Virus record (IMG/VR): IMGVR_UViG_3300014733_000004
Span: 1,182-65,181 of that record
Length of the DNA stretch: 64,000 nucleotides
DNA from: a virus
Lineage: Duplodnaviria; Caudoviricetes
Strand: one strand, 5' to 3'
In this document: piece after piece, positions 1 to 64,000 of the stretch
Numbering within the stretch: the first letter of the stretch is position 1
Layout of the letters: each line of letters opens with the position of its first letter
Translations under genes and position numbers: made by a program
Notes under the pieces: model-generated
Database searches by the model: none
What the model was told of the DNA's origin: nothing
What the model saw: the letters and a program-made list of their open reading frames with translations, nothing else

Positions 1-372
1 GTAGCGCTCGACCGCTCGGACCAGCTCCAGCGCATCCAGGTTGGACACGCTGTACGAACGTTCCCAGGAAGCGGCCGTGATGAGGGCCATCGCCGTCGCC
101 GTGGGCATCTGCAGGCCCGCAGCCAGCGCTTTCGCGTTGGCCTGGGGATCGGCCGCGGCCGGGAGCGCTGGCGCGCGGGAGAGGGTGCCCGATGGCGGCA
201 GCAGGCGGCCGTCCCACTCGGCTCCGGGGCGCGGGAACGTGCTGCCGTGGCCACCGGGGCCGTTCCACTTCCAGCCCTTGGCCGTCTTGCACCATGCGCC
301 GCCGCCGGCGGAAGGGGCTTTCGTGCCGATCGGGGCGTTCTCGAGGGTAATTTGGGTTTCGGTCGTCGTCAT
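1..372 (-). CDS. Hypothetical phage protein, partial (runs off window start)
   Basis: Manual translation from ATG at 372 (MTTTETQITLENAPIGTKAPSAGGGAWCKTAKGWKW...) is open to base 1; overlaps the stop of the upstream gene by 4 nt. Confidence 0.7.
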   Translation of the reverse strand, partial: MTTTETQITLENAPIGTKAPSAGGGAWCKTAKGWKWNGPGGHGSTFPRPGAEWDGRLLPPSGTLSRAPALPAAADPQANAKALAAGLQMPTATAMALITAASWERSYSVSNLDALELVRAVERY

Positions 373-1256
373 GCGTGTGCCGGATTGCATTGAATGAGGA
401 GGTGAGAAGGGCAGGGCCACCGCAGCGACCCGTCGCCGGACGGGCAGGTGCACTGGCCGGGTTCCGGGCCGGCCTCCGCCGCCCCACCGTGCGCCGCGGC
501 CATGAACCGCCCGCGCACCGCGGCTTCGCCCTTGACCAGGTACACCAGCCCGCGGCGCAGGCGCATGAAGTCGTAGGGGGAGCCGGTCCACGCCCGCTCC
601 GCCACCCAGCCATGCTCGCCAGGGGCGGGGATCCAGTGCGTGGCGTCCATGGCTGGCGCTTCGGTGGACGGCGCTGGCGCGCGCTGCGTGGCCAGCAGCA
701 GCTGGAAGTGCCGCTCCAGGTACGCGCGCCGCGCCTCCTCGGGCGGCATCGGCTCCAGCTTGTGCTTGGCGCTGGGCGCGATCCCGTCGAGCGAGGGCCA
801 CCGGCCGCCATCGATGTGCATCAGGTCACGCTGCTCCGTGCGCAGCGCCACGAGGTCCGCGTGCTTGACCTCAGCGGGCGTGGCCGCAGGCAGCCCGAAC
901 TGCGCCAGGATGGCCGCCTCCACGCGATGCTCCAGCGCCTTGTACTGGGGCATGAGGCGCTTCAGCGGGCTCGACATGTCGCCCATCACGGCCTCCACGT
1001 CGTCGTGGTGCAGCGCGTGGTAGGCATGCTCCGGCGACACGAGGTGCGACACCAGCACGGCATGCTGCGCCACGCTGTAGAAGCCGCGGCAGTGCCCGGT
1101 GAAGCGGCAGAGGTGGGACAGCGCGTGCGCGATGTCCTCCACGCTGACGGGCGTGCTCTCGGGTTCGGCGAAGCTGAAGTACCGGCCCGAGGCCAGGAGG
1201 ATGGTGGGCCCGATCGCCTGATCCCGGGCTTCGAGTTGGGCGGTGGTTTCGATCAT
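369..1256 (-). CDS. HD-superfamily phosphohydrolase (YfbR-like 5'-deoxynucleotidase type) with C-terminal mosaic extension
   Basis: Motifs DIAHALSHLCRFTGH, YSVAQH, LHHDDVEAVMGD, VKHAD; start set at MIETT, which overlaps the previous stop. Confidence 0.85.
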   Translation of the reverse strand: MIETTAQLEARDQAIGPTILLASGRYFSFAEPESTPVSVEDIAHALSHLCRFTGHCRGFYSVAQHAVLVSHLVSPEHAYHALHHDDVEAVMGDMSSPLKRLMPQYKALEHRVEAAILAQFGLPAATPAEVKHADLVALRTEQRDLMHIDGGRWPSLDGIAPSAKHKLEPMPPEEARRAYLERHFQLLLATQRAPAPSTEAPAMDATHWIPAPGEHGWVAERAWTGSPYDFMRLRRGLVYLVKGEAAVRGRFMAAAHGGAAEAGPEPGQCTCPSGDGSLRWPCPSHLLIQCNPAHA

Positions 1257-1471
1257 GGTGTGTTTCCTTGGGGCGAGGGCTTGATGCCGAGCGTGCGGGG
1301 CCGCGAGAAGTACGCGGGCAGCTCGGCGGCGTTGTAGGCGTCCCAGAGCGCCTGCCCTTCCGGGCAACGGGTCTGGGTCTTGGGGCTCGCACCTGCGCCG
1401 ATGCAGGTGCCGCAGCCGGCGTGGTGGAGCAGGTAGGCCTTGTCGGCCGCTTCCCAGTCGGTCGCTGACAT
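1253..1471 (-). CDS. Hypothetical protein (72 aa, HxxxCxxC...C)
   Basis: GGAG SD upstream; overlap with next gene. Confidence 0.7.
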   Translation of the reverse strand: MSATDWEAADKAYLLHHAGCGTCIGAGASPKTQTRCPEGQALWDAYNAAELPAYFSRPRTLGIKPSPQGNTP

Positions 1472-1481
1472 GTGGGCTCCA

Positions 1482-1511
1482 GAAAAAAGGAAACCCGCCG
1501 GGAAGGCGGGC
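1482..1511 (-). terminator. Intrinsic terminator directly upstream of an RBS
   Basis: Minus strand GCCCGCC-TTCCC-GGCGGGT followed by TTCCTTTTTT. Confidence 0.75.
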
Positions 1512-1532
1512 TGTGGTGCGGGTGTGGCGGAG

Positions 1533-1733
1533 CTATGCCGTCGGCGCGGGCGCCGCGAAGATCGCCGCCCCGGCCGGGGTTGGTTGGTGGTCTATGCCCG
1601 AGACGAGGCAGCGCCGGTGGAGCGCCTGCATCGTCTCGGGGCGGTGGGCGGGCATGCGGCCCTGCAGCCGGGCGTGCAGCAGATTGCGCTGCGCGTTGGA
1701 CAGGCGAGGGCGGCCCTTGGTGGGGCTCTTCAC
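1533..1733 (-). CDS. Hypothetical protein (66 aa)
   Basis: GTG start overlapping the upstream stop (GTGA); MKSPTKGRPRLSNAQRNLL... Confidence 0.6.
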   Translation of the reverse strand: MKSPTKGRPRLSNAQRNLLHARLQGRMPAHRPETMQALHRRCLVSGIDHQPTPAGAAIFAAPAPTA

Positions 1734-3304
1734 GATCCGCCTTCCTGCGTCACGCCGCCCATGCGCCGGGCCCACCAATCCCGGCCCGAGTCGTCCGCGT
1801 TGTCTGCCTCCATCGCGACCATCAGCGCCAGCAGCGCCACCCGCGTGCGCCTCGACTTACCGCCACCGGGACCCGGGGTGCAGAACTCCACAGAGCCGAC
1901 TCCGCCCCCGCCGCACACGCTCACGTACACATCGTTGTCGCCGTCCAAGCCTACGCGGAGGGAGTCGCTGGGGCTCATGTCCCCGATGCGGCCCACGTCC
2001 CGCGCCTTCGGCCAAACGATCGGCGCGCCCTGCGGGGAGTCGGCGGCGCGGGTGGGCGTGTGCTCCGGCAGCGGGGAGTGCTTAGGCTTGGCGGCCTGCT
2101 TGGCGCGAATGGCCTCCACCTTCGTCCAGATGCGCGCCAGCTCCGTTTCGCCGGCCGCGTGCATGTCCAGCCCGTTGGCCAGGCACAGGGCCGCGAGCGT
2201 GACCATCACGCCGCCGACTTCCTGCGCCGGCTCGCCGACCGGGCGGCCGAACACATAGTTCACCAGCTGGTGCGCTTCGCTGGCACTGCAGCCGCAGGCC
2301 TGGACCAGCTCCAGCGTTTCCTCGAGGAATCGGTGGTTCCGCTCCTCGCGATCGCCCGCGATCGTGGAGCCGAAGCACTCCATGAGCCAGGGCTGCACGC
2401 GCTGCTGGAAGGGCGCAGGCTCCGCGGTCCAGTAGGCGGTAGCGTCGGGCCCGGCCGCCATGTCCACGCCGATCAGGCGGGGCGCGTCCGGAGCGGGGGC
2501 AGCGGCACCCCAGCGGGCCAGCACGGCCGATGCAATCTCCACGCTCTGGCGCCGAGTGCTGTGCCCGAGGGAGCGCACCAGCTCCGTGAGATCGTCCAGG
2601 CTCGGCGCTGCCCCTGCGGCGGGCGCCTGGGACGCTGCGGCGAGCATCCGCGCAAGATCGGCGGGGTAGAGCAACAGTGGGTTGTCCTTGTTGCCGTATG
2701 CAGGCACTTCGCGCGCGCCGAACCTCTTGGCGTGCCGGACTGCATCTGCAGGCGTAACGTCAGCGGGGAGCCGCCCGAAAGCTGCTCCCGCATCCGCCTG
2801 GGGGCGCGGAGCTGCAGCGCAATCGCACCAGCGCTCCACGTCCGTCAGCGCCAGCGACGCGGCCACACAGTCTTCTTCCTTAAGAGCGGTGGTGGCACGC
2901 TCCAGTGCTTCGCGCACGGCCTTGATGCCGGGCATTGGGGCGGGCTCGGCCTCCTGGGCGGCCGGGGCTGCGGCGCGTGCGAGCACGGCGATCTGCTTGA
3001 GCCGGCCTGAGACGGGGGATTGCTCCACGACCTCGCCGGCCAGCGCTCGGTCGATGTCGAGGCCGATGCGGCTGATCCGGCCCTTCAGAGCCTCGAGCGC
3101 TTCGGCGGAGGCGGTGACGGTCGAGGCCGCGAACGAGGCCCGGAGGTACTTCCGCCACCAGAACCTGTCCCTCTCCCCAGCCGGCGGGCCGTCGAAAAAC
3201 CAGCGGCCGAGGAGCATGCCGTTCCCGCACAGGAAGTTCACGACCGTCTGCAGGTTGGGCTGGGATGCCGCCCCGATGGCGGCCGTGGTGGTGTTCGTGT
3301 CCAT
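1730..3304 (-). CDS. Mosaic Ead/Ea22-like early protein containing a MazG-like nucleotide pyrophosphatase domain
   Basis: Modules joined by Ala/Pro linkers; central ERNHRFLEETLELVQAC...AQEVGGVMVTLAALC resembles the MazG EExxE/ExxD pattern. Confidence 0.7.
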   Translation of the reverse strand: MDTNTTTAAIGAASQPNLQTVVNFLCGNGMLLGRWFFDGPPAGERDRFWWRKYLRASFAASTVTASAEALEALKGRISRIGLDIDRALAGEVVEQSPVSGRLKQIAVLARAAAPAAQEAEPAPMPGIKAVREALERATTALKEEDCVAASLALTDVERWCDCAAAPRPQADAGAAFGRLPADVTPADAVRHAKRFGAREVPAYGNKDNPLLLYPADLARMLAAASQAPAAGAAPSLDDLTELVRSLGHSTRRQSVEIASAVLARWGAAAPAPDAPRLIGVDMAAGPDATAYWTAEPAPFQQRVQPWLMECFGSTIAGDREERNHRFLEETLELVQACGCSASEAHQLVNYVFGRPVGEPAQEVGGVMVTLAALCLANGLDMHAAGETELARIWTKVEAIRAKQAAKPKHSPLPEHTPTRAADSPQGAPIVWPKARDVGRIGDMSPSDSLRVGLDGDNDVYVSVCGGGGVGSVEFCTPGPGGGKSRRTRVALLALMVAMEADNADDSGRDWWARRMGGVTQEGGS

Positions 3305-3306
3305 GC

Positions 3307-3543
3307 TCAGTCTCCCCAGCAGCTCATTTCTTCATCCGCGGCGTAGGCGGGCGACTCCCACTCGGACGGGGCCGGCCCGTGCTCTTCTGCCTGCTGCTCG
3401 GCGCAGGCCTCGGCGCTAGCCTGGGCGAATCCCGCTTCCGTTTCGGGGTTGAGTCCGGCGCGCGTCACGAATCGTTCCGCGCATTGCTGCACCCAGGTGG
3501 CGCGGGCGGCAGTGTGGTCGGGGGTGGTGGTGTTCTCGGTCAT
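3307..3543 (-). CDS. Hypothetical protein (78 aa)
   Basis: Start MTENTT overlaps the upstream stop; acidic C-terminus. Confidence 0.65.
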   Translation of the reverse strand: MTENTTTPDHTAARATWVQQCAERFVTRAGLNPETEAGFAQASAEACAEQQAEEHGPAPSEWESPAYAADEEMSCWGD

Positions 3544-3779
3544 GGTCTGGTCCCTTTCGAAAGTGCGTGCGCCGTGTGGCGCGAGTAGGTGGCGACGGCG
3601 CGCCAATAGGCCGCCATGGGGCCCTTGCGGCGGCGCCATGCGTTCTCGGCTTCCACGTCGGCCTGGGCCCGCAGTTCGCGCAGCACGGCCTCCAGCGGAG
3701 CGCGCATGTCCGCGGGCAAGTTCAGCAGCGCGCGGCCCGCCGGGAGGCGGAGCAGGGGGTTCTCGTAGCCCATGGTCAA
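3540..3779 (-). CDS. Hypothetical phage protein (79 aa)
   Basis: Coupled start/stop overlaps on both sides; protein-like composition. Confidence 0.75.
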   Translation of the reverse strand: MTMGYENPLLRLPAGRALLNLPADMRAPLEAVLRELRAQADVEAENAWRRRKGPMAAYWRAVATYSRHTAHALSKGTRP

Positions 3780-4054
3780 TGGGTGGTCGGGGCTGGGGCT
3801 TCTGACGAGGCATCCAGCCTCGCGCGCTTGAATTCCTCCACCATCATTTCCACCAGTTGGATGGCTTGTTGGTGGCCGAAGTCGGCGGCCAGCGATCCCA
3901 TGCAGGATTGCAGGAAGCCGGCGTACAGGTGCGCCATGGCAGTGGCGTCGACCCCCGGCTGCTTCGATGCAGCCTCGATCACCGGCAGGCAGTGGTTGCC
4001 GAAAATCTCGTGGCCCAGGTCCAGCGGGGTGCCTTTGTAGATGTGCATCGCCAT
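3776..4054 (-). CDS. Hypothetical protein (92 aa)
   Basis: Helical protein-like ORF in operon order. Confidence 0.75.
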   Translation of the reverse strand: MAMHIYKGTPLDLGHEIFGNHCLPVIEAASKQPGVDATAMAHLYAGFLQSCMGSLAADFGHQQAIQLVEMMVEEFKRARLDASSEAPAPTTH

Positions 4055-4064
4055 GAAAAATCCT

Positions 4065-4253
4065 TCAGTGCCCGCAGGGCAGGCCTTGGCCCTCGGCGGG
4101 CCGGTGGGTGATAGGGGCGCCGCAGCTGGCGCAGCGCAGGTGGGTCTGGCGCTGCTGCCACCAAAGATCCCGCGCGCGGGCGGCGGCGCGCTGCGCGTCG
4201 GGCAGAGAAGCCCGTGCGCGGCTCTCGCTCAGGTAGTGGGCCGGCGTGCTCAT
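4065..4253 (-). CDS. Hypothetical protein (62 aa) with CxxC...C-H motif
   Basis: MSTPAHYLSE...CASCGAPITH...PCGH; ATGA overlap. Confidence 0.65.
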   Translation of the reverse strand: MSTPAHYLSESRARASLPDAQRAAARARDLWWQQRQTHLRCASCGAPITHRPAEGQGLPCGH

Positions 4254-4435
4254 GCCTGGGGCTCCGGGAAGAGCTCCACCCGGCCGTCCGGGTAGTGGAG
4301 GCGGTCGCCCATGCGGCTCGGGAGGTCGAGGGCGCGGTAGCGGCCGGCGGGGAGGCCGGGGGAGCGCCGCAGCTCGGTGCCTTGGTAGTCGCCGTCCGGC
4401 GGCGTGTAGGTCTGATCGTTGGGGGCTTGGGACAT
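4250..4435 (-). CDS. Hypothetical protein (61 aa)
   Basis: Follows a terminator/RBS unit; overlaps the next gene. Confidence 0.65.
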   Translation of the reverse strand: MSQAPNDQTYTPPDGDYQGTELRRSPGLPAGRYRALDLPSRMGDRLHYPDGRVELFPEPQA

Positions 4436-4444
4436 GGGGCTTCC

Positions 4445-4469
4445 AAAAAAATGCCCGCTTGTGCGGGCG
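4445..4469 (-). terminator. Intrinsic terminator
   Basis: Minus strand GCCCGC-ACAA-GCGGGC followed by ATTTTTTT. Confidence 0.8.
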
Positions 4470-4476
4470 GGTGGGT

Positions 4477-6024
4477 TTAGGAGGTGGGGCGCAGCGCGCG
4501 ATCAATGCGACGGCCCAGCCATGCGAACTTCGGGACGGCCCAGCTGTTGCCGAGGGCCTTGTAGCGGGGGCCGTCCGGGCATTCCTCCACGCTGGGGCCG
4601 CGCAACGTCATGCCGCGTTGTGCAAGCAGGGTTTCGTAGCTGATGCCCTTGCGGCCGGCCTCCTGGTAGGTGCGCCATGGGATGGCGGTGTAGCCGCGCG
4701 GGAAACCTTGCAGCGCCTCGCATTCCTCGGGGGTGAGCCGGCGCACCTGCATGCCTGTGGCCACGGCCTGGTGCCCGCCGCCGTTTTGATGGCTTCCCGC
4801 ATGCCCCATGGCGCGCATGGTCGACGCGATCTCTCCGACGCCGAAACCGGCCTGTCCCGATGCCTTGCAGTCGAAGGCGATGGCAGGCGGGTGTGCGCCG
4901 GCCGCCAGCGGGTGACAGGGGTCGCCTGCTCGCGGGTTGCTGCGGTTGGTCGCGCTGGTGATCTGCGTGGTGTCAAAGGCGACCAACTGCTGGTCGGCTT
5001 GATGCCCCGGGCTGTTGGTCTGCCCGCAACCGCGGCTCGATCGGGCGACCAGCGTGCCGGCTACGTCCGGGGCATAGGCCACCGGCACCAGCGGTGTGCC
5101 GCGCCCCGTGCCGTCCTCGCTGGCGTCGAAGCCCTCGCCGCGCAGAGTGTGCGCAGGTTGAACCAAGAATGTTTCGGTCTGAAAGTCGAGCCGCGATCCG
5201 CCAGGGTGTGCGCTCAGTGCGGTGGACACGTCGGTGCGTTGGCAGTTCTGGCCACCACCGAACGCTTCGATCAACTGGCCACGGTCGGGGTCGCTGACCC
5301 CGCCACGGCGGCCAGCGCTTGCTGTAAGGCTGCGGGAAGCTGCTTGCCCCGCTTGTCGGCTCGGCGCAGTATCCCGGCGCATGCCGTCCCACTCAAAAAG
5401 AACCGTGGCGGGATCGAACCCTTCTCGAGCACTTGCGACAACGAGCACACGGCGGCGTCGTTGGGCCACTCCGAAGTATTGGGCGTCCAGGGTCCGCCAG
5501 GCGACTGCGCGCCGGGGTCCATACACAGCACCAGCGTTCGCCCATTTGCCCCCTGGCGGTTCCAGCGGGCCATCTTCGCCGGCAAGGCCTCCCAGAAAGC
5601 ACCCGAAGGCGTTGTCTTTGGTCGAGAGCACGCCGGGGACGTTCTCCCAGACGATGACGCACTCGTCTTCACCGCGTCCAGTTCGAACATGGTCAATTGC
5701 ATTGGCTATCTCCACGAATTTCAGGGTGAGGTTCCCGCGGGCGTCGTTCAGAGAGGCGCGCAGGCCGGCCACGCTGAAGGCCTGGCAAGGCGTGCCGCCG
5801 CAGAACACCTCGGGCGCCTTGACCTCGCCGGTGAGGATGGCGCGCGCGATCTGGGTCATGTCGCCCAGATTGGGCACATTGGGGTGGTGGTGCGCGAGCA
5901 CCGCGCTCGCGAACTTGTCGATCTCGGCCAGCCAGGCGGCGCGCCATCCGATTGGGTGCCAAGCGACAGAAGCGGCTTCAATGCCGCTGCAGACGCTGCC
6001 GAACTCGACATCTTTCAGGTCCAT
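4477..6024 (-). CDS. C5-cytosine DNA methyltransferase (orphan)
   Basis: Motif I SVCSGIEA, IV GGTPCQAFS, VI ENVPG, VIII QRRRRV, IX RRLTPEECEALQGFP, X YKALGNS. Confidence 0.95.
   Translation of the reverse strand: MDLKDVEFGSVCSGIEAASVAWHPIGWRAAWLAEIDKFASAVLAHHHPNVPNLGDMTQIARAILTGEVKAPEVFCGGTPCQAFSVAGLRASLNDARGNLTLKFVEIANAIDHVRTGRGEDECVIVWENVPGVLSTKDNAFGCFLGGLAGEDGPLEPPGGKWANAGAVYGPRRAVAWRTLDAQYFGVAQRRRRVLVVASAREGFDPATVLFEWDGMRRDTAPSRQAGQAASRSLTASAGRRGGVSDPDRGQLIEAFGGGQNCQRTDVSTALSAHPGGSRLDFQTETFLVQPAHTLRGEGFDASEDGTGRGTPLVPVAYAPDVAGTLVARSSRGCGQTNSPGHQADQQLVAFDTTQITSATNRSNPRAGDPCHPLAAGAHPPAIAFDCKASGQAGFGVGEIASTMRAMGHAGSHQNGGGHQAVATGMQVRRLTPEECEALQGFPRGYTAIPWRTYQEAGRKGISYETLLAQRGMTLRGPSVEECPDGPRYKALGNSWAVPKFAWLGRRIDRALRPTS
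5271..5702 (-). CDS. Nested +1-frame ORF (143 aa), putative methyltransferase beta polypeptide
   Basis: GGAG-7nt-ATG inside the MTase gene; segment SLSQVLEKGSIPPRFFLSGTACAGILRRADKRGKQLP resembles the post-motif-VIII region of C5 MTases. Confidence 0.7.
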   Translation of the reverse strand: MQLTMFELDAVKTSASSSGRTSPACSRPKTTPSGAFWEALPAKMARWNRQGANGRTLVLCMDPGAQSPGGPWTPNTSEWPNDAAVCSLSQVLEKGSIPPRFFLSGTACAGILRRADKRGKQLPAALQQALAAVAGSATPTVAS

Positions 6025-6040
6025 GCGGGCTCCAGAAACG

Positions 6041-6072
6041 AAAAAGGCCCGCGGCTAGGAAGCGGCGGGCCT
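6041..6072 (-). terminator. Intrinsic terminator upstream of the MTase RBS
   Basis: AGGCCCGC...GCGGGCCT stem followed by TTTT on the minus strand. Confidence 0.75.
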
Positions 6073-6117
6073 GGGCTGAGGAAGTAACATCGCGCTTTAC
6101 AAGAGAGAGGGCGAACC

Positions 6118-6783
6118 ATGAATGCAAATCAGCTTACGGAATCTCTGGCGCGGGCGGTGGAGATGGCGAAGCCTGCGCAGGAATACTGCATTGCAGCCAC
6201 CACTGATCAATGGTGGACTGTCTGTATGACCAAGGCTGAGTGGTCGGGATGGATGCAGGCGTTCTTTTCTGTGGTTGCGATCGGCTTCTCGGCATATTTC
6301 GCCTTGAAGCAACGTCGTGACATCGAGGCTGATCAAGAGCGCAGTCGGCATGCTCGTGAGGAAGAAGCAATTCGCACCTCCACCCTGCTAATTGAGAGTG
6401 CCAGCATGGCTGCTCGTCAGCTATTGGAGGTTGCTCGCAATCAAGGAGGGCGAGCGGAAATAATTGAGCCATCAGAGAAGCTGGCTGCTGCGCTAAGAGC
6501 TCTGCGGGTAATCGACCTCACGACTCTGGGTTCGCATGAGCAAGTCGCGCCGGTGCACGAATCGGAAGCGATAAGCGCAGCCATTAGTCGGCATGCCGAG
6601 CTTTATTTCGATGCCGCGAATATAAGCACAGCAGCATCGGGCAATTTTCTCTTTCACGCTGTCGATTTGGTTAATGCTTTATTAGAAGCCGAAAATAGAA
6701 TTTCCCAGCTACCGCAGTCGCCAAAGCGAGTCAGGGTTTTCCGTTCTCAGTCAACATATCAGCCGCCAACTTCTTCGCCATAG
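6118..6783 (+). CDS. Counter-oriented accessory (moron) membrane protein, 221 aa
   Basis: Visibly lower GC; hydrophobic segment WMQAFFSVVAIGFSAYFAL followed by a charged coiled region; opposite strand to neighbours. Confidence 0.8.
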   Translation: MNANQLTESLARAVEMAKPAQEYCIAATTDQWWTVCMTKAEWSGWMQAFFSVVAIGFSAYFALKQRRDIEADQERSRHAREEEAIRTSTLLIESASMAARQLLEVARNQGGRAEIIEPSEKLAAALRALRVIDLTTLGSHEQVAPVHESEAISAAISRHAELYFDAANISTAASGNFLFHAVDLVNALLEAENRISQLPQSPKRVRVFRSQSTYQPPTSSP

Positions 6784-6789
6784 ACGATG

Positions 6790-6811
6790 AAAGCCACCCA
6801 ACGGGGTGGCC
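6790..6811 (-). terminator. Terminator between convergent genes
   Basis: Minus strand GCCACCCC-GTT-GGGTGGC followed by TTT. Confidence 0.55.
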
Positions 6812-6850
6812 TCCATCGAGCTCTTTCATAGCGAGGCAGGGGCCGCTCTC

Positions 6851-7693
6851 TCAGGTGTTCGGCGTCCCGTTCAGAATCTGCAGGCCGGTGTCCTTGGCGA
6901 TCTGCTCGCGCAGCTCCTGCACCGCGCCCTCGATCACCTTGTGGGGGCGGATCAGTTCCAGCCACATCACCAGCGCGCCGCCATCCTGGATGCGGTAGCG
7001 CAGCCGCACGTCCACGCGCCACTTCGCCCCGTTCTCGAACACGGGGATGGCGAGGGTGAACTGCTCGGGCACCTGCAGCAGGCCCTGGCGCGCGCTGCCC
7101 TGCACGTCCTCGTTGTACGTGAACTGCGTGGAACCGTCGGCCAAGCGGATGGCGGACTTGAAATCCACCTTCTTTTTCGCCTCGAGCGTGCGGCACACCT
7201 CCAGCAGCGTGGAGCCGTCCGGGCTGCCCGGGTGGCCGTTGAACGGCTCCAGGAACGCCACGTCCATCAGGTTGTTTTCGATGAACTGCGCGAGGTCCAC
7301 CTGGTTCTGCTTCTTGCCGTCCATGCCGGTCCAGGCCGTCCACTCGGGGGCCAGCGGCGCGTTGTACCGCGCGCGGTGGTCACCCCACCCGGGCCCGTCT
7401 GCGTGGTGGTTGAAAACCGCCGTGAAGGTCGGCGGTGCGATGGTGCTGAACAGGCGGGTGCCCGAGCCCTTCTGGTCGTTCACGACGGTCACGAAGGACT
7501 CGGCATCGTTGAGCACGGTGGTGCCCTTCTTGCGCACCGGCACCGGCAGCGTTTCCGGCAGTGTCTTCGCCTCGAAGCCTTCGGGCAGGATCACCATCGG
7601 CATGCCGTTCACCACCCGCACGGGCTGGTGGGTCGCGGCGATGATTTCCTGCGCCGCGGTTTCGGTCTTGGTTTCGTTCAGGTCCATGGACAT
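6851..7693 (-). CDS. DUF2303 (YfdQ-like) family protein
   Basis: Family-like motifs: AVFNHH...GWGDHRARY, Q.DLAQFIENN, IPVFENG...LRYRI. Confidence 0.85.
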   Translation of the reverse strand: MSMDLNETKTETAAQEIIAATHQPVRVVNGMPMVILPEGFEAKTLPETLPVPVRKKGTTVLNDAESFVTVVNDQKGSGTRLFSTIAPPTFTAVFNHHADGPGWGDHRARYNAPLAPEWTAWTGMDGKKQNQVDLAQFIENNLMDVAFLEPFNGHPGSPDGSTLLEVCRTLEAKKKVDFKSAIRLADGSTQFTYNEDVQGSARQGLLQVPEQFTLAIPVFENGAKWRVDVRLRYRIQDGGALVMWLELIRPHKVIEGAVQELREQIAKDTGLQILNGTPNT

Positions 7694-7724
7694 TCCTTGA
7701 GGTGGACAGGTTGAGGAGGGGGGA

Positions 7725-8156
7725 TCAGTGGGTGACGGCGCGCAGGGACTGTTTCGGCTCGGGCGCGACGGTGCGCACCTCGCCCTGCTGCTGGGCGATC
7801 GATTCCTGGGACACGTCGCGGACGCCCTCCAGGGTCTGCTGGCGCGGGTCGGTGCGCTGCAGGTTGTTGTCGGGGGTGGCGAAGAGGATGGTCTTGCCGC
7901 GCGTGGGCTGCGGCAGCTTCGTCTTCACGTCGGCTTCGAGTTCCATCTGGCCTGCCTTCCCGCCGATCGGGCGCATCTTGATCTTGATGACCAGCTCGCC
8001 GGCCTTGCCGGTTTCGGTGGTGGCGTGCACCAGGTCGTTGAGGGCGTCGGTCGCTTCCTCGGCCACGCTCGGCACGGCGTTCTTGAGGAAGTCGACCACC
8101 GACTGGCGCTTGGCCTGCAGGGTGGGGTTGATGAGCTTGGGCACGGTGCTCTCCAT
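7725..8156 (-). CDS. Hypothetical protein, usual partner of DUF2303 (YfdP-like)
   Basis: TGKAGELVIKIK...KTKLP...ILFATPDNNLQRTDPRQ; adjacent to DUF2303. Confidence 0.75.
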   Translation of the reverse strand: MESTVPKLINPTLQAKRQSVVDFLKNAVPSVAEEATDALNDLVHATTETGKAGELVIKIKMRPIGGKAGQMELEADVKTKLPQPTRGKTILFATPDNNLQRTDPRQQTLEGVRDVSQESIAQQQGEVRTVAPEPKQSLRAVTH

Positions 8157-8197
8157 GTGATGGCCCGCGCGGCGGGCCGGTTGAGGGAAGGGGGCGA

Positions 8198-8491
8198 TCA
8201 GCGGGCGCGCAAGCACTGCACCGTGGTGCTGTCGATCCACGCGGGCGTGGTGCCGGGCTCGCACGCGCGGGCCGCTGCGGCGGCGCGGCGCTCCTCTGCG
8301 GCTTCGACGTGCGCCTGTTCGGCCGCCGCGCGGTGGCGCGTGTCTGCTTGGCTGTCGTCGTGCTGGGCCCAGACCACCAGCCCGGCGGCAACAAGGGCCA
8401 GGAAGGCCGTGCCGATCGAAGTGGTCGGGGTGGCAGGGGCTGGGGCTGGGGCTTGCGCGGTGTCGCGCATCGCGGGGTGATGAACGTCCAT
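8198..8491 (-). CDS. Small membrane protein (97 aa)
   Basis: GGAGA SD; TM segment IGTAFLALVAAGLVVWA. Confidence 0.7.
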   Translation of the reverse strand: MDVHHPAMRDTAQAPAPAPATPTTSIGTAFLALVAAGLVVWAQHDDSQADTRHRAAAEQAHVEAAEERRAAAAARACEPGTTPAWIDSTTVQCLRAR

Positions 8492-8508
8492 GGGTGTCTC
8501 CGGTGGGG

Positions 8509-8536
8509 AAAAAGGAAGGCCCGCGCGAGGCGGGCC
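8509..8536 (-). terminator. Intrinsic terminator
   Basis: GGCCCGC-CTCGC-GCGGGCC followed by TTCCTTTTT on the minus strand. Confidence 0.75.
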
Positions 8537-8547
8537 GGTGGTGGTGG

Positions 8548-9690
8548 TCAGGGGCTCGAGTGCAGGAGGTCCATCTGGGCGGGCGGGGGCTGCCGAGGGG
8601 GCCTGCGCGGTGGCTTGGCCTGCCTGGCAAGCAGCTGCAGGACCGTCTTCACCCGGCCGGGCACCAGCTCGGCGTATTCGGGGTTGAGTTCGCACAGCAC
8701 CGCACGGCGGCCGTGCGCGATCGCCACGCCGGCCGTGGTGCCGCTGCCACCGAAAGGGTCCAGCACCACGTCGCCCGGCCTGCTGCCGGCCAGGATGCAA
8801 GGGGCAATCAGCCCGGGAGGGAAAGTTGCGAAGTGCGCACCGCGATATGGGCGCGTTGCGACGCTCCAGACGCTTCGCCGGTTGCGCAGATCTCCGTCGT
8901 AGTCCACATCGGCGCGGTCTGCCCTGAACTGCGGCTTCTGACCGTGCTCTCCTGCGCTGTCCTTCGTGGTGCGAGCGAAGCTGTAGCGGCGGCTGCGCAT
9001 GCGCTCGGCATACGCCAGCAGCCCGCCGCGTGTGCGGTGCATGTCGTCCTTGCTGCCGTCCGTCAGGCCTTTCAACGGGCGCACGTTGCCGGGCGCCTTG
9101 CCCGCTGCTGGCTCCTTCACCGCCTCGTGGTCGTAGTAGTAATGCGGCTTCTTCGAAAGCAGGAAAAGGTATTCGTGAGCCTTCGTGCACCGGTCCGTGA
9201 TGGACTCGGGCATGGGGTTGGGCTTGTGCCAGATGATGTCCTGGCGGAGGTGCCAGCCATCGGCCCGGAGCGCGAAGGCAAGCATCCAGGGGATGCCGAT
9301 CAGATCCTTGGCCTTGACGCCAGCTGCGTCCAGCCAATCAGGCCGGTTGCGGACATTGGTGACGTTCTGACCGCCGGCAGTGTTTCGGGAGCCTTTTGTG
9401 TAGTTCCCTCCGCCGCCGCCCGCGTAGCTGTCGCCGATGTTGATCCAGAGCGTGCCGTCGTCGGCCAGCACGTCGCGAACGCACCGGAATACCCGGACAA
9501 GCCCCGCGATGTATTGCTCGGGCGTCTGCTCCAGCCCGATCTCGCGGGCCTTGTCCGGGTGTCCGTCCGGAAGGTAGCTGCGCAGGCCGAAGTAGGGCGG
9601 ACTGGTCACGCACATCTGCACGCATTCGCCGCGCGCGGCCATGGCGCGCAGGCTGTCCCGGCAGTCGCCCAGGTCGATTCGGTAGTCCAT
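8548..9690 (-). CDS. Amino (N4-C/N6-A) DNA methyltransferase, beta class, orphan
   Basis: Motif IV VTSPPYF near the N-terminus and motif I LDPFGGSGTT near the C-terminus; start MDYRIDLGDC with GGAG SD. Confidence 0.93.
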   Translation of the reverse strand: MDYRIDLGDCRDSLRAMAARGECVQMCVTSPPYFGLRSYLPDGHPDKAREIGLEQTPEQYIAGLVRVFRCVRDVLADDGTLWINIGDSYAGGGGGNYTKGSRNTAGGQNVTNVRNRPDWLDAAGVKAKDLIGIPWMLAFALRADGWHLRQDIIWHKPNPMPESITDRCTKAHEYLFLLSKKPHYYYDHEAVKEPAAGKAPGNVRPLKGLTDGSKDDMHRTRGGLLAYAERMRSRRYSFARTTKDSAGEHGQKPQFRADRADVDYDGDLRNRRSVWSVATRPYRGAHFATFPPGLIAPCILAGSRPGDVVLDPFGGSGTTAGVAIAHGRRAVLCELNPEYAELVPGRVKTVLQLLARQAKPPRRPPRQPPPAQMDLLHSSP

Positions 9691-10160
9691 CGGGGCTCCG
9701 TGTGGTAGCCCGCGTGGCGGGCGCGGTAGAGAAAAAGCCGGTTGCCCATCGAAGGGCTGCAGGGGGAAGAGAGAGGGAGGGAGGAGAGCCCCCGGCCCGG
9801 CTGGGAAGTGGTGTGCGGCGTCAGGGTGCGGCGGACATGAGCTGCCACGGCTCCGTGGGCGTCCGGCGATACCAGGCGGCGACACCGGCATCGCACTGGT
9901 CGACCCGGTACTGCTCCAGCGTCCGCACCAATTCCGACAGGGCGCGGAGGAAGGTGGGCATGGGGCCGAAGCAGCTGGGCCCGATGAGGACGAAGTTCTT
10001 CCCGTCGGGGACGTGGAAGGGCGGCACGAAATCGTCAGGCATGCGGGGCTCCGTGGGGCTGTGGCCCCGGGCGGGGCCGGGTTGTAGAAAGACCGCTGCC
10101 CCATCGGGGCGTGCCGAGGGAAGAAAGAGAGGGAGGAGTGGAGACCCCCCGGGCGCGGTG
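9691..10160 (-). repeat. Degenerate duplicated ~110-nt leader element (copies at about 9691-9800 and 10044-10160)
   Basis: Exact 12-mer cggggctccgtg at 9691 and 10044; shared order of two hairpins and a purine tract (pyrimidine tract on the mRNA); a third purine tract at 10212-10232. Confidence 0.65.
9821..10042 (-). CDS. Hypothetical protein (73 aa), first recognisable gene of the leftward transcript
   Basis: GGAG SD; MPDDFVPPFHVPDGKNFVLIG... Confidence 0.65.
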   Translation of the reverse strand: MPDDFVPPFHVPDGKNFVLIGPSCFGPMPTFLRALSELVRTLEQYRVDQCDAGVAAWYRRTPTEPWQLMSAAP

Positions 10161-10660
10161 GAGGGCCGCCCTGAGCAGGACGCCGAAAGAAAGAGCCGCG
10201 TGGTGCGCCCCAAAGAAGAGGGAGGGAGGAGAACGGGGCGCGCGGCGAAAACTGGGTGCGGTGGATCGCACTGGGCAGCGACCGCTGTGGGCAGGCGCTG
10301 CACGGTGAAATCATATCCTCGCTTCTTTCCCGAGGTGGTCAGCGCTCGCGCGCCGGTCGTTGTTGCTCTTGGCCTCCCGTGATGCCGCACCGCCGTACTG
10401 ATCCCAGCGGATGGATTTCGCAATGCAGGGGTCTTCCGGTCGTTTCCTTCCTTTGCCCACCTATATCTCGTTCGCGATGCCTGTCCCGTCCGGGGGCAGA
10501 GCGCTACTAGCCTTTGCACGGCGATCTTTTCTATCCCGCTACCGCCCGCGGCGGCCCTGTGTTTACCCAGCCGTGCCTGCTGCAAGAACTTGGCGGGCTG
10601 CTCTCGATCGATGGGCCCCGTCGCGGGCAAAAACCTGGCGGCAAGCACTGCGATGGGCGT

Positions 10661-10703
10661 ACTCTAGCAATAGTTTGCTAGTGACACAAGCAAAATATTG
10701 CTA
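10661..10703 (-). promoter_or_regulatory. PL-like promoter with two repressor operators (OL)
   Basis: Minus strand TTGTGT-17bp-TAGAGT; palindromes TAGCAA-TAGT-TTGCTA (10665-10680) and AAGCAA-AATA-TTGCTA (10688-10703). Confidence 0.8.
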
Positions 10704-10821
10704 CGGCGGAAGCGCGATGGCGCATTCTCTGGAAAGGGCGCTATCAAAATTGAGGAAACGCAACCATGGCTTGCGATGCCATCGGCGTTTGCTGTTGGCT
10801 TCGTGCGAAGTCTGTGGAATA

Positions 10822-10837
10822 CTGTATAAAAATACAG
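10822..10837 (+). promoter_or_regulatory. LexA (SOS) box
   Basis: CTGT-ATAAAAAT-ACAG, a full CTGT-N8-ACAG match, immediately upstream of the AGGAGA SD of 10851. Confidence 0.85.
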
Positions 10838-10850
10838 TTAGGAGAACGAC

Positions 10851-11129
10851 GTGGGTGAAGGTCGCAAAAAATTGTTGGGTTGGCGTCTGAAGCAGGCGCG
10901 ACGAGAGGCGCGGTTGTCGCAAGGACATGTTGCGGATACGTTAGGCATCACGCGGCAGTGCGTGTCTGCCTGGGAGACGGGCGCGAGTAGCCCGTCCGCC
11001 ACCCAGCTTGGAGAGCTGTCGGGGCTCTATTGCAAGTGCGCTCACACACTGTTGTTCGGAGAGCCATTCAAGGCCATCTGTTTGGCGGCCATGATCGGGC
11101 AGGGCCTGTCGCCTCTGCCTTCACCTTGA
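10851..11129 (+). CDS. XRE-family HTH protein, SOS-regulated (antirepressor candidate)
   Basis: RLKQARREARLSQGHVADTLGITRQCVSAWETG is a typical XRE HTH. Confidence 0.85.
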   Translation: MGEGRKKLLGWRLKQARREARLSQGHVADTLGITRQCVSAWETGASSPSATQLGELSGLYCKCAHTLLFGEPFKAICLAAMIGQGLSPLPSP

Positions 11130-11139
11130 GGAGAAATCG

Positions 11140-11388
11140 ATGGATGCGAAGACCCTGTATGACCAGATGGACAACGATGAGGCGAAAGCACCGCATGTAC
11201 GGTGCGTCACGTCACTCTACGCTGCTCGCCTGGCGGCAATTGCACCTAAGCTGTCACCTGAAGAGCTGGATCAGATGATTGAATTGGGGGTAGTGGTGCA
11301 CCGCCGGTCCACTGTGCTGGTACCGGTGCTCAGTGCAACCAACGTGGAAGACTGGCTGGCCCGAAATGCCAGCGGCAAGGGCGCATAG
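11140..11388 (+). CDS. Hypothetical protein (82 aa), co-transcribed with the SOS-boxed HTH gene
   Basis: GAGGAGA SD; 10-nt gap from the previous gene. Confidence 0.8.
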   Translation: MDAKTLYDQMDNDEAKAPHVRCVTSLYAARLAAIAPKLSPEELDQMIELGVVVHRRSTVLVPVLSATNVEDWLARNASGKGA

Positions 11389-11409
11389 AACGCCACATCC
11401 GGGGCGGGG

Positions 11410-11793
11410 CTACGCGCTTTCGGTGGCCTTCTTGCTTTTGGCCGCCTGCCTTGAGGTGCGGGGGTCTACCCCGGCCGGCGCGTCGTCTTTGGTGAGCACC
11501 TTGTACGCGGCCTCAATGCGTTCATAGACATCCCGCTGCACGCCATCGAGCGGCCGCAGCAATTCCCACGACTCGACCTCAAGCGCAGAGGCGAGCATTT
11601 CCACTTCGGTCAACTTTGCCGACCCGGGCTTCCCGTCCTTGCCTTGCTTGCGGCGCTCAGGATGCAGGTAGAGGCTGATCGTCGTTTGGCCAACACCACA
11701 CTTTTTCGCCAGACCCATCTGCGTTAGTCCCTTGCGGACCATGTGGTGTTCAAGGTTCTCCGCGAGAGCCTTGTTTAGCGCGCTGACTTGCAT
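11410..11793 (-). CDS. CI-like repressor, XRE HTH only, no S24 peptidase domain (127 aa)
   Basis: LTQMGLAKKCGVGQTTISLYL HTH; divergent from cro across operators; too short for a LexA-type C-terminal domain. Confidence 0.8.
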   Translation of the reverse strand: MQVSALNKALAENLEHHMVRKGLTQMGLAKKCGVGQTTISLYLHPERRKQGKDGKPGSAKLTEVEMLASALEVESWELLRPLDGVQRDVYERIEAAYKVLTKDDAPAGVDPRTSRQAAKSKKATESA

Positions 11794-11816
11794 GGACGAA
11801 GTCTGCTCAGTATTGC

Positions 11817-11859
11817 TAGCAAAGTGTTGCTTGCTTGAGTAGCAATGAATTGCTAGGAT
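11817..11859 (+). promoter_or_regulatory. PR-like promoter with two operators (OR)
   Basis: TTGCTT(11831)-17bp-TAGGAT(11854); palindromes TAGCAA-AGTG-TTGCTT (11817-11832) and TAGCAA-TGAA-TTGCTA (11840-11855). Confidence 0.82.
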
Positions 11860-11865
11860 CGAGTC

Positions 11866-12102
11866 ATGTCCGCAAGATTTGACAACGCAATCCGAGACCG
11901 ACTCACACAGCGCCGGGGCGACTGGGCGGAGATCGCAGAGCAGTCCGGCGTCAGCCATTCTTGGATCTCCAAATTCGTGAACGGCCGGATCCCGAACCCG
12001 GGCTACGCGACGCTCGAGAAGCTCTCGACGGTTTTGAGACCCCGCCGACGAGGTCCCAACAAGGCCGGTCGCGCGAGAGTAGGGGAGGTGAGCGATGGCT
12101 AG
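11866..12102 (+). CDS. Cro-like HTH protein, probably leaderless
   Basis: WAEIAEQSGVSHSWISKFVNG HTH; ATG lies 6 nt after the -10 hexamer, with no SD. Confidence 0.82.
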   Translation: MSARFDNAIRDRLTQRRGDWAEIAEQSGVSHSWISKFVNGRIPNPGYATLEKLSTVLRPRRRGPNKAGRARVGEVSDG

Positions 12103-12365
12103 GCACCTGACCGCCCGGCCTTCAGTTGAGCCACGAACGGACGCAGGCGCTCGTACCTCTCTGCGTATCCACCCAGGTCATCGGGGTAGAGCCTCACCCA
12201 AGCATCTCCGGTCCATCGGACCGCGAAGTTCGCAGGCTTCTCGGGCCTGCAGACCACCTCGGCATCACCCATCGCATTTCCCTGCGCATAGACGTTGCAC
12301 ACCACGCAGCTCCAGTGCTCAACAACGATCCGGTCCCCGGGCTTGATTTCGGGACGTACTGACAT
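12099..12365 (-). CDS. Counter-oriented hypothetical protein (88 aa)
   Basis: Strong SD GGAGAGAGGT 5 nt before ATG; shares CTAG with the cro stop and CATG with the next start. Confidence 0.65.
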   Translation of the reverse strand: MSVRPEIKPGDRIVVEHWSCVVCNVYAQGNAMGDAEVVCRPEKPANFAVRWTGDAWVRLYPDDLGGYAERYERLRPFVAQLKAGRSGA

Positions 12366-12591
12366 GAATGACCTCTCTCCAAAAGAACGTGTTTTTCAGA
12401 TGCTCGCCTCGGTGGCGCGCACGCTGGATGAATCCCCCGACCTGAACGCTGAGCGCCATCACCTGGCGACCCTGGTTGAGCACTGCCGCTCCTGGGAACC
12501 CCAGGTTGCTGATCTTCCGAACTCCGGAGCGGCCGGGGAGGGCACCCCTTCCCAGAGCTCATCCCTACGAACCACACCGGCGGACGCATGA
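12364..12591 (+). CDS. Hypothetical protein (75 aa)
   Basis: MNDLSPKERVFQMLAS...; ATGA overlap with the next gene. Confidence 0.55.
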   Translation: MNDLSPKERVFQMLASVARTLDESPDLNAERHHLATLVEHCRSWEPQVADLPNSGAAGEGTPSQSSSLRTTPADA

Positions 12592-12899
12592 GCACGACCC
12601 CAGAAGACCACGACGACCCGATGTTCGCCCGAGGCATTGCCGGCCCGCTCGGCAAGCTTACCTGCGACGCCAAGACCAAGATCGATGAAGTGACCCACGA
12701 GCTGTGGCTGCAGCACTGTGCTTCGCGCGGGCTGGACACCGCCGGGGTGCTGCGCGACTGCATCTACGCGCTGGTGCACGGCAAGACGTACCGACAAATG
12801 GTGGTGGACAAGATCAGCCATGACTCGAAGCGTATCGACGCGCTCGCGAAGCTCATAGGGCCGTTCGGGGCCCCCGAATCGGAGGGCGCCGGGCAATGA
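12588..12899 (+). CDS. Hypothetical protein in the cII position (103 aa)
   Basis: Operon position and ATGA overlaps on both sides. Confidence 0.7.
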   Translation: MSTTPEDHDDPMFARGIAGPLGKLTCDAKTKIDEVTHELWLQHCASRGLDTAGVLRDCIYALVHGKTYRQMVVDKISHDSKRIDALAKLIGPFGAPESEGAGQ

Positions 12900-13606
12900 G
12901 CGCGATCCTCGCCACCACGGGGGCTTTGCCCCTGACCATGAGTAGCCGCGAGATTGCCGAGCTGACGGGAAAAGACCTGTCGCACGTGAACCGCGACATC
13001 CGCACGATGCTGGACGCCCTGCGGGATGATCCGGAACTGGATCATGTCCGGGAAGACAAGGACGCCCGGGGCTACACCACGGCGTTCCACCTCGGGCAGG
13101 AGCTGACCTACACGCTCCTCGCCGGCTACAGCCTGCCGCTGCGCCGCCGCGTGGTCGCGCGCTGGCAGGAGCTGGAGGCCCAGGCCGCCCCCGCGATTCC
13201 GCGCACGATGGCTCAGGCCCTGCGCCTAGCCGCCGACCAGGCGGATCAGCTCGAACTGCAGCGGGCGCAACTCGCCGAAGCCGCGCCGAAGGTCGAGTAC
13301 GTCGACCGGTACGTGGCCGCCAACGGCGCCAAGGGTTTCCGGCAGGTCGCCAAGCTCCTGCGGGCCAACGAACACGAGTTCCGGGCGTTCCTGCAAGAGG
13401 AGAAGGTCATGTACCGCCTGGGCGGGGAGTGGACCGCCTACCAGAGCCACATTGACGCGGGCCGCTTCGTGGTGCGGTCGGGCGTGGCCACGGCCACCGA
13501 GCACGCCTTCAACGTCACGAAGTTCACCCCGAAGGGGGTGGAGTGGGTCGCGGGGCTTTGGGGCAGGCATCAGGCGCGGAAGGCGCAGGGGGCAGCATCC
13601 CAATGA
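12896..13606 (+). CDS. Rha-family N-terminal domain plus ANT/KilAC antirepressor domain
   Basis: MSSREIAELTGKDLSHVNRDIR (Rha); APKVEYVDR...KFTPKGVEWV (KilAC). Confidence 0.9.
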   Translation: MSAILATTGALPLTMSSREIAELTGKDLSHVNRDIRTMLDALRDDPELDHVREDKDARGYTTAFHLGQELTYTLLAGYSLPLRRRVVARWQELEAQAAPAIPRTMAQALRLAADQADQLELQRAQLAEAAPKVEYVDRYVAANGAKGFRQVAKLLRANEHEFRAFLQEEKVMYRLGGEWTAYQSHIDAGRFVVRSGVATATEHAFNVTKFTPKGVEWVAGLWGRHQARKAQGAASQ

Positions 13607-14559
13607 GCACGATCGTGATGGCGGCCTGCTGGCCGCTCCAGGGCATGTCCGCTGCCCAGAAGTCGGTGCTGATCTCGCTGGCCGACCAAGCCAACGACGA
13701 TGGGGTGTGCTGGCCGTCCGTGGCGACGATCGCCAAGCGCACGTGCCTGTCCGAGCGATCGGTGCAGGAGGCGATTTCCTGGCTGCAGGCCGTGGGCGCG
13801 GTGTTCCGTGAGTACCGTGTGAACTCCAGCACCAGCTACACGGTGACGCCTGCGAGCTACAAGCCGGGGGCAGCGCCTGCGAAGCGCAAACGCTCGGGTG
13901 CAGATGGCGCACCGGGTGCAAATAGCGCACCCCCCGCAGCAGGCGCACCCGGTGCAGATGGCGCACCCCCTCCCGCAGATGGCGCACCAGGGGGTGCAGA
14001 TGGCGCACCTCAACCCCCGCAGGAGGCGCACCCCACCGGTGCGCCAGGCGCACCCAAATCATCATTGAACCGTAAAAGGAACCAACAGAGAACCGCCAAG
14101 GAACCATTCCCGCCGGCTGCGCCGCCGGCCCCGCAGGGTGAGGGCGACGATCCGGAGACGGCGCTGCAGAACGCATGCCGGGCGACCTGGACCGCCTACT
14201 GCACGGCATTCCTGGCCCGCTACGGCGTGCTGCCCGTGCGGAACGCGCCGGTGAACGCCAACGTGAAGTCGCTGGTGAAGCGGCTGGGCTACGAGGAGGC
14301 GCCGCTGGTGGCCGCGTGGTACGTGGTGCACGTGAACGAGGCGTTCGTGGTGAAGAACTCCCACGGCGTGGGCGTGCTGGTGGCGAGCGCCGAGGGCTAC
14401 CGCACCCAGTGGGCCCGCGGCCAGGCGGTGACGGGCACGGCGGCGCAGGCCACCGACAAGACCAGCGCCAACGCGGACGCCATCGAGGAGGCGAAGCGCC
14501 TTTCGCGGGAGCGTGCAGCGCGTCGTGCCAAGCAGAACGGGGAGGGCGGCAATGATTGA
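13603..14559 (+). CDS. Replication initiator (N-terminal wHTH) carrying the origin
   Basis: KSVLISLADQANDDGVCWPSVATIAKRTCLSERSV; central DNA repeats. Confidence 0.88.
   Translation: MSTIVMAACWPLQGMSAAQKSVLISLADQANDDGVCWPSVATIAKRTCLSERSVQEAISWLQAVGAVFREYRVNSSTSYTVTPASYKPGAAPAKRKRSGADGAPGANSAPPAAGAPGADGAPPPADGAPGGADGAPQPPQEAHPTGAPGAPKSSLNRKRNQQRTAKEPFPPAAPPAPQGEGDDPETALQNACRATWTAYCTAFLARYGVLPVRNAPVNANVKSLVKRLGYEEAPLVAAWYVVHVNEAFVVKNSHGVGVLVASAEGYRTQWARGQAVTGTAAQATDKTSANADAIEEAKRLSRERAARRAKQNGEGGND
13900..14054 (+). repeat. Origin iterons: eight copies of GCAGATGGCGCACC and variants
   Basis: Copies start at 13900, 13918, 13936, 13954, 13975, 13996, 14019 and 14041, followed by an A-rich tract, as in lambdoid origins. 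Confidence 0.85.
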
Positions 14560-15331
14560 CGAAGACGCACGCGACTGGCTCGCGGAGGAGCTGGGCGCCA
14601 CGATGGAGCTGGCCGGCCAGCAGATCCGTCCCGCCGCGCTGAGCCTGCTGATGGACGATCTGGCGCACCTGCCCAAACCGGTGCTGCAGATGGCCCTGGC
14701 GCGCATCCGGGCCGAGCACAGGGGCCTGATCCTCACCGGCACGGTGCTGCAGTACGCGGACCACGCCCTGGGCCGCCTGCTGCCCGCCGAGGCCTACGCC
14801 CTGGCCATGTCCGGCCAGGACGAGCGCTGCACCGTGGTCTGGAACAACGAGATCGCGGAGGCCTGGGGGCTGGCAGCGCCGCTGCTCGCCGTCGGCGACA
14901 AGTTCGGTGCGCGGCAGGCCTTCATGGAGGCGTACGCACGCATCACCGGTGAGGCCCGAGCCATGCGGAAGCGGCCGCAGCTGCAGGTGAGCCTGGGCTA
15001 CGACGCCGAGGGTCGAACCCGGGCCGTGCAGGAAGCCATCGCCGCCGGCCGCCTCCCTGGTGGGCTGGAGACGCTGCCCGACGACGTGCGCGAGCAGCTG
15101 GCCCTGCCCGCGCCGCGCGCCGCGCTCGCACTCCCAGCCCCCGAGGTGCACGCCGACAGCCCGGCCAAGGCGCAGGCGCTGGAGAGGTTGCAGACGCTGC
15201 GCGCGCTGCTGACCCGCGGCATGCCCCGGGCCCAGCGCCTCCTCAAGGTGCGAGCGTGGCAGGACCGCCGGCGCACCCGTTCGCTCAAGGCCGCCGCGCA
15301 GCAGCGCGTGGACGCATTCCAGGGGGGCTAG
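14552..15331 (+). CDS. Putative helicase loader / replication protein P analogue
   Basis: Directly after the initiator with overlapping start; family not confirmed. Confidence 0.55.
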   Translation: MIDEDARDWLAEELGATMELAGQQIRPAALSLLMDDLAHLPKPVLQMALARIRAEHRGLILTGTVLQYADHALGRLLPAEAYALAMSGQDERCTVVWNNEIAEAWGLAAPLLAVGDKFGARQAFMEAYARITGEARAMRKRPQLQVSLGYDAEGRTRAVQEAIAAGRLPGGLETLPDDVREQLALPAPRAALALPAPEVHADSPAKAQALERLQTLRALLTRGMPRAQRLLKVRAWQDRRRTRSLKAAAQQRVDAFQGG

Positions 15332-15334
15332 GCC

Positions 15335-16045
15335 ATGATGAAGATGGAATTCACACGCGATGACGTGCTCGCCCGGATCACCGATGGGCCGGTGCGCACG
15401 CTCGACCTAGCCGGCTCCCGCAACCACGAGGTGCGCCAGCGCCTGCGTGCCGTGCTTGAGGAGCTGGGTGCTGACGGTCTGATCCGTAGCGTCTACATCG
15501 AAGGCATTCCGCACTGGGTGCTCAAGGATTGGGACTTCACCGATGCACTGAAGCTGCAGATCCTCACTAACCGCAGCCGCCGGATGCTCGATGGTTGCCT
15601 GGAGTGGCCGGGGTATCTGGACCCCAGGCGCGGCCCAATGGCATGTATCGGGAAGGATGGTGTGCCCACGTCGGTGCGGCGGACCATCTGGCAAATCAAG
15701 CGGGGCCCGCTGGGCTACCAGCAGACGGTGCGCGTGGACTGCGAGAACGATCGATGCGTTGAGTACCAGCACATGGTCCTTGGCCGGCGTGAGGACAAGG
15801 CCATCGGGAAATCCATTACCCAGCTGCAGCGGGCGCGGATCGCCCGGGCGAAGCAATGCACCGGAAAGCTGGACTGGGAGAAGGTCCGTGCCATTCGCGC
15901 CCGCCTCGATGCTGGCGCCACAGACGGGGAACTGGCCCGGGAGTATGGCGTGGCAAAGCCGACGATCGCCGACGTGCGCAAGCACCGGTCATGGCGCGAG
16001 GAAGGCGGCATGTTCACCGCGCTGATCGCCCGGAGGACGGCATGA
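15335..16045 (+). CDS. Protein with degenerate HNH-like core and C-terminal HTH
   Basis: GCLEWPGY...CENDRCVEYQHM and KLDWEKVRAIR...ELAREYGVAKPTIADV. Confidence 0.6.
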   Translation: MMKMEFTRDDVLARITDGPVRTLDLAGSRNHEVRQRLRAVLEELGADGLIRSVYIEGIPHWVLKDWDFTDALKLQILTNRSRRMLDGCLEWPGYLDPRRGPMACIGKDGVPTSVRRTIWQIKRGPLGYQQTVRVDCENDRCVEYQHMVLGRREDKAIGKSITQLQRARIARAKQCTGKLDWEKVRAIRARLDAGATDGELAREYGVAKPTIADVRKHRSWREEGGMFTALIARRTA

Positions 16046-16494
16046 GCAAGATTTTGGGCATCGACCCGGGCATGGACACCGGCCTCGCCACCTTCGAGGC
16101 CGGCAAACTGGTGGCGCTAGACACCATCACGCCGCTCGAGCTGGAGCGCACCATCCGCGCGGCCCGGCCGGACTGGGTGATCTACGAGGACTCGCGCCTG
16201 CAGAGCCGCGCCTGGAACGCGCACAGCAAGGCCGCGAAGGGCGCGGCGCTTGCCACGGCGCGTGACCTGGGCACCGTGGATGCCTGGTGCCGCTTGATCG
16301 ACGCCATCTGCGCGGAGCTGGGCATCCCCGCACGAGGCATCAGCCCGGCGGCGAAGGGCCCCAAGCGCGCCGCCGAGAACTTCAAGGCATACACCGGCTG
16401 GCAGGGCCGCTGCAACCAGCACGAGCGCGACGCCGCCATGGTCGGATGGACGTTCCGTCAGGCTGCACCCGAGAAGAAGGCGAGGGCGGCATGA
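16042..16494 (+). CDS. RuvC-like Holliday junction resolvase
   Basis: ILGIDPG, VIYED, HERDAAM acidic motifs. Confidence 0.8.
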   Translation: MSKILGIDPGMDTGLATFEAGKLVALDTITPLELERTIRAARPDWVIYEDSRLQSRAWNAHSKAAKGAALATARDLGTVDAWCRLIDAICAELGIPARGISPAAKGPKRAAENFKAYTGWQGRCNQHERDAAMVGWTFRQAAPEKKARAA

Positions 16495-16745
16495 GCAGCA
16501 CGCACGACTACACCAGCCCCCGCTGGGGCCACAACATCACGTTCACCATGGTGAGCGAGGACGGCAAGACGGCATCCGTGGTGGGCCACGGCCAGGGCGT
16601 CAAGGTGGGCGACTACCTGATCCTGGCGAACGGTCCGCGCGCCACCACCCGCTACCGGATTGTGAAGCTGAAACGGGCGCGCCCGGCCGACTGCTGGCGC
16701 GCGCGCATCGAGTTCGCCCCGCGCGAGGAGGCACCGGCATGCTGA
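16491..16745 (+). CDS. Hypothetical protein (84 aa)
   Basis: ATGA overlap; beta-rich sequence. Confidence 0.7.
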   Translation: MSSTHDYTSPRWGHNITFTMVSEDGKTASVVGHGQGVKVGDYLILANGPRATTRYRIVKLKRARPADCWRARIEFAPREEAPAC

Positions 16746-17341
16746 CCCGCACCAAGCCCATGAGCCGCGGCACCGTGGGGCTCAAGCGCTCGCGGCTCGC
16801 CTCGGCCGCCCGGGGGCTGCCCGCGGCGAAGCCAGATCGTGCGGAGCGCCTGTCAGCGCGCGCACGTGCGGTGATGGAGTCCGCAGTGTTCACGCTCCAA
16901 CTGAAGGCGCTCCAGGCGCGCCGGCCCGCGCTCGCGCGGACTGTGGCCCATGCGCCTGTGGACCCGCACGCGGTGCCCACCACCATTCCCAAGGAGGAAT
17001 TGCTCCGCAGCAAGGCCTACCGCCGCATCGTCGCCGCCATGCCCTGCAAGGCCTGTGGCCGCCACGGCCACAGCCAGCATGCCCACGAGAACCAGGGGAA
17101 GGGAATGGGTCTCAAGGTGGACGACCGCCGGGGCTTCCCGCTGTGCACGGTGGTTCCCGGCCGCGTGGGCTGCCACGAGCTGTTCGACCAGTACCAGCTG
17201 GTGGAGGGTGGCAGGAACGCGCATCGGCTGCTGGGCGAGCGGTGGGCCGCAGAGACGCGCCGAGAGATCGAACACGCGGGCCTGTGGCCCGTCAAGCTGA
17301 AACCGTGGAAGGGGGACCAGGATGGAAATGGAAAAGCCTAA
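16739..17341 (+). CDS. DUF968/NinG-like Zn-binding protein
   Basis: CKACG...HAHEN...PLC...CHELFD. Confidence 0.7.
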   Translation: MLTRTKPMSRGTVGLKRSRLASAARGLPAAKPDRAERLSARARAVMESAVFTLQLKALQARRPALARTVAHAPVDPHAVPTTIPKEELLRSKAYRRIVAAMPCKACGRHGHSQHAHENQGKGMGLKVDDRRGFPLCTVVPGRVGCHELFDQYQLVEGGRNAHRLLGERWAAETRREIEHAGLWPVKLKPWKGDQDGNGKA

Positions 17342-17831
17342 GACCGAAGCAGCCCAGGCCAAGCCCCTGACCAGCACCCAACGGGTGTTCGACGCCGTGC
17401 GGGATCTTCGGGGGCAGGACCAGATAGCCACCCGGGAAACCGTGGCGGAGCTGACCGAACTCAAGCTGTCCATCGTAGACGACCGTCTGCGCACTCTCGT
17501 GGACGACGGGAAGCTCAAGCGCCTGCTGCGCGGTGTTTATGAGCTGGTCGAGGTGTTTCCGCCGAAGCGCCTCATCAGCAAGACGTTGATGCCGAACGGC
17601 TACGTGAAGATCGAGATCGGCGACCAGTTGCTGACCCTCTCACCCAGCGAGGACCGCGATCTGGCCCTTCTGCAGGTGGGCTCTGCCACGCAGGGGGCTG
17701 TGATCGAATCCAGTCGCCAGCACCTGTTCTTGGCCACCGAACTGGCCGCACGCGTGGAGAAGCTGGAGCGGGCTCTGAAGGCTGCCCGCGCGAGCAAGCC
17801 GGAACTGCAGCAGCACCTGTTGCCGATCTGA
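17322..17831 (+). CDS. Winged-helix protein in the late-regulator position (candidate late activator)
   Basis: N-terminal wHTH-like RVFDAVRDL...TRETVAELTEL...RLRTLVDDGKLKRLLRGVY; last gene before the first late-promoter motif. Confidence 0.6.
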   Translation: MEMEKPKTEAAQAKPLTSTQRVFDAVRDLRGQDQIATRETVAELTELKLSIVDDRLRTLVDDGKLKRLLRGVYELVEVFPPKRLISKTLMPNGYVKIEIGDQLLTLSPSEDRDLALLQVGSATQGAVIESSRQHLFLATELAARVEKLERALKAARASKPELQQHLLPI

Positions 17832-17835
17832 CCCG

Positions 17836-17873
17836 GCATAGGGTTCGACGCCCCCGCCATGGCCCGGGACACT
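17836..17873 (+). promoter_or_regulatory. Late promoter motif copy (terS)
   Basis: GCATAGGGTTCGAC...GGGACACT; ATG follows 8 nt later with no SD. Confidence 0.75.
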
Positions 17874-17881
17874 TCCCGACC

Positions 17882-18901
17882 ATGGCCAAAGAACCGGCAG
17901 GGAAGAAGCCTGCACCCCGCAAGACCGTAGCCCCCAAGCCTGCAGCCCCCAAACGGGCCGCGGGCAAAGCCGCGCCTGCAGCGCCGGCATCGGCCAAGCC
18001 CGCCGCGAAGAAGGCAACCACGACGCGGTCGGCGAAGCCACCGGCCAAGAAGCAGGCACGCAAGGCTGCCCAGCCTCCGAAGAAAGCCGCTTCGCCGCAT
18101 GCGGAGCGCGCCCAGCTCGGGCTCACGGCCAAGCAGGAAAAATTCGTGGACGAGTACCTGGTGGACCTGAACGCGACCCAGGCCGCCATCCGGGCCGGCT
18201 ACAGCCCCGGCACGGCCCGCCAGATGGGCGCGGAGAACCTGTCAAAACCGGACATCCAACTGGCGGTGTCCGAAGCCAGGAAGCGCCAGCAGGCGCGCAC
18301 CGAGATCACCGCGGACCGTGTTCTGCAGGAGATCGTCAGCGTGGCGCTGGCGGATGCGCGCGAGCTGGTGGAGGTGCGAACCGGCTGCTGCCGCTGCTGC
18401 CACGGCGAAGGCCACAAGTACCAGCGGACCGTCGGCGAAATGAACCGCGACCGCGAGGACTGGGTGGAGAAAGGCAAGAACCCCGCCGAGTTCGATGAAG
18501 CGGGCGGCATCGGCTTCAACCCCCTGCTGCAGCCCAACCCCGAGTGCCCGCACTGCGGCGGCGATGGTGCCCCGCGCGTGGTGCTGAAGGACACCCGCAA
18601 GATCAGCGGCGCAGCTGCGGCCCTTTACGCCGGTGCGAAGCAGACCAAGGAGGGAATCGAGATCAAGATGCACTCCAAGATGGACGCCATCGAGAAGCTG
18701 GCGCGGCACCTGGGCGTCTACGAGAAGGACAACCAGCAGAAGGCCGACCCCCTGGCCGCGCTGCTGGCTCGGATCGCGAACGGCAACAGCAACGGGTTCA
18801 AGCCCGTGGCGGACGATCCCGAGGCGCCGCCGCCATCAGCCACGAACGGGTTCCAGCCGCGCGAGGACGGAGAGGCCGACGATGGCGGCGCCCCGGTCTA
18901 A
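17882..18901 (+). CDS. terS: Terminase small subunit with Lys/Ala/Pro-rich N-terminus and Cys-rich insertion
   Basis: LTAKQEKFVDEYLVDLNATQAAIRAGYS; CCRCC...CPHC insertion. Confidence 0.9.
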   Translation: MAKEPAGKKPAPRKTVAPKPAAPKRAAGKAAPAAPASAKPAAKKATTTRSAKPPAKKQARKAAQPPKKAASPHAERAQLGLTAKQEKFVDEYLVDLNATQAAIRAGYSPGTARQMGAENLSKPDIQLAVSEARKRQQARTEITADRVLQEIVSVALADARELVEVRTGCCRCCHGEGHKYQRTVGEMNRDREDWVEKGKNPAEFDEAGGIGFNPLLQPNPECPHCGGDGAPRVVLKDTRKISGAAAALYAGAKQTKEGIEIKMHSKMDAIEKLARHLGVYEKDNQQKADPLAALLARIANGNSNGFKPVADDPEAPPPSATNGFQPREDGEADDGGAPV

Positions 18902-20609
18902 GCGCGCCGCGGCGCCGGCCGAGCCCGGCACGCTGGACGAGGACGACGACGCCCTGGCGATCAAGCCCGGGCGGGAGGTAGACGCGCAGGTGGGCCATCG
19001 CTGGGACAACCGGCGGCGGCCCAAGCGCGGCCCGCACATCGCGGCCCACCCCACCATGATCCCCACCGACGAGGCCGAGCTGGCCCAGTGCCTCATGGAT
19101 CCGGAATGGCGCCTGTTCTCCGGCTGCCTGTACCAGATCATCGTCAAGGGCGAGAGCGACGACGACGACTCGTTCGTGATGCCGTTCAAGCCGAACCGCG
19201 CCCAGAGGCGGTTCATCATGCGGCTCTGGAACCGCAACCTCATCCTCAAGGCGCGGCAGCTCGGGTTCACCACGCTGGTCGCGCTGATGTGGCTGGACCA
19301 CGCCCTTTTCAATGGCAACCAGCGGTGCGGGATGATCGCGCAGGACCGCGAGACGGCTGAAGCGATCTTCCGCGACAAGGTGGTGTTCGCGTACGACCAC
19401 CTGCCGGAGGAGATCCGCCAGCGCTTCCCCCTCGCGCGCGCGAGCACCAAGGAGCTGCTGTTCGCCCACAACAACTCCAGCCTGCGCGTGGCCACCTCCG
19501 TGCGCGGCGGCACCATCCACCGCCTGCACGTCAGCGAGTTCGGGAAGATCTGCGCCAAGTTCCCGCACAAGGCGGTCGAGGTGGTCACGGGTTCCTTCCA
19601 AGCCGTGCCGCTGTCCGGGATCATCGTGGTGGAGAGCACCGCGGAAGGGCAGGACGGCGAGTTCTACCGGATGTGCCAGCGCGCCATGGCGCTGGTCACG
19701 GGCGCGGGCAGGCTGACGGCCTCGCAGTACCGCTTCCACTTCTATGCATGGTGGCAGGATCCCGCCTACCGCATGGACCCGGCGGGCGTGGTGGTCAGCC
19801 AGGAGCTGCAGGACTACTTCGACGAGATCGAAAGCCTCGTGGGCTGCACGATCGACACCGGGCAGCGAGCCTGGTACGTCGAGAAGCTGAACAACGACTT
19901 CGCGGGCGCCGAGGACCAGATGTGGCGGGAGTATCCGTCCACCCCGCAGGAGGCCTTCCAGCAATCCACGAAGGGCAACTACTACGCCAAGGAGCTGATG
20001 CTGGTGCGCAAGCGCGGCGGCATCACCACCGTGCCGCTGCTCGACCTGCCGGTGTTCACGTTCTGGGACATCGGCAGCAGCGATGGGACCGCGATCTGGT
20101 TCATGCAGTTCTCGCGGATGCAGGACCGCTTCATCGGGTACTACGAGGAGCACGACGAGGACCTGCGCCACTACGCCACTGAGCTGCAGCGCCGCGGCTT
20201 CGTCTACGGCGGGCACTTCCTACCTCACGACGCGGATCACAAGCGCCTCGGCGACTACAACAAGTCGGTGAAGGAGCAGCTGCAGGGGCTGCTGCCCGGC
20301 CACAAGTTCTTCATCGTCCCGCGCGTCACCGAGCTGATGACCGGCATCTTGACCACGCGCAAGCACTTCAAGTCGGCGTGGTTCGACCTCGAGGGCACGA
20401 AGCACGGAGTCGAACGGTTGGCCCACTACAAAAAAAAGTGGAGCCAGGCCGACGCTCGATACCTGGACAACACGCCCGACAAGAGCAACGGGTGCAGCGA
20501 AGGCGCAGACGCCTTTCGCCAGTGGGCACAGGCCAAGGAACTGGGCCTGCTCGAACTCATGAGCGACCAGGGCGGCTACGTCGAGGCACCGGTCCCATCC
20601 TATTACTGA
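18882..20609 (+). CDS. terL: Terminase large subunit
   Basis: Walker A ILKARQLGFTT, Walker B LHVSEFG, nuclease FWDIG. Confidence 0.95.
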   Translation: MAAPRSKRAAAPAEPGTLDEDDDALAIKPGREVDAQVGHRWDNRRRPKRGPHIAAHPTMIPTDEAELAQCLMDPEWRLFSGCLYQIIVKGESDDDDSFVMPFKPNRAQRRFIMRLWNRNLILKARQLGFTTLVALMWLDHALFNGNQRCGMIAQDRETAEAIFRDKVVFAYDHLPEEIRQRFPLARASTKELLFAHNNSSLRVATSVRGGTIHRLHVSEFGKICAKFPHKAVEVVTGSFQAVPLSGIIVVESTAEGQDGEFYRMCQRAMALVTGAGRLTASQYRFHFYAWWQDPAYRMDPAGVVVSQELQDYFDEIESLVGCTIDTGQRAWYVEKLNNDFAGAEDQMWREYPSTPQEAFQQSTKGNYYAKELMLVRKRGGITTVPLLDLPVFTFWDIGSSDGTAIWFMQFSRMQDRFIGYYEEHDEDLRHYATELQRRGFVYGGHFLPHDADHKRLGDYNKSVKEQLQGLLPGHKFFIVPRVTELMTGILTTRKHFKSAWFDLEGTKHGVERLAHYKKKWSQADARYLDNTPDKSNGCSEGADAFRQWAQAKELGLLELMSDQGGYVEAPVPSYY

Positions 20610-20619
20610 GCACGACACC

Positions 20620-22923
20620 ATGACCACCAAGACCGACGCAATCGACCCCGTGGACACGCCCGATGGCGATGTGCCCCTATCGCTGGGGGAGTACACGCAG
20701 ATCCTGGAGGAGATCGACAGCCAGCCCAAGGCCTGGCGTCGGCAGGCCGACAAGGAGATGGACTACGCGGACGGCAACCAGCTGAAGACCGAGCTGCTGC
20801 AGGCCCAGCAGGCCCTGGGCATTCCGCCATCCATGGAGAACCTGATCGGCGCCGCGCTCGAGGGCATCCGGGGCTACGAGGAGGCCACGCGCACCGACTG
20901 GCGCGTGACGCCCAACGGCCAGCCCGGCGGCCAGGACGTGGCGGACGCGATCAACTTCAAGCTGAACGAAGCGGAGAGAAACGCGCGGGCCGACGATGCG
21001 TGCTCGCGGGCGTTCTACCCCCAGATCGGCGTGGGGGTGGGGTGGGTGGAGGTGAGCAAATCGGACGACCCGTTCGGCTACCCCTTCCAGTGCCTGCCGA
21101 TCAACCGCAATGAGATCCACTGGGACATGAGCGACCCGAGCGACGACCAGCTGCTGCGCACGCGCTGGCTCCGCCGGCAACGTTGGATGCACCCGTCGCG
21201 GCTGGTGCGGGTGTTCCCCGATCACAAGGAGCTGATCCGCCGGTTCGGCAAGTCGGGCACGGCGTGGTGGAACGAATACGACGGGTACGACGAGGGCGGG
21301 CAGAGCACGGGCCTGAGCCGCGCGGCCGACGTGGCGCGCGAATGGACGATCGCAGAGGACCGCTGGTACAACCCCTTCAACAAGGAGATCTGCGCATCGG
21401 AGCTGTGGTACCGGCGCTGGTCCGACGTGATCGTCCTCAAGAGCCCGGACGGACGAGTGGTGGAGTTCGATCGCGCCAACCCCGCGCACGTGCACGCCAT
21501 CGCGAACAATCTGGTGCAGTTCCGCCGCGCGACCGTGGCCAAGGTGCGCCGCTCCTACTGGCTCGGGCCGCACGTCCTGTTCGATGGCCCCACGCCGTAT
21601 GCACACCGCTTCTTCCCCTACGTCCCCTTCTGGGGCTTCCGGGAAGACCAGACGAACGTGCCCTTCGGCTACATCCGAAACATGCTCTACCAGCAGGACA
21701 CGCTGAATTCGGGCAACTCGCGGCTTCGCTGGGGCATGTCTGCTTTCCGCACCGTGCGCACCAAGGGCGCGGTGGCGATGACGGATGACCAGTTCCGGCG
21801 AACCATCGGCCGCCTCGACGCCGACGTGGTGCTGGACCCCGCTGCCATGGCGCAGCCGGGCGCGATGTTCGAGGTCGAACGCGACTACCAGATGAATGCC
21901 CAGCAGCTGGACATGCTGAACAACGCGCGGCAGGCCATCGAGCGGGTGAACCCCGCGGCCGCAGGTGCATTCTCGGGCCGGCGCGGGACGGCCACCAGCG
22001 GCGTGCAGGAAACCACCCAGGTGGAGCAGGCCAACCAGTCTCTGGCACACATGATGGGCAACTTCAAGCGCGGGCGCACCCAGGTGGGCGAGCTGCTGCT
22101 GTCCATGCTGGTGCAGGAGATGGGCACCGAGGAGCAGACCATCGTGATCGAGGGCGACGCGGTGCGCGAGGACCGCGTGGTCACGATCAACAAGCCCGAG
22201 ACGGACGCGGCCGGCTACCCCTACCTGTCCAACGACCTGCAGCGCACCCGCCTGAAGGTGTCGCTGGAGGATGTCCCGAGCACGACCAGCTTCCGGGGCC
22301 AGCAGCTGCAGGCCATGTCCGAGACGGTCAAGTCGCTGCCGGCGCAGTACCAGGCCGCTGCCATGCCGTTCATGGCTTCGCTCATGGACGTGCCGTTCAA
22401 GCGCGAGCTGGTGGAAGCGCTGCGCGCGGCCAGCTCCCAGGAGACGCCCGAGCAGGTGGAGCAGCGCATCAAGCAGGAGGTGCAGCGCGCGCTCAAGGAG
22501 GCCGGCCACGAGCTCAAGGCGCGCGAGCTGGACATGAAGGCGCCGCTGATCGAGGCCCAGGTGAAGCAGGCCATGGCGCAGGCGGTGCAGATCGGCGTGC
22601 AGGCCGCCTTCAGCGCGATGCAGGGCGGGGCGCAGGTCGCGCAGATGCCCATGATCGCGCCGATCGCGGACAAGATCATGCAGGGCGCAGGCTACCAGGC
22701 CCCGAGCCCGGGCGGGGACGACCCGAATTTCCCCGTGCCCGCGCAGACCGCGGCGATGAACATCAAGAGCCCGTACATCCAGGGCCAGGGCCCGGAGGCG
22801 GTGGCAGGTGCTGCAGACGTGCGGGAGAACACGAGCCCGGCTTTCCCACCGGTACCGCAGCAGGCAAGCAGAGGGGAGCGCGGCATCGAGACGCCATCCC
22901 CCGCCGACAACCTGCCGGCCTGA
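20620..22923 (+). CDS. Portal protein
   Basis: 767 aa directly after TerL; P22/933W-like features (DYADGNQ, FPYVPFWG, coiled C-terminus). Confidence 0.88.
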   Translation: MTTKTDAIDPVDTPDGDVPLSLGEYTQILEEIDSQPKAWRRQADKEMDYADGNQLKTELLQAQQALGIPPSMENLIGAALEGIRGYEEATRTDWRVTPNGQPGGQDVADAINFKLNEAERNARADDACSRAFYPQIGVGVGWVEVSKSDDPFGYPFQCLPINRNEIHWDMSDPSDDQLLRTRWLRRQRWMHPSRLVRVFPDHKELIRRFGKSGTAWWNEYDGYDEGGQSTGLSRAADVAREWTIAEDRWYNPFNKEICASELWYRRWSDVIVLKSPDGRVVEFDRANPAHVHAIANNLVQFRRATVAKVRRSYWLGPHVLFDGPTPYAHRFFPYVPFWGFREDQTNVPFGYIRNMLYQQDTLNSGNSRLRWGMSAFRTVRTKGAVAMTDDQFRRTIGRLDADVVLDPAAMAQPGAMFEVERDYQMNAQQLDMLNNARQAIERVNPAAAGAFSGRRGTATSGVQETTQVEQANQSLAHMMGNFKRGRTQVGELLLSMLVQEMGTEEQTIVIEGDAVREDRVVTINKPETDAAGYPYLSNDLQRTRLKVSLEDVPSTTSFRGQQLQAMSETVKSLPAQYQAAAMPFMASLMDVPFKRELVEALRAASSQETPEQVEQRIKQEVQRALKEAGHELKARELDMKAPLIEAQVKQAMAQAVQIGVQAAFSAMQGGAQVAQMPMIAPIADKIMQGAGYQAPSPGGDDPNFPVPAQTAAMNIKSPYIQGQGPEAVAGAADVRENTSPAFPPVPQQASRGERGIETPSPADNLPA

Positions 22924-23026
22924 CCGGCATAGGAGTTCGCCATTGCGCCGCCTGCCGGCGCAATGGTGGCTCCCCGTCATGGCAAGGGGCTCGCGGCCAG
23001 CCACCGCACCGTCCTGGAGACCTTCG

Positions 23027-23332
23027 ATGCATTCCACTCGTCGCTCGCTTCTGTTCGTCCTCGCAGCTTCGGCCTGCGTGGCCGCCGCTTCCGCATTCAG
23101 CTCGGCCACCGTGGCGGCCCGCGGTGCCGCAGGCGCCGTGCGCGCTTTTGCCCTGGCCACCGCCGCCGACGTGCTGGGCTGTCTGCGCCTGTTCGCCGAC
23201 CCGAAGCTCCAGGTGCAGGCGATGCCGCCCGCACGACAGGGGCTCACCGCGCGCGAGCGCCGCGACCTGAATGACATCCCGACGATGCGCCCCACGGTCA
23301 GCCCACGATGGCGCATGGTGCCGTCCACCTGA
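23027..23332 (+). CDS. Hypothetical protein with hydrophobic N-terminus (101 aa; alternative start 22979)
   Basis: GGAGA SD; signal-like RRSLLFVLAASACVAAA. Confidence 0.6.
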   Translation: MHSTRRSLLFVLAASACVAAASAFSSATVAARGAAGAVRAFALATAADVLGCLRLFADPKLQVQAMPPARQGLTARERRDLNDIPTMRPTVSPRWRMVPST

Positions 23333-23367
23333 GCCGGCGCGCGGCATGACCGCGCATGCTGCTGACA

Positions 23368-23390
23368 GGCCCGCCGCGCGCGGGCTTTTT
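23368..23390 (+). terminator. Intrinsic terminator
   Basis: GGCCCGC-CGCGC-GCGGGCT followed by TTTT. Confidence 0.8.
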
Positions 23391-23402
23391 CATGGGTGCC
23401 CG

Positions 23403-23440
23403 GTATAGGGCATAGCGAAAACACCGCCTCTTCCGACACT
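23403..23440 (+). promoter_or_regulatory. Late promoter motif copy (scaffold/capsid operon)
   Basis: GTATAGGG and GACACT at the same spacing as the other copies, directly after a terminator. Confidence 0.65.
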
Positions 23441-23578
23441 GATACCCAAGCAGAACGCGCGAGCGGGACGCGATGCCCGGAGCGTGCATGCGCACCGGAT
23501 CCATGAGCAGATGGCGCGGCCTCGGCCGCTCCGGATTGCTGGCCCCTTGCGGCCACGGCGACATGTGGCGGGACAGGC

Positions 23579-24652
23579 ATGACGACATCACACGAGAGTT
23601 TCTACGACGGCATCGACGGCGCACTGACGCCGGAGCAGGCCCTCCAGGCATTGGCCTTGGAGGGCACGGGCGATACCAGCACCGCAACGGTGCCGGATGC
23701 AGGTGGCGCGCCCACGACCACCACTGCGACGGAAGAAAAAGGCGAGGCCGGAGCCGGCACCGACAACGAACAGAAGCAGCCCGCCCAGGGTAAGGCTGAC
23801 GACGGCAAGACCGTGGATGTCAGCGCAACGGAAGTGGACGAGTCGCAGATCGACCCGTCCAAGGCCGTGGTGCTGGCGAAGGATGGCAAACACACCATCC
23901 CCTACGCGAAGCTGGAGGAGGCCCGCAAGGGCGAGCAGCAGTGGAAGGCCGCCGCAGAAACCGCCCAGCAACAGCTGGCCGAGCTGCAGGCGCAGGCGCA
24001 GGCCCGGGCAGACGCCGGCCAGGCCCCGACCAAGACCGACAACATGGCCGCCACTGCAGCGGCGGCCATCGAGGCGGGCGCGGACGCGGACCTGTTCGGA
24101 GACTTCTCCGAGGCCGCGCTGAAGGCTGGCATCGAGAAGCTGGTGGCCCAGCAGGTGGCGACCCAGGTCCAGGCCCACGTGGCCAAGGCCGTGGAGCCCC
24201 TGCAGGCCAAGCACCAGCAGGACGCGGCCAGCGCCCACTACGACGCCATCTACAAGGCGCACCCCAATGCCGACTCCATCGCCCAGAGCGCGGAGTTCAA
24301 GGCGTGGGTGGACTCGCAGCCCAGCGTGGTCCGCAACGCCTATTGGGGCCTGTTCGACGGCAAGACCGGTGGCACCGCCGCCGAGATTGTCGAGGTGTTC
24401 GACGCATACAAGGCGGCGACCACGAAGCCTTCGTCTCAACCAGCTGCAGCCGACCCCAAGGCCGCAGCGCAAGCCGCCCTGGCAAAAGCCAAGGCTGATC
24501 CCCCCTCCAGTCTCTCCAGCATCCCTGGCGGGCACGCGGCGGGAGCGTCGGCCTTGGACGCCACGGCGGACATGAGCGGCCTCGAGATGCTGCAGGCGAC
24601 CGCGAACATGACGCCGGCGCAGATCGAGGCCTGGCTGAACAAGCAGATTTAA
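23579..24652 (+). CDS. Scaffolding-like protein
   Basis: Acidic, Ala/Gln-rich coiled protein immediately before the capsid gene. Confidence 0.7.
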   Translation: MTTSHESFYDGIDGALTPEQALQALALEGTGDTSTATVPDAGGAPTTTTATEEKGEAGAGTDNEQKQPAQGKADDGKTVDVSATEVDESQIDPSKAVVLAKDGKHTIPYAKLEEARKGEQQWKAAAETAQQQLAELQAQAQARADAGQAPTKTDNMAATAAAAIEAGADADLFGDFSEAALKAGIEKLVAQQVATQVQAHVAKAVEPLQAKHQQDAASAHYDAIYKAHPNADSIAQSAEFKAWVDSQPSVVRNAYWGLFDGKTGGTAAEIVEVFDAYKAATTKPSSQPAAADPKAAAQAALAKAKADPPSSLSSIPGGHAAGASALDATADMSGLEMLQATANMTPAQIEAWLNKQI

Positions 24653-24662
24653 GGAGGTTGCC

Positions 24663-25958
24663 GTGAGCACCACCAAGACCAATGTGCCTTCCGGCGCGCA
24701 GGGCGCCATGATCCAGCAGGCCGTGGGCGTATTCCACACCTGCAGCCAGCGCAACACCCAAATGCGCCACCTGACGGGTTCGATGCCCAAGATCGACGCG
24801 GCCATCGCGGCGACCAAGGGCAACCAGTCGAAGACCACCATGCCCATCGTTCGTGCGGAAAACCTCACGAAAAACAAGGGCGAGGAGGTGACTTTCCACC
24901 TGGACAACCCCATCGGCGCGTACCCGATCATGGGCAGCGAGCATGCCGAGGGCCGCGGCACCGGCATGTCCTATTCCGAGGACAAGCTGCGGGTGAACCA
25001 GGCGCGGTTCCCGATCGACATGGGCAACACCATGACGCAGATCCGCAGCCCGTTCGACATGCGTCGCTTCGGCCGCCCGAAAGCTCAGCGCCTGATGGAC
25101 GCCTACATCGACCAGTCGATTCTGGTGCACCTGGCCGGCGCCCGGGGCTACCACGATCACAAGATCGAATGGACCGTGCCCGTGGACACGCACCCGAAGT
25201 TCGCCGACATCATGGTGAACCGGGTGAAGGCTCCCACGCGCAACCGCCACCTGGTGGCGGGGAGCGGTTCGGTGGGCGAGCTGCGGGCGAATTCTGGCGA
25301 GATGGTGATCGCCACGACGGACGGCCTCTCCATGGACGTGGTGGACTCCCTGCGGCAGTGGGGTGACTCCATCGCGCTGCCGCCGCCCCCGGTGGAGTTC
25401 GACAACGACCAAGCCGCGACGGACAGTCCCATCCGCGTGCTGCTGGCCGGCCCGGGCCAGTTCAGCCAGTTCGCCACGGACCCCGCGTTCCGCGCGTTCC
25501 AGGCCAACGCCCACGCACGTGCCCGTCTCGCCAAGGACCACCCGCTGTTCCTCGGCGATGCCGGGCTGTGGAACGGCATCCTGGTCCTGAAGAACCCGAA
25601 GCCGATCCGCTTCTACGCGGGCGACACGGTCAAGTACTGCGCCGACTACGCGAGCGAACAGGAATCGTCGTGCGTGGTGCCTGCCTCGTTCGGCACCGGC
25701 TTCGCCGTGGAGCGTGCGCTGCTGCTGGGCGGTCAGGCGTTGGCCCAGGCCTTCGGTGCTTCGGAGCACTCGGGCATCCCGTTCTTCTGGAGCGAGGAGA
25801 AGGGCGATCACGGCGACAAGATGGAAATCCTGATCGGCGCCATCCTGGGGATGTCCAAGATCCGCTTCGCGGTGGATCACGGCGACCACAAGGAATACAC
25901 CGACCACGGCGTGACCGTCCTCGACACCGCCGTGAAGATCATGAAGCCGCGCTTCTGA
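24663..25958 (+). CDS. Major capsid protein, N4-gp56/DUF4043 type
   Basis: 431 aa; position, AAGGAGG SD, motifs EGRGTGM and ALLLGGQALAQAFG. Confidence 0.85.
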   Translation: MSTTKTNVPSGAQGAMIQQAVGVFHTCSQRNTQMRHLTGSMPKIDAAIAATKGNQSKTTMPIVRAENLTKNKGEEVTFHLDNPIGAYPIMGSEHAEGRGTGMSYSEDKLRVNQARFPIDMGNTMTQIRSPFDMRRFGRPKAQRLMDAYIDQSILVHLAGARGYHDHKIEWTVPVDTHPKFADIMVNRVKAPTRNRHLVAGSGSVGELRANSGEMVIATTDGLSMDVVDSLRQWGDSIALPPPPVEFDNDQAATDSPIRVLLAGPGQFSQFATDPAFRAFQANAHARARLAKDHPLFLGDAGLWNGILVLKNPKPIRFYAGDTVKYCADYASEQESSCVVPASFGTGFAVERALLLGGQALAQAFGASEHSGIPFFWSEEKGDHGDKMEILIGAILGMSKIRFAVDHGDHKEYTDHGVTVLDTAVKIMKPRF

Positions 25959-26025
25959 TGACCCGCGGGGCCGGCGCCGCGAGGTGCCCGGCCCTGGCCC
26001 CATCCCCATCACCTTGGAGGCCAAG

Positions 26026-26505
26026 ATGGCAACCATCCTCAAGAAATTCATCGGCGATCACCAGTTCGGTGGCTTCACCCCCTACGGCAACGTCACGGTG
26101 CTGCGCGCCACGCTGCAGACCCTCGCGAACGGCTCCGTGCTCAACGCCAACTCCACCGCGCCCCTGGCCGTGAACGATGTCGTGGTGCTGCAGACCCTGC
26201 CCCAGGGCTTCGATCTGCATGACCTGCAGATCATCATCTCCGACCACTTCGGCGCGGGCGTGACCGGCTCCGTCGGCTTCCTCTACATCGACGGTGTGGA
26301 CGACGCCACGGCCCCCCAGGACGCGGCCTACTTCGGCGCCGGGCTGGTGCTCAGCGCAGCAGCCCGCCTGCGCACCTCCAGCTCCAAGGCTCCGGTGAAG
26401 CTCGCCAAGGAAGCCTACCTGGTGCTCACGATCACGGGCGCCGCCGTGGCGGAAGTCGGCCGCGCCGATTTCATCGTGACCGGCGAGCGCATCGGGCCGA
26501 AGTAA
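26026..26505 (+). CDS. Capsid decoration/cement-like protein
   Basis: Beta-rich 159 aa directly after the capsid gene. Confidence 0.55.
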   Translation: MATILKKFIGDHQFGGFTPYGNVTVLRATLQTLANGSVLNANSTAPLAVNDVVVLQTLPQGFDLHDLQIIISDHFGAGVTGSVGFLYIDGVDDATAPQDAAYFGAGLVLSAAARLRTSSSKAPVKLAKEAYLVLTITGAAVAEVGRADFIVTGERIGPK

Positions 26506-26573
26506 TCGACCCACGCAGACCGAAGGCCGGGGCCACGCGCCCCGGCTTTTCCCCATACCCCCAGGAGCCTGAC

Positions 26574-27017
26574 ATGAGCCAGACCCAGGACGTTGCCGTG
26601 ACCTACATCGGCAACGACGACCCATTCAAAGACCGCCTCTACCGTTCCGGCCTCACGTTCGCGCGCGGCCAGACGCGCTTGGTGCCCGAAACGCTGGCGG
26701 CGCGCTTCCTTCAGCACACCGACGTGTTCAAGGGGGCGGATGCAGTGGCCGCCGAGGAGGCCGCCCAGAAAGGCGACGCCGCCAAGCAGGCCGACGACAC
26801 CCAGCAGCAGTTGGACGATGGCAAGAAGCGGGAAGACCTGCAACGCGAGCGGGATGATGCCCGCTTCGCACTGCTGGACTCCCTCGAATCCATGGACAAG
26901 CAGGCGCTCCTCGTGTTCGCGGCCGACAAGTTCGGCCAGAAGCTGCACCCCAACACCGGCGAGACCAAGCTGCGCGACATGGTGAAGGGCTTCGTGGACC
27001 AGTACGGGATGCCATGA
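26574..27017 (+). CDS. Hypothetical head-associated protein (147 aa)
   Basis: AGGAG SD; operon position. Confidence 0.7.
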   Translation: MSQTQDVAVTYIGNDDPFKDRLYRSGLTFARGQTRLVPETLAARFLQHTDVFKGADAVAAEEAAQKGDAAKQADDTQQQLDDGKKREDLQRERDDARFALLDSLESMDKQALLVFAADKFGQKLHPNTGETKLRDMVKGFVDQYGMP

Positions 27018-27688
27018 AGCTGGAAGACCTGATTCGCCGCTTCCGCACCCTCGCCAAGGACAAGGTGGAACCCTACCTGTTCGAGAACGAGGACGTGGTC
27101 GACTGGCTCAACGATGCGCAGGCCCAGGCCTGCATTCGTCGTCGGCTCATCCGGGAGGACGCGCTGCCCGCCGTGTGCCGCATTGAGCTGGCCGCGGGGA
27201 AGCACACGTACCCCCTGCATGCGTCCGTCTTCGAGATCATCCATCTGCAGGCCCGGCGCGCGAGTGACAGCCAGCCGCGGCCCATGACCATCGTGACGCG
27301 GGAATGGCTGGAAGCCGAGGTGCCGGGCTGGCGCGACCGCGACTACCCCAGCGATTGGGTCATCCAAGACGACACCACGTTGCGCGTGGTGGGCCGCGTG
27401 GAGAACGGCGAGGTGCTGGAGCTGGAGTGCTACCGCCTTCCGCTGAAGCCCTTCGACGTGGGCAACGACACCGCCAAGCCCGAGATCCACGAGGCGCACC
27501 ACGAGCACCTGATCCAGTGGGCCCTTCACCGGGCGTTCAGCGTGCCTGACACCGAGAGCTTCGACCCCGACCGTGCCGTGCTGGCCGAACGCGCATTCAC
27601 GGCCTACTTCGGCCCGATGCCGGATGCGGACCTCCGACGCGACACGCGCGCCGACGTGCAGCACTTCAACCGCGGGGTGCTGCCGTGA
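27014..27688 (+). CDS. Head-tail adaptor-like protein
   Basis: YLFENEDVVDWLNDAQ...HEAHHEHLIQWALHRAF; position after the head genes. Confidence 0.65.
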   Translation: MKLEDLIRRFRTLAKDKVEPYLFENEDVVDWLNDAQAQACIRRRLIREDALPAVCRIELAAGKHTYPLHASVFEIIHLQARRASDSQPRPMTIVTREWLEAEVPGWRDRDYPSDWVIQDDTTLRVVGRVENGEVLELECYRLPLKPFDVGNDTAKPEIHEAHHEHLIQWALHRAFSVPDTESFDPDRAVLAERAFTAYFGPMPDADLRRDTRADVQHFNRGVLP

Positions 27689-27912
27689 CCGATACCGGAA
27701 CCATGCACATCGACCTGCGTGTGGGCGATTCCCTGCGTGTCGGTGATTCGGTCATCACGCTGGCCAAGAAGGACGGACAGCGCGCGCGCCTCACGGTGAC
27801 GGCCCCGCGCAGCACGCCCGTCATCCGCCCCAACCAACAACCCAGCGCGCAGGAGTGCGCTTCTTCGCCCATTGCGGGCAAGGAGCACACCCATGGCAAA
27901 CACCCTCTATGA
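27685..27912 (+). CDS. CsrA/RsmA-like small protein (alternative start 27703)
   Basis: LRVGDSLRVGD...GQRARLTVTAPRSTPVIR aligns by eye with CsrA RRVGETLMIGD...GNQVRIGVNAPKEVSVHR. Confidence 0.65.
   Translation: MTDTGTMHIDLRVGDSLRVGDSVITLAKKDGQRARLTVTAPRSTPVIRPNQQPSAQECASSPIAGKEHTHGKHPL
27845..27887 (+). promoter_or_regulatory. GGA-loop hairpin plus CAAGGAGCA SD, copy 1
   Basis: GCGCGCAGGAGTGCGC at 27845-27860; identical 16-mer at 36962. Confidence 0.6.
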
Positions 27913-28300
27913 CTTCGCGCGCCAGCGCTTCCTCGAGGCCCAGATCAACTGGATGACCGACACCGTGAAGGTGCTGCTGGTCGACACGGGCGCCTACACG
28001 CCGCAAACCGCCGTCCACCAGTACCTGGCCGACATCCCGGTTTCCTCGCGCGTGGCCGGGCCCGTGACGCTCACGGCCAAGAGCACGGCCGGCGGCGCGG
28101 CCGACGGGGCGGACGTGACCTTCACCAGCGTCTCGGGCCCTTCCATCGAGGCCATCGTCATCTACGTGGACACCGGCACCGAAGCCACCAGCCCGCTCAT
28201 CGCGTACATCGACACGGCCACCGGCCTGCCCATCACCCCGAACGGCGGCGACATCATCGTCACCTGGGACAACGGCACGAACAAAATCTTCAAGGTCTGA
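27893..28300 (+). CDS. Virion structural protein (135 aa)
   Basis: AAGGAG SD; Thr/Gly-rich beta protein. Confidence 0.75.
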   Translation: MANTLYDFARQRFLEAQINWMTDTVKVLLVDTGAYTPQTAVHQYLADIPVSSRVAGPVTLTAKSTAGGAADGADVTFTSVSGPSIEAIVIYVDTGTEATSPLIAYIDTATGLPITPNGGDIIVTWDNGTNKIFKV

Positions 28301-28308
28301 CCCCGCCG

Positions 28309-28605
28309 ATGACCACCAAGCCCCCCACCCAGGTGGCCGGGGTCACGGGCATCGCACCGGCGCCGGTGACGATGAACGAGATCCCGGCATCCGCCATCGA
28401 CTGGAAGGCCGTGGCGAGCCTGCCGCCGTTCCAGATGTTCGCGGGCGAGCGCAGCCGTAACACCAGCGGAAAGGATTCCATGGAACATGCCCTGGACTTC
28501 GTGAAAGCCAAGGGCAGCGGCGCGGACGTGCTCCAGGCCTACGAGGACTGGCACGCGGCCAAGGGCTACTGGCCGAACGAGGACGCCTACGGGCGGGCGC
28601 GCTGA
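28309..28605 (+). CDS. Hypothetical protein (98 aa)
   Basis: TGATG overlap with the next gene. Confidence 0.7.
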   Translation: MTTKPPTQVAGVTGIAPAPVTMNEIPASAIDWKAVASLPPFQMFAGERSRNTSGKDSMEHALDFVKAKGSGADVLQAYEDWHAAKGYWPNEDAYGRAR

Positions 28606-29807
28606 TGCCGATCAAGCTCTACCGCAGCGACCAGGTGGGCGCGCCCGCGCTCAGCGGCACGAACGGCACGTTGATCGCGGTGCTGGACGCATGCCTCGTG
28701 AATGGCTTCGGCCAAGTCAACGTCGCCACGCTCACACGCGTGGGCAACGTCGTCACGGCGGGGTTCATCGCGCCGCACAACCTGAACACCTACGACTGGG
28801 CGACCCTCGCCGGGGCTGACCAGGCCGGCTACAACGGTGAGCACCAGGTGACGCGCGTGGACGCGCTCACGCTGACGTTCGAGGTGCAGGGCGACCCGGT
28901 GACGCCCGGTACCGGCACGATCACCATGCGACGGGCTCCCGCGGGCTTCGCGAAGCCGTTCGCGGCCACCAACAAAGCGGTGTACCAGTCCACCGACCCC
29001 AGCTCCCGTCGACACTTCTTCCGCGTGGTGGACGACGGTACCAGCGGCCTCGGCGCGCGCGCGGCGCGGATCAGGGGCTTCGAGACCATGGCGGGTGTGG
29101 ACGATGGCGCGCTGCCGTTCCCGCCGGGGCACCTGTTCCCGAACGATGGGTTTTGGCTCAACAAGTCGAACTTCCTGGATGCCTACGCGCGGGCATGGAT
29201 CGTCGTGTCGGACGGCAAGACCGTCTACCTCATGATCAGCGGCGGCCGCGGGCCCGCAGACTTCACGGATGACAGCTACGCACAGCTGAACGCCTTCGGC
29301 GAGTATTCGACTTTCGTGCCAGATGCCTACGCATCGTTCGTGTCGGGCATGGAGGGGGAGGACCAGAACTCCTCGAACTGTGGGGTGCTGCGCTCCGCGG
29401 GCACCACGACCCCCAGCCCGCAGGATCGAAACTGCCCGGTCGCCGTGGCCCGGATGTTCAACGCGGCGCCCGGGTCGTACTACGCCGTGGCACACATCGG
29501 CCACGGGATGAACTCGCCCTACGTCATTGGCGAGCGCGTGGCGATCCCGTACCCCAACCTTCCGGACAACCGGTACTACCTGACGCCCGTGCTCATGTAC
29601 GACCCCGGCGGGTACCTCAGGGCGCAGCTGCCCGGGGCCTATGAATCTCTCCATGGCCGCACCCACACGCAGGGCCGCATGCTCGAGAACGTGAACGTGG
29701 TCGGCAAGGAGAAGCATCGGTTCGTGTACCTGGGCGGCCGGGGCGGCAGCACCAGCTACCTCGGCGGCATCTTCGTCGACCTGACAGGCCCATGGGAGGT
29801 GTCCTGA
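28605..29807 (+). CDS. Tail-associated protein, paralogue 1
   Basis: N-terminus MPIKLYRSDQVGAPALSGTNGTL; ends DLTGPW. Confidence 0.7.
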   Translation: MPIKLYRSDQVGAPALSGTNGTLIAVLDACLVNGFGQVNVATLTRVGNVVTAGFIAPHNLNTYDWATLAGADQAGYNGEHQVTRVDALTLTFEVQGDPVTPGTGTITMRRAPAGFAKPFAATNKAVYQSTDPSSRRHFFRVVDDGTSGLGARAARIRGFETMAGVDDGALPFPPGHLFPNDGFWLNKSNFLDAYARAWIVVSDGKTVYLMISGGRGPADFTDDSYAQLNAFGEYSTFVPDAYASFVSGMEGEDQNSSNCGVLRSAGTTTPSPQDRNCPVAVARMFNAAPGSYYAVAHIGHGMNSPYVIGERVAIPYPNLPDNRYYLTPVLMYDPGGYLRAQLPGAYESLHGRTHTQGRMLENVNVVGKEKHRFVYLGGRGGSTSYLGGIFVDLTGPWEVS

Positions 29808-30997
29808 TGCCGGTGAAACTCTTCCACAGCGCCCAGGTGGGCGCGCCGACCCTCACGGGCCAGATAGGGAGCCTGGTCGCGCTGCTGACCGCGTGCCTGG
29901 TAGACGGGTACCCCACGATCACGGTCACATCGGTCACGCGCGACGGCGGGGTGGTGACGGTGGTGACGGAGTCCGCGCACGGCTTCAACACCGGGGACTA
30001 CGCGCGGATCGCGGGTGCATCCGAGGCGGCCTACAACATCGAGACGCTGGTCACGCGCGTGAACGCGACGACGTTCACCTTCGCGGTGACGGGCTCTCCC
30101 GCCACACCGGCTACGGGTACCGTGACCGTCCGCCGCACCTCGGCCGGCTGGGAGCGCGCTTTCACGGGCGAGAACAAGGCGGTGTACCGGGCGAAGTCGG
30201 GGCTGCGCCACTACCTGCGCGTGGTGGACGACGCCAGTTCCGCCGGCGGCGCGCGCGAGGCGCAGCTGCAGGGCTTCCGGACCATGAGCAGCGTGGATGC
30301 CGGTGAAGAGCGTTTCCCCAGCACGGCCCAGAAGGCGGCGCTCTACGCTTACAAGTCCAGCGGCTCCGATGCCAGTTCGCGGCCCTGGGTGCTGATCGCG
30401 GACGAGCGGTTTTTCTACCTGGGCATCCAGGAAGCCGACTCGCCGACGAACAAGCTGTGGTACGGCGGCGGTTTCCCCTACTGGTACACCTTCGGCGAGC
30501 TGGTGGGAACGACCCGCGAGGTGGACCAGTACGCTACCGTGTTGGGCGGCATGGCTGACTCCAACCGCCTGAACGAGAGCGTGTGGAATGGGGCCTTCTT
30601 CCCCATCCGCCGCAACTCCGCCGAGGGCAATTCGGCATCCGGGTACACGCTGCGCGGGGTCGATGAGCTGGAGGGCGCGCCACTGCAGTACAACCTCTGG
30701 GGCCATGGGTGGGACCAGAACTGCCTGGGTGTGGCTGGGTGCCTGACCTACCCCCACCGAACGGACAACGGGTTCTACCTGGCACCGGTGCGCATGGCGC
30801 AGCAGAACACTATCCGCGCCGCCATGCCCGGGCTCTACGAGTCCCTGCATGGCACCGCAGGCGGCCTGGTGACCAACTGGTCCGAGTTCAACGGGTCCAT
30901 CGTCGGGCTGGAAGGGCGGCGGCTCATTTGCTTCCACGCCCGATGCTACGACCAGATCGGGCTGCTGGGATTCGACGTGACGGGGCCCTGGCGCTGA
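29807..30997 (+). CDS. Tail-associated protein, paralogue 2
   Basis: N-terminus MPVKLFHSAQVGAPTLTGQIGSL; ends DVTGPW; clearly homologous to the preceding gene. Confidence 0.7.
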   Translation: MPVKLFHSAQVGAPTLTGQIGSLVALLTACLVDGYPTITVTSVTRDGGVVTVVTESAHGFNTGDYARIAGASEAAYNIETLVTRVNATTFTFAVTGSPATPATGTVTVRRTSAGWERAFTGENKAVYRAKSGLRHYLRVVDDASSAGGAREAQLQGFRTMSSVDAGEERFPSTAQKAALYAYKSSGSDASSRPWVLIADERFFYLGIQEADSPTNKLWYGGGFPYWYTFGELVGTTREVDQYATVLGGMADSNRLNESVWNGAFFPIRRNSAEGNSASGYTLRGVDELEGAPLQYNLWGHGWDQNCLGVAGCLTYPHRTDNGFYLAPVRMAQQNTIRAAMPGLYESLHGTAGGLVTNWSEFNGSIVGLEGRRLICFHARCYDQIGLLGFDVTGPWR

Positions 30998-31800
30998 TGG
31001 CTGCGCACCGGTACTGGCGGCTCAGGAACCTGGCCACCTCCTACTTCACCTGCACCGAGCTGCAGATGCGCGAGGTGGCGGGCGGCCCCAACGTCGTTGG
31101 CGGCGGAACGCCCATCGCTTCATCCGTCTACCAGGGAACCTACCTGACTGCGCGCGCTTTCGACGGCAACACCGGCATGCCCGAGTGGCATTCCGATGGC
31201 GCGGGCGCCGGCAACAACTGGCTGGGCTACGACTTCGGTGCCGGCAACGCCAAGGACATCGTGCAGATCGTCTACTCGCAGCGCAGCGAGGCCTCGTGGT
31301 CCCCCAACAGCTGGGCGTTCGAGTACAGCGATGACGGCTCCGACTGGACCACGGCCCGGGTGGGCTCGGGTTCTTTCCCCGCCGACAGCACCACCGTCCT
31401 GGACGTGTTCCAGCTGGACCCGTCGCAGGTCAAGAACCGCCTGTTCCCTCCAGCGTTCCTGGCATACACGCGGCCTTCGCCGGGCACGCCTGCGCAGCCG
31501 GTGTTCAATCCGGACTCCCAGTACCGGGAGCGGCCGGGGCTGCAGTTCGTCGGCATGATGGGGCTCAACCCGGTCTACAAGCTCGCGGGCTCCACTACCT
31601 CCCTGGGTGATCCCGTGCCGCGGCGCGTGCGCCTCTACAACCAGCGCGACGGGCGGCTGGCGCGGGAGCAGATCACGGCGGAGGATGGCGCTTTCGAGTT
31701 CACCCACATCGAGCAAGGCCCGTGGCAGGTGGTGGGCGTGGATGACACGGGCGCGCAGAACGGCGTCATCTACACCCACGTGCTGGCCGTGCTGATGTAG
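30997..31800 (+). CDS. Tail protein with discoidin (F5/8 type C)-like domain and C-terminal beta-sandwich
   Basis: AFDGN...W...NNWLGYDFG...FEYSDDGSDWTT pattern. Confidence 0.65.
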   Translation: MAAHRYWRLRNLATSYFTCTELQMREVAGGPNVVGGGTPIASSVYQGTYLTARAFDGNTGMPEWHSDGAGAGNNWLGYDFGAGNAKDIVQIVYSQRSEASWSPNSWAFEYSDDGSDWTTARVGSGSFPADSTTVLDVFQLDPSQVKNRLFPPAFLAYTRPSPGTPAQPVFNPDSQYRERPGLQFVGMMGLNPVYKLAGSTTSLGDPVPRRVRLYNQRDGRLAREQITAEDGAFEFTHIEQGPWQVVGVDDTGAQNGVIYTHVLAVLM

Positions 31801-31809
31801 GGGCCGCCG

Positions 31810-34800
31810 ATGGCACTCCCACCAGGCGGGCGGATCATCCTCGCGTTCGGCGTGCCGGGCGCGCCACCCGCGGGCGATAGGGTCGGGCTCGACTTCGCCC
31901 CGCGGCCGCGGCAAGACCCGTTCTACGTCGGCCTGAGCGACCAGGGCGGCATGGGCGCGCCTGGGGTGCGCTTCAAGTCGCGGCTGATCCAGCACGCGAC
32001 GGCCGGCGCCGGGGGCGGCGTGGGGATGCCCGGCATCGAGAAAGAGGCCCAGCGCATCACGGCAGCCGGCTGGCTGTCGGGCGCCGTGCCCGCTCCGACC
32101 TATGTGCGGTGGCGCCGGTTCATCACCCCCGCCAGCTGGGCCGCCAACGACACCCCGCCCGTGCCGTCCCTGCGCCTGGCGGGCGGCTACCAGCCGGCCC
32201 CTGGCTCCCACATCACGTTGAACTTCGCCGAGCCGCTGGCGCCTCCGCCTGGTTCGTCGGTGGTGCTGGAATTCGGCGCGGTAGGCTACGGGCGTGTTCT
32301 CGGTGCGACCGTGGGCATGGCCGGCGGCGTGGGCGAACCCGGGGTGTTCAAGCCCCAGCAGGTCCGCCCGGCCGGCATCCCGTCCGCGGCGGTGGTGGGC
32401 GCGCCATTCGTTGAGGGGAGCATTCGCAACGTGCGGCCCCAAGGCGTGGCAACCGTCGCGCCGAGCCGCCCGACCGTGCGCAATTCGGCCGTGCCGCTAC
32501 GCCCAGCGGGTTTCGACGCACATGCGGCGGGCGAGCCGCGAGTGTGGAACTGGTGTCAGTACGTACCGGTCGGCGGCTTCTACGCGGCGCTGTTCGGCAC
32601 TGCCTACGTGCAGGGTGGGGTGAAGACCGTGCTGCTGGACGGGCTCGCCAGCGCGGCCTACGGCACGGTCAACGTCATCAACACCACCGCGAACCGGTCC
32701 GTGGCGCCGCGAGGCATCGAGCCGCCGGGGATCCCGACGCCCAACGTCTCGCCGCGCTTCGTGCTCCCGCAGGGACTGTTCGCGGCAGGCATGGGCACGC
32801 CCCTGGTGCAGCCCAATCCCCACCCGGCCGGCTGGGGCTCGGCGCTCTATGGCACGCCGCGGATCTACTACCGGACGCGGTTCCTGCGACCGGCGGGTAT
32901 CGACGCCTACGCGCCAGGCTACCCACGGGTGGGCGACTGGGCGCAGCGCATCCTTCACGCCGCGTCACCCGTCACCGCCGTGTTCGGTGATACCGCCGTC
33001 CGGCTCAAGAACCTGCGGACCCGCCCGGCTGGCTTCACGGGCATGGAGGTGTCGCCCTGGGCCGAGGTGCGCAACCTCAATCGGTGGGTGCGCGCCGCCG
33101 GCATCGCGCCGGCCGCCGTGGGCGCGCCCGCAGGGCGCAATGCCACGCCTTCGTTCGCGCCGCCGGGATTCATCGCCACGCGGTTCGGCGCGGCAGGTGT
33201 GGGTGCGAGGATTCGATATGTCACGCCCACAGGGGTCACGCTGCCCGTGGCGCAGGTGGCCGGGCCGTCCCTGTGGAAGACGCCCGACTTCAAGCCGGAT
33301 GGTATCGAGGCGCCCGCAGTTCCACCGCCAGCGGTCACGAACGGACGCCGGTACCTGCTGGGGCAGGGTGCAGCGATGGCGCGGCACGGCACACCCACGG
33401 TGGGGTTCGCCTACCGATGGATCGCGCCCGAGGGGCTTGCAGCCTTCCAGCCCGGTGTCGGCCGCATCGACCACGGCAACCGCGAGCTGCTGGTGGCCGG
33501 GTTCAGCGACAACGCCTACGGTACGGGCTGGGCCAGCTTCGCGCGTCGCGCCCTCGCGCCAGCCGGCTTCCGGACCATCCAGGGCGCGAACCACGCGGTG
33601 GCGGGCTCGCGGTTCCTGCGGCCCGACGGCTTCGTGGCCACGCGATGGGGCACGCGGATCATTCCCGAAGCCCGGGTGGTGTACGCGCTCGGTTTCGCCG
33701 GGATGGTCGGATGGCCCGCCGTGGCGAACCGGCGCCAGTACCTCGCGCCATCGAGCATCCGCCTGTACGCGGAGCCGCAGCAGCATTTCGGCTCGGCCCG
33801 CACGTGGAACCTTCGGCAGCACGTGACCATGTTCCCCGACGTGGACAGCGACCTGAACCCGCCGCGGTGGTCCCAGTGGACGCGGATCGAGAACCGGAAC
33901 AAGCTGCTCGGCGTCACCGGCACCCTTATGACCCGCTATGGGGCCGTGCAGGTGGACAACAAGGCGCGGCAGATCCTGCCGGCCGGGACGGCGGCGCCTG
34001 CGCTGCCGGGGTACCAGCGCGCCGGCATGGTGGCCTACCGCATCCGCGGTCTGCCCCTGCGCGGAATCGAAGCACCGCACCTGAGCACCTGGGCCAACGT
34101 GCGCAACGCGGCGCGCCTGGTGCACCCGCCGGGGCTGGACGCGCAGGCCTTCGGCTCGGCCGGTGCCGTGAACCGAACACGCGTGTTCAACCGCATCGGG
34201 AATTTCGACGCGGCGGTGCTGGGCTACCCGTTCATCGCACCCCGCGTTCGCTCGCTGGGCATCGAGGCGCGCTACACCATCGCCCCTCCCGTCGTCCCGG
34301 TGGCCCGCGTGCAGCTGCGCAGCCGGTACCTGGGCCCGCGCGCCATCGGAAATCCTGAGGTGGGTGCGGCGGCGCTCACCATCCACAAGAGCATCATCAC
34401 GCCACGGTGGACCCTGCAGAACTTCTACGGCTTCCCCGTGGTGCGCAACGTGACCCCCGAGGTGCGAGGAAAGGGGTACGTGATGGAGCTGTGGGGCGAC
34501 AACCGCGTGAGGTTGCAGTGGCGGCCGCTGGCGCCGGTAGGCACGAATACGGCGCTGTTCGGACGGACCACCATCGCCGACCGCCGGCGGACGATCTTCC
34601 TGGCGGGCTGGAGCAGCATGGCGGTGAGCGACAAGCTGGAGGTGGTGCGCACGGGCACTCCGCCGCTTGCCACCCAGTACATCTGGCTGGACTCCCAGGA
34701 TCCCAGCGGCGATCCGGAAGCCGGGTTCGGCATCAAGGTGCCCGCCGAGCAGGTGCCTGTCCCGAGCCTGCAGCAACAGGTGGTCTACCCGTCCGGCATG

Positions 34801-35763
34801 GACACGGTCGGGAACTTCGGTTCGCCGACCGTGACCGCGAACTCCATCCGCGTGGAGCCCGGGTACTTCGACCTGCTGGTGGGGGAGCCTGTCGTGGACT
34901 TCTGGCGCCGGACGCTCACGGCGAAGGGGATCGCCTCGACGTCGACGCCGGGCAAGCCGCGATTGAGCCCGCACACGATCTGGGCCGTGGTGGACGCTCC
35001 AGAACAGGCCGTGCTGAACCACCCGGAAAGCCGGCAGGAGCTGGTCCGGTCGGAGGTCACATTCGGAAATCCTGCCCTCGAAAACCGGCACCGGATCGTC
35101 GCGGCCGCTGGCACGGCGCCGCCCGCCTTCGGGATCACCGATGTGGTGAACCGCCGTCAGTACCTTCGGCCCTCCGGAACCCACTCGGCCCGGTTCGGAT
35201 GGCTCACCGTTCCGGGCCCCATCCACGTGGAGTTCTTCACGACCATCAGCACCATGGCCATGGGGCAGCCGACAGTCGCGCGCCCACCCCAGCTGGGACC
35301 GCAGACCGTGATGGGGCAGGGCTTCGTGGCGGCCACGCTCGGGCAGGCCCGGCTGGAGCTTTTCCACCGTGCCATGCCCGTCCAGGGGTTCGAGGCTACG
35401 GCGATGGGGTTTTCGCGGCGGCCCGACGCGCCATTCATGTGGCAGAGCCTGCGCGTGGGCGAGCGGGTTCCGAACGTCGCCGAAGGGTTCGACGCCGCGC
35501 GCTTCGGCGCCACGTGGATCTCGCACCGGGTTCGGCAGGTGGCGGTCGAAGGGTTTGATTCCTTCGTCATGGAGTACGACTATCGGGCCTTCGCGCTGCG
35601 CATGCGCGTGCGCAACGCCACCGGCACCGAGCGCCCCCGCCAGATCGTGCTGCCGCGCGGCGACCGCATGGAGCTGGTGGGCACGCCCGGCGCGCGGCTC
35701 GGCGTGCACTACATCCGCCCGGACGGGAACGCAGACCAATACCGCAAGGGAGCCCCCTCATGA
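31810..35763 (+). CDS. Large virion protein (1317 aa) with degenerate RPxG/GxPxV repeats
   Basis: Long ORF with repeated RPAG...GxPxV units. Confidence 0.7.
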   Translation: MALPPGGRIILAFGVPGAPPAGDRVGLDFAPRPRQDPFYVGLSDQGGMGAPGVRFKSRLIQHATAGAGGGVGMPGIEKEAQRITAAGWLSGAVPAPTYVRWRRFITPASWAANDTPPVPSLRLAGGYQPAPGSHITLNFAEPLAPPPGSSVVLEFGAVGYGRVLGATVGMAGGVGEPGVFKPQQVRPAGIPSAAVVGAPFVEGSIRNVRPQGVATVAPSRPTVRNSAVPLRPAGFDAHAAGEPRVWNWCQYVPVGGFYAALFGTAYVQGGVKTVLLDGLASAAYGTVNVINTTANRSVAPRGIEPPGIPTPNVSPRFVLPQGLFAAGMGTPLVQPNPHPAGWGSALYGTPRIYYRTRFLRPAGIDAYAPGYPRVGDWAQRILHAASPVTAVFGDTAVRLKNLRTRPAGFTGMEVSPWAEVRNLNRWVRAAGIAPAAVGAPAGRNATPSFAPPGFIATRFGAAGVGARIRYVTPTGVTLPVAQVAGPSLWKTPDFKPDGIEAPAVPPPAVTNGRRYLLGQGAAMARHGTPTVGFAYRWIAPEGLAAFQPGVGRIDHGNRELLVAGFSDNAYGTGWASFARRALAPAGFRTIQGANHAVAGSRFLRPDGFVATRWGTRIIPEARVVYALGFAGMVGWPAVANRRQYLAPSSIRLYAEPQQHFGSARTWNLRQHVTMFPDVDSDLNPPRWSQWTRIENRNKLLGVTGTLMTRYGAVQVDNKARQILPAGTAAPALPGYQRAGMVAYRIRGLPLRGIEAPHLSTWANVRNAARLVHPPGLDAQAFGSAGAVNRTRVFNRIGNFDAAVLGYPFIAPRVRSLGIEARYTIAPPVVPVARVQLRSRYLGPRAIGNPEVGAAALTIHKSIITPRWTLQNFYGFPVVRNVTPEVRGKGYVMELWGDNRVRLQWRPLAPVGTNTALFGRTTIADRRRTIFLAGWSSMAVSDKLEVVRTGTPPLATQYIWLDSQDPSGDPEAGFGIKVPAEQVPVPSLQQQVVYPSGMDTVGNFGSPTVTANSIRVEPGYFDLLVGEPVVDFWRRTLTAKGIASTSTPGKPRLSPHTIWAVVDAPEQAVLNHPESRQELVRSEVTFGNPALENRHRIVAAAGTAPPAFGITDVVNRRQYLRPSGTHSARFGWLTVPGPIHVEFFTTISTMAMGQPTVARPPQLGPQTVMGQGFVAATLGQARLELFHRAMPVQGFEATAMGFSRRPDAPFMWQSLRVGERVPNVAEGFDAARFGATWISHRVRQVAVEGFDSFVMEYDYRAFALRMRVRNATGTERPRQIVLPRGDRMELVGTPGARLGVHYIRPDGNADQYRKGAPS

Positions 35764-36950
35764 AGACCTTCAAGATGCACCCGTTGGCGGGGATCGACAA
35801 CGCCTCCACCCACGACGATGCGCTGCAGATCGGCGGCCAGGAGCGGCGCCTGTTTCTGCGCGATGCGGTGAACGTGGACATCAGCGAAAACGGGCGTGCG
35901 AGCATGCGGCCCGGGCTGCGCAAGGTGTCGCCGCTGGCACTCTCCAGCCTGTGGCAGAGCCCCCTGCATGGCGACGTGTTTGGGGCGCTGGGCGGCGACT
36001 GGGTGAAGGTGGATCCGCTCACCTGGAGCACGCAGCCGCTGGCCGCCATCGGTGGCCCTGACCTCTCGCACCTGGTGCTGAACAACGTGGTGCTGGTGGC
36101 TGGCCCGGCGGGCCTGTTCCAGTTCAACGGCCAGGGTGCGCAGCGGTTCACCCTCGATCGCCCGCCCGCGCCCATGGTGGCGGCTGGCGCGGGCTCCCTG
36201 GAGCCGGGCGCCTATGGCGTAGCGGTGGCCTGGCTGCGCGGCGCCATGGAATCGCCCCTGTCGCCCATGACCACGTGCACGGTGGGCGCGGCCGGGGCGC
36301 TGTCCATCACGCTGCCCCTGTGCCTGGACCAGAGCGTCACGCACGCGCGCCTGTACCTCACCCGGCAGAACGGCGGCGAGCTGGCGCGGGCCGAGGACTA
36401 CCCCATCGGACTGCTGCAGGTGGAGCTTCCCCTGCTGCCCCAGCTCGGCGCGGCGGCGCAGTTCCAGCACATGGAGCCCATGCCCACCGGGCAGTTCCTG
36501 AGCTACTGGCGCGGGCGGCTGGTGACGGCGCGGGCCAACATGCTGCGCTTTTCCGAGGCCATGGCCTACCACCTGCACGACCCGCGGCACGGCTTCGTGC
36601 AGCTGCCGCAGCGCATCACGTTCGTGTTCCCGGTCGATGGCGGCCTGTGGGTCGGCCAAGTCGACCACGTCCTGTTCCTGCGGGGCTCCGAGCCGGGCGG
36701 CCTGGCGCTCGAGCGCAAGACCAGCAAGGCGCCCGTGCCGGGCAGCGCGGTGGCGATCGATGCGGAGACGGCTGGCGAGCTGTCCGGAGGCGGCCAGGCG
36801 GCGCTGGCGTGGCTGGCGGAGAACGGCTACGTGCTCGGCACGCCCGACGGGTCGGTGGTGGAGACGCGGGCAGGGCGCCTGCGCGGCATCACGGGGCAGC
36901 GCTCGACCAGCATAGTGTTTGCAAAGCGCCTGACCACTGCCGTAACCTGA
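35760..36950 (+). CDS. Virion tail protein (396 aa)
   Basis: ATGA overlap; beta-rich; position. Confidence 0.6.
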   Translation: MKTFKMHPLAGIDNASTHDDALQIGGQERRLFLRDAVNVDISENGRASMRPGLRKVSPLALSSLWQSPLHGDVFGALGGDWVKVDPLTWSTQPLAAIGGPDLSHLVLNNVVLVAGPAGLFQFNGQGAQRFTLDRPPAPMVAAGAGSLEPGAYGVAVAWLRGAMESPLSPMTTCTVGAAGALSITLPLCLDQSVTHARLYLTRQNGGELARAEDYPIGLLQVELPLLPQLGAAAQFQHMEPMPTGQFLSYWRGRLVTARANMLRFSEAMAYHLHDPRHGFVQLPQRITFVFPVDGGLWVGQVDHVLFLRGSEPGGLALERKTSKAPVPGSAVAIDAETAGELSGGGQAALAWLAENGYVLGTPDGSVVETRAGRLRGITGQRSTSIVFAKRLTTAVT

Positions 36951-36961
36951 TCCCTCAATCG

Positions 36962-36999
36962 GCGCGCAGGAGTGCGCCTTGGCCAACCACCAAGGAGCA
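36962..36999 (+). promoter_or_regulatory. GGA-loop hairpin plus CAAGGAGCA SD, copy 2
   Basis: GCGCGCAGGAGTGCGC at 36962-36977; CAAGGAGCA at 36991-36999. Confidence 0.6.
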
Positions 37000-37003
37000 T
37001 TCC

Positions 37004-37582
37004 ATGAACCTGCAGCACGAGATCGCGCGCGAGATCCGCGCCGAGCGCTACGACCTCACGCCCGAAGGGCTGTACCTGCCCCGCCTGGGCGCCATCGCCG
37101 CGGGCGAATACTTCGGCCGCGTCAACGGCGGGGCCTGGGAGAAGGAGGGCGACAACCTGATCGTGACCGAGGGCTTCGCGCACATGCTCAACGTGGCGTT
37201 CGGCAGCACCGCCAAGCCCGCCGGGTACTACCTGGCCATCTTCTCGGGCAACACGAACCCAGCTGCGAACTGGACCGCCGCGTCTTTCGCCGCCGTCGCC
37301 AGCGAGATCGTCAGCCTGACCGAGGGCCACACCGGCGCCACGCGCCCGGCCTGGACCACCGCGAACACCACCACGGGCAGCATCGACAACATGGCAACCG
37401 TGGCTACGCTGACCATCGCCACGGCCTCGCAGCTGAACGTGACCGGGGCGGCCCTGCTGACCAGCAACCAGCGCGGCGGCACCACGGGCGCCCTGGTATC
37501 GGCATCCCTCTACGCCGCACCGCGCACGTTCCAGAACGGCGACACCTACGACCTCGGCTACCGGCTGAACCTCACCAGCTGA
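37004..37582 (+). CDS. Virion structural protein (192 aa)
   Basis: NLIVTEG...YYLAIFSG; Thr/Ala-rich. Confidence 0.75.
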   Translation: MNLQHEIAREIRAERYDLTPEGLYLPRLGAIAAGEYFGRVNGGAWEKEGDNLIVTEGFAHMLNVAFGSTAKPAGYYLAIFSGNTNPAANWTAASFAAVASEIVSLTEGHTGATRPAWTTANTTTGSIDNMATVATLTIATASQLNVTGAALLTSNQRGGTTGALVSASLYAAPRTFQNGDTYDLGYRLNLTS

Positions 37583-37586
37583 CCCG

Positions 37587-40172
37587 ATGCACCAGCCCCG
37601 CCCACATGGCACCTTCGGGGCTGCTACCGAGGAGGATGCCGCGGCGGCCGAGCTGCTGGCGCGGCGCCTCACCAACCTCAAGCAGCAGTCCGGTCTGAGC
37701 AGCCTGCGCATGGCGCGCACGCTGCCCAGCGGAGCCATTGCCATCGCCCAGGACATGGGCGGGGTGTTCAAGGTCATCATCCAGCCGCGCATCGTGGAGC
37801 AGCCCGCGGAGGCCGGCGCCGACGGCCTCGCCAGCAGCTACATCCCCATGATGTTCTCGGGCGCCATCGACCGCGGCACCGCGCTGCATGGAGAGGGTAT
37901 CCGGGTGCGGCTGACAGCCGAGACGCGCCGGCGGCTGGGCGGCTACGACCCGAAGCGCGCCGCCGCGGTGGCCGACACGCAGGTGCTGCAGCGGTTCGTG
38001 ATCGAGCTGTCGCAGCGCTTCTTCGAGCTGATGCCGATCCCGCCGCCCGAGACGTACACCTTCACCCAGTACGCGAACCTGCGCCCCACCTGGTACAGCG
38101 GGGCGATGGCCGAAGTGGTGCAGATCGTGGGGGGATATGGCCGGCTGGCTCTGAACGAACTGCCGGACACGCCCGTCGAGCGCGCGCGCATGGCGCTACC
38201 GCCCGGTGTCACGCGCGCGATCGAGCAGCAGCTGGGGAACCGGCGGTTGCCGGGCTACACCGGTTTCCCGCCGATCGACGGGCAGATCCGCTACGACTAC
38301 AAGTTCAACGAGACCCACGGTGTGGGCTTCGACACGAAGCAGCGCCCGTGGCTGCTGCGCGTGGGCCCGGCAGGGGTGTACGCCATGCCGCTGCCGCTCA
38401 TCCCGGCCACGACCACGAAGGCCTTCCGCGAGTTCGTGGAGTACCACGGAGACGACGAGCTGAAATGGGTTCTGGATCGCTTCGGCGGCATGCCCTCGGG
38501 GGAGAGCTTCCCGGCGGTCGCGGCGGACTTCCAGGCCTGGCGCCGGGCGGGAGTGATCGTGAAGGTGTGCGACGTGGGCGACTTCTACCAGCACCTGATG
38601 TACGGGTCCGCGATGGGCTGGAGCTTCAACAGCCGGGGCTCCGAGGGGTTCAACACCTGCTACGACTTCGAGCCCGAGCGGCGGCAGTGCTCCAGCCTGG
38701 CCTACAAGCTCAAGCTGCAGCTGGGAGCGGCCGAGGGTGACGGCAAGCTGCCGCCGTCCTTCGAGGTCAACGACCCGGACGACGCACGGGCACTCAACGC
38801 CTACCTGTCCAAGCTCTACGAGGCCCTTCCCGGCGAGCGTGCCCGTTCGCTCGCCATCAGGTACAAGCTGGGACGCACCCCGGTGGCCGAGATCCTAGAG
38901 CGCGCCGTGGCCGCGCTCCGCACCGGCGCGAACGTGCAGGCGGAGGTGGACTACTGGGACAACCTGGAGGCGCCGCCCATCGCTACCCACGCCGGCAGCG
39001 TGTCGCGCGTGGGGGCAGGGCCGATCGACTGGCAACTGCCCGGGTTCAAGTTCCCGGAGCCCTTCCTGCAAGGGTGCATTTCCTTCGAGGGGCCTGCGCG
39101 CCAGCCAGCCGCGTTCGCGGCGCCGCGCGCGGACACGATCCTGGCCGGCTACTACGTCGGCGACTCCCTGAAGGTGGTCAAGTTCTTCAAGGACGATCGA
39201 GGGTGGTTCCAGGAGGGGCGGAACAACTACGAGGAGTGCATGACGATCGGCTCCTGGGAGCAGACCGTGACCACGGGCAGCTCCACGCTCATGGGCAATT
39301 TCTACACCAGCGACTTCGATGACCGCGAGGCGGCGGCCGACACCACCGAGATCACCCGCATCGTGGGCACCGATCTGGGCTACGACCACACGCCGTTCTT
39401 CTCGTTCGATGACTTTTTCTGGCGGCCGGGGACGTTGTGGCGCAACCGGTACATCAAGCATCGGACCAGCACCGAGACCACCCGTGGCTACTCCCGGGCC
39501 GTGGCGGTGTGCCTGCCGTACCTCGACCGAAACGCCGTGCTGCACGTGCGCTCGGACAGCCACAGCGGGAAGACCACCAGCGAGGCAACCAGCCTGTTTT
39601 CCATCGCCGACCCGTGGACCTACCGGTATTGGACCAACGACTTCATCTGGGCGTGGATCGGAGGTGTGGCCGGGCCGCAGGCCAAGGTGCCGGTGTACCC
39701 GAAGGACGGGAATCCGGTGTGGGTGGTGCAGCAGAACTACGCGCCGGGGGTGTGCAGCGATTTCGCTGACCAGGGCCCATGGATTCCAGGGCTGCCGGCG
39801 GACTTCACCTGGCTGATCCACCCCAACAAGGGCGAATGGCGCCACAGCGGCGGCGGCGGGCCGCCTTCGGTCAACGAAGGCTCCACGTCCACCACGCAGC
39901 CGGGCAGGACCGAGGGGCGCATCAACTTTTCCTCTCTGGGCACACCGCTGACGCTGATGGCGCAGCCCGCGTCAACCTACTTCCTCAAGTCCCCGGACCA
40001 GTATGTGGGAGTTTTCTACCGGGACGCCATCAAGGTGGCGGCAGGGGAGTGCGAATACGCCAGCGTCTCCGAGGCCCACCCGTCCCTCCCAGGCGCGCGA
40101 GCGTTCCAGGGCTGGTGCCGCCTGGCGGACCACAAGGCCGCCCACCACTTCATAGGGGTCATCAATGGCTAG
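37587..40172 (+). CDS. Virion-associated protein (861 aa)
   Basis: Long ORF in the structural operon. Confidence 0.7.
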   Translation: MHQPRPHGTFGAATEEDAAAAELLARRLTNLKQQSGLSSLRMARTLPSGAIAIAQDMGGVFKVIIQPRIVEQPAEAGADGLASSYIPMMFSGAIDRGTALHGEGIRVRLTAETRRRLGGYDPKRAAAVADTQVLQRFVIELSQRFFELMPIPPPETYTFTQYANLRPTWYSGAMAEVVQIVGGYGRLALNELPDTPVERARMALPPGVTRAIEQQLGNRRLPGYTGFPPIDGQIRYDYKFNETHGVGFDTKQRPWLLRVGPAGVYAMPLPLIPATTTKAFREFVEYHGDDELKWVLDRFGGMPSGESFPAVAADFQAWRRAGVIVKVCDVGDFYQHLMYGSAMGWSFNSRGSEGFNTCYDFEPERRQCSSLAYKLKLQLGAAEGDGKLPPSFEVNDPDDARALNAYLSKLYEALPGERARSLAIRYKLGRTPVAEILERAVAALRTGANVQAEVDYWDNLEAPPIATHAGSVSRVGAGPIDWQLPGFKFPEPFLQGCISFEGPARQPAAFAAPRADTILAGYYVGDSLKVVKFFKDDRGWFQEGRNNYEECMTIGSWEQTVTTGSSTLMGNFYTSDFDDREAAADTTEITRIVGTDLGYDHTPFFSFDDFFWRPGTLWRNRYIKHRTSTETTRGYSRAVAVCLPYLDRNAVLHVRSDSHSGKTTSEATSLFSIADPWTYRYWTNDFIWAWIGGVAGPQAKVPVYPKDGNPVWVVQQNYAPGVCSDFADQGPWIPGLPADFTWLIHPNKGEWRHSGGGGPPSVNEGSTSTTQPGRTEGRINFSSLGTPLTLMAQPASTYFLKSPDQYVGVFYRDAIKVAAGECEYASVSEAHPSLPGARAFQGWCRLADHKAAHHFIGVING

Positions 40173-41331
40173 CTACCGCGACGACACGAACGAAATTGCC
40201 GTCGCTCGGGATTCCACCTGGGCGGGCATCAGGACCATCGCCGAGAGCACGGCCCGCATGCGCGACGTGGTGCTGCTGGGGCTGGGGCTCATGACGATCG
40301 AGACGGCCATCGGCTCCGATTCGGTGCACGACCGGCTACACACGCTGCTGATCGAGCGCGGACGGGGCTCGGACCAGCTCATGGTCGCCGCCTCGGCGCG
40401 CACGCTGGTGGTGGAGCGCGCGCGCGGTGCGGACGCCATCATCGGCCGGACTCGCACGCTGATCGTGGAGGAGGCGGTGGGCTTCGACGCCCTCACGAGC
40501 GGCGCCACGCAGGTGGTGGCCGAGCGCGGCCGCGGGTCCGAGACGGTCATCGGGCATCGCACCCACCGCCAGAGCGTGACCGAGGCCGGCAAGGGGCGCG
40601 ACGTGCTGATCGCCCTCCAGCGGCAGCTGGTGGTGGAAGCCGGCCGCGGCTCCGACATGGTTCTGGGGCGAGCGCACGCGCGCGTGCTGGTGTCCGAGGC
40701 GGCCACTGCGGCCGACGCCGTGATCGACACCGCCGTGTCGCGGCCGGTGGTGCTGATCGAGAGCGCGCGCGGCGCCGCGGCGGTGGTGGATCTCCTGCAT
40801 GCCCGCGAGCTGGTGCAAGACCTCCCGGCCGTGGCTCAGGACGAACTGGTCACGCTGGGAGCGCTGATCGGCCAAGCCTGGACGGCGCACGCCGACAGCT
40901 GGGCCATGTCGCGCTACGACCCGTTCGGCTTCACCGGCCTGGCAGTGATCGACGGCGCGGTGTACGCCACCGGCCCGGACGGCGTGTACGCCCTCGATGG
41001 CGCCACAGAGCAGATCGCCGCGCAGCTGCGCACGGGGCAGGTGGACATGACGGGCGGGAGCCTGGCCAACCTGGTGGAGTCGCATATCGAATACGAGCTG
41101 GCCGGGAAGGCCGTCATGGATGTGACCCTCACCCAGAGCGGCCGCGCTGCCAAGACCTACAGCTACCCGCTCAAGGCCCGGCCCGCCGCCGCGGCGCTGA
41201 CCAATGCCCGCTTCGAGTTCGGTCGGGGGCTCGCGGGCCGCCACTTCGCCTACACGCTGCGCCTCACCGGCCAGCATGCCTACATCAACGATTGGAACGT
41301 GCTGGCCGCGCCCAGCAAAAGGAGTGTCTGA
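40165..41331 (+). CDS. Virion-associated protein (388 aa) with internal ~20-aa repeats
   Basis: Repeated xVxExGRGxD units. Confidence 0.7.
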   Translation: MASYRDDTNEIAVARDSTWAGIRTIAESTARMRDVVLLGLGLMTIETAIGSDSVHDRLHTLLIERGRGSDQLMVAASARTLVVERARGADAIIGRTRTLIVEEAVGFDALTSGATQVVAERGRGSETVIGHRTHRQSVTEAGKGRDVLIALQRQLVVEAGRGSDMVLGRAHARVLVSEAATAADAVIDTAVSRPVVLIESARGAAAVVDLLHARELVQDLPAVAQDELVTLGALIGQAWTAHADSWAMSRYDPFGFTGLAVIDGAVYATGPDGVYALDGATEQIAAQLRTGQVDMTGGSLANLVESHIEYELAGKAVMDVTLTQSGRAAKTYSYPLKARPAAAALTNARFEFGRGLAGRHFAYTLRLTGQHAYINDWNVLAAPSKRSV

Positions 41332-43229
41332 TGGCTTACGCAATGGAGACGGCGGTCAACGTCGTCACGCAGAAGATGGCGCAGCTCGATGCGACCGCCA
41401 ACCAGTACAACTCCATGCTGCAGGGCTCGCTCGCAGCCATGGGGAACGTCAAGATGGCCGACGTGGCGCAGCCGCAGATCATGCAGGCGCCCGCCGTGCC
41501 CACGCCTACGATCAACGTGGGGGAGGAGCCCGCGTTTTCGCCCACGCCACTGGTGCTGCCACCCGAGCCCACGGCGCCGAACATCGACGGCCTTCTGGCG
41601 AACCTGGACATCGGGGACATGGACAGCATGCCCGCGGCGCCGATCATGCCCGCGCTGGAGCTGCCGGCCGCGCCCGGCATGGCCGCAGTGCCGGTGCCGG
41701 TGCGCCCGGCGATCGACACTAGCGTGGACCTGCCGGCGCCGCCGGACATCGCGCTGCCGACCATGGAGGAGCTGGAGCGCATCACGATCCCGGCCTTCGA
41801 GTTCCCCCAGCTGGCGGACTTCGACGCGCAGCCCCCCAGCGCGGCCGGCATCACGGTGCCGAACGTGTTCATCAACTGGAGCGAGCCCCGCTACGACTCG
41901 CAGCTGCTGGACGAGCTGCAGGCCCAGGTGCGCAGCATGATGGCGGGCGGTACCGGGTTGCCGGCCGCCGTGGAGGACGCGCTGTTCGCGCGTGCACGGG
42001 AGCGCGACAGCGCCGAGACCGCGCGCGCGGTGCAGGAGGCCGTCGATACCTGGGCGAGCCGGGGCTTTTCGATGCCGCCCGGCATGCTGGCCAAGCAGGC
42101 CAACGTGATCCGCGAGCAGGGGCGCCTCAAGGCGGCCGAGCTGAACCGCGACATCCTGACCCAGGCCGCGACGTGGGAGATCGAGAACCTGCGCTTCGCC
42201 GTCGGCCAGGGCATGGCGCTCGAGCAGCTGACGGTGAACCTCTACACCAACGCCACCCAGCGCATGTTTGAGGCGGCGCGGTTCCAGGCCGAATCGCAGA
42301 TCAACGTCTTCAACGCGCAGATCGGCCTGTTCAACGCCCAGAACTCCGCGTTCCAGACGCTGGCGCAGGTCTATCGCACCCGCCTGGACGGCGCCCTGGC
42401 CAAGCTGCAGGCGTACAAGGCCGCCATCGACGCCCAGGTGGCCATAGGGCAGATCAACACCCAGCGGGTGGAGGTCTACAAGGCGAAGTTGTCCGCTGTG
42501 CAGGCTTCGGTGGAGGTGTTCACAGCGATGATGCGTGGCGCCCAGGTGAAGGCCGACGTGATCAAGAACCAGTTCGACGCCTACCGTGCGGACGTGCAGG
42601 CCTACGCCGAGCAGATCGGGGCCGAGAAGGTGAAGTTCGACGCCTACAAGGCCCAGGTGGATGGGGAGGTGGCCAAGGCCGGCGTGTTCGATACCCAGGC
42701 CAAGGCCTACGCCTCGACCATCCAGGCGATCGCCAGCAAGGCGGACATCAAGGCCAAGGGCGCACAGATCCGCATGGAGGCAGCGCGCGTGCACGTGCAG
42801 AAGTACGTCGCCGACCAAGACGCCTACAAGGCGAACCTGCAGGCGAACCTCAACGCAGTGCAGTACGCCACCCAGGTGTTCCAGGCCCGTGTGGACGGTT
42901 GGCGCGCGGCCTCACAGGCCAGCATCTCCGAATCGGAGGTGCACGCCCGTTTCGCGGACATGAACAGCCGGACCAACATCGCGTTCTCGGAAATGCAGAT
43001 CAGCCAGTACCAGGCCAATATCCAGAAGGCGGGCCAGCAGGCCAACATCGCCCTGGAGGCGGCCAAGGCCATGGGGCAATACGCCGCGCAGCTCGCGGCC
43101 GGCGCCATGTCCGCGCTGCACGTGTCGGCCAGCGTCGGCGGTACCGGAAACCAGACCGAAACTTGGTCCACCACCAACTCGACGGGCACCAATACGAACC
43201 ACAACTACAGCTATGGCGTCGGGGGATAA
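41331..43229 (+). CDS. Ala/Gln-rich coiled virion protein (ejection/internal protein candidate)
   Basis: Pro-rich N-terminal third and long A/Q-rich helical region; TGATG overlap. Confidence 0.65.
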   Translation: MAYAMETAVNVVTQKMAQLDATANQYNSMLQGSLAAMGNVKMADVAQPQIMQAPAVPTPTINVGEEPAFSPTPLVLPPEPTAPNIDGLLANLDIGDMDSMPAAPIMPALELPAAPGMAAVPVPVRPAIDTSVDLPAPPDIALPTMEELERITIPAFEFPQLADFDAQPPSAAGITVPNVFINWSEPRYDSQLLDELQAQVRSMMAGGTGLPAAVEDALFARARERDSAETARAVQEAVDTWASRGFSMPPGMLAKQANVIREQGRLKAAELNRDILTQAATWEIENLRFAVGQGMALEQLTVNLYTNATQRMFEAARFQAESQINVFNAQIGLFNAQNSAFQTLAQVYRTRLDGALAKLQAYKAAIDAQVAIGQINTQRVEVYKAKLSAVQASVEVFTAMMRGAQVKADVIKNQFDAYRADVQAYAEQIGAEKVKFDAYKAQVDGEVAKAGVFDTQAKAYASTIQAIASKADIKAKGAQIRMEAARVHVQKYVADQDAYKANLQANLNAVQYATQVFQARVDGWRAASQASISESEVHARFADMNSRTNIAFSEMQISQYQANIQKAGQQANIALEAAKAMGQYAAQLAAGAMSALHVSASVGGTGNQTETWSTTNSTGTNTNHNYSYGVGG

Positions 43230-43230
43230 T

Positions 43231-43803
43231 TCAAGGGCACTGCACCATCCCTCCTGTCTGGATGCAGGTACTACCGCTTGGGCCTGTCATCGTTGTTCCA
43301 TTGCCGTGCTGCTGGTAGACGCCGCCAAGGTTGTCGTGGCAAACCCCGCCACCGCAATGAGTAATCACGGACGGTGCCGGCGGCGGGGTGGGCATCGCGG
43401 TGTTTTTTCGCCGGGGTGGGAGTGACGATGCTGGGCCCGTCAACGTGCTGCGAACGCCCGCATTGCGTTCCGCCAGCCGCTCCGCATACCCCTTGTGAGG
43501 GGGCGCTTTTGGCTGGGCCGCCGCTGCCGTCGCGCGGCGCTCCGCCTCGACGCGCTCCCTTTCTTCCTCGCGCGCCCTGCGCTCTTCCTTGGTCATCTGT
43601 GCTTCGTGTGCCTGCTCACGCTCCTGCATCTTCTCCTCGAAGGTGCGCCTGCGCTCCAGCTGCTGACCAGTCTGGCTGGTGCTGCAAGGAGCGTCCGAGT
43701 AGATCGTCTTACCTGCCGCGTCCTGGCATTTGAATACCTGGGCTGATGCTGCACACGCAGCAAAAAGCACCGCCAGCGCGGCGGTCGTTCGAAGACTGGA
43801 CAT
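43231..43803 (-). CDS. DUF4124-like exported protein
   Basis: Signal peptide, then QVFKCQDAAGKTIYSDAPC. Confidence 0.8.
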   Translation of the reverse strand: MSSLRTTAALAVLFAACAASAQVFKCQDAAGKTIYSDAPCSTSQTGQQLERRRTFEEKMQEREQAHEAQMTKEERRAREEERERVEAERRATAAAAQPKAPPHKGYAERLAERNAGVRSTLTGPASSLPPRRKNTAMPTPPPAPSVITHCGGGVCHDNLGGVYQQHGNGTTMTGPSGSTCIQTGGMVQCP

Positions 43804-43849
43804 GTAGGGCTCCCTCCTGGCCGGAATGTAGCACCAGGGTGGCAATGCG

Positions 43850-44086
43850 TCAGAACGGGGCGCGCGAGACGGCCACGGCCACCGGTCCGAGCCCGGAGTA
43901 GATGAGCTTGTCCGTTGCCCGCTCCCGGACCTCAAACCACTCCGGGTGCCGCTCCTTGATCACGTAGCCGTCGACCGGCAGCGGCAGCAGCACCTGCTCC
44001 GGCACGCCGAACCAGGCGGGTAAGTGGAGCAGGGTGGGGTGGTCATTCGGGGGGTTGCCAAGCCAGCGGGTCGATGAAGTCATCAT
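43850..44086 (-). CDS. Hypothetical protein (78 aa)
   Basis: Overlaps the upstream SOS-boxed gene; protein-like composition. Confidence 0.6.
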   Translation of the reverse strand: MMTSSTRWLGNPPNDHPTLLHLPAWFGVPEQVLLPLPVDGYVIKERHPEWFEVRERATDKLIYSGLGPVAVAVSRAPF

Positions 44087-44471
44087 GGTCGTCCTCGAAG
44101 GGGTCGTAGGGTCGGGCGGCCGCGGCGGCGACCATGCGCTGGATGAAGGGCCGCGCGTCGGCGGGGTCGAGTGCGCACATCCATGACTGCCGCTGCCACA
44201 GAGGCGACGACTTCTTCGTCTGCCGGCCGCCGTCCTCGCGCCCCACCAGATGCATCACCCCCTCGACGTGGCGCAGGCGCGCCCAGTGGAGGGAGCGCAG
44301 CAGGGGCTTGCCACCGGCGGCCTCGAGCAGGTGGGCCTCCCACCTGGGCCCGTAGTCGTCCAGCGGCGCCTGCTTGTACTGGAGCCAGCCGCGCACGGGC
44401 TGCCGCTCAAGCAACTCCCGGGCGGGGGTCCGCTTGCCACTGCTGCGAAGGACGTAGATATGGATGAACAC
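44043..44471 (-). CDS. Hypothetical protein (142 aa) whose start overlaps a LexA box
   Basis: GTG start at 44471 abuts the SOS box. Confidence 0.7.
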   Translation of the reverse strand: MFIHIYVLRSSGKRTPARELLERQPVRGWLQYKQAPLDDYGPRWEAHLLEAAGGKPLLRSLHWARLRHVEGVMHLVGREDGGRQTKKSSPLWQRQSWMCALDPADARPFIQRMVAAAAARPYDPFEDDHDDFIDPLAWQPPE

Positions 44472-44486
44472 TGTTTAAATATACAG
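44471..44486. promoter_or_regulatory. LexA (SOS) box
   Basis: CTGT-TTAAATAT-ACAG, a full CTGT-N8-ACAG match in an AT-rich island. Confidence 0.85.
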
Positions 44487-44654
44487 TTCTTGTTCGGCCT
44501 CGGGAACTGCTCGGCCGCCTCGCGGTTCTGCCGGGCACCCAGGGAAATTGGGGCTTGCCATTGGCCCGCCGTGTCCCCGTGCTGCAAAAGTTGGAGCATG
44601 GAAAGTGCGCGCGATCCGACAGACGGCGCCCGGCCCGAGGCGCATGCTGTGCGC

Positions 44655-45329
44655 ATGTGCAATCGCTACAAGCCGCCACCAAACGTCAGGGACATCGAGC
44701 TCACCTGGGAGATCTCCCGAAAGCACCCTGGCGACGGGCGCTGGTGGGACGAAGTGCTGCACCCGCGCGGGCAGGGCCCTGTGATCCGCCGAGCGCGGAA
44801 TGACGCGGGGTACTCGCGCGAGCTGGTGGTAGGGCAGTGGGGGCTGATCCCCTGGTTCGCCAAGGAGCCGAAGCTCAAGTACCCGACCAACAACGCCAGG
44901 TCGGAGGAGTTGGCGCAGAAGGCCAGCTACAAGGAGCCATGGGCGCGCGGCCAGCGCTGCATCATTCCGGCCGCCGACTTCGACGAGCCGAACTGGGAGA
45001 CGGGGAAGAACATCTGGTGGCGTTTCCGCCGTGCGGACGGGAAGCCGTGGGGCTTGGCAGGGTTGTGGAACACCTGGACGGACCGCGACACAGGCGAGGC
45101 GCACGAGAGCTACACCATGCTCACCATCAACGCCGACCACGATCCGCTCATGAGCCGGATGCACCGCCCAGATCCGAAGCGGCCGGCAGCCCGTCAGGAC
45201 AAGCGCAGCGTGATCCCGATCGAGTTGGAAGACGTGGACACCTGGCTGGCTGGCACCGTAGCGGAGGCGTCCAAGCTGCTGCGGCTAGCGCCTGTGGAGG
45301 TGTACGACGCTGGGCCAGTGGAGGCGTAG
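44655..45329 (+). CDS. SOS response-associated peptidase (SRAP/YedK/HMCES family)
   Basis: N-terminal MCNRY (catalytic Cys2), WGLIPWF, NARSE, RCIIPA, LAGLW, HxRxP-like motifs. Confidence 0.93.
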   Translation: MCNRYKPPPNVRDIELTWEISRKHPGDGRWWDEVLHPRGQGPVIRRARNDAGYSRELVVGQWGLIPWFAKEPKLKYPTNNARSEELAQKASYKEPWARGQRCIIPAADFDEPNWETGKNIWWRFRRADGKPWGLAGLWNTWTDRDTGEAHESYTMLTINADHDPLMSRMHRPDPKRPAARQDKRSVIPIELEDVDTWLAGTVAEASKLLRLAPVEVYDAGPVEA

Positions 45330-45356
45330 AAAAGCCCGCTCGAGGCGGGCTGTTTC
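45330..45356. terminator. Probably bidirectional terminator
   Basis: AAAAGCCCGC-TCGAG-GCGGGCTGTTT between convergent genes. Confidence 0.75.
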
Positions 45357-45388
45357 ACCCTGGCGTTACCAGGGGCGCTGAGTCAGGC

Positions 45389-45502
45389 TCAGGAGGGATA
45401 CCGGCGGTAGTGCTGGCAGACCTGTTCCCACTTTTCAAAGCGGTAGCGTTCGTACTGACGTACGTACACGAGGGCGTCGAGATGCTCACTAGAAGTCATC
45501 AT
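45389..45502 (-). CDS. Small basic/aromatic peptide, 37 aa (absent from the ORF track)
   Basis: GAAGGAGACAG-ATG; MMTSSEHLDALVYVRQYERYRFEKWEQVCQHYRRYPS. Confidence 0.7.
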   Translation of the reverse strand: MMTSSEHLDALVYVRQYERYRFEKWEQVCQHYRRYPS

Positions 45503-45586
45503 CTGTCTCCTTCATAGGGTATGAGCCCCATGAGGTTTCGAATAGAAATCCTTGCTCACTCGCGCACGCAGGCGTACACTCCACTC

Positions 45587-45663
45587 CGTCTCAGCAAAGA
45601 CCGGTGATCGTGAGTTTAGGACTTCGATTACCCGAGAACGCCACCCTGCCAGGTGGCGTTTTT
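45587..45663 (+). ncRNA. Candidate ~80-nt small RNA with two hairpins
   Basis: Promoter TTGCTC(45552)-17bp-TACACT(45575); 12-bp hairpin 45603-45632; terminator AACGCCACC-CTGCCA-GGTGGCGTT-TTT; no ORF with SD. Confidence 0.6.
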
Positions 45664-46219
45664 CGTTGGGCGCCTCGGGAACCGCCCAGATGGGGAACTT
45701 TTAGGTAAGTATCTCCTGTTTCTCTCAGATTGCACGCCACCGTCGAAGGTACTGGGTGCTTGATTATATGGCCTGCCCGGAATTCACGCCTCGTCGAGAA
45801 AGGCGCTCGGATTCGTTTTGGCGAGCGGATTCTAGCGCAAATTCGGAGGAATATCGCGCCCGGTCAATCCTGTTGAAACAACCTGGCCAACAGGCGCCGT
45901 TTTCCTGGCACAAATCAGCGTTCTCTAGCCGCTGACACAGTATCGCTGCCCTTATCGGGAATACCATTTATTCGAAGTATCCCTCGTGCAGGTAATGCAA
46001 GTTGGCTTCGAAGTTGGCCTCGTTGGGTTCGCAAAGGTTGGAGAACTCATTCTCTTGGAACTGTCTATGAAAAGGAGTGCGATGGGTTGACAGTAATCTG
46101 CGTCCGACCGCTGCTCAACTTCCTCTAACGAGATCAGCCGTCCGACCGTGAGACTTGGGCTGTTCTCCTGCCAGTGCCTCCAGCTCGCCCACCGCTGGTG
46201 GCTCACGCGCGAGCCACCC

Positions 46220-46257
46220 GTATAGGGTTAGACAGTCCCGCCCCAGCGTGGAACATT
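46220..46257 (+). promoter_or_regulatory. Late promoter motif copy
   Basis: GTATAGGGTTAGACA...GGAACATT, same spacing; restarts rightward transcription after the accessory cassette. Confidence 0.75.
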
Positions 46258-46282
46258 GGCGCAATTGAACACAGGAGGCTCT

Positions 46283-48391
46283 ATGCGAGGCTTTCAACCG
46301 GCGCATGGCGCCAAGACCAAGGGCGGGAGCCGGCCGAAATTCGCCAACGGCGGCCCTGTGCGCGGCCCGGGCACCGGCACGTCGGACGAGGTGCAGGACG
46401 AGGTGCCTGAGGGCACGTACATCATGCCGGCCGACAGCACCGAAACCCTGGGCGAGCAGCGGCTGGCCGATATGGGCCGGGATGTGCCCGTGAGCCTGAG
46501 CAATGGCGAGTTCAAGATGCCGCCCGAGCAGGTGCACGCCATCGGGGTGCAGGCCCTGGACCAGGTGAAGAATGCGACCCACACACCGGTGGGCTTCGCG
46601 CCTGGAGCGCGGGCCGCGCAGCAGGAGGTCGGTGAGCCCCGGATGTTCTTCGCCGACGGCGGCGTGGTGGACGAGGAGCGCAAGCGCGCGCCCCTCTCGC
46701 CCTCGAACATCTTCCCGCAGGGCCACCCCAGCGCGGGCGCCAGCGTCTACGGCAGCGGGCCCGAGTTCGGCAGCGGGGGCCAGTTCGCGCGCGTGCCCGA
46801 CACGATCGGGCAGCAGCCCGGGCGCACCGTCGCACCCGCGGCGCAGCCGGCAGCGCCGCAGGCGCAGGTTCAGCGATCGGAGGCGGACCGCCAGGCACTG
46901 GTGAGCCAGATCCCGACCGGCCGCGGCCTGCCCGCGGCTCCCATCGAACAGCTGCCGGCCGTCTCCACGGCGGCGCGCCCGCCGGCCACCGCCGGCGCAG
47001 GCCCGGACCTGGGCGCAGCCGCACGCAGCGCGGCGGGCTTCGTGGCGGGGGCATTCCCGAACACGGCCAACGCCATCCGCGAGAGCGCGGCCGACGCCCG
47101 GACGGCATACCAGCAGGCCGGCATGGGCGCGGCATTGGGTCAGTCGGCCCGGGTGGCAGCGACTCCGCTGATCGGGCTGGCCGACGACGTGGCCACGGGC
47201 GCGGCCAAGCTGCTGGACCCCGCCGCCCAGGCGCTCAAGACGTTCGTCACCGGGGACAGCACGCCCATCGGGCAGGATGCTGCTGCACCGACCCCAGCGC
47301 CAGCCGCGCCAACGCCCGCGCGGGCCGCGCCGGTCGCGCCGCAGGCCGGTGCCGCCCCCGCGCCCGGCGTCGCGGCCCCCGCGCCGGCCATGGGCAAGTC
47401 CGCTGCAGTGCCAGCGGTCGCGCCGGCCGACCCGGCGCAGGTCCAGCGCGTGGCCGGCATGCAAGGCGTCTTCCGCAGCGGCAACAGCTACTCCGACAGC
47501 GAAGCCGGCGCCGTGGCCGGTGCCGCGCCGCGCGGCCTGCCCTCGGCACGCAACATGGCCGCCGCCGATGCGCTGGCTGAACGCTCCCAGGCGGAATCGC
47601 TGGGTCGAGTTACCGCCGCGCGGGGCTTCACGCCAGGCTTCACCGGCGTCATCGGCCAGACCTCGGGCGTGGGCAACATGTGGAGCCGCAGCCCTGAGCA
47701 GCTGCAACGGGACGCAACCATTTCCGCAAGCTCCATCAGCAACCCCGCGGAGCTGCGGCGCTTCCTGGGTGTTCGGCAGGTGACGGACGGGAACCGGGCG
47801 CAGATTGCCCAGGCGAACAACCAGACGGCGCTGGCTCAGACCCAGATGCAGGGCGAAGTGCAGCGCGACCTTGCTGCGCTGCGCGAGCAGGGCGACATGG
47901 GGCGCGCTGTGATGCGGGAAGCAGGGGACACCGGCCGGACCGTCCTCCGCGAGAAGGGCGAAAACGGCCGCGCGGCCGCGCGCAACGCCGTGGACGAGCG
48001 CCGCGTAGGAGTCGAGGAGCAGGTGCGGGGCTTCGACATCCGCAAGGGCCAGCGCGAGGAGCGCCTGTACCAGCGGTACGGTGAGGCGAAGACCCCCGAG
48101 GCCCGCGCAGCCATCGCGCAGGAGATCCGCGACCTGTCCGGCAAGGCCACCAGCCCGAAGGACGACCTGATGTTGGTGGGCGGCGGCCAGGAGTGGGACA
48201 CCACGGCCAACGCCATGCGCAACGTGCCGCAGCGGGTGTTCGATGCCCGCACCCGCCAGTTCGTGGGCCAGGGCGGCCAGGCAGCGTTGCCGGCGCTGAA
48301 GGACAACCCGGCGGCCATGGCGATCGTGAATAACCAGGCGCTGTCCAAGGAGCAGCGCGCGGCCAGCCTGCGCCAACTCGGCTACAACTGA
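46283..48391 (+). CDS. Probable DNA ejection/internal virion protein (702 aa)
   Basis: AGGAGG SD; GGPVRGPGTGTSD motif; low-complexity A/P/Q/G body; precedes the giant protein. Confidence 0.65.
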   Translation: MRGFQPAHGAKTKGGSRPKFANGGPVRGPGTGTSDEVQDEVPEGTYIMPADSTETLGEQRLADMGRDVPVSLSNGEFKMPPEQVHAIGVQALDQVKNATHTPVGFAPGARAAQQEVGEPRMFFADGGVVDEERKRAPLSPSNIFPQGHPSAGASVYGSGPEFGSGGQFARVPDTIGQQPGRTVAPAAQPAAPQAQVQRSEADRQALVSQIPTGRGLPAAPIEQLPAVSTAARPPATAGAGPDLGAAARSAAGFVAGAFPNTANAIRESAADARTAYQQAGMGAALGQSARVAATPLIGLADDVATGAAKLLDPAAQALKTFVTGDSTPIGQDAAAPTPAPAAPTPARAAPVAPQAGAAPAPGVAAPAPAMGKSAAVPAVAPADPAQVQRVAGMQGVFRSGNSYSDSEAGAVAGAAPRGLPSARNMAAADALAERSQAESLGRVTAARGFTPGFTGVIGQTSGVGNMWSRSPEQLQRDATISASSISNPAELRRFLGVRQVTDGNRAQIAQANNQTALAQTQMQGEVQRDLAALREQGDMGRAVMREAGDTGRTVLREKGENGRAAARNAVDERRVGVEEQVRGFDIRKGQREERLYQRYGEAKTPEARAAIAQEIRDLSGKATSPKDDLMLVGGGQEWDTTANAMRNVPQRVFDARTRQFVGQGGQAALPALKDNPAAMAIVNNQALSKEQRAASLRQLGYN

Positions 48392-48399
48392 CCGGCCCC

Positions 48400-48437
48400 G
48401 CATAGGGTTCGACGGCGCGGCCATACCCGGGGAAAGT
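48400..48437 (+). promoter_or_regulatory. Late promoter motif copy (giant protein)
   Basis: GCATAGGGTTCGAC...GGGAAAGT; ATG 7 nt later, no SD. Confidence 0.75.
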
Positions 48438-48444
48438 CCCGGGC

Positions 48445-51400
48445 ATGAGCGAAATCGACTCCATCCTCAAGGGCGCACCCGAGTACAAGCCCGGCGCGCA
48501 GAGCACCAGCACCGCGCCCCCTGCAGCGCCGCCTTCCGAGATCGATGCTGCCCTGAGCGATGCGCCGACCACCGCGCGCGGGCTCAAGGGATGGGGCCAG
48601 GACATCGCGGCTACCGCGGTGAAAGGCGCCATCGCGGTTCCCGAGGCCGTGGTGGGCCTCGCGGACATCCCCACCGGCGGCCGGGTGGGCAAGTTCCTGG
48701 AGAACGAGGGCGGCGCCGTGGGGTTCCGCCCCAAGCAGGCGCGCGAGGCCGTCAACGAATGGCACTCCGACGCAACCCTGGAGGCACAGCGGAAATTCCA
48801 GGAAGCCGATGGCATCGTGGACAAGGCCGTGACGGCCGTGCAGAACCCCAGCCTGATCGCCACGGCCATCGGGGAATCGCTCCCCTCCATGGGCGCAGGC
48901 GGTGTCGCCGCCCGGGGGCTCCTGACGGCAACGCGCCTGGGGCAGCTGGGGGCCAAGGGCGCCGCGCTCGCCGGGGCTGCCGGGGAAGGTCTGACCATGG
49001 CCGGCTCGCAGGCCGAGCAGATCCGCCAGGAAACTCCGGATGGGCTGCTGACGCCGGGCCAGGCCGGGCTCGCCGCCGCCACCGGTGCTGTGGGGGGCGC
49101 ATTCGGTGCGGTGGGCGGCCGGATCGCGCAGCGCCTAGGCATCGGCGACGCCGAAACGATGCTGGCGCAGGGTCAGAGCGGCATGGCCCGCCAGTTCGCC
49201 GACGAGGCGGCAGGCGCCGCCGTGAACCCGCTGCAGCAGCAGGCCGTGAAGAGCATCCCGCGCCACGTGATCGAGGGCGCGATCGCCGAGGGCCTGCTGG
49301 AGGAGCTGCCGCAGTCCGTCGCCGAGCAGATCTTCCAGAACGTCGCCCTCGACAAGCCCTGGTACGACCAGGTGGACTCGGCCATCGTGCTGGGCACCCT
49401 GTCCGGTGGGGCGATGGGGGCTGGTGCTGCTGGCTACCATGCCGCGGCGCGGCCGCGCGCCGGCGCAGTCGGCGAGAGCGATCCCGCCGCGGCCCTACCC
49501 GCCGGCAACGAACCGGCGGCCGAGGCCCCGGCGCGCAATCCCGGCCTCGAGCGGGTCAGCCAGGCCTTCGCGGAGCAGCTGCGCATGCTGCAGGAGCAGG
49601 AGCAGGGCGAAGTGCTCGGGCCCCAGTCCACGCCGCCGGACGGTGCCGCCGCCCTGGCCGAGCAGCGCGCCACCGCAGAGGCGCAGCGCCAGGCCGACAT
49701 GGAGGCCTCGCGCGCGGTGGAGAGCCCAGACGACGAGATCTACCAGTCCACCGGCGCCGAGGTGCCGCGCTCCGTGCGCATGGGCATCAACCCCGCTGGC
49801 GGCCCGCTGTCCGCTGGCGCCGCCATGGCGGTGGACACCGGCGTGTCCGACCAGATGCAGCAGGCCGCCGCGCTGGCCCAGGCGGCCGAGGCCGCAGAGA
49901 AGGGCGGTAAGGCCCAGAAGCAGGAACAGCCAGAGCGGGCCCCGCAGGGCGCCGACCCGGAGACGGGCGAGATCCCTGGACCCGATGCGGTCGCCAACTG
50001 GAGCGACGCACAGCTGTCCGCGTCCTTCCGCAGCGCCCAGGGCCGCGACGTGCGCATCAAGCTGGCGCAGGAGCTGTCGCGCCGAAAGGCCGCCCGCGCC
50101 GCCGAGCACTCCCCCCCCGTGAAAGGAAGCACCGATGGCTACCAAACCCAGCCAGCAAGCCCCCCACCACCTGCAGGAGCAGCGCAGGCCCCGGCCGTCG
50201 CCGCTGCTGGCGCACCAGCGCAAGGGGCACTGAGCAATGCCGGCACCACGACTGCGGACCCTGGAGCGCAAGGAAAAACAGCGGCTGGCGCGAAAGCAGC
50301 GCCGGAAAGCGCGGACCAGCGCGCCCAGCGCATCGACGCCGCCGGCCAGACCTGGACCCGACTGCCTACCGTGCAGCGCCAGGTGGTGGCCGAGCAGCTG
50401 AAGGGGCTCAAGCCCGTCCTGCAGAAGAACCTCGCCGGCGCGAAATGGGACAACCTGAACGCCGATCTGAAGCGGAAGATCGCCGACCTGATCGCGCCCG
50501 CGCAGGAGGCCGCCGCCGCGCCGGCGCGAGCACGTGCAGCACCCGTCGCCATGGCGCGGGGCACCACGTTCCCGCCGCTGGACGCCCCGCCAGCGCCGGC
50601 TGCCGCCGCGGCGAGTGCGCCGCCGAAGGCTGCTGGCACCAGCGCCCGTCGGGCGCGCGCAGCTGCGGCTCCGGTATCAGCGCCTGCTATGGTGCAAGCC
50701 GCGGCGCAAGAGGCGGCCACCAGCCTGAGCAATGACCTGCCGGAGCCGACGGCGGCGCAGAAGGACGCAGGCAACTACAAGAAGGGCCACGTCAAGGTCA
50801 ACGGCCACGACATCAGCATCGAGAACCCCGCGGGCACGCGCCGCCGCCCCGAATGGCCGCCGCTGCAGAACCACTACGGGTACATCAAGGGTTCCAAGGG
50901 TGCGGACAAGGATCACGTCGACGTGTTCATGACCGACCGGGCGGAGGATGCCGGCCTGCCGGTATTCGTGGTCGACCAGGTGAACCGCGACGGATCTTTC
51001 GACGAGCACAAGGTGGTGATGGGTGCGGCCGACGAGGCCGAGGCTCGCAGCACCTACCTGGGGAACAACGAGAAGGGGTGGACGGGGCTCGGCGGGATCA
51101 CCCGGATGACGCAGGCCGAGTTCAAGGACTGGGTGCGTGACCCTGCCAGAACCGTGAAGCCCGCCGCGGCACCGGTGACCGGCGACGCGTTGCCCCCGGT
51201 GGCGACGGGGGAGGCCGGCCCAGCCCCCGCCAAGGATGCGGAACCAGCACAGGCATCAGCACCAGCGCTGCCGGTTGCGGAGAGCGGATCTTCTGCGCCC
51301 CCGGCGCCCCAGGCGCTGCCGGCTGCGGCGGAGACGGTGCCGCAACGCATGAAGCGCGTGAAGGCGGAAAAGGCCGCCGCGCCTGCAGCACCCGCCGCGG

Positions 51401-54400
51401 CGGGTGAAGCGAGCCCGGCAGCCAAGCCGAAGACCGTGCCCGAGAAGATGAAGGACGCGAAGGCCAAGCGCGAGAGCAAGGCCGTGCGCGAAGCGCGGGA
51501 GGCCGAGGAGCGCCGCGCCGCCTACTTCGCCCCTGGCAACGTTGTGCGGGGATACGGCGGCGGGTTCGATCGCGTGGTCAGCTACCAGCCGGCCGACACG
51601 GATGGGCGCTGGAGCGTCACCGTGCGCGAGGTGCAGAAGGACGGGAACGGCGCGTGGGCGGACAAGGCTGGCGCGGTCGACCGCACCCACGGGACCGAGC
51701 CCTCCAAGATGAACTATGCGGCGGGCCCGGCTGCCCGGATGAAGGTCGACCCCGCGCCGGCCGCGGCCGTTGCCGTCGAGCCCCTCGTTCCCGCCTCAGC
51801 CCCCGCCCTGGTGTTGGACGCGGGCACCAGGGAAGACGGCCTGGGTGCCGGTCGGATCACGGACTTCGGCGAGAAGATCGGCGGGGCACGCAAGGACCAG
51901 GCGACCAGGGCGCCCAAGGCGATAAAGCCGCGGTCCTCCGATGAGCGGCCCGCCTGGGCCCGCCGGTTCGAGATCAGCCAGATCGCGAAGAGCAGCCGCC
52001 TGGGCGAGGAGGGCCGTTGGGTCGTGCGCGATGCGCGCAGCCTCGATGCCTTCAAGCAGCCGCGCCGCGTGGGGGCGGAGACGTATGCGACGCGCGAGGA
52101 TGCGGAGCAGGCCGTGCCGCTGCTGGCCGTCTCTCAGAAGCACAGCCCTGTGCCTCTCCGGGGTGACGGCGCCGGGTACGAGATCTGGCGGGAGGTCAGC
52201 GACCGCAAGCGGGTGAAGGTGGTGGACCAGGTGTTCTCCACCCGCGACGCGGCGCTGGAGTACATGGCCAAGAACGCGCAGGCCATCATCGAGACGAACA
52301 CCACCTTCGGGGAGGCCGACCTTCCCCGGCCGCCGTCAGAAGAGCGCGTGGGCGTGCCGCGCCGTTCCGGAGATGCCCGCGACAGCGATTTCATGGACGT
52401 CTTCGGCTTCCGTGGCGTGGAGTTCGGAAACTGGAACAACCAGCAGGAGCGCCAGCAGCTGCTCAACGACGCCTACGACGGCCTGCTCGACCTCGCGGAG
52501 GTGATGGGCGTGCCGCCGCGAGCGATCAGCCTGAATGGCGACCTCGCCCTGGCATTCGGGGCTCGCGGCCACGGGTTGAGCAGCGCCCGCGCGCACTACG
52601 AACCCGCGAAGGCGGTCATCAACCTGACGAAGATGAACGGCGCGGGCTCGCTGGCGCACGAGTGGTTCCATGCACTGGATCACTATTTCGGCCGGCAGGA
52701 TGGAAAGGCACCCGCGGAATGGGTGGTGGGCAAGGACGGCACCCGCTCCCTGGAGATCAACGACGCTGCGGAGAGCAACATGGTCAGCGGCGGCACGCGA
52801 GGTGAGCGCTCCGCCATGCGGCCCCAGCTGCGCGAGGCCTTCGCGGACGTGATGCGCACCATCGCGCGCAAGGCGGAAGCCTACGTGGAGGACACGGCGC
52901 GGGCCGACCGGTTCGTCGCCTCCGCGCGTGAGGATGTGAGACGGCAGCTGAATTCGATCCGTGCGGACCTCGCGCGTGATCTGGACGCCAGGTACTACAA
53001 GCGGTTCAACAAGGCGGCTTCTGCGGATCAGCTGGCGGAATTCGATTCCGTGGCGGAGAAGATCCTGGCTGGCGAATTGCTGGACCTGCGGATCGAAACG
53101 AAGGGCAGCGCGCGGTCGATCGCCTCCGGCATGCGGTGGACGAATGACGCGCTCAACCGCATCAGCGCCGTCATCAAGGCCGTGCGCGGCCGGCAGGGCT
53201 TCTCGGCGGCGCAGGACGGGCCCCTCGACCGCATGGGCGGCCTCATGCGGAACTACAGCGCCCGGCTCAAGATGTTGGCCGACGCCCAGCAGGCGAACGA
53301 GAAGTCGCGCATGGTGCCCACCGACTTCGTGATGAGCGCGAAGGAACTGGACCAGGGGCGCGGCCAGGACTACTGGACCCGCCCGCACGAACTGGCGGCC
53401 CGAGCATTCCAGGGCTACGTGGAGGACAAGATCGCCGCCGGCGGCGGACGCAGCCCGTTCCTGAACTACGGGCCCGAGGGCGTGGCGATCCCCACACCCT
53501 GGGGCTTCAAACGTCCGTTCCCTGCGGGCGCCGAGCGGGTGGCGATCAATCAGGCACTGGAGCGGCTGGCTGCGACGATCCAGACCCGCGAGAGCGATTC
53601 CGGTGGCGTGGCGCTGTTCCGCCGCGGAGCGGAGGATGACCTGGGCGCCGGCATGGCGGCCGACCTCCTGCGCATCATGGGCAAGGGGGACGGTTTCTCG
53701 GCCGCGGCCCAGCGGCAGGCCGTGGACACGGTGCGCGCCACCGTCAACCCGATCGTGGCGGCTTGGCAGAACGCCCCGGAGGTGGTGGTGGCCTACGACC
53801 TGGACGACCCGGTCATCCCGCAGCGCGTGCGCGACGCCGACCTGCGCCAGCGCACCGGCGGTGCCCATGGGGCTCCGGAGGGCTTCTATTTCGGTGGCAA
53901 GGCGTACCTGATGGCCTCGCGCCTCACCACGCCGGCCGATGCCGCACGGGTGCTGTACCACGAGGTGGCCGGCCACCACGGCCTGCGGGGGCTCTTCGGG
54001 CCGGAGCTGGACAAGATCCTGAACCAGGTGGCCACCATGCGCCGCGCGGACGTGGACGCCAAGATGGCCGAGTACGGCATGCGTGGCGTGGACCGCATCA
54101 GCCGCATCCGGGCGGCGGAGGAGGTGCTGGCGGAGATGGCCGAGAAGAACCCGCAGCAGTCCTTCGTGCAGCGGGCCGTGGCCGCGATCCGCAACTTCCT
54201 GCGCGCGCACGTGCCCGGGTTCGGAAGCCTGCGCCTGCGTGACGCGGACATCATCCAGGCCTACATCCTGCCGGCGCGCAACTGGGTGGAACGGGCCGCC
54301 GCGGAGCGCGAGCGCGGAATGGGCTCGGCAGCCATGCAGTACAGCCTGGCGCAGGACGAAGCCCGGTCCGGGTTCGCGGCCGAGGTGCGTGCATCCATCA

Positions 54401-57400
54401 CCGCCGGCCTGAACAACGACGAACGTGCGCTGCGTGCCCAGGTGCCGCTCGGCATCGAGACGCCGGCAGCGTTGGAGGCGCTGGGCGTGGTGCGCAAGCC
54501 GGTGGTGACGAACCGCAACCTGATCGCCAAGATGCACTTCGAGCACGGCGTGCCGCGCGCGGAGCTGGAGCGGCTGGGGGAGTTGCTGTCGAACCCGGTG
54601 ATGGTGTTCAAGTCGGACACCCAGCCCGGGCGGATGGTGGTGGTGACCAGCCTGGTGGTGCGCGGAAACCCGGTGGTGGTGGCCGTCGACCCGAACGGCG
54701 CTAGCAACCGGGCCGAGGTGGTCTATGTGCCCAGCGCCTACCCGAAGGACAACGCGGACCGGACGTTCACGCGCTGGATCCGGGACGGCCTGCTGCAGTT
54801 CGCGAACAAAAAAGAAAGCCGACACCTCGCCACGACGGCCAGGCTCCAATTGCCTGGGGTGGTACAGCGAGCTGCCGGCTTCCGCGCCGATTATAAAACC
54901 GAGGCCGATCTGCCGCAAACGGGGGACGGTCCGGATGTGATGTTCAGCCGCGAGCGCATCGCCGCGCTGAAGGAATCGGCCCTGGACCAGATCACGCAGA
55001 CGATGAGCCACCCCGGCCAGGTGTCGCTCTGGGACAAGACGATCGGCACGATGCGCAACCTGGCCGAGCGTGCGCCCGCGTTCAAGCCGGTGTTCGAGTC
55101 GGCCCAGCGCTTCATCGATGACGTGTCCATGCTGGGCAACGACGCGGCCGACATGGCCCCGCGCCTGCTGCCGCGCGTGGACAGCTGGCGAGACCTGACC
55201 AAGAAGCCGATCACGGCGGCGGACAACAAGGCCGTGGCCCGCCCGCTCTTCGAGGGCACCCTGATGTGGGCGCGCGACATCGACGGAACACCGGTGCTGC
55301 TGGACGACCTCACGGCCAAGTACCAGAACCTGCCGGCCGATCAGAAGGCCCAGCTGCTGCTGCGCGGCGGCCGGCTGGACCCGAAGATCCTGACCGCCTG
55401 GCAGGGCCTGCCGGTGGGCATGTACGAGGCCAACGTGAACACCAGCTTCAACAGCCGGGTGCTCAAGGCCGGCGTGGTGTGGAGCCAGCGGGAGCTGGAA
55501 ACCATGTTCGGGCTCGACGCCAACCAGGTGAGCCTCTACCAAGAGGGCCGGGCCGCCATCGACCGCTCCATCGACATGACCGCGCGCGCCGACATGCTGC
55601 GCAGCCTGGGCGATGAGTACGCGGGCATGCGCGACGCGGTGCTGGCGCAGGAAACCATGGACGACGCCGTGGAGCTGCTGACCCGCACGCTGATGGACGA
55701 CGCCCGCGACCGGCCCGAATGGTCCGAGCGGCTGATGGAACTCAACAACTCGGTGGTGAAGGCCCGGGAGAGGGCGCAGCAGCTGATGGACGAGGGCTAT
55801 GCCCCGCTGTCGCGGTTCGGCCGCTACACCGTGGACGTGGTGGACGCCGCGGGCGATCGCCAGTACTTCGGCATGTTCGAGACCAAGGGCGATTCCAACC
55901 GGATGAAGGCCGAGATGGAAAAGCAGTTCCCCGGCGCCACCGTCACCCAGGGGACCATGAGCCAGGACGCGTTCAAGCTGTTCGCGGGTGTGACGCCCGA
56001 GAGCCTGGAGATGTTCGGGAGCATGCTGGGGCTGGACGGCACGGGCGACGACCCGAAGGACAAGGCGTTCCAGGCCTACCTGCAGCTGGCCAAGAACAAC
56101 CACAGCGCGCTCAAGCGCCTGATCCATCGCAAGGGCATCGCGGGCTACAGCGAGGACGTGGGCCGCGTGCTGGCGGGCTTCGTCTACTCGAATGCCCGCC
56201 TGGGCGCTGGCGGCCTGAACGCCGGCACCATGGAGAGCGCGATCAACGCCATCCCGAAGGAGCAGGGCGAGCTGAAAGACTTGGCCATGGGGCTGCGCGA
56301 CTACATCGCGAATCCCCAGGAGGAGGGCCAGGCGGTGCGCGGCATGCTGTTCGCCCAGTACCTGGGGGGCTCGCTGGCTTCCGCGTTCGTGAATATGACC
56401 CAGCCCTTCGCCGTCACGCTGCCGTGGCTCACGCAGTTCGGCGGGATGAAGCGGGCCGGCGCGCAGATGGCGCGTGCGCTCAAGGACATGAGCCGCAAGG
56501 GCTTCGAGTACGAGCCCGATCTGGCCGCCGCGATGCAGTCCGCAGAGGAGGATGGTGTGGTGTCTCCCCAGGAGATCCACCAGCTGATGGCGCAGGCCCG
56601 CGGCACGGGGTCGCTGCGCACGGGCGACGGCACGAAGGCGGGGGACGCGCGCGCCGCGGCGGCCAACAACTGGGAGCGCGTGAAGGTGGCGTGGGGCCAG
56701 CCGTTCGCCCTGGCCGAGCAGTTCAACCGCCGCAGCACCTTCATCGCCGCCTACCGGATCGCCAAGGAGCAGGGGATGGCCGAGCCGTCCAACTTCGCCC
56801 GCAAGGCCGTGCTCGAAACCCAGTTCCTCTACTCCAAGGCCAACAAGATGCGCTTCGCGCGCGGCGCGGTGGGCGGCACGCTGATGACCTTCAAGACCTA
56901 CAGCGTGTCCTACCTGGAGCTGATGCACCGCATGTGGACGCAGGGCGGGCCAGAGGGGAAGCGGGCCGTGGGCTGGGCCGTCGCCATGCTGCTGCTGATG
57001 TCGGGCGCGGGCGGCCTGCCGTTCATGGAGGATGCCGAGGATCTGATCGACGGCGCCGGCCAGCTCATGGGCTACAACCTGAGCGCCAAGCAGTGGCGCA
57101 AGCAGGCGCTGCGCGACGTGGTGGGGAAGGAGGTGGCCGACTTCCTGGAGCAGGGGCTGTCCGGGCTGCCGGGCGCGCCCGTCGATGTCTCGGGCCGGCT
57201 CGGAATGGGCAACCTGCTGCCCGGCACCGGCCTGTTCCTGTCGAAGCAGAACCGCGAGCGCGACCTGCTGGAGGTGGCCGGCCCGGCCGGTGACGTGGTG
57301 GCCCGGGGCTTCACCGCCGTGCGCAAGGGGCTGACCGGCGACGTGGGCGGCGCGGCGCTCGAGCTGTCCCCCACCGCGGTGCGCAACGCGGTCAAGGGCA

Positions 57401-57816
57401 TCGACATGGCCGCGACCGGGATCTACAAGGACAAGAAGGGCTACAAGGTCATCGACACGACGCTGGCCGAGGCGGGATCGAAATTCCTGGGCTTCCAGCC
57501 CAAGAGCGTGGCCGAGGTGCAGGAGGCCAACAGCTTCATGCAGCGCACGAAGAGCTTCTACACGCAGACCAGCAGCGAGATCAAAGCGCAGTGGGCGGAT
57601 GCGCTCTATCGCAAGGACGACACCGCCCTGGCCGCGGCGCGCGAGCGGCTGGCCGACTGGAACCGGAACAATCCGGAGCAGCCGATCGTGGTGAAGATGC
57701 CGGACGTGTGGAAGCGGGTGCGCGAGATGGACAAGGACCGCACGCAGCGGATCGCCGACACCGCGCCGAAAGCGCTGCGCCAGCAGATGCGCGAGGCAGG
57801 GCAGGCCCCAGCATAG
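48445..57816 (+). CDS. Giant polyvalent virion protein (3123 aa): PPase-like, LPD5, LPD1, metallopeptidase, PBECR/MuF-C-like nuclease, PLxRFG, LPD38-like
   Basis: GNYKKGH...HYGYIKG..GADKDHVDVF; ITDFGEKIGGARKD; SLAHEWFHALDHY; YHEVAGHHGLR; YAPLSRFG. Confidence 0.85.
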   Translation: MSEIDSILKGAPEYKPGAQSTSTAPPAAPPSEIDAALSDAPTTARGLKGWGQDIAATAVKGAIAVPEAVVGLADIPTGGRVGKFLENEGGAVGFRPKQAREAVNEWHSDATLEAQRKFQEADGIVDKAVTAVQNPSLIATAIGESLPSMGAGGVAARGLLTATRLGQLGAKGAALAGAAGEGLTMAGSQAEQIRQETPDGLLTPGQAGLAAATGAVGGAFGAVGGRIAQRLGIGDAETMLAQGQSGMARQFADEAAGAAVNPLQQQAVKSIPRHVIEGAIAEGLLEELPQSVAEQIFQNVALDKPWYDQVDSAIVLGTLSGGAMGAGAAGYHAAARPRAGAVGESDPAAALPAGNEPAAEAPARNPGLERVSQAFAEQLRMLQEQEQGEVLGPQSTPPDGAAALAEQRATAEAQRQADMEASRAVESPDDEIYQSTGAEVPRSVRMGINPAGGPLSAGAAMAVDTGVSDQMQQAAALAQAAEAAEKGGKAQKQEQPERAPQGADPETGEIPGPDAVANWSDAQLSASFRSAQGRDVRIKLAQELSRRKAARAAEHSPPVKGSTDGYQTQPASPPPPAGAAQAPAVAAAGAPAQGALSNAGTTTADPGAQGKTAAGAKAAPESADQRAQRIDAAGQTWTRLPTVQRQVVAEQLKGLKPVLQKNLAGAKWDNLNADLKRKIADLIAPAQEAAAAPARARAAPVAMARGTTFPPLDAPPAPAAAAASAPPKAAGTSARRARAAAAPVSAPAMVQAAAQEAATSLSNDLPEPTAAQKDAGNYKKGHVKVNGHDISIENPAGTRRRPEWPPLQNHYGYIKGSKGADKDHVDVFMTDRAEDAGLPVFVVDQVNRDGSFDEHKVVMGAADEAEARSTYLGNNEKGWTGLGGITRMTQAEFKDWVRDPARTVKPAAAPVTGDALPPVATGEAGPAPAKDAEPAQASAPALPVAESGSSAPPAPQALPAAAETVPQRMKRVKAEKAAAPAAPAAAGEASPAAKPKTVPEKMKDAKAKRESKAVREAREAEERRAAYFAPGNVVRGYGGGFDRVVSYQPADTDGRWSVTVREVQKDGNGAWADKAGAVDRTHGTEPSKMNYAAGPAARMKVDPAPAAAVAVEPLVPASAPALVLDAGTREDGLGAGRITDFGEKIGGARKDQATRAPKAIKPRSSDERPAWARRFEISQIAKSSRLGEEGRWVVRDARSLDAFKQPRRVGAETYATREDAEQAVPLLAVSQKHSPVPLRGDGAGYEIWREVSDRKRVKVVDQVFSTRDAALEYMAKNAQAIIETNTTFGEADLPRPPSEERVGVPRRSGDARDSDFMDVFGFRGVEFGNWNNQQERQQLLNDAYDGLLDLAEVMGVPPRAISLNGDLALAFGARGHGLSSARAHYEPAKAVINLTKMNGAGSLAHEWFHALDHYFGRQDGKAPAEWVVGKDGTRSLEINDAAESNMVSGGTRGERSAMRPQLREAFADVMRTIARKAEAYVEDTARADRFVASAREDVRRQLNSIRADLARDLDARYYKRFNKAASADQLAEFDSVAEKILAGELLDLRIETKGSARSIASGMRWTNDALNRISAVIKAVRGRQGFSAAQDGPLDRMGGLMRNYSARLKMLADAQQANEKSRMVPTDFVMSAKELDQGRGQDYWTRPHELAARAFQGYVEDKIAAGGGRSPFLNYGPEGVAIPTPWGFKRPFPAGAERVAINQALERLAATIQTRESDSGGVALFRRGAEDDLGAGMAADLLRIMGKGDGFSAAAQRQAVDTVRATVNPIVAAWQNAPEVVVAYDLDDPVIPQRVRDADLRQRTGGAHGAPEGFYFGGKAYLMASRLTTPADAARVLYHEVAGHHGLRGLFGPELDKILNQVATMRRADVDAKMAEYGMRGVDRISRIRAAEEVLAEMAEKNPQQSFVQRAVAAIRNFLRAHVPGFGSLRLRDADIIQAYILPARNWVERAAAERERGMGSAAMQYSLAQDEARSGFAAEVRASITAGLNNDERALRAQVPLGIETPAALEALGVVRKPVVTNRNLIAKMHFEHGVPRAELERLGELLSNPVMVFKSDTQPGRMVVVTSLVVRGNPVVVAVDPNGASNRAEVVYVPSAYPKDNADRTFTRWIRDGLLQFANKKESRHLATTARLQLPGVVQRAAGFRADYKTEADLPQTGDGPDVMFSRERIAALKESALDQITQTMSHPGQVSLWDKTIGTMRNLAERAPAFKPVFESAQRFIDDVSMLGNDAADMAPRLLPRVDSWRDLTKKPITAADNKAVARPLFEGTLMWARDIDGTPVLLDDLTAKYQNLPADQKAQLLLRGGRLDPKILTAWQGLPVGMYEANVNTSFNSRVLKAGVVWSQRELETMFGLDANQVSLYQEGRAAIDRSIDMTARADMLRSLGDEYAGMRDAVLAQETMDDAVELLTRTLMDDARDRPEWSERLMELNNSVVKARERAQQLMDEGYAPLSRFGRYTVDVVDAAGDRQYFGMFETKGDSNRMKAEMEKQFPGATVTQGTMSQDAFKLFAGVTPESLEMFGSMLGLDGTGDDPKDKAFQAYLQLAKNNHSALKRLIHRKGIAGYSEDVGRVLAGFVYSNARLGAGGLNAGTMESAINAIPKEQGELKDLAMGLRDYIANPQEEGQAVRGMLFAQYLGGSLASAFVNMTQPFAVTLPWLTQFGGMKRAGAQMARALKDMSRKGFEYEPDLAAAMQSAEEDGVVSPQEIHQLMAQARGTGSLRTGDGTKAGDARAAAANNWERVKVAWGQPFALAEQFNRRSTFIAAYRIAKEQGMAEPSNFARKAVLETQFLYSKANKMRFARGAVGGTLMTFKTYSVSYLELMHRMWTQGGPEGKRAVGWAVAMLLLMSGAGGLPFMEDAEDLIDGAGQLMGYNLSAKQWRKQALRDVVGKEVADFLEQGLSGLPGAPVDVSGRLGMGNLLPGTGLFLSKQNRERDLLEVAGPAGDVVARGFTAVRKGLTGDVGGAALELSPTAVRNAVKGIDMAATGIYKDKKGYKVIDTTLAEAGSKFLGFQPKSVAEVQEANSFMQRTKSFYTQTSSEIKAQWADALYRKDDTALAAARERLADWNRNNPEQPIVVKMPDVWKRVREMDKDRTQRIADTAPKALRQQMREAGQAPA

Positions 57817-57848
57817 GGTTAGGCGAGGTGGCGGCCGGGCGGGACACT
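57811..57848 (+). promoter_or_regulatory. Late promoter motif copy
   Basis: GCATAGGGTTAGGC...GGGACACT; ATG 7 nt later, no SD. Confidence 0.75.
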
Positions 57849-57855
57849 GCCCGGC

Positions 57856-58215
57856 ATGTCCACCCCGGCCAAGCTCAAGAAGATCACCATCTACCAGGGC
57901 GCGACCTTCCGCAAACGCCTGCGGTGGGAGTCGCCTGCCGGCGCTCCCATCGACCTGACGGGCGCCACCGCGCGCATGCAGGTCCGCCTGGAAAAGGAGA
58001 CCCCGACCACGCTGGCGGACCTGACCACCGAAAACGGCGGCATCACGCTGGGCGGCGCTTCGGGCACGGTGGACCTGTACCTGAGCGACGCGGCCACCGC
58101 GGCCATGGGCTGGGAATCTGGCGTGTGGGATCTGGAGATCGTGCACCCCAGCGGCGATGTCACCCGCCTGGCCGAGGGCTCCATCGGGGTTTCCAAGGAG
58201 GTGACGCGTGGCTGA
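57856..58215 (+). CDS. Tail-tip structural protein (119 aa)
   Basis: ITIYQGATF...PIDLTGATARMQVR...WDLEIV, a common phage baseplate-like small domain. Confidence 0.7.
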   Translation: MSTPAKLKKITIYQGATFRKRLRWESPAGAPIDLTGATARMQVRLEKETPTTLADLTTENGGITLGGASGTVDLYLSDAATAAMGWESGVWDLEIVHPSGDVTRLAEGSIGVSKEVTRG

Positions 58216-58708
58216 TGTGCTGGTGGAGGAGGTCACCACCATCCTGGCTCTGGAGGCCGACAGCTCGGTGCTTCGCGAGGAGGTGGAGGTCGTCCAGGTG
58301 GTGGCCGAAGCCGAGCAGGGGCCGCCCGGCCCGCGCGGCGAAGTCGGCCCAGCGGGTGGCGCGACCGTGTCGCGTGTGGCCGGCTCGACGCTTTCCGCCT
58401 TGGTCGCCGTCTGGGAGGACGCGGCTGGCCGCGTGCACGCACTCGACCAAGACGACGGGGACCACGTGTTCCTGCTGCTGGGCATCACGCTCACCGCCGC
58501 CGGCCCTGGCCAGCCCATCGACGTGCAGCGCTCGGGTGCCATCACCGATTCGGCCTGGGTCTGGACGCCAGGCCAGCGCGTCTATCTGGGGCTCGGCGGG
58601 GCTCTCACCACCACCGCGCCCGCGGCCGGCTTCGACGTGTTGATCGGCACGGCGCTGTCTCCGACCCGCCTTCTTCTCAACCTTCAAGACCCCATCGCAC
58701 TGGAGTAG
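58208..58708 (+). CDS. Virion protein with short collagen-like GxxGxx stretch
   Basis: QGPPGPRGEVGPAG. Confidence 0.65.
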   Translation: MADVLVEEVTTILALEADSSVLREEVEVVQVVAEAEQGPPGPRGEVGPAGGATVSRVAGSTLSALVAVWEDAAGRVHALDQDDGDHVFLLLGITLTAAGPGQPIDVQRSGAITDSAWVWTPGQRVYLGLGGALTTTAPAAGFDVLIGTALSPTRLLLNLQDPIALE

Positions 58709-58712
58709 AACC

Positions 58713-59243
58713 ATGGCAACTCAACCCACCCAGGGCTACCTCACCCGCATCGCCGGGAAGACCCGCCAGCTCTTCGGGCTCGCTGTCTCCGCTGGTGCGG
58801 CGGACGCGGGCAAACTGGTGGCGACCGGGCCCGACGGCCGGATCGATCCCACCCTCCTGCCCACGGGCATCGGCGCCAACACGACGATCGCCCCGGCGAG
58901 CGAGGCCATCGGCGCCGGCAAGTTCGTGAACTTCCACACCAATGCCGGCGCGCTGAACATGCGCCTCGCGGACAACAGCAACGGCCGGCAGGCGAACGGC
59001 TACGTGAAGGACGCCGTGGCCTCCGGCGCGAGCGGCACGGCGTACCCGCTCGACACCACGAATGCCTCGCTCACCGGGCTGACGCCGGGCGCCACCTACT
59101 GGCTGGGCACCGCGGGCGGCGTGATCGCGGCGCCGCTCGACGCCACCGACACGGCCAACGCGAGCAAGGTCTGCCAGGAGCTGGGCACGGCCAAGAGCGC
59201 GACCGAGCTGGTGACGGACGACCTGGGCTACGTGATCCTCTGA
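58713..59243 (+). CDS. Virion structural protein (176 aa)
   Basis: GGAG SD; Gly/Ala/Thr-rich. Confidence 0.65.
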   Translation: MATQPTQGYLTRIAGKTRQLFGLAVSAGAADAGKLVATGPDGRIDPTLLPTGIGANTTIAPASEAIGAGKFVNFHTNAGALNMRLADNSNGRQANGYVKDAVASGASGTAYPLDTTNASLTGLTPGATYWLGTAGGVIAAPLDATDTANASKVCQELGTAKSATELVTDDLGYVIL

Positions 59244-59244
59244 A

Positions 59245-60072
59245 ATGGCAGCGCGGCGGCCTCTTGTCAGGGTGGGTGGGCGCGTCCGGCAGTTGCCCGC
59301 CGGTGACACGCTCCAAGACGTGCGCGAGAGGCTGTCAGCTGCACGAACCTACTACGTCCGCACCGATGGCAGCGACAGCAACACAGGCCTGGCCAACACT
59401 AGCGCCGGTGCATTCGCCACGATACAGAAAGCCATCGATACCGTCGCCGGCCTGGACCTCAACCTGCAGAGTTGCACTATCAGCGTGGGTGCTGGCACCT
59501 TCCCAGCTGCGAACACGTTACGAGCGCTCGTCGGTGGGGCGTGCTCTGTTGTTGGTCAGGGGTCGTCGACCATCGTGAGTGGCAGCGGCCAGATGTTCGC
59601 ACTCGCTGTTGCGGCGCAGTGGAGCGTGACTAATTTGGCGGTAGCAAGCACCGGAGGCGCTGGTTTCCAGATCGTCTCGCCGGGCGCGCGGATTTCCATC
59701 GCATCGATCGACTTTGGCGCGTGCGCCGGAGGGTCAATCTACGCCGGATACCAGTCCTACGTGACGATTGGTGCCCACACGATTAGCGGGAACCGCCCGT
59801 TCCACGTGTATGCTGAATCGGGTGCGATCGTGGTGTGCACCGGCGTCACGGTGACGCTCTCGGGCACCGTCCCATTTCCCTCCGGTTTCATCAATAGCAT
59901 CACCCTCTCTGCGGTGAGCTTCTACAACATCACGTTTGCTGGCACCTATACCCCCACAGGCCCGCGTTACGCCGTCGCCTCAAACGCGCTGCTAATCACC
60001 AACGGTGGTGGGGCCACCTATCTGCCGGGGAATACGGCTGGATCGACCTCGACCGGGGGGCAGTACCTGTGA
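59245..60072 (+). CDS. Tail fibre / receptor-binding protein with beta-helix-like body
   Basis: TYYVRTDGSDSNTG...AFATIQKAID motif; followed by a chaperone-like gene; lower-GC codon usage. Confidence 0.7.
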   Translation: MAARRPLVRVGGRVRQLPAGDTLQDVRERLSAARTYYVRTDGSDSNTGLANTSAGAFATIQKAIDTVAGLDLNLQSCTISVGAGTFPAANTLRALVGGACSVVGQGSSTIVSGSGQMFALAVAAQWSVTNLAVASTGGAGFQIVSPGARISIASIDFGACAGGSIYAGYQSYVTIGAHTISGNRPFHVYAESGAIVVCTGVTVTLSGTVPFPSGFINSITLSAVSFYNITFAGTYTPTGPRYAVASNALLITNGGGATYLPGNTAGSTSTGGQYL

Positions 60073-60614
60073 CCAGCTACAAGTTGACCCGCGAGGGCTA
60101 CGTCATCCGTGATGGGTCCGTCAAAGTTCCGACTGGCGACACGCCGGCCTACCCGAATGCCAATCCCGACTTCCTCGCATACAAGGACTGGCTCACTGCC
60201 GGCGGTGTGCCCGAGCCTGCTGACCCGCTGCCCGCGGCGGAAGTCTGGGAGCGCATCAAGGCCGAGCGAGACCGGCGAAAGTACCTCGGCGTCAAGGTGG
60301 GAGCGCACTGGTTCCACAGCGACGACGCAAGCCGCATCCAGCAGATGTCGCTGATGCTGATGGGGCAGGCCATGCCGGCCGGAATCCAGTGGAAAACGCT
60401 CACATCCACACCGCCGCCGGTGTTCGTGGCCATGACGCCGGCCTTGGCCGTGGCGATCTTCAACGCCACCGCAGCGAGCGACATGGCGGTGTTCGCCGCC
60501 GCCGAAGCGCACCGCGTTGCCATGGAGGCATCGGACGATCCGGGAGCCTACGACTTCACCAGCGGGTGGCCGGTGTCCGTAGAAGACGAATTGCACACTG
60601 TGCACAGGGACTGA
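60069..60614 (+). CDS. Tail fibre assembly protein (DUF4376-like C-terminal domain)
   Basis: NPDFLAYKDWLTAG; IKAERDRR...WFHSD...IQWKTL. Confidence 0.75.
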   Translation: MTSYKLTREGYVIRDGSVKVPTGDTPAYPNANPDFLAYKDWLTAGGVPEPADPLPAAEVWERIKAERDRRKYLGVKVGAHWFHSDDASRIQQMSLMLMGQAMPAGIQWKTLTSTPPPVFVAMTPALAVAIFNATAASDMAVFAAAEAHRVAMEASDDPGAYDFTSGWPVSVEDELHTVHRD

Positions 60615-60616
60615 CC

Positions 60617-61138
60617 ATGCTGCTTGCTTCGTACACCGGCACGCGCCCGGGGCTTCAGGGCTTGGCCAACCGCGCTATCCGCTTCCGCCTGGGCGGACCC
60701 TACAGCCACACCGAGCTGGTGTTCGAGCCAGGCGACGGCGTGGACGCGCTGATGCCCGATGGCACGTGCGCGGCCGGCGGGGATGGATCGCTGTGGTGCG
60801 GCTCCAGCGTGGCGGCCGAGCCCGTGCCTGCGTATTCGGCCCGCCGGCCCGGGCGGACAGGCGGCGTCCGGCTGAAGAGGGTGGTGCTGGAGCCTGCCCG
60901 CTGGGAGCTGCTTCCGCTGCCCGGCGACGCGCAGCGGGCGGCGCGGTGGTTCCTCGAGCACGAGGGAGCGCTCTACGACTGGCAGCTGGTCCTCGGCTTC
61001 GTCGCGTGGGCGATCCCCCAGAAGGCCTCGCGCTGGACCTGCTCGGAAGCGGTGGCCGCGGCGGCCGCCTTCCCCGACCCGGAACGCTTCGATCCGTGCG
61101 TCCTTCGGGCCGCCGTGGCCCGGTTCGCCCCCGTATAG
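60617..61138 (+). CDS. Permuted papain-like NlpC/P60 protein
   Basis: His in YSHTELV precedes Cys in YDW...WTCSE. Confidence 0.7.
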   Translation: MLLASYTGTRPGLQGLANRAIRFRLGGPYSHTELVFEPGDGVDALMPDGTCAAGGDGSLWCGSSVAAEPVPAYSARRPGRTGGVRLKRVVLEPARWELLPLPGDAQRAARWFLEHEGALYDWQLVLGFVAWAIPQKASRWTCSEAVAAAAAFPDPERFDPCVLRAAVARFAPV

Positions 61139-61170
61139 GGTTCGTCAGATCCGCCCCGGCCCGGAATGAT
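61133..61170 (+). promoter_or_regulatory. Late promoter motif copy (lysis operon)
   Basis: GTATAGGGTTCGTCA...GGAATGAT; ATG 8 nt later, no SD. Confidence 0.75.
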
Positions 61171-61178
61171 CCGGGCTC

Positions 61179-61535
61179 ATGACCTGGACCACCCCCACAT
61201 CCTCCGCTGCAGAGATCAGCATGCCGCTGGTGAAAGCCAGTAGTGCCATCACAGTCGCCGCGGCAGCGAAGGCGGACGTGGTGGATCGCATTGCCCCAGC
61301 GGCGGCCGGCGGCCCGGGGCCTGACGCGTGGGCCGCCGTCAACGCCATCCCGTGGGGCACCATCGCTTCCATCATGGCTGCGGCGTACACCGCGCTGCTC
61401 ATCGGGGAGTGGTTGTGGAAAAAGCTCCTGCGACCGCTGGCCGAGCGCCGCGGCTGGGTGAAGCCCCGCAAGCGCTGGATCATCACGCTGGATGATCTGA
61501 AGGAGCAGCAGGACACGGACCGGGCGCCGCTGTGA
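61179..61535 (+). CDS. Holin-like membrane protein
   Basis: TM segment WGTIASIMAAAYTALLIGEWLW, basic C-terminus, directly before the endolysin. Confidence 0.6.
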   Translation: MTWTTPTSSAAEISMPLVKASSAITVAAAAKADVVDRIAPAAAGGPGPDAWAAVNAIPWGTIASIMAAAYTALLIGEWLWKKLLRPLAERRGWVKPRKRWIITLDDLKEQQDTDRAPL

Positions 61536-62161
61536 TGTCCCGCATCCCACCCCAACTCGCGCAGAAGCTGGCGGCCCTTGTGCTGCTGGCCGGCCTGGGC
61601 GGCGGCACCTACGTCGCCCAGCAGGCGACCGACACCGCGCAGCGCAACGAGTACGTGCAGGCTGTGGCCGCTGACCCCAGCACGTCGCCGGCCGTGAAGA
61701 TCGCCATGGTCATGGGCTCGGAATACGAGTCCAGCGGGCGGCACATCGGCACGCCCTACATCGACCGCGCGGGGCGCGGGCAGCCGCTCACGGTCTGCAA
61801 CGGCGTCACCGGCCCGGAAGTGGACGCCGGGCGGTACTACACGCCCAGCGACTGCTACCAGTTGGAGCGCGCGCGGTACATCGAGGCCGAGCGCGACGCG
61901 GCGCGTCTCCTGCGGTACTGGGCTACCTACGACGCTTTCGCCCAGGCCACGTTCATCGATTTTGTCTGGAACAAGGGCCCGCAGAAGCTGGAGACGAGCA
62001 CCATGCGCGCGAAGGCCAACCGCGGCGACCTCGAGGGCGCGTGCAGGGAGAACCCCCGGTGGAACCGCGGCACGGTGCGAGGCATATCGACCGTGCTGCC
62101 TGGGCTGCAGATCCGCGGCGACAGCAACGACGAGATCTGCCGCAACTTGAGGTTGCAGTGA
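61532..62161 (+). CDS. GH24 lysozyme endolysin with SAR-like N-terminus
   Basis: LAALVLLAGLGGGTYVA anchor; E...PYID...TVCNGVT catalytic pattern. Confidence 0.88.
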   Translation: MMSRIPPQLAQKLAALVLLAGLGGGTYVAQQATDTAQRNEYVQAVAADPSTSPAVKIAMVMGSEYESSGRHIGTPYIDRAGRGQPLTVCNGVTGPEVDAGRYYTPSDCYQLERARYIEAERDAARLLRYWATYDAFAQATFIDFVWNKGPQKLETSTMRAKANRGDLEGACRENPRWNRGTVRGISTVLPGLQIRGDSNDEICRNLRLQ

Positions 62162-62670
62162 TCCCGGCGCTCTACACGCACCTGGCTGCTGCCGGTGCGG
62201 CGGCCGCGATCGCCTGGGCATTCCAGGGCGCGCGGATGGATGCCGAGGTGGCCGACGCCAACCTGCGGGCCACCACCTACCAGCTCGACGTGAGCACTGC
62301 GCAGCGCGCCGCCGATGCCCGTATCCGCGCCGCCGAGAGCGCGACCAGCACCAAGTACCAAGGAGCCCTCAATGCCGCCCGAACCCGTGAGGCGCTGCTG
62401 CGCCAGGAGCTTGACCTGCTGCGCACTGCTTCTGACGGCCTGCGCGACCAAGCCGCAGATGCCGCCCGGCGACTTGCCGCGGCTCCCCCAAGCGCCAGCC
62501 GTGACTACGCCCTTGCCGTCAACGCCGTATACGACGACTGCCGCGCAGCGTATGGCGACATGGCAGCAAAAGCTGCAGGCCACGCAGCTGATGTCCGAAC
62601 CCTCCGGGACGCCTGGCCGGTGATCCCGCCGAGCCGGCCGGATGCCGGCACCCAAGGAAGCACACCGTGA
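62158..62670 (+). CDS. Rz: i-spanin
   Basis: N-terminal TM plus coiled-coil after the endolysin; GTG overlaps the stop. Confidence 0.8.
   Translation: MIPALYTHLAAAGAAAAIAWAFQGARMDAEVADANLRATTYQLDVSTAQRAADARIRAAESATSTKYQGALNAARTREALLRQELDLLRTASDGLRDQAADAARRLAAAPPSASRDYALAVNAVYDDCRAAYGDMAAKAAGHAADVRTLRDAWPVIPPSRPDAGTQGSTP
62372..62623 (+). CDS. Rz1: o-spanin lipoprotein embedded in Rz
   Basis: AAGGAG SD, lipobox LLLTAC, Pro-rich mature part, alternate frame. Confidence 0.85.
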   Translation: MPPEPVRRCCARSLTCCALLLTACATKPQMPPGDLPRLPQAPAVTTPLPSTPYTTTAAQRMATWQQKLQATQLMSEPSGTPGR

Positions 62671-63497
62671 CCCATCAAGCCGAAGAAACCGAATTCCACA
62701 TGACCATCGGCATCACCGTGCGTGGCGCTGGTGAGCACGAGGCTGTGCAGCCCTACGTTGCCGATGCCGTGCAGGAGCTGGCGCACTCGCGCCTTTTCCT
62801 GGCTGGCCGCACTGGCGAGGGGCTGATTTCCACCCATGACAACGACCACGGCCGTGTCGTGACCACCACCACGGTCACCCGTGGCCGCCGCCCGGCGCGC
62901 GGCGAGCCGGAGCAAGCCGCCGCCGCACCATCCACCACCGAGGAACACACCATGAACGACCCCATCACCCTTCCCGTCCGCGACCCCGGTCCCGACGCCC
63001 TCGAGCGTGAAATCCAGGCCCGCGCCAGCGTTGCGCCGCGCGTGACGCCCGCAGACGTGGCGGCCGCCATCGCCGCCGAGTTCTATTTCACCGCGGCCGA
63101 CGGCGTGCTGGGGCAGTCCGAAATGGGCACGCGGCCGGCGACCTGGACGAATCTGGACCAGGTGACGATCTGCGTGCTGGTGCTGCGCAATGGCGCCAAG
63201 GTGCTGGGCGTGAACTATGGGGCGATCGACCGGGCGCGGCACGATGCGACCATGGGCCGGGAGGAGGCCCGCAAGATGGCCGTGGAAAAGGTGTGGGAGC
63301 TGCTGGGCTTCCGGCTGCGCGACAAGCTCCATGCCCAGGTGCGCTGCCAGGGCGAGCGCTGCATGGCGACGACCCAGAATGGCCTGCATCATTCGCGCGA
63401 GTGCCTCGAGGAAGCCGGCCGCAACCAGGGGTGGACGCCGACCGCCGAGGAGCTGGCGGCAGCCGGGCCGAGCGCACCCTTCACCACCGAGGCTTGA
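62667..63497 (+). CDS. Protein with N4 gp49/Sf6 gp66-like domain (internal start at 62952 possible)
   Basis: APRVTPADV...TICVLVLRNG..V.G....ID....D...G...A...A..KVWELLGFRL pattern. Confidence 0.75.
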   Translation: MTHQAEETEFHMTIGITVRGAGEHEAVQPYVADAVQELAHSRLFLAGRTGEGLISTHDNDHGRVVTTTTVTRGRRPARGEPEQAAAAPSTTEEHTMNDPITLPVRDPGPDALEREIQARASVAPRVTPADVAAAIAAEFYFTAADGVLGQSEMGTRPATWTNLDQVTICVLVLRNGAKVLGVNYGAIDRARHDATMGREEARKMAVEKVWELLGFRLRDKLHAQVRCQGERCMATTQNGLHHSRECLEEAGRNQGWTPTAEELAAAGPSAPFTTEA

Positions 63498-63502
63498 AGA
63501 CC

Positions 63503-64000
63503 ATGGAAATTTCCCGAGAATTGCCCCGGTACCAGAGCCACAAGCACGTGTGGGCGCTCAAGATCAAGGCTGTCGTGCACGGCCCGAACCCGGATCGCAC
63601 GGGGCGTTCGTGCTCCTCCTCCTATGGGGCCATGATCTACCCCGAGAAGCAGGAATACCCCCCGTTCGAGGTGTCAGCCGAGTACGTGAACAAGCACCGG
63701 CCACAGCCCGGCGGCTACTACGTGCAGTACGCAGATGGATACCTGTCGTACTCCCCGGCGCAGGCGTTCGAGGAAGGCTACACCCTGCTGGGCGCCAAGC
63801 CCGCCCCGGGCTTGGGGACCGAACTGGACCCGCGCGCCGCACAACGGCAGGAACTCACCGCCGTCCTGGTGGCAGCGGTCGGTCCGATGCTGTCCGGTGA
63901 TGCCGCTCAGGCCCTGGCGCTGGGCCGCAGCTTCAAGGCGCTGCTGGACGGGCTGCTGGAGCCGGGCGCCACGCCGAAGGTGGAGGGGGTTGCCTCCTGA
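63503..64000 (+). CDS. Hypothetical phage protein with GGYYVxYxDGYxSxSPxxAFEEGY domain (165 aa)
   Basis: LPRYQSHKHVWALKI...PQPGGYYVQYADGYLSYSPAQAFEEGYT; stop at 63998-64000. Confidence 0.75.
   Translation: MEISRELPRYQSHKHVWALKIKAVVHGPNPDRTGRSCSSSYGAMIYPEKQEYPPFEVSAEYVNKHRPQPGGYYVQYADGYLSYSPAQAFEEGYTLLGAKPAPGLGTELDPRAAQRQELTAVLVAAVGPMLSGDAAQALALGRSFKALLDGLLEPGATPKVEGVAS

Follow-up and report, generated by a model that had tools for sequence, protein, structure and literature searches.

Six intergenic copies of a bipartite motif, all on the plus strand, lie at 17836, 23403, 46220, 48400, 57811 and 61133 of the window (the whole stretch of 64,000 nt analysed here). Each keeps the register ATAGGG, 24 nt, hexamer, and together they give the consensus CCCnGYATAGGG(TT)MGRC, 17 bp, RAnAnT. 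An earlier note on this DNA had described these six copies with identical spacing and had placed them at the heads of late blocks, and both descriptions hold: downstream of the successive copies lie terS, terL and the portal gene, a scaffold-position gene with the capsid gene, the gene for a 702-aa protein, that for a 3123-aa polyvalent protein, genes for small tail-region proteins, and holin and endolysin genes. A degenerate seventh copy proposed at 22927 obtains no score from the weight matrix described below, and nAnnnT is missing from the expected register; its membership is therefore not confirmed.

The cassettes built on these copies are predicted to give either leaderless (class A) or leadered (class B) mRNAs. 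Cassette 1 (class A; 17831-17884, plus strand; matrix score 35.8 bits) stands at the head of terS-terL-portal, with its box at 17833-17850, TCGACG at 17845-17850, GACACT at 17868-17873, an ATG at 17882 and a hairpin at 17857-17885 (dG -15.8) in which the ATG is paired; terS is preceded by an orthologous cassette in 12/12 genomes. The terS-portal unit is closed by an intrinsic terminator (23369-23390, plus strand; GCCCGC-CGCGC-GCGGGC then TTTTT), read directly in the sequence and absent from the output of a simple consensus scan, and 12 nt further downstream lies cassette 2 (class B; 23398-23447, plus strand; 22.4 bits). This cassette heads the scaffold-position gene at 23579 and the capsid gene, and has the variant box CCCGGTATAGGGCATAGCGA, the hexamer GACACT at 23435-23440, a leader of >100 nt and no hairpin (dG 0); the variant box precedes the orthologous gene in 10 genomes. 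Cassette 3 (class B; 46215-46285, plus strand; 30.5 bits) heads the gene for the 702-aa protein and comprises TAGACA (46229-46234), AACATT (46252-46257), AGGAGG (46273-46278) and an ATG at 46283 behind a leader of ~19 nt, with orthologues in G204, G205, G202, F1Pa and G209.

The remaining three cassettes, all on the plus strand, belong to class A. Cassette 4 (48395-48447; 28.7 bits), at the head of the 3123-aa polyvalent protein gene, has TCGACG at 48409-48414, GAAAGT at 48432-48437, an ATG at 48445 and a hairpin at 48422-48447 (dG -15.3, ATG paired), and orthologues in G204, G201 and G209. Cassette 5 (57806-57860; 36.7 bits) heads the genes for small tail-region proteins; its ATAGGG contains the stop codon TAG of the giant gene and is followed by TAGGCG (57820-57825), GACACT (57843-57848) and an ATG at 57856, with a hairpin at 57830-57860 (dG -23.2) and orthologues in G201 and G209. 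Cassette 6 (61128-61181; 25.3 bits), at the head of holin-endolysin, has TCGTCA at 61142-61147, AATGAT at 61165-61170, an ATG at 61179 and a hairpin at 61158-61177 (dG -15.0); its orthologues are G209 12906 and G201 3046.

Specificity of the motif

ATAGGG by itself is not enriched (14 matches versus 8.5 expected). The strict 12-mer GYATAGGGTTMG occurs five times in the 4.95-Mb genome, each time inside the window, on the plus strand and between genes, and by our own estimate about 0.015 occurrences would be expected in the window by chance. In 200 bacterial genomes of the same family the 12-mer gave only single, scattered coding-sequence matches and no cluster, and an exact-word scan of IMG/VR was uninformative, with single scattered matches only. 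With a two-block weight matrix trained on the cassettes of other phages only, the six window copies score 22-37 bits and are the top six sites of the host genome, the next best reaching 19.9 bits. A host regulon was rejected, since no host site matches the bipartite matrix. Mimicry of a tRNA or its T-arm (GGTTCGA) was also rejected, as the matches in other genomes are coding sequence in which ARAGORN finds no tRNA. A literature search on the motif, on F116 or Bcep22 promoters and on leaderless late genes found no description.

Proposed promoter architecture

Across 45 cassettes of 12 genomes, the distance from box to hexamer is constant within 1 nt while that to the start codon varies, and A2 and T6 are invariant among the hexamers (45/45), whose consensus is RAnAnT; by our own estimate, nAnnnT would fall within 1 nt of the expected register by chance at ~8% of sites. 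TCGACG, TAGACA, TAGGCG and TCGTCA, each with a 17-bp spacer to the hexamer, match TTGACA at 3-5 of 6 positions, and the variant -35 of the scaffold gene (ATAGCG) is a poorer match. The earlier note had seen weak -35-like hexamers 17 nt upstream and had taken the downstream hexamers for weakened -10 boxes; the four sequences found there and the invariant A2 and T6 agree with it on both points. Counting against a sigma70-type promoter, the cassette hexamers match only about three of the six TATAAT positions and lack T at -12, and the -35 too agrees with its consensus at only 3-5 of 6. No consensus sigma70 promoter was found in the late region, which together with the fixed spacing supports the proposal, already made in that note, that the late programme would use several activator-dependent promoters.

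We read the six cassettes as putative late promoters of an F116-like temperate podovirus that would be used by host sigma70 RNA polymerase. In each, a spacer of 17 bp would separate two weak elements, TMGRC as the -35 and RAnAnT as the -10, and a phage-specific box, CCCnGYATAGGG, of 11-12 bp would adjoin the -35, with its centre near -44, as the probable site of an activator. Recognition by a phage sigma factor was rejected, given that no sigma domain was found encoded in the prophage and that the ECF sigma gene nearby belongs to the host, lying past the integrase and guaA. A T7-like promoter (TATAGGG) was rejected as well, with no phage RNA polymerase found and only short conservation upstream of ATAGGG; PF00940 (phage single-subunit RNA polymerase) had no match in the genome, and the control genomes were without a match too.

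Start codons and predicted leaderless mRNAs

The distance from hexamer to start codon is bimodal, with 6-8 nt in 25/44 cassettes and at least 25 nt in 19/44; one further cassette with a 10-nt distance was left out of the 44 as an ORF-calling artefact, and no real case falls at 9-24 nt. The distant starts usually stand behind AGGAG, and most cassettes with the 6-8-nt distance have C at -1. Within the window, ATGs stand 7-8 nt past the hexamer at 17882, 48445, 57856 and 61179, with no SD-like 4-6-mer at any of the four, just as the earlier note had described. A strict SD is found at 23/52 phage genes overall (44%), and SD absence at four genes is thus weak evidence alone. The bimodal distance supports the further claim of that note, that key genes would be translated from leaderless mRNAs. 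In addition, the hexamer-adjacent ATG is the first start codon in its frame, and the N-terminus of terS is alignable from residue 1. In the GenBank record of LKA5, terS begins ~200 nt further downstream than in our prediction.

At the class A junctions, the stop codon of the preceding gene is separated from the box by 0-10 nt, and a terminator is absent. At the four such junctions of the window, where a terminator does not fit, transcription would start at the A of the ATG or 1 nt earlier and yield a leaderless mRNA. At the two insulated sites, one behind a terminator and the other behind a counter-oriented gene block, the same promoter would give an ordinary leader without a hairpin, with the AGGAGG SD at one of them.

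A predicted hairpin around the hexamer

Each leaderless copy encloses its hexamer in a predicted hairpin loop. The GC stem of this hairpin co-varies and frequently pairs the ATG; the earlier note had overlooked the structure. Hairpin dG averages -13.4 in class A versus -3.4 in class B, and the ATG is predicted by folding to be at least partly paired in 14/20 class A cassettes. Swapping arms between cassettes gave a weaker fold in 1000/1000 trials, and the column-count covariation score was 0.200 (reached in 2/500 shuffles) versus 0.115; column-wise pair counts are blurred by register shifts between cassettes, so arm-swap folding is the better measure. In a class A cassette the -10 would occupy the loop of the GC-rich hairpin, with a 3' arm that extends up to the ATG or takes it in. 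Read-through RNA arriving from upstream would fold and bury the SD-less ATG, while promoter-started RNA would lack the 5' arm and be translatable. The junction at 48403 lies between two late genes, which counts against a need for blocking read-through translation there.

An alternative interpretation denies promoter activity to the cassettes and sees in them RNA elements of a single long late transcript, whose box and hairpin would be sites of processing, stability or protein binding (for example of a CsrA-like protein) that control translation of the next gene. The hairpin does co-vary and adjoins or includes the AUG, GGA stands at the stem-loop border in many copies, and a CsrA-like gene product is encoded by the phage at 27685-27912; phages of this group typically have CsrA homologues, which have been reported in Bcep22-type phages including DC1 (PMC7366521). 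However, class B copies keep the same spacing of box and hexamer without any hairpin, conservation within the loop falls precisely on A2 and T6 of the -10, and the two Gs of GGA usually pair within the predicted stem instead of being exposed in the loop. DC1, with its reported CsrA-like gene (PMC7366521), has no cassette, folding shows no strand bias and there is no Rfam match. We regard this interpretation as improbable.

A second alternative accepts the promoters and lets the inverted repeat act in DNA, either as a cruciform or single-strand hairpin presenting the -10 or as the operator of a dimeric repressor over the -10. Over 20 class A cassettes the mean dG is -15.2 for the sense and -15.3 for the antisense hairpin, so the folds are equally stable and do not separate action at the RNA level from action at the DNA level, and the centre of the repeat is the -10 hexamer itself. 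Hairpin promoters are used by the virion RNA polymerase of phage N4, but the giant protein shows no detectable polymerase of the N4 type; its 3123 aa contain InPase, LPD1 and MuF_C domains only and gave one PDB match, to a portal. Arms that co-vary while their sequence is not conserved argue against a sequence-specific operator, and hairpins occur only where an ATG adjoins the promoter, often pairing it, whereas a role in DNA needs neither. We give action in DNA the same low probability as the RNA elements, and favour promoters whose hairpin would act on read-through RNA.

A candidate late activator

The box would be bound by a phage activator, for which the best candidate is gp169, a dimer-like protein of 169 aa (17322-17831, plus strand) whose gene closes the early-right operon, with a NinG-like gene before it and terS after it, and ends 4 nt before the first box. 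Its AlphaFold2 model (pLDDT 77) has a predicted winged-helix domain (residues ~13-79), a small beta domain and a long C-terminal helix. The winged-helix fold finds matches at Z 10-10.8, with DtxR/IdeR as the best Foldseek match and generic winged-helix regulators only. By sequence, gp169 matches phrog_8117 (function unknown); a Pfam scan (E <= 0.01) gave only a weak AbiEi_4 HTH and no Mor/C, Ogr/Delta or Q family, and a profile search of PDB sequences gave nothing below E = 0.2. The earlier note had recognized no Q-like gene in the window; Pfam indeed finds none, but the Q position is occupied by the winged-helix gp169.

A gp169 homologue is present in 11/11 cassette-bearing relatives, and both gp169 and the cassette are missing from 5/5 more distant ones, although these relatives are not phylogenetically independent. 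The most divergent forms of gp169 accompany altered boxes (GTAGGGTT, CTCAGGTT and CTCTAGGGTT); counting against a match between protein and site, the box changes little across very different gp169 types. From these comparisons, we infer that gp169 is likely the activator of the cassettes.

That gp169 might instead be a Q-like antiterminator, loaded on RNA polymerase at each cassette, is suggested by its Q-like size of 169 aa and by a location that follows the NinG-like gene and precedes the first late gene. Such a role seems very improbable to us, since gp169 does not resemble any of the Pfam Q families, there would be six loading sites rather than the one of Q systems, and the late region has no strong constitutive promoters on which Q could act. 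Moreover, class A genes start at +1, where a promoter-proximal pause site and terminator do not fit. An activator of initiation is thus the role we retain for gp169.

Discussion

The cassette is kept at orthologous junctions where the proteins are only 40-80% identical, including those of the Pseudomonas phages F1Pa and LKA5. We consider the model as a whole, of activator-dependent sigma70-type late promoters that are partly leaderless, nested in hairpins and served by gp169 as the likely activator, to be reasonably probable. More tentatively, and judging it somewhat likelier to be wrong than right, we suggest that one lineage, from Pseudomonas F116 to prophages of Comamonadaceae, may express most of its late units only as leaderless mRNAs from activator-dependent promoters, with AUG-occluding hairpins by which the start site decides translatability, and that gp169 may found a new family of late activators.

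The model offers a testable regulatory map for a widespread phage group that includes the classical P. aeruginosa transducing phage F116 and for which we found no published transcription map: it proposes late promoters, a likely activator and a rule tying transcript start to translatability. The predicted starts would correct gene annotation, as for terS of LKA5, and in this group, bulk virion and lysis genes of a proteobacterial phage would provide a further example of leaderless translation. An orthogonal expression switch could also be built from the box and gp169.

Dispersed promoters with a weak core that are read by the host sigma70 polymerase are known from the late and middle promoters of Mu (C and Mor) and the late promoters of P2/P4 (Ogr/Delta), and Mu C and Mor act at about -43.5, by or overlapping the -35. 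As in these phages, there would be several late promoters per genome, with the predicted activator site just upstream of the -35. Unlike Mor/C and Ogr, gp169 brings no sequence similarity to them and its box is only weakly symmetric (CCC-N6-GGG), and unlike in Mu and P2/P4, most cassettes here are predicted to yield leaderless mRNAs. In lambda, the cI mRNA from PRM is leaderless, starting at the A of the AUG ~7 nt past the -10, with the activator cI at -42 beside the -35. The cassettes share the predicted start at the A of the AUG and a proposed activator next to the -35; however, lambda cI is one lysogeny gene, whereas here the genes would be those for terminase, an injected giant protein, tail and lysis, lineage-wide. 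With lambda Q, gp169 shares its gene position, after a NinG-like gene and before the late genes, and its proposed role as late switch, but it is not homologous, it would serve multiple promoters rather than one PR', and there is no promoter-proximal terminator.

The closest parallel to the predicted hairpin comes from the T4 genes e, soc, 49 and I-TevI, in which a late promoter lies inside a hairpin that sequesters the translation start, and in transcripts that come from promoters upstream the initiation region is covered by the fold (PMC3014915). Because the 5' portion of this structure contains the T4 late promoter, transcripts made late are missing the 5' arm and are translated. As for T4 gene e and I-TevI, the fold predicted here would hide the start on upstream RNA, and promoter-started RNA would lack the 5' arm. 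T4 late RNA, by contrast, is synthesised with the sigma factor gp55 and still carries an SD in a leader, whereas here the predicted RNA starts at the AUG, has no SD, and the design is repeated at most late units. The component principles are thus all known already, which makes the present case an extension rather than a surprise: the arrangement varies known phage regulation in a neat and testable way and does not amount to a new principle.

Conserved cassettes in a prophage and its relatives

The window (68% G+C) is a prophage, located at G000:C29:122723-186722 on the minus strand of a 4.95-Mb host genome, with a tyrosine integrase (L227:1178-2401; G000:C29:187900-189123) ~1.2–2.4 kb past its left end and host guaA and guaB adjoining. 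Its genes include a small terminase subunit (terS; Terminase_2 family), a P22-type portal, a Phage_capsid_3 capsid, a 3,123-aa polyvalent protein (48445-57816; InPase, LPD1 and MuF_C domains), and a holin and endolysin for lysis. Residues 782-906 of this giant protein, its InPase domain, match the C-terminal region of gp19, a phage portal of solved structure (9b41_L, E = 1.4e-20). The nearest named phages are Pseudomonas F116-like Hollowayviruses, which share ~68% DNA identity from terS through capsid; podoviruses of Ralstonia and Burkholderia are more remote.

Six sites proposed earlier as dispersed late promoters (17836, 23403, 46220, 48400, 57811 and 61133) were read from the sequence exactly as described. 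ATAGGG by itself was not enriched; GYATAGGGTTMG occurred five times genome-wide, always inside the window, on the + strand and intergenic, and 200 genomes from the same family yielded only stray matches within coding sequence (reverse frame of E-P-Y-A codons) and no clusters. A two-block weight matrix trained on other phages' cassettes only, scanned across the whole host genome, ranked the six window sites first (22.4–36.7 bits), with the next-ranked site at 19.9. A seventh, degenerate copy claimed at 22927 was left out of the count, as its box bears an insertion, it has no in-register nAnnnT hexamer and it receives no matrix score. Here (22927-22965), past the stop codon of the portal gene, come a degenerate box, GGCATAGGAGTTCGCC, and then a 7-bp hairpin (TGCGCCG-CCTGC-CGGCGCA) that touches ATG 22963, with no -10-like hexamer; this may be what is left of a cassette, or an element at an RNA 3' end.

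Homologues of terS in IMG/VR (58–94% amino-acid identity) carry the same cassette immediately 5', as do the F116-like phages F1Pa and LKA5 (box, GTAGGGTTCGAC). Scanning eleven related genomes or fragments brought the total to 45 cassettes, with the consensus CCC-n-G-Y-A-T-A-G-G-G-T-T-M-G-R-C, 17 bp, R-A-n-A-n-T. The cassette precedes terS in 12 of 12 genomes, the scaffold-position gene in 10 (invariably as the variant GGTATAGGGC(A/T)TAG), a 702-aa gene in six and the giant gene in four, and it also precedes small tail-region and lysis genes at orthologous junctions. Since it is kept at orthologous junctions while proteins of the cassette-bearing genomes are just 40–80% identical, the cassette is under selection.

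The leader 3' of the scaffold-gene promoter (window 23441-23480; cccaagcagaacgcgcgagcggga...) is also conserved in relatives (G209 46435, G206 9392, G201 34701) and could either form a structured 5' UTR or contain a small ORF. In F116-like phages (LKA5, L226:6721-6756; F1Pa, 40190-40218) the box of this promoter reads GTAGGGTT and pairs with AACCCTAC further 5'; the hairpin so formed is T-tailed and annotated as a terminator, so that terminator and promoter box overlap. Three relatives have an additional cassette (G201 13979, G202 15826, G204 34051) 5' of the gene orthologous to 27893 or 28309 of the window. At this junction the window has no cassette, its place being taken by a small CsrA-like gene (27685-27912, +) amid virion genes, which scores 22 bits against Pfam CsrA, below cut-off, and retains the beta-strand motifs and VIR motif. 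CsrA homologues are reported throughout the F116/Bcep22/PEp14 phage group (PMC7366521).

Probable promoter architecture and predicted leaderless starts

Across the 45 cassettes, box-to-hexamer distance is constant within 1 nt and hexamer-to-start distance is variable, being either 6–8 nt (class A, n = 25) or at least 25 nt (class B, n = 19). No genuine case falls between 9 and 24 nt; a lone 10-nt distance is a GTG artefact, the genuine start being an SD-led ATG ~27 nt downstream. Several long-distance copies have AGGAG or AGGAGG 5' of the ATG (for example, 46273-46278), and no SD was found in short-distance copies. The empty range is expected if RNA starts ~7 nt past the hexamer, in which case a gene would either begin at +1 or need a leader with room for an SD. 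Leaderless starts of class A genes, as proposed in the earlier note, are probable on this pattern.

Only A2 and T6 are invariant in the hexamer; these are the -10 bases captured by sigma70 region 2. TMGRC, 17 bp 5' of the hexamer, agrees with TTGACA at 3–5 of 6 positions. No consensus sigma70 promoter was found in the late region, no T7-type polymerase in the genome and no sigma domain within the prophage. Given these absences, the spacing, A2/T6 and TMGRC, the most economical reading is that the cassettes would be weak sigma70 promoters requiring a phage-encoded activator at the box, centred near -44, and they very probably form a promoter regulon. An ECF sigma factor (C29:196283-196828) was rejected as a phage sigma because it is a host gene. 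An intrinsic terminator (23369-23390) closes the terS–portal unit just 5' of the second cassette.

In LKA5 (KC900378.1; region L226:2470-2720), the promoters given are BPROM predictions, and the GenBank terS starts at 2720, ~200 nt downstream of the start predicted here. Judged by the conserved cassette and by how the N-termini align, the gene begins at ATG 2517, which would leave the annotated terS ~68 codons short; a BPROM-predicted promoter falls inside terS when started there.

A candidate activator

The candidate activator gp169 (17322-17831, +; 169 aa) comes after RusA-like and NinG-like genes, in the Q position, and ends 4 nt 5' of the first box. A Q-like mechanism is nevertheless disfavoured: there are six sites, genes begin at +1 and homology is lacking. 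Residues 13-79 form a predicted winged helix (Z 10–10.8, rmsd ~2 Å, 64–67 residues aligned with IdeR, MarR and Fur-type domains), beyond which the model has a small beta domain and then a 40-residue helix. No Pfam family was found for gp169, and its database relatives are unnamed Comamonadaceae proteins.

A homologue is present in 11 of 11 cassette-bearing relatives (47–49% identity in F1Pa and LKA5), and both gp169 and the cassette are missing from Burkholderia DC1, Serratia Parlo, Pseudomonas Skulduggery, Ralstonia YL3 and a Klebsiella phage, all of which share the terS family. Altered boxes accompany the most divergent gp169 forms: GTAGGGTT with the F116 type, CTCAGGTT with the G205/L169 type (gp169 35% identical, terS still 59%) and CTCTAGGGTT with the L170/171 type. 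This co-occurrence and co-change, among relatives that are not independent, is suggestive of gp169, and we lean towards it as the activator of the cassettes.

A hairpin around the hexamer

In every class A copy a GC-rich inverted repeat, overlooked in the earlier note, surrounds the hexamer, which lies in its loop (for example, CCCGGG-GAAAGT-CCCGGG); the repeat frequently continues as far as CATG...CATG, which brings the start codon into the stem. Folding energy averages -13.4 kcal/mol in class A versus -3.4 in class B. Arm pairs vary among cassettes (GCGCC/GGCGC, GCACG/CGTGC, GCCCGG/CCGGGC), and swapping arms between cassettes weakened the fold in 1000 of 1000 trials (observed -13.0 versus -9.2 ± 0.6); column-wise pair counting exceeded shuffles, though register shifts blur the counts. 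Of 20 non-redundant class A copies, 14 have an ATG that is wholly or partly paired in the predicted fold.

At class A cassettes the upstream gene ends 0–10 nt 5' of the box, and in two cases its TAG stop lies within ATAGGG, so any read-through RNA would have to cross them; class B cassettes lie downstream of either a terminator or a block of genes in the opposite orientation. On read-through RNA, the absent SD and buried AUG would act as a double lock, to which a leaderless 5' end would be the key. We propose such action of the hairpin on read-through RNA tentatively, and the hairpin may have a role in DNA, as folding of the antisense strand is no less favourable than that of the sense strand, the two being equally stable. 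That the cassette is purely an RNA-level element, possibly bound by the CsrA-like protein of the phage, is disfavoured, because class B copies keep box and hexamer without a hairpin and conservation within the loop falls on the positions of a -10. Moreover, Bcep22-type phages including DC1 are reported to have CsrA-like genes (PMC7366521), yet DC1 lacks the cassette. Rfam gave no match within the window.

Comparison with known systems

No description of the motif, F116-group late promoters or gp169 was found in the searchable literature. Activator-dependent late promoters, leaderless mRNAs and gating by a promoter within a hairpin are each already established. The class A arrangement resembles that of T4 genes e, soc, 49 and I-TevI, in which a promoter lies within a structure over the initiation site, such that the site is hidden on RNA from upstream promoters and free on RNA from the late promoter (PMC3014915).

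Follow-up and report, generated by a model that had tools for sequence, protein, structure and literature searches.

A CsrA-like gene and a co-inherited leader hairpin in an F116/H66-type prophage

The prophage, its csrA-like gene and two downstream virion genes

The window, by which we mean the whole stretch of 64,000 nucleotides that was analyzed, is a prophage whose podophage relatives are of the Hollowayvirus-like F116/H66 type; it is syntenic with H66 over gp48-gp50 and gp54-gp55. The features discussed below are collected in Table 1. The head-to-tail adaptor gene corresponds in position to H66 gp48 and the csrA-like gene to gp49; the adaptor stop codon and the GTG that starts the csrA-like gene share nucleotides (GTGA). 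The csrA-like gene is part of the late structural operon and is coupled in translation to the adaptor gene. Like PHROG 8397, the family to which it belongs, it lies among the structural genes of a podophage of 60-65 kb. A scan of positions 26400-37700 found no sigma-70 promoter or terminator on the + strand near either hairpin, so both sites appear to be internal to a long late transcript. None of the ATAGGG motifs listed in the initial annotation lies near the hairpin sites.

Table 1. Coordinates of the genes and RNA features in the window
Feature	Position	Strand	Details
Head-to-tail adaptor gene	27014-27688	+	224 aa; Pfam SU10_adaptor, 2e-27; PHROG 399
csrA-like gene	27685-27912	+	two possible starts, GTG 27685 (75 aa) and ATG 27703 (69 aa)
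Hairpin copy 1 (site 1)	27844-27861	+	stem 27844-27850/27855-27861; loop AGGA 27851-27854
Alternative fold-back, leader 1	27847-27897	+	predicted; MFE -27.7 vs -22.4 kcal/mol with the hairpin forced
Downstream gene 1	27893-28300	+	135 aa; PHROG 644
Head closure Hc3 gene	35760-36950	+	396 aa; PHROG 8040, 6e-151
Hairpin copy 2 (site 3, intergenic)	36961-36978	+	stem 36961-36967/36972-36978; loop AGGA 36968-36971
Alternative fold-back, leader 2	36967-37006	+	predicted; MFE -24.1/-24.6 vs -18.0 kcal/mol with the hairpin forced
Downstream gene 2	37004-37582	+	192 aa; PHROG 8123

The initial annotation had aligned the csrA-like ORF with CsrA/RsmA by eye, and both profile searches and structure prediction bear this out. 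The protein matches PHROG 8397 ('CsrA-like regulator', E = 1.1e-15) and, with 22 bits and E = 1.7e-4, the Pfam CsrA profile (PF02599), though below the gathering cut-off of 27; 14 of 22 family members match that profile at E <= 0.1 (best 4e-7). Searching the PDB with the family profile returns RsmE (2jpp, 5.4e-6) as the best match, and the top eight are all CsrA/Rsm proteins. The fold is shared with CsrA/RsmA/RsmE, and sequence homology is recognizable. The AF2 model attains pLDDT of at least 90 over residues 1-40 (ATG form), corresponding to the CsrA β-core. With this core, the top 15 Foldseek matches are all CsrA/RsmA/RsmE (probability 1.0), superimposing with an rmsd of 1.2-1.4 Å over 43 columns. 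By these models the ORF has a CsrA fold.

The protein differs from CsrA outside and within this core. Residues 41-69 are predicted to be disordered (pLDDT about 50 in the AF2 monomer model), and the C-terminal α-helix of CsrA has no equivalent there; the nucleotides that encode the disordered tail double as the leader of the following gene. CsrA itself is an interleaved homodimer with two RNA-binding faces, and L4 and R44 are its critical residues (PMC7652899). In most family members the L4-equivalent is Ile or Val, and the invariant motif is K-S-G-Q-x-A-R-L. The Arg equivalent to R44, which the initial annotation had reported as retained, is indeed present in the window protein, but the position, critical in CsrA, is occupied by His, Thr, Ile, Asn, Pro, Leu, or Glu in relatives. 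The 75-aa gene encodes a diverged, putatively RNA-binding protein with a CsrA fold. The gene has homologs in 57 phage records (tblastn), and the podophage CsrA-fold family comprises 821 clusters (50% identity, E <= 1e-3). The PHROG 8397 members Bcep22 gp54, DC1 gp46, JC1 gp47, and H66 gp49 are described as putative morons only.

Pfam gave no family for either downstream protein, and both are placed only by PDB profile search and fold. For gene 1, the profile matches 9d93 (1.8e-17), solved as 'tail wing arm gp31', and its homologs in phages 8P and Dartukuta are annotated as 'minor tail subunit'. Gene 2, modeled by AF2 with a pLDDT of 82.7, matches a 'Structural protein' (26la, 2.7e-16) by profile and 8jou_a by Foldseek (probability 1.0); its product, a structural protein of the virion, has its relatives in the fiber I/fiber-tail-adaptor assembly of phage GP4. 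Gene 2 is the frame from 37004 to 37582, not the 36979 frame. The two had been described as similar-sized virion proteins. Both are virion proteins, but they differ in length and have no detectable mutual homology; paralogy was rejected, with an hhalign probability of 0.15%.

The hairpin and its inheritance with the csrA-like gene

As first reported, the 16-mer GCGCGCAGGAGTGCGC occurs in identical copies on the + strand at 27845-27860 and 36962-36977. Both copies fold as seven base pairs closed by an AGGA tetraloop, copy 1 (apex CGC-AGGA-GUG) with an energy of -11.2 kcal/mol (z = -3.1) and copy 2 with -13.7 kcal/mol (z = -3.5). Copy 1 lies within the 3' end of the csrA-like ORF, and copy 2 begins 11 nt after the end of the Hc3 gene. 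The element CAAGGAGCA follows 18 nt after copy 1 (27879-27887), ahead of ATG 27893, and 13 nt after copy 2 (36991-36999), ahead of ATG 37004; these positions agree with the initial annotation. A covariance model built on the hairpin scores the copies at 33.2 and 32.9 bits (E about 5e-6), and the next-best match in the window reaches only 14.8 bits. An Rfam search of 26000-39000 at permissive E-values gave no match at the hairpin sites. The exact repeat was rejected as evidence in its own right, there being 14 maximal repeat pairs of at least 16 nt in the window. It is the position, structure, and conservation of the 16-mer that go beyond chance.

Related loci (97 in all) supply the evidence for an RNA element. 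In an alignment of 41 hairpin instances, pairing holds in 93% of cells. No change is seen in the three inner pairs or at the A, G, and A of the loop; the four outer pairs covary, with 35 double-change cells against 9.2 in shuffles and none of 500 shuffles scoring as high. A G.U pair in the stem is fixed across relatives. The hairpin always lies 20-45 nt 5' of a start codon, and it is kept from Pseudomonas to Comamonadaceae and Acinetobacter prophages. At site 1 both the position and the nucleotide sequence are retained although the reading frame across it differs between loci. In 72 further loci, 151 of 152 additional model matches are on the + (coding) strand. Two virion genes, both for tail appendages, thus share a conserved RNA element, the hairpin, in their leaders. 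The 16-mer might instead be a site in double-stranded DNA (a packaging signal, for instance, or an operator), and the motif is an imperfect palindrome; or it might have arisen by chance in a GC-rich window with 14 such pairs. This explanation is hardly credible given the strand bias of the matches, the constant placement 5' of start codons, the conservation across prophages of these different bacteria, and the compensatory changes, which preserve pairing and not sequence; on the other strand the conserved G.U pair would become an A-C mismatch, and the fold there is weaker.

The hairpins of relatives do not support GGA as the conserved feature, as the initial annotation had proposed. Across relatives the loop reads A-N-G-A, with N being G, U, A, or C: at site 1, G 36, T 22, C 1, and A 1; at site 3, G 49, T 11, and A 8. 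N may be G at one site of a phage and U or A at its others, and there are phages in which none of the hairpins has GGA. A pairing of the R44-position residue with loop N (Arg with G, His with U, in the window's clade) was set aside as evidence, as single phages mix N.

The csrA-like gene and the hairpin are kept or lost together. Among about 77 related phages, the hairpin is present in 66/66 csrA+ loci and 0/11 csrA- loci, so the covariation with gene presence that the initial annotation proposed to check is seen. Part of this co-occurrence is trivial, because site 1 adjoins the gene on the DNA; at remote sites, 0.4-9 kb away, the hairpin is found in 58/66 csrA+ loci and again in 0/11 csrA- loci. 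Each trait changes nine times on the tree, and six of six independent pairs agree (p = 0.031); the distant site 3 taken alone yields only 2-3 informative independent contrasts, for which the sign test is under-powered and not significant. Of all gene families, the csrA-like gene tracks the hairpin most closely, with a phi of 1.0 against 0.43 for the runner-up. The csrA- relatives have short plain RBS leaders in place of the structured ones.

Phage csrA-like genes are widely annotated, and their usual explanation is that they are host-directed morons (PMC7366521, PMC9144972); one peptide of the JC1 homolog was detected in virions (PMC9144972), making a structural role of the protein possible. 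The window's protein could be such a moron, acting chiefly on the mRNAs of the host, or it could be a virion component; in either case the hairpins would be unrelated to it. The host genome (4.95 Mb) gives little encouragement to this explanation. The 10-nt hairpin core occurs there in 25 copies, and the only RBS-proximal hairpins among them are the two prophage copies; the one other good stem is inside the coding region of a LysR-type regulator gene. The suggestion that the protein also affects host mRNAs thus finds no sign in the host sequence, which has no RBS-proximal hairpin beyond the prophage pair. Together with the place of the gene in the late structural operon, coupled to the adaptor, and its perfect co-occurrence with the hairpin, this makes a mainly host-directed or a structural role, with unrelated hairpins, very improbable.

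Leader folds and the proposed mode of control

In both leaders a fold-back is predicted to compete with the hairpin and to bury the start codon together with the SD (Table 1). For leader 1, where the fold-back has a z of -3.3, thermodynamic prediction pairs an anti-SD, GCUUCUU (27859-27865), with the SD AAGGAGC (27880-27886), and the hairpin loop and 3' arm with the spacer and the UG of the start codon. For leader 2, CCUUGG (36977-36982) is predicted to pair with CCAAGG in the SD region (36990-36995), and the 3' part of the hairpin with GCAUUCC (36997-37003), which forms the spacer, and with the last two letters of the AUG. An SD-sequestering fold is predicted in 25/33 site-1 leaders and 31/40 site-3 leaders. 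The predicted accessibility of the TIR of gene 1 is 0.30 in csrA+ and 0.48 in csrA- loci, a modest gap that ignores phylogeny; for gene 2 the difference between csrA+ and csrA- loci is not significant.

Taken together, these results suggest that the phage probably controls the translation of its own tail proteins, and not through the textbook GGA contact. The two identical hairpins are, on balance, probable operators of the csrA-like protein on the phage's own late mRNA; we infer both the binding of the protein to the hairpin and the sign of regulation. The recognized element would be the hairpin apex, CGC-A-N-G-A-GUG with its fixed G.U pair, and not a GGA triplet. Each leader could adopt two mutually exclusive folds, one with the small hairpin and a short anti-SD:SD helix, the other the long fold-back that buries SD, spacer, and start codon. 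Protein bound at the apex would lock the small-hairpin fold, and the locked fold would set the translation level of the tail-wing-arm protein (27893) and the fiber-adaptor-like protein (37004). The variable loop N and R44-equivalent imply either that the mode of recognition differs from that of CsrA or that the protein is not the ligand.

CsrA itself offers precedents for both signs of control. The initial annotation proposed a translational circuit that would set the stoichiometry of the two virion proteins. In canonical repression, as at glgC and hcnA, a dimer would bind the loop GGA, bridge to the SD GGA, and block ribosomes. Like those operators, the window's hairpins have a purine-rich loop, AGGA in both, located 25-30 nt 5' of a GGA-containing SD (30 nt from 27852 to 27882, and 25 nt from 36969 to 36994), within the bridging range of 10-63 nt for CsrA (PMC7652899). 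This spacing has no discriminating power, since GGA is in any case part of an SD. The site-2 copies of relatives, in which the motif coincides with the SD or with the start codon of the gene that follows, would also fit occlusion. We nevertheless consider canonical repression rather unlikely: the first G of the loop GGA is variable, to the point that one phage mixes G, U, and A across its sites, the R44-equivalent varies, prediction has the leaders closed even when no protein is bound, and csrA- relatives have lost structured leaders entirely, which would be needless for a pure repressor.

The alternative fold buries the SD and AUG, and activation is for this reason at least as plausible as repression. 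In the CsrA targets ymdA and moaA and the RsmA target phz2, binding activates translation by preventing an SD-sequestering hairpin (review PMC7652899). The fold-back of the window leaders, itself a thermodynamic prediction, would likewise exclude the putative binding hairpin. In contrast to ymdA, RNAalifold on 10 relatives of leader 2 returns the small hairpin with a short anti-SD:SD helix and not the fold-back. Between ymdA-like activation, in which the protein would prevent the fold-back, and repression of the glgC type, in which it would bridge to the SD, we lean slightly toward activation.

Alternatively, the hairpin might act independently of the protein, as an RNA device that ties tail-gene translation to that of the ORF before it, or as a signal for RNA processing or stability. 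Site 1 is inside the upstream ORF, whose stop (27910-27912) lies past the next start, so that ribosomes would open the fold-back, and the Hc3 stop is just 5' of the site 3 hairpin; the hairpin could also travel with the csrA-like gene only as part of one module, a reading that the non-significant sign test at site 3 accommodates. This is nonetheless unlikely. An invariant apex (G.U and A/G/A) beside a covarying lower stem points to a sequence-specific ligand, remote sites are retained without the gene in none of 11 loci, and the related apex of distant phages is always beside a csrA-like gene.

Further contrasts separate the proposed system from CsrA. GGA is 100% conserved in CsrA SELEX ligands, whereas many phage hairpins carry UGA, AGA, or CGA; the ligand stems are mostly four base pairs or fewer, against seven GC-rich pairs in the phage hairpins; and the invariant G.U pair is unlike CsrA operators. 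CsrA governs a global host regulon and is countered by an antagonist sRNA; the phage protein has a proposed regulon of one to three late phage genes in cis, and no such sRNA was seen for it. Small phage proteins that bind a hairpin or RBS to tune phage translation are familiar from the MS2 and PP7 coat proteins and T4 RegA, whose folds are unrelated to that of the CsrA-like protein; the MS2 operator carries the start codon in its hairpin, as the phage site-2 variants do.

Distant phages and the wider family

A co-inherited cis-element would give csrA-like genes a concrete job, namely translational control of a few virion or lysis genes. The pair would also provide a natural CsrA-fold protein with GGA-independent RNA specificity, of use as an orthogonal translational switch and for learning how RNA is read by this fold. 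Because this prophage gene is the only CsrA-family match in the host genome, and the host thus has no CsrA of its own, the pair is open to study without cross-talk.

In the literature we found neither a cognate RNA element nor phage targets reported for phage csrA-like genes. According to a 2025 CRISPRi-ART study, the role of phage csrA in the phage life cycle had previously been untested, and knock-down of a phage csrA homolog gave smaller plaques (PMC11879866).

More distant phages have a related apex as well, in other genes and also behind promoters, but always beside the csrA-like gene. GCGC-NNGAN-GUGC is found in the capsid leader just 3' of the csrA-like gene in Bcep22, BcepIL02, DC1, and Parlo, and the capsid leader following that gene in SopranoGao, Skulduggery, and Itty13 also contains it. 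The Ralstonia phages GP4 and Claudette have no recognizable hairpin adjoining the csrA-like gene. It is conceivable, though we hold this only tentatively, that the podophage CsrA-fold family has moved from GGA recognition to a CGC-ANGA-GUG (or NNGAN) apex and consists of dedicated activators of the phages' own late genes. Targets would be tail appendages in F116-like phages, and capsid and endolysin in Bcep22- and Lastavirus-like phages, with the protein holding a bistable leader out of the fold that buries the start codon. If true, the family would represent a portable protein-RNA translational switch and not a host-directed 'moron'.

Two of these phages have additional matches or features. 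SopranoGao carries a second hairpin copy 5' of its endolysin gene. The Bcep22 site, AGGAUGU, equals the 3' half of the CsrA SELEX consensus, and a second Bcep22 motif match, inside a giant DarB-like gene, is probably due to chance.

The CsrA-like protein and its prophage setting

The window corresponds to the minus strand of contig 29 (122723-186722) in a bacterial genome of 4.95 Mb and 69.3% GC, and since it is embedded in a bacterial contig it represents a prophage. In the region from capsid to tail wing arm, which makes up ~9% of a 16-kb query, it shares ~75% DNA identity with the Pseudomonas F116/H66/LKA5 group (Hollowayvirus). Synteny with H66 is listed in the table together with feature coordinates. 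In the early region, the three GGTGCAGATGGCGCACC copies resemble an operator or iteron array. The 3123-aa ORF has counterparts in Bcep22 and SopranoGao whose annotation is DarB-like antirestriction (polyvalent) protein.

Features of the window (+ strand) and hairpin positions in related loci
Feature	Sequence	Position	Description	H66 counterpart
GGTGCAGATGGCGCACC repeats	window	13896, 13951, 13992 (13896-14009)	three copies, direct orientation	
Small ORF	window	13898-14068	GGTGCAGATGGCGCACC copies directly upstream and within	
Adaptor gene	window			gp48
csrA-like gene	window	27685-27912	75 aa	gp49
Site 1 hairpin (copy 1)	window	27845-27860	upstream of gene 1, within 3' end of csrA-like ORF	
Gene 1	window	ATG at 27893	PHROG 644, tail-wing-arm	gp50
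Site 2 equivalent	window	28300-28309	bare 8-nt junction, hairpin absent	
Hc3 (head closure) gene	window		upstream of gene 2	gp54
Site 3 hairpin (copy 2)	window	36962-36977	Hc3-to-gene 2 interval	
Gene 2	window	37004-37582 (ATG to stop)	PHROG 8123, 192 aa	gp55
Large ORF	window	48445-57816	3123 aa, downstream of tail genes	
Site 2 hairpin	L001 (H66, NC_042342)	15826-15850	translation start region, gene after tail-wing-arm gene	
Site 2 hairpin	L003	4355-4379	as in L001	
Site 2 hairpin	L017	4268-4292	as in L001	
Site 2 hairpin	L021	5765-5789	as in L001	
Tandem hairpin pair	L088	11215-11269	Hc3-to-gene 2 spacer	

The product of the small late ORF had been likened to CsrA by eye, and this identity is borne out. 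The protein matches PHROG 8397 'CsrA-like regulator' (1e-15), with a Pfam CsrA score of 22 bits, under the cut-off of 27; 14 of 22 family members match the Pfam model. A profile of these 22 members identifies RsmE (2jpp, 5.4e-6) in the PDB, and the best eight matches are all CsrA/Rsm proteins. The AlphaFold model has pLDDT of at least 90 over residues 1-40 and a disordered tail, and the best 15 Foldseek matches are all CsrA/RsmA/RsmE (probability 1.0, rmsd 1.2-1.4 Å over 43 columns). Profile, model and structural search thus all indicate a CsrA fold. The family comprises 821 clusters at E <=1e-3. In canonical CsrA the critical residues are L4 and R44 (PMC7652899). The window protein retains the R44-equivalent Arg, as first noted, but relatives have H, T, I, N, P, L or E instead; the invariant family motif is K-S-G-Q-x-A-R-L.

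H66 and F116 each encode two CsrA-family proteins, a canonical RsmM-type from the early region (H66 YP_009638943, PMC7366521) and a diverged late one (gp49). A survey by Sobrero and Valverde (PMC7366521) describes csrA alleles in 30 phages, stressing that their role is unknown; its H66 and F116 entries are the second, canonical early-region gene, which the window lacks. No second CsrA-family gene was found anywhere in the host genome, so that window and host together hold the late type only. The csrA-like gene of JC1 has been termed a moron, and one peptide of its product was detected in virions (PMC9144972). In a CRISPRi-ART study, knock-down of a phage csrA homologue gave smaller plaques, the role being described as previously untested (PMC11879866).

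Structure, position and conservation of the hairpin

The identical hairpin reported in the initial annotation before two genes is present: the + strand has exactly two copies of the 16-mer GCGCGCAGGAGTGCGC, and both fold into an AGGA tetraloop on a 7-bp stem (-11.2 and -13.7 kcal/mol; z -3.1 and -3.5 versus shuffles). CAAGGAGCA lies 18 nt downstream of copy 1 and 13 nt downstream of copy 2, followed by the ATG of gene 1 or gene 2. The gene after copy 2 is the gene 2 ORF rather than the frame at 36979. The exact repeat alone is unremarkable, because the 69% GC window contains 14 maximal repeat pairs of at least 16 nt; the case is carried by structure, position and conservation. A scan found no + strand sigma-70-like promoter or terminator close to either hairpin, and both therefore appear to be internal to a long late mRNA.

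We fetched 97 related loci, including H66, IMG/VR contigs and prophages of Comamonas, Acidovorax, Rhodocyclaceae, Methylotenera, Acinetobacter and others. Besides sites 1 and 3, many relatives carry a hairpin on the SD or start codon of the gene following the PHROG 644 gene (site 2); here an AGGAG loop is the SD itself, or an AUGAG loop supplies the AUG start codon. Over 41 hairpin instances, pairing is kept in 93% of cells. No variation occurs in the three inner pairs (C-G, G.U, C-G) or at loop positions 1, 3 and 4, and covariation is seen in the four outer pairs, with 35 double-change cells versus 9.2 in shuffles, none of 500 shuffles reaching 35; controls at slid positions collapse. Site 1 nucleotides are retained across differing reading frames (e.g. 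SAQECAS, ARRSAL, ARMSA), and in two loci the hairpin lies ~500 nt past the csrA-like gene; its conservation is therefore not protein-coding. The covariance model scores 33 bits at each window copy and 14.8 at the next best position; in 72 further loci, 151 of 152 matches are on the coding strand. No Rfam family matches the hairpin, and our literature search found no published description of it.

GGA had been taken as the key feature of the hairpin, a view that the relatives do not sustain. The conserved loop is A-N-G-A, with N variable at site 1 (G 36, U 22, C 1, A 1) and site 3 (G 49, U 11, A 8) and sometimes between sites of one phage (e.g. U/G/A or A/G/U). GGA, which is 100% conserved in CsrA SELEX ligands, is thus not the conserved feature of the phage hairpins.

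Co-inheritance of hairpin and csrA-like gene

Covariation of the hairpin with gene presence across related phages, proposed initially as a check, is observed. By protein HMM, every hairpin-bearing locus has the csrA-like gene. Presence of the gene could be scored in 77 loci, and at least one hairpin occurs in 66/66 loci with the gene versus 0/11 without it, an association that is partly trivial because site 1 adjoins the gene. For the remote sites (2 or 3) the counts are 58/66 versus 0/11 (Fisher 1e-8, not corrected for phylogeny), and for site 3 they are 54/64 versus 0/9. On a tree of Hc3 and PHROG 644 the gene and the hairpin each change nine times, and six of six well-supported independent pairs are concordant (sign test p = 0.031); site 3 alone offers 2-3 informative pairs, none discordant, which is not significant. 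Among all ORF families of the module, the csrA-like gene correlates best with the hairpin (phi 1.0 by HMM; runner-up 0.43).

Relatives without the gene have a short Hc3-to-gene 2 spacer and a plain SD. In several of these (L012, L019, L022, L024, L025), which are mostly from Acinetobacter and Moraxellaceae, a box CCCCTGTAGGGTTT recurs ~60-90 nt upstream of the PHROG 644 and 8123 genes; it could represent a promoter or some other regulatory element substituting for the hairpin leaders.

Leader folds, putative targets and proposed translational control

The minimum-energy structure is a fold-back rather than the small hairpin in 25/33 distinct site 1 and 31/40 site 3 leaders. In this predicted structure the SD is sequestered by an anti-SD (GCUUCUU, CCUUGG or CUCCA), and the spacer and start codon base-pair with the hairpin's loop and its 3' arm. 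For the window, fold-back and hairpin have energies of -27.7 versus -22.4 kcal/mol at site 1 and -24.6 versus -18.0 at site 3. RNAalifold on ten relatives yields the small hairpin together with a short helix between anti-SD and SD, and the fold-back is therefore a prediction without covariation support. TIR accessibility of gene 1 is lower in loci with the csrA-like gene than in those without it (0.30 vs 0.48, p = 0.001, uncorrected); for gene 2 there is no significant difference. We note that in relatives (L002, L004, L011, L042-L045, others) the PHROG 8123 gene contains, at codons 3-6, the box CUGCGCA, an exact complement of the hairpin 5' arm UGCGCAG; in several leaders this box makes up the outermost helix of the minimum-energy structure. 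The window has CUGCAGC, with one mismatch. Conservation of this box may equally be attributed to conserved Leu-Arg codons.

On the best-supported reading, translation of the phage's own tail genes is probably controlled by the phage CsrA-fold protein through binding to the hairpin apex; both the binding and the sign of the control are inferred here. We lean slightly towards activation as at ymdA, in which a binding-competent hairpin would exclude the start-burying fold; consistent with this, every relative without the gene has open leaders in place of structured ones. Repression as at glgC, slightly less favored, would accord with the SD GGA at bridging distance from the hairpin and with the site 2 copies that occupy the SD or start codon.

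The putative targets are tail-appendage rather than head-completion proteins. The gene 1 product matches the solved 'tail wing arm gp31' (9d93, 1.8e-17). For the gene 2 product the match is a virion 'Structural protein' of solved structure (26la, 2.7e-16), and the gene 2 model resembles the fiber I/fiber-tail-adaptor assembly of phage GP4 (8jou, probability 1.0). The two are not homologous to one another, and neither H66 counterpart is among the mass-spectrometry-verified H66 virion proteins. The host genome contains 25 occurrences of the 10-nt core; only the two prophage copies form RBS-proximal hairpins, and the sole other good stem lies within a LysR-type regulator gene.

The F116-like arrangement also occurs in phages 8P and Dartukuta. 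No clear hairpin motif was found in GP4 or Claudette. Dartukuta (vB_BspP_Dartukuta, MW749009) is labelled a Bacillus phage; its adaptor/CsrA-like/tail-wing-arm order and GCGCATGAGTGT hairpin are typical of proteobacterial phages, and the host label may be open to doubt. In Bcep22, BcepIL02, DC1, Parlo, SopranoGao, Skulduggery and Itty13, a sigma-70-like promoter follows the csrA-like gene, and the leader of the major capsid gene then carries a GCGC-NNGAN-GUGC hairpin whose loop is AGGAU, AGGAG, AAGAC or UGGAU. The capsid-leader hairpin of SopranoGao (NC_054966), GCTGCGCAAGACGTGCGGCGA, recurs identically at ~2886, 24 nt upstream of the endolysin gene and after a terminator and promoter-like stretch; the putative SopranoGao regulon therefore includes lysis.
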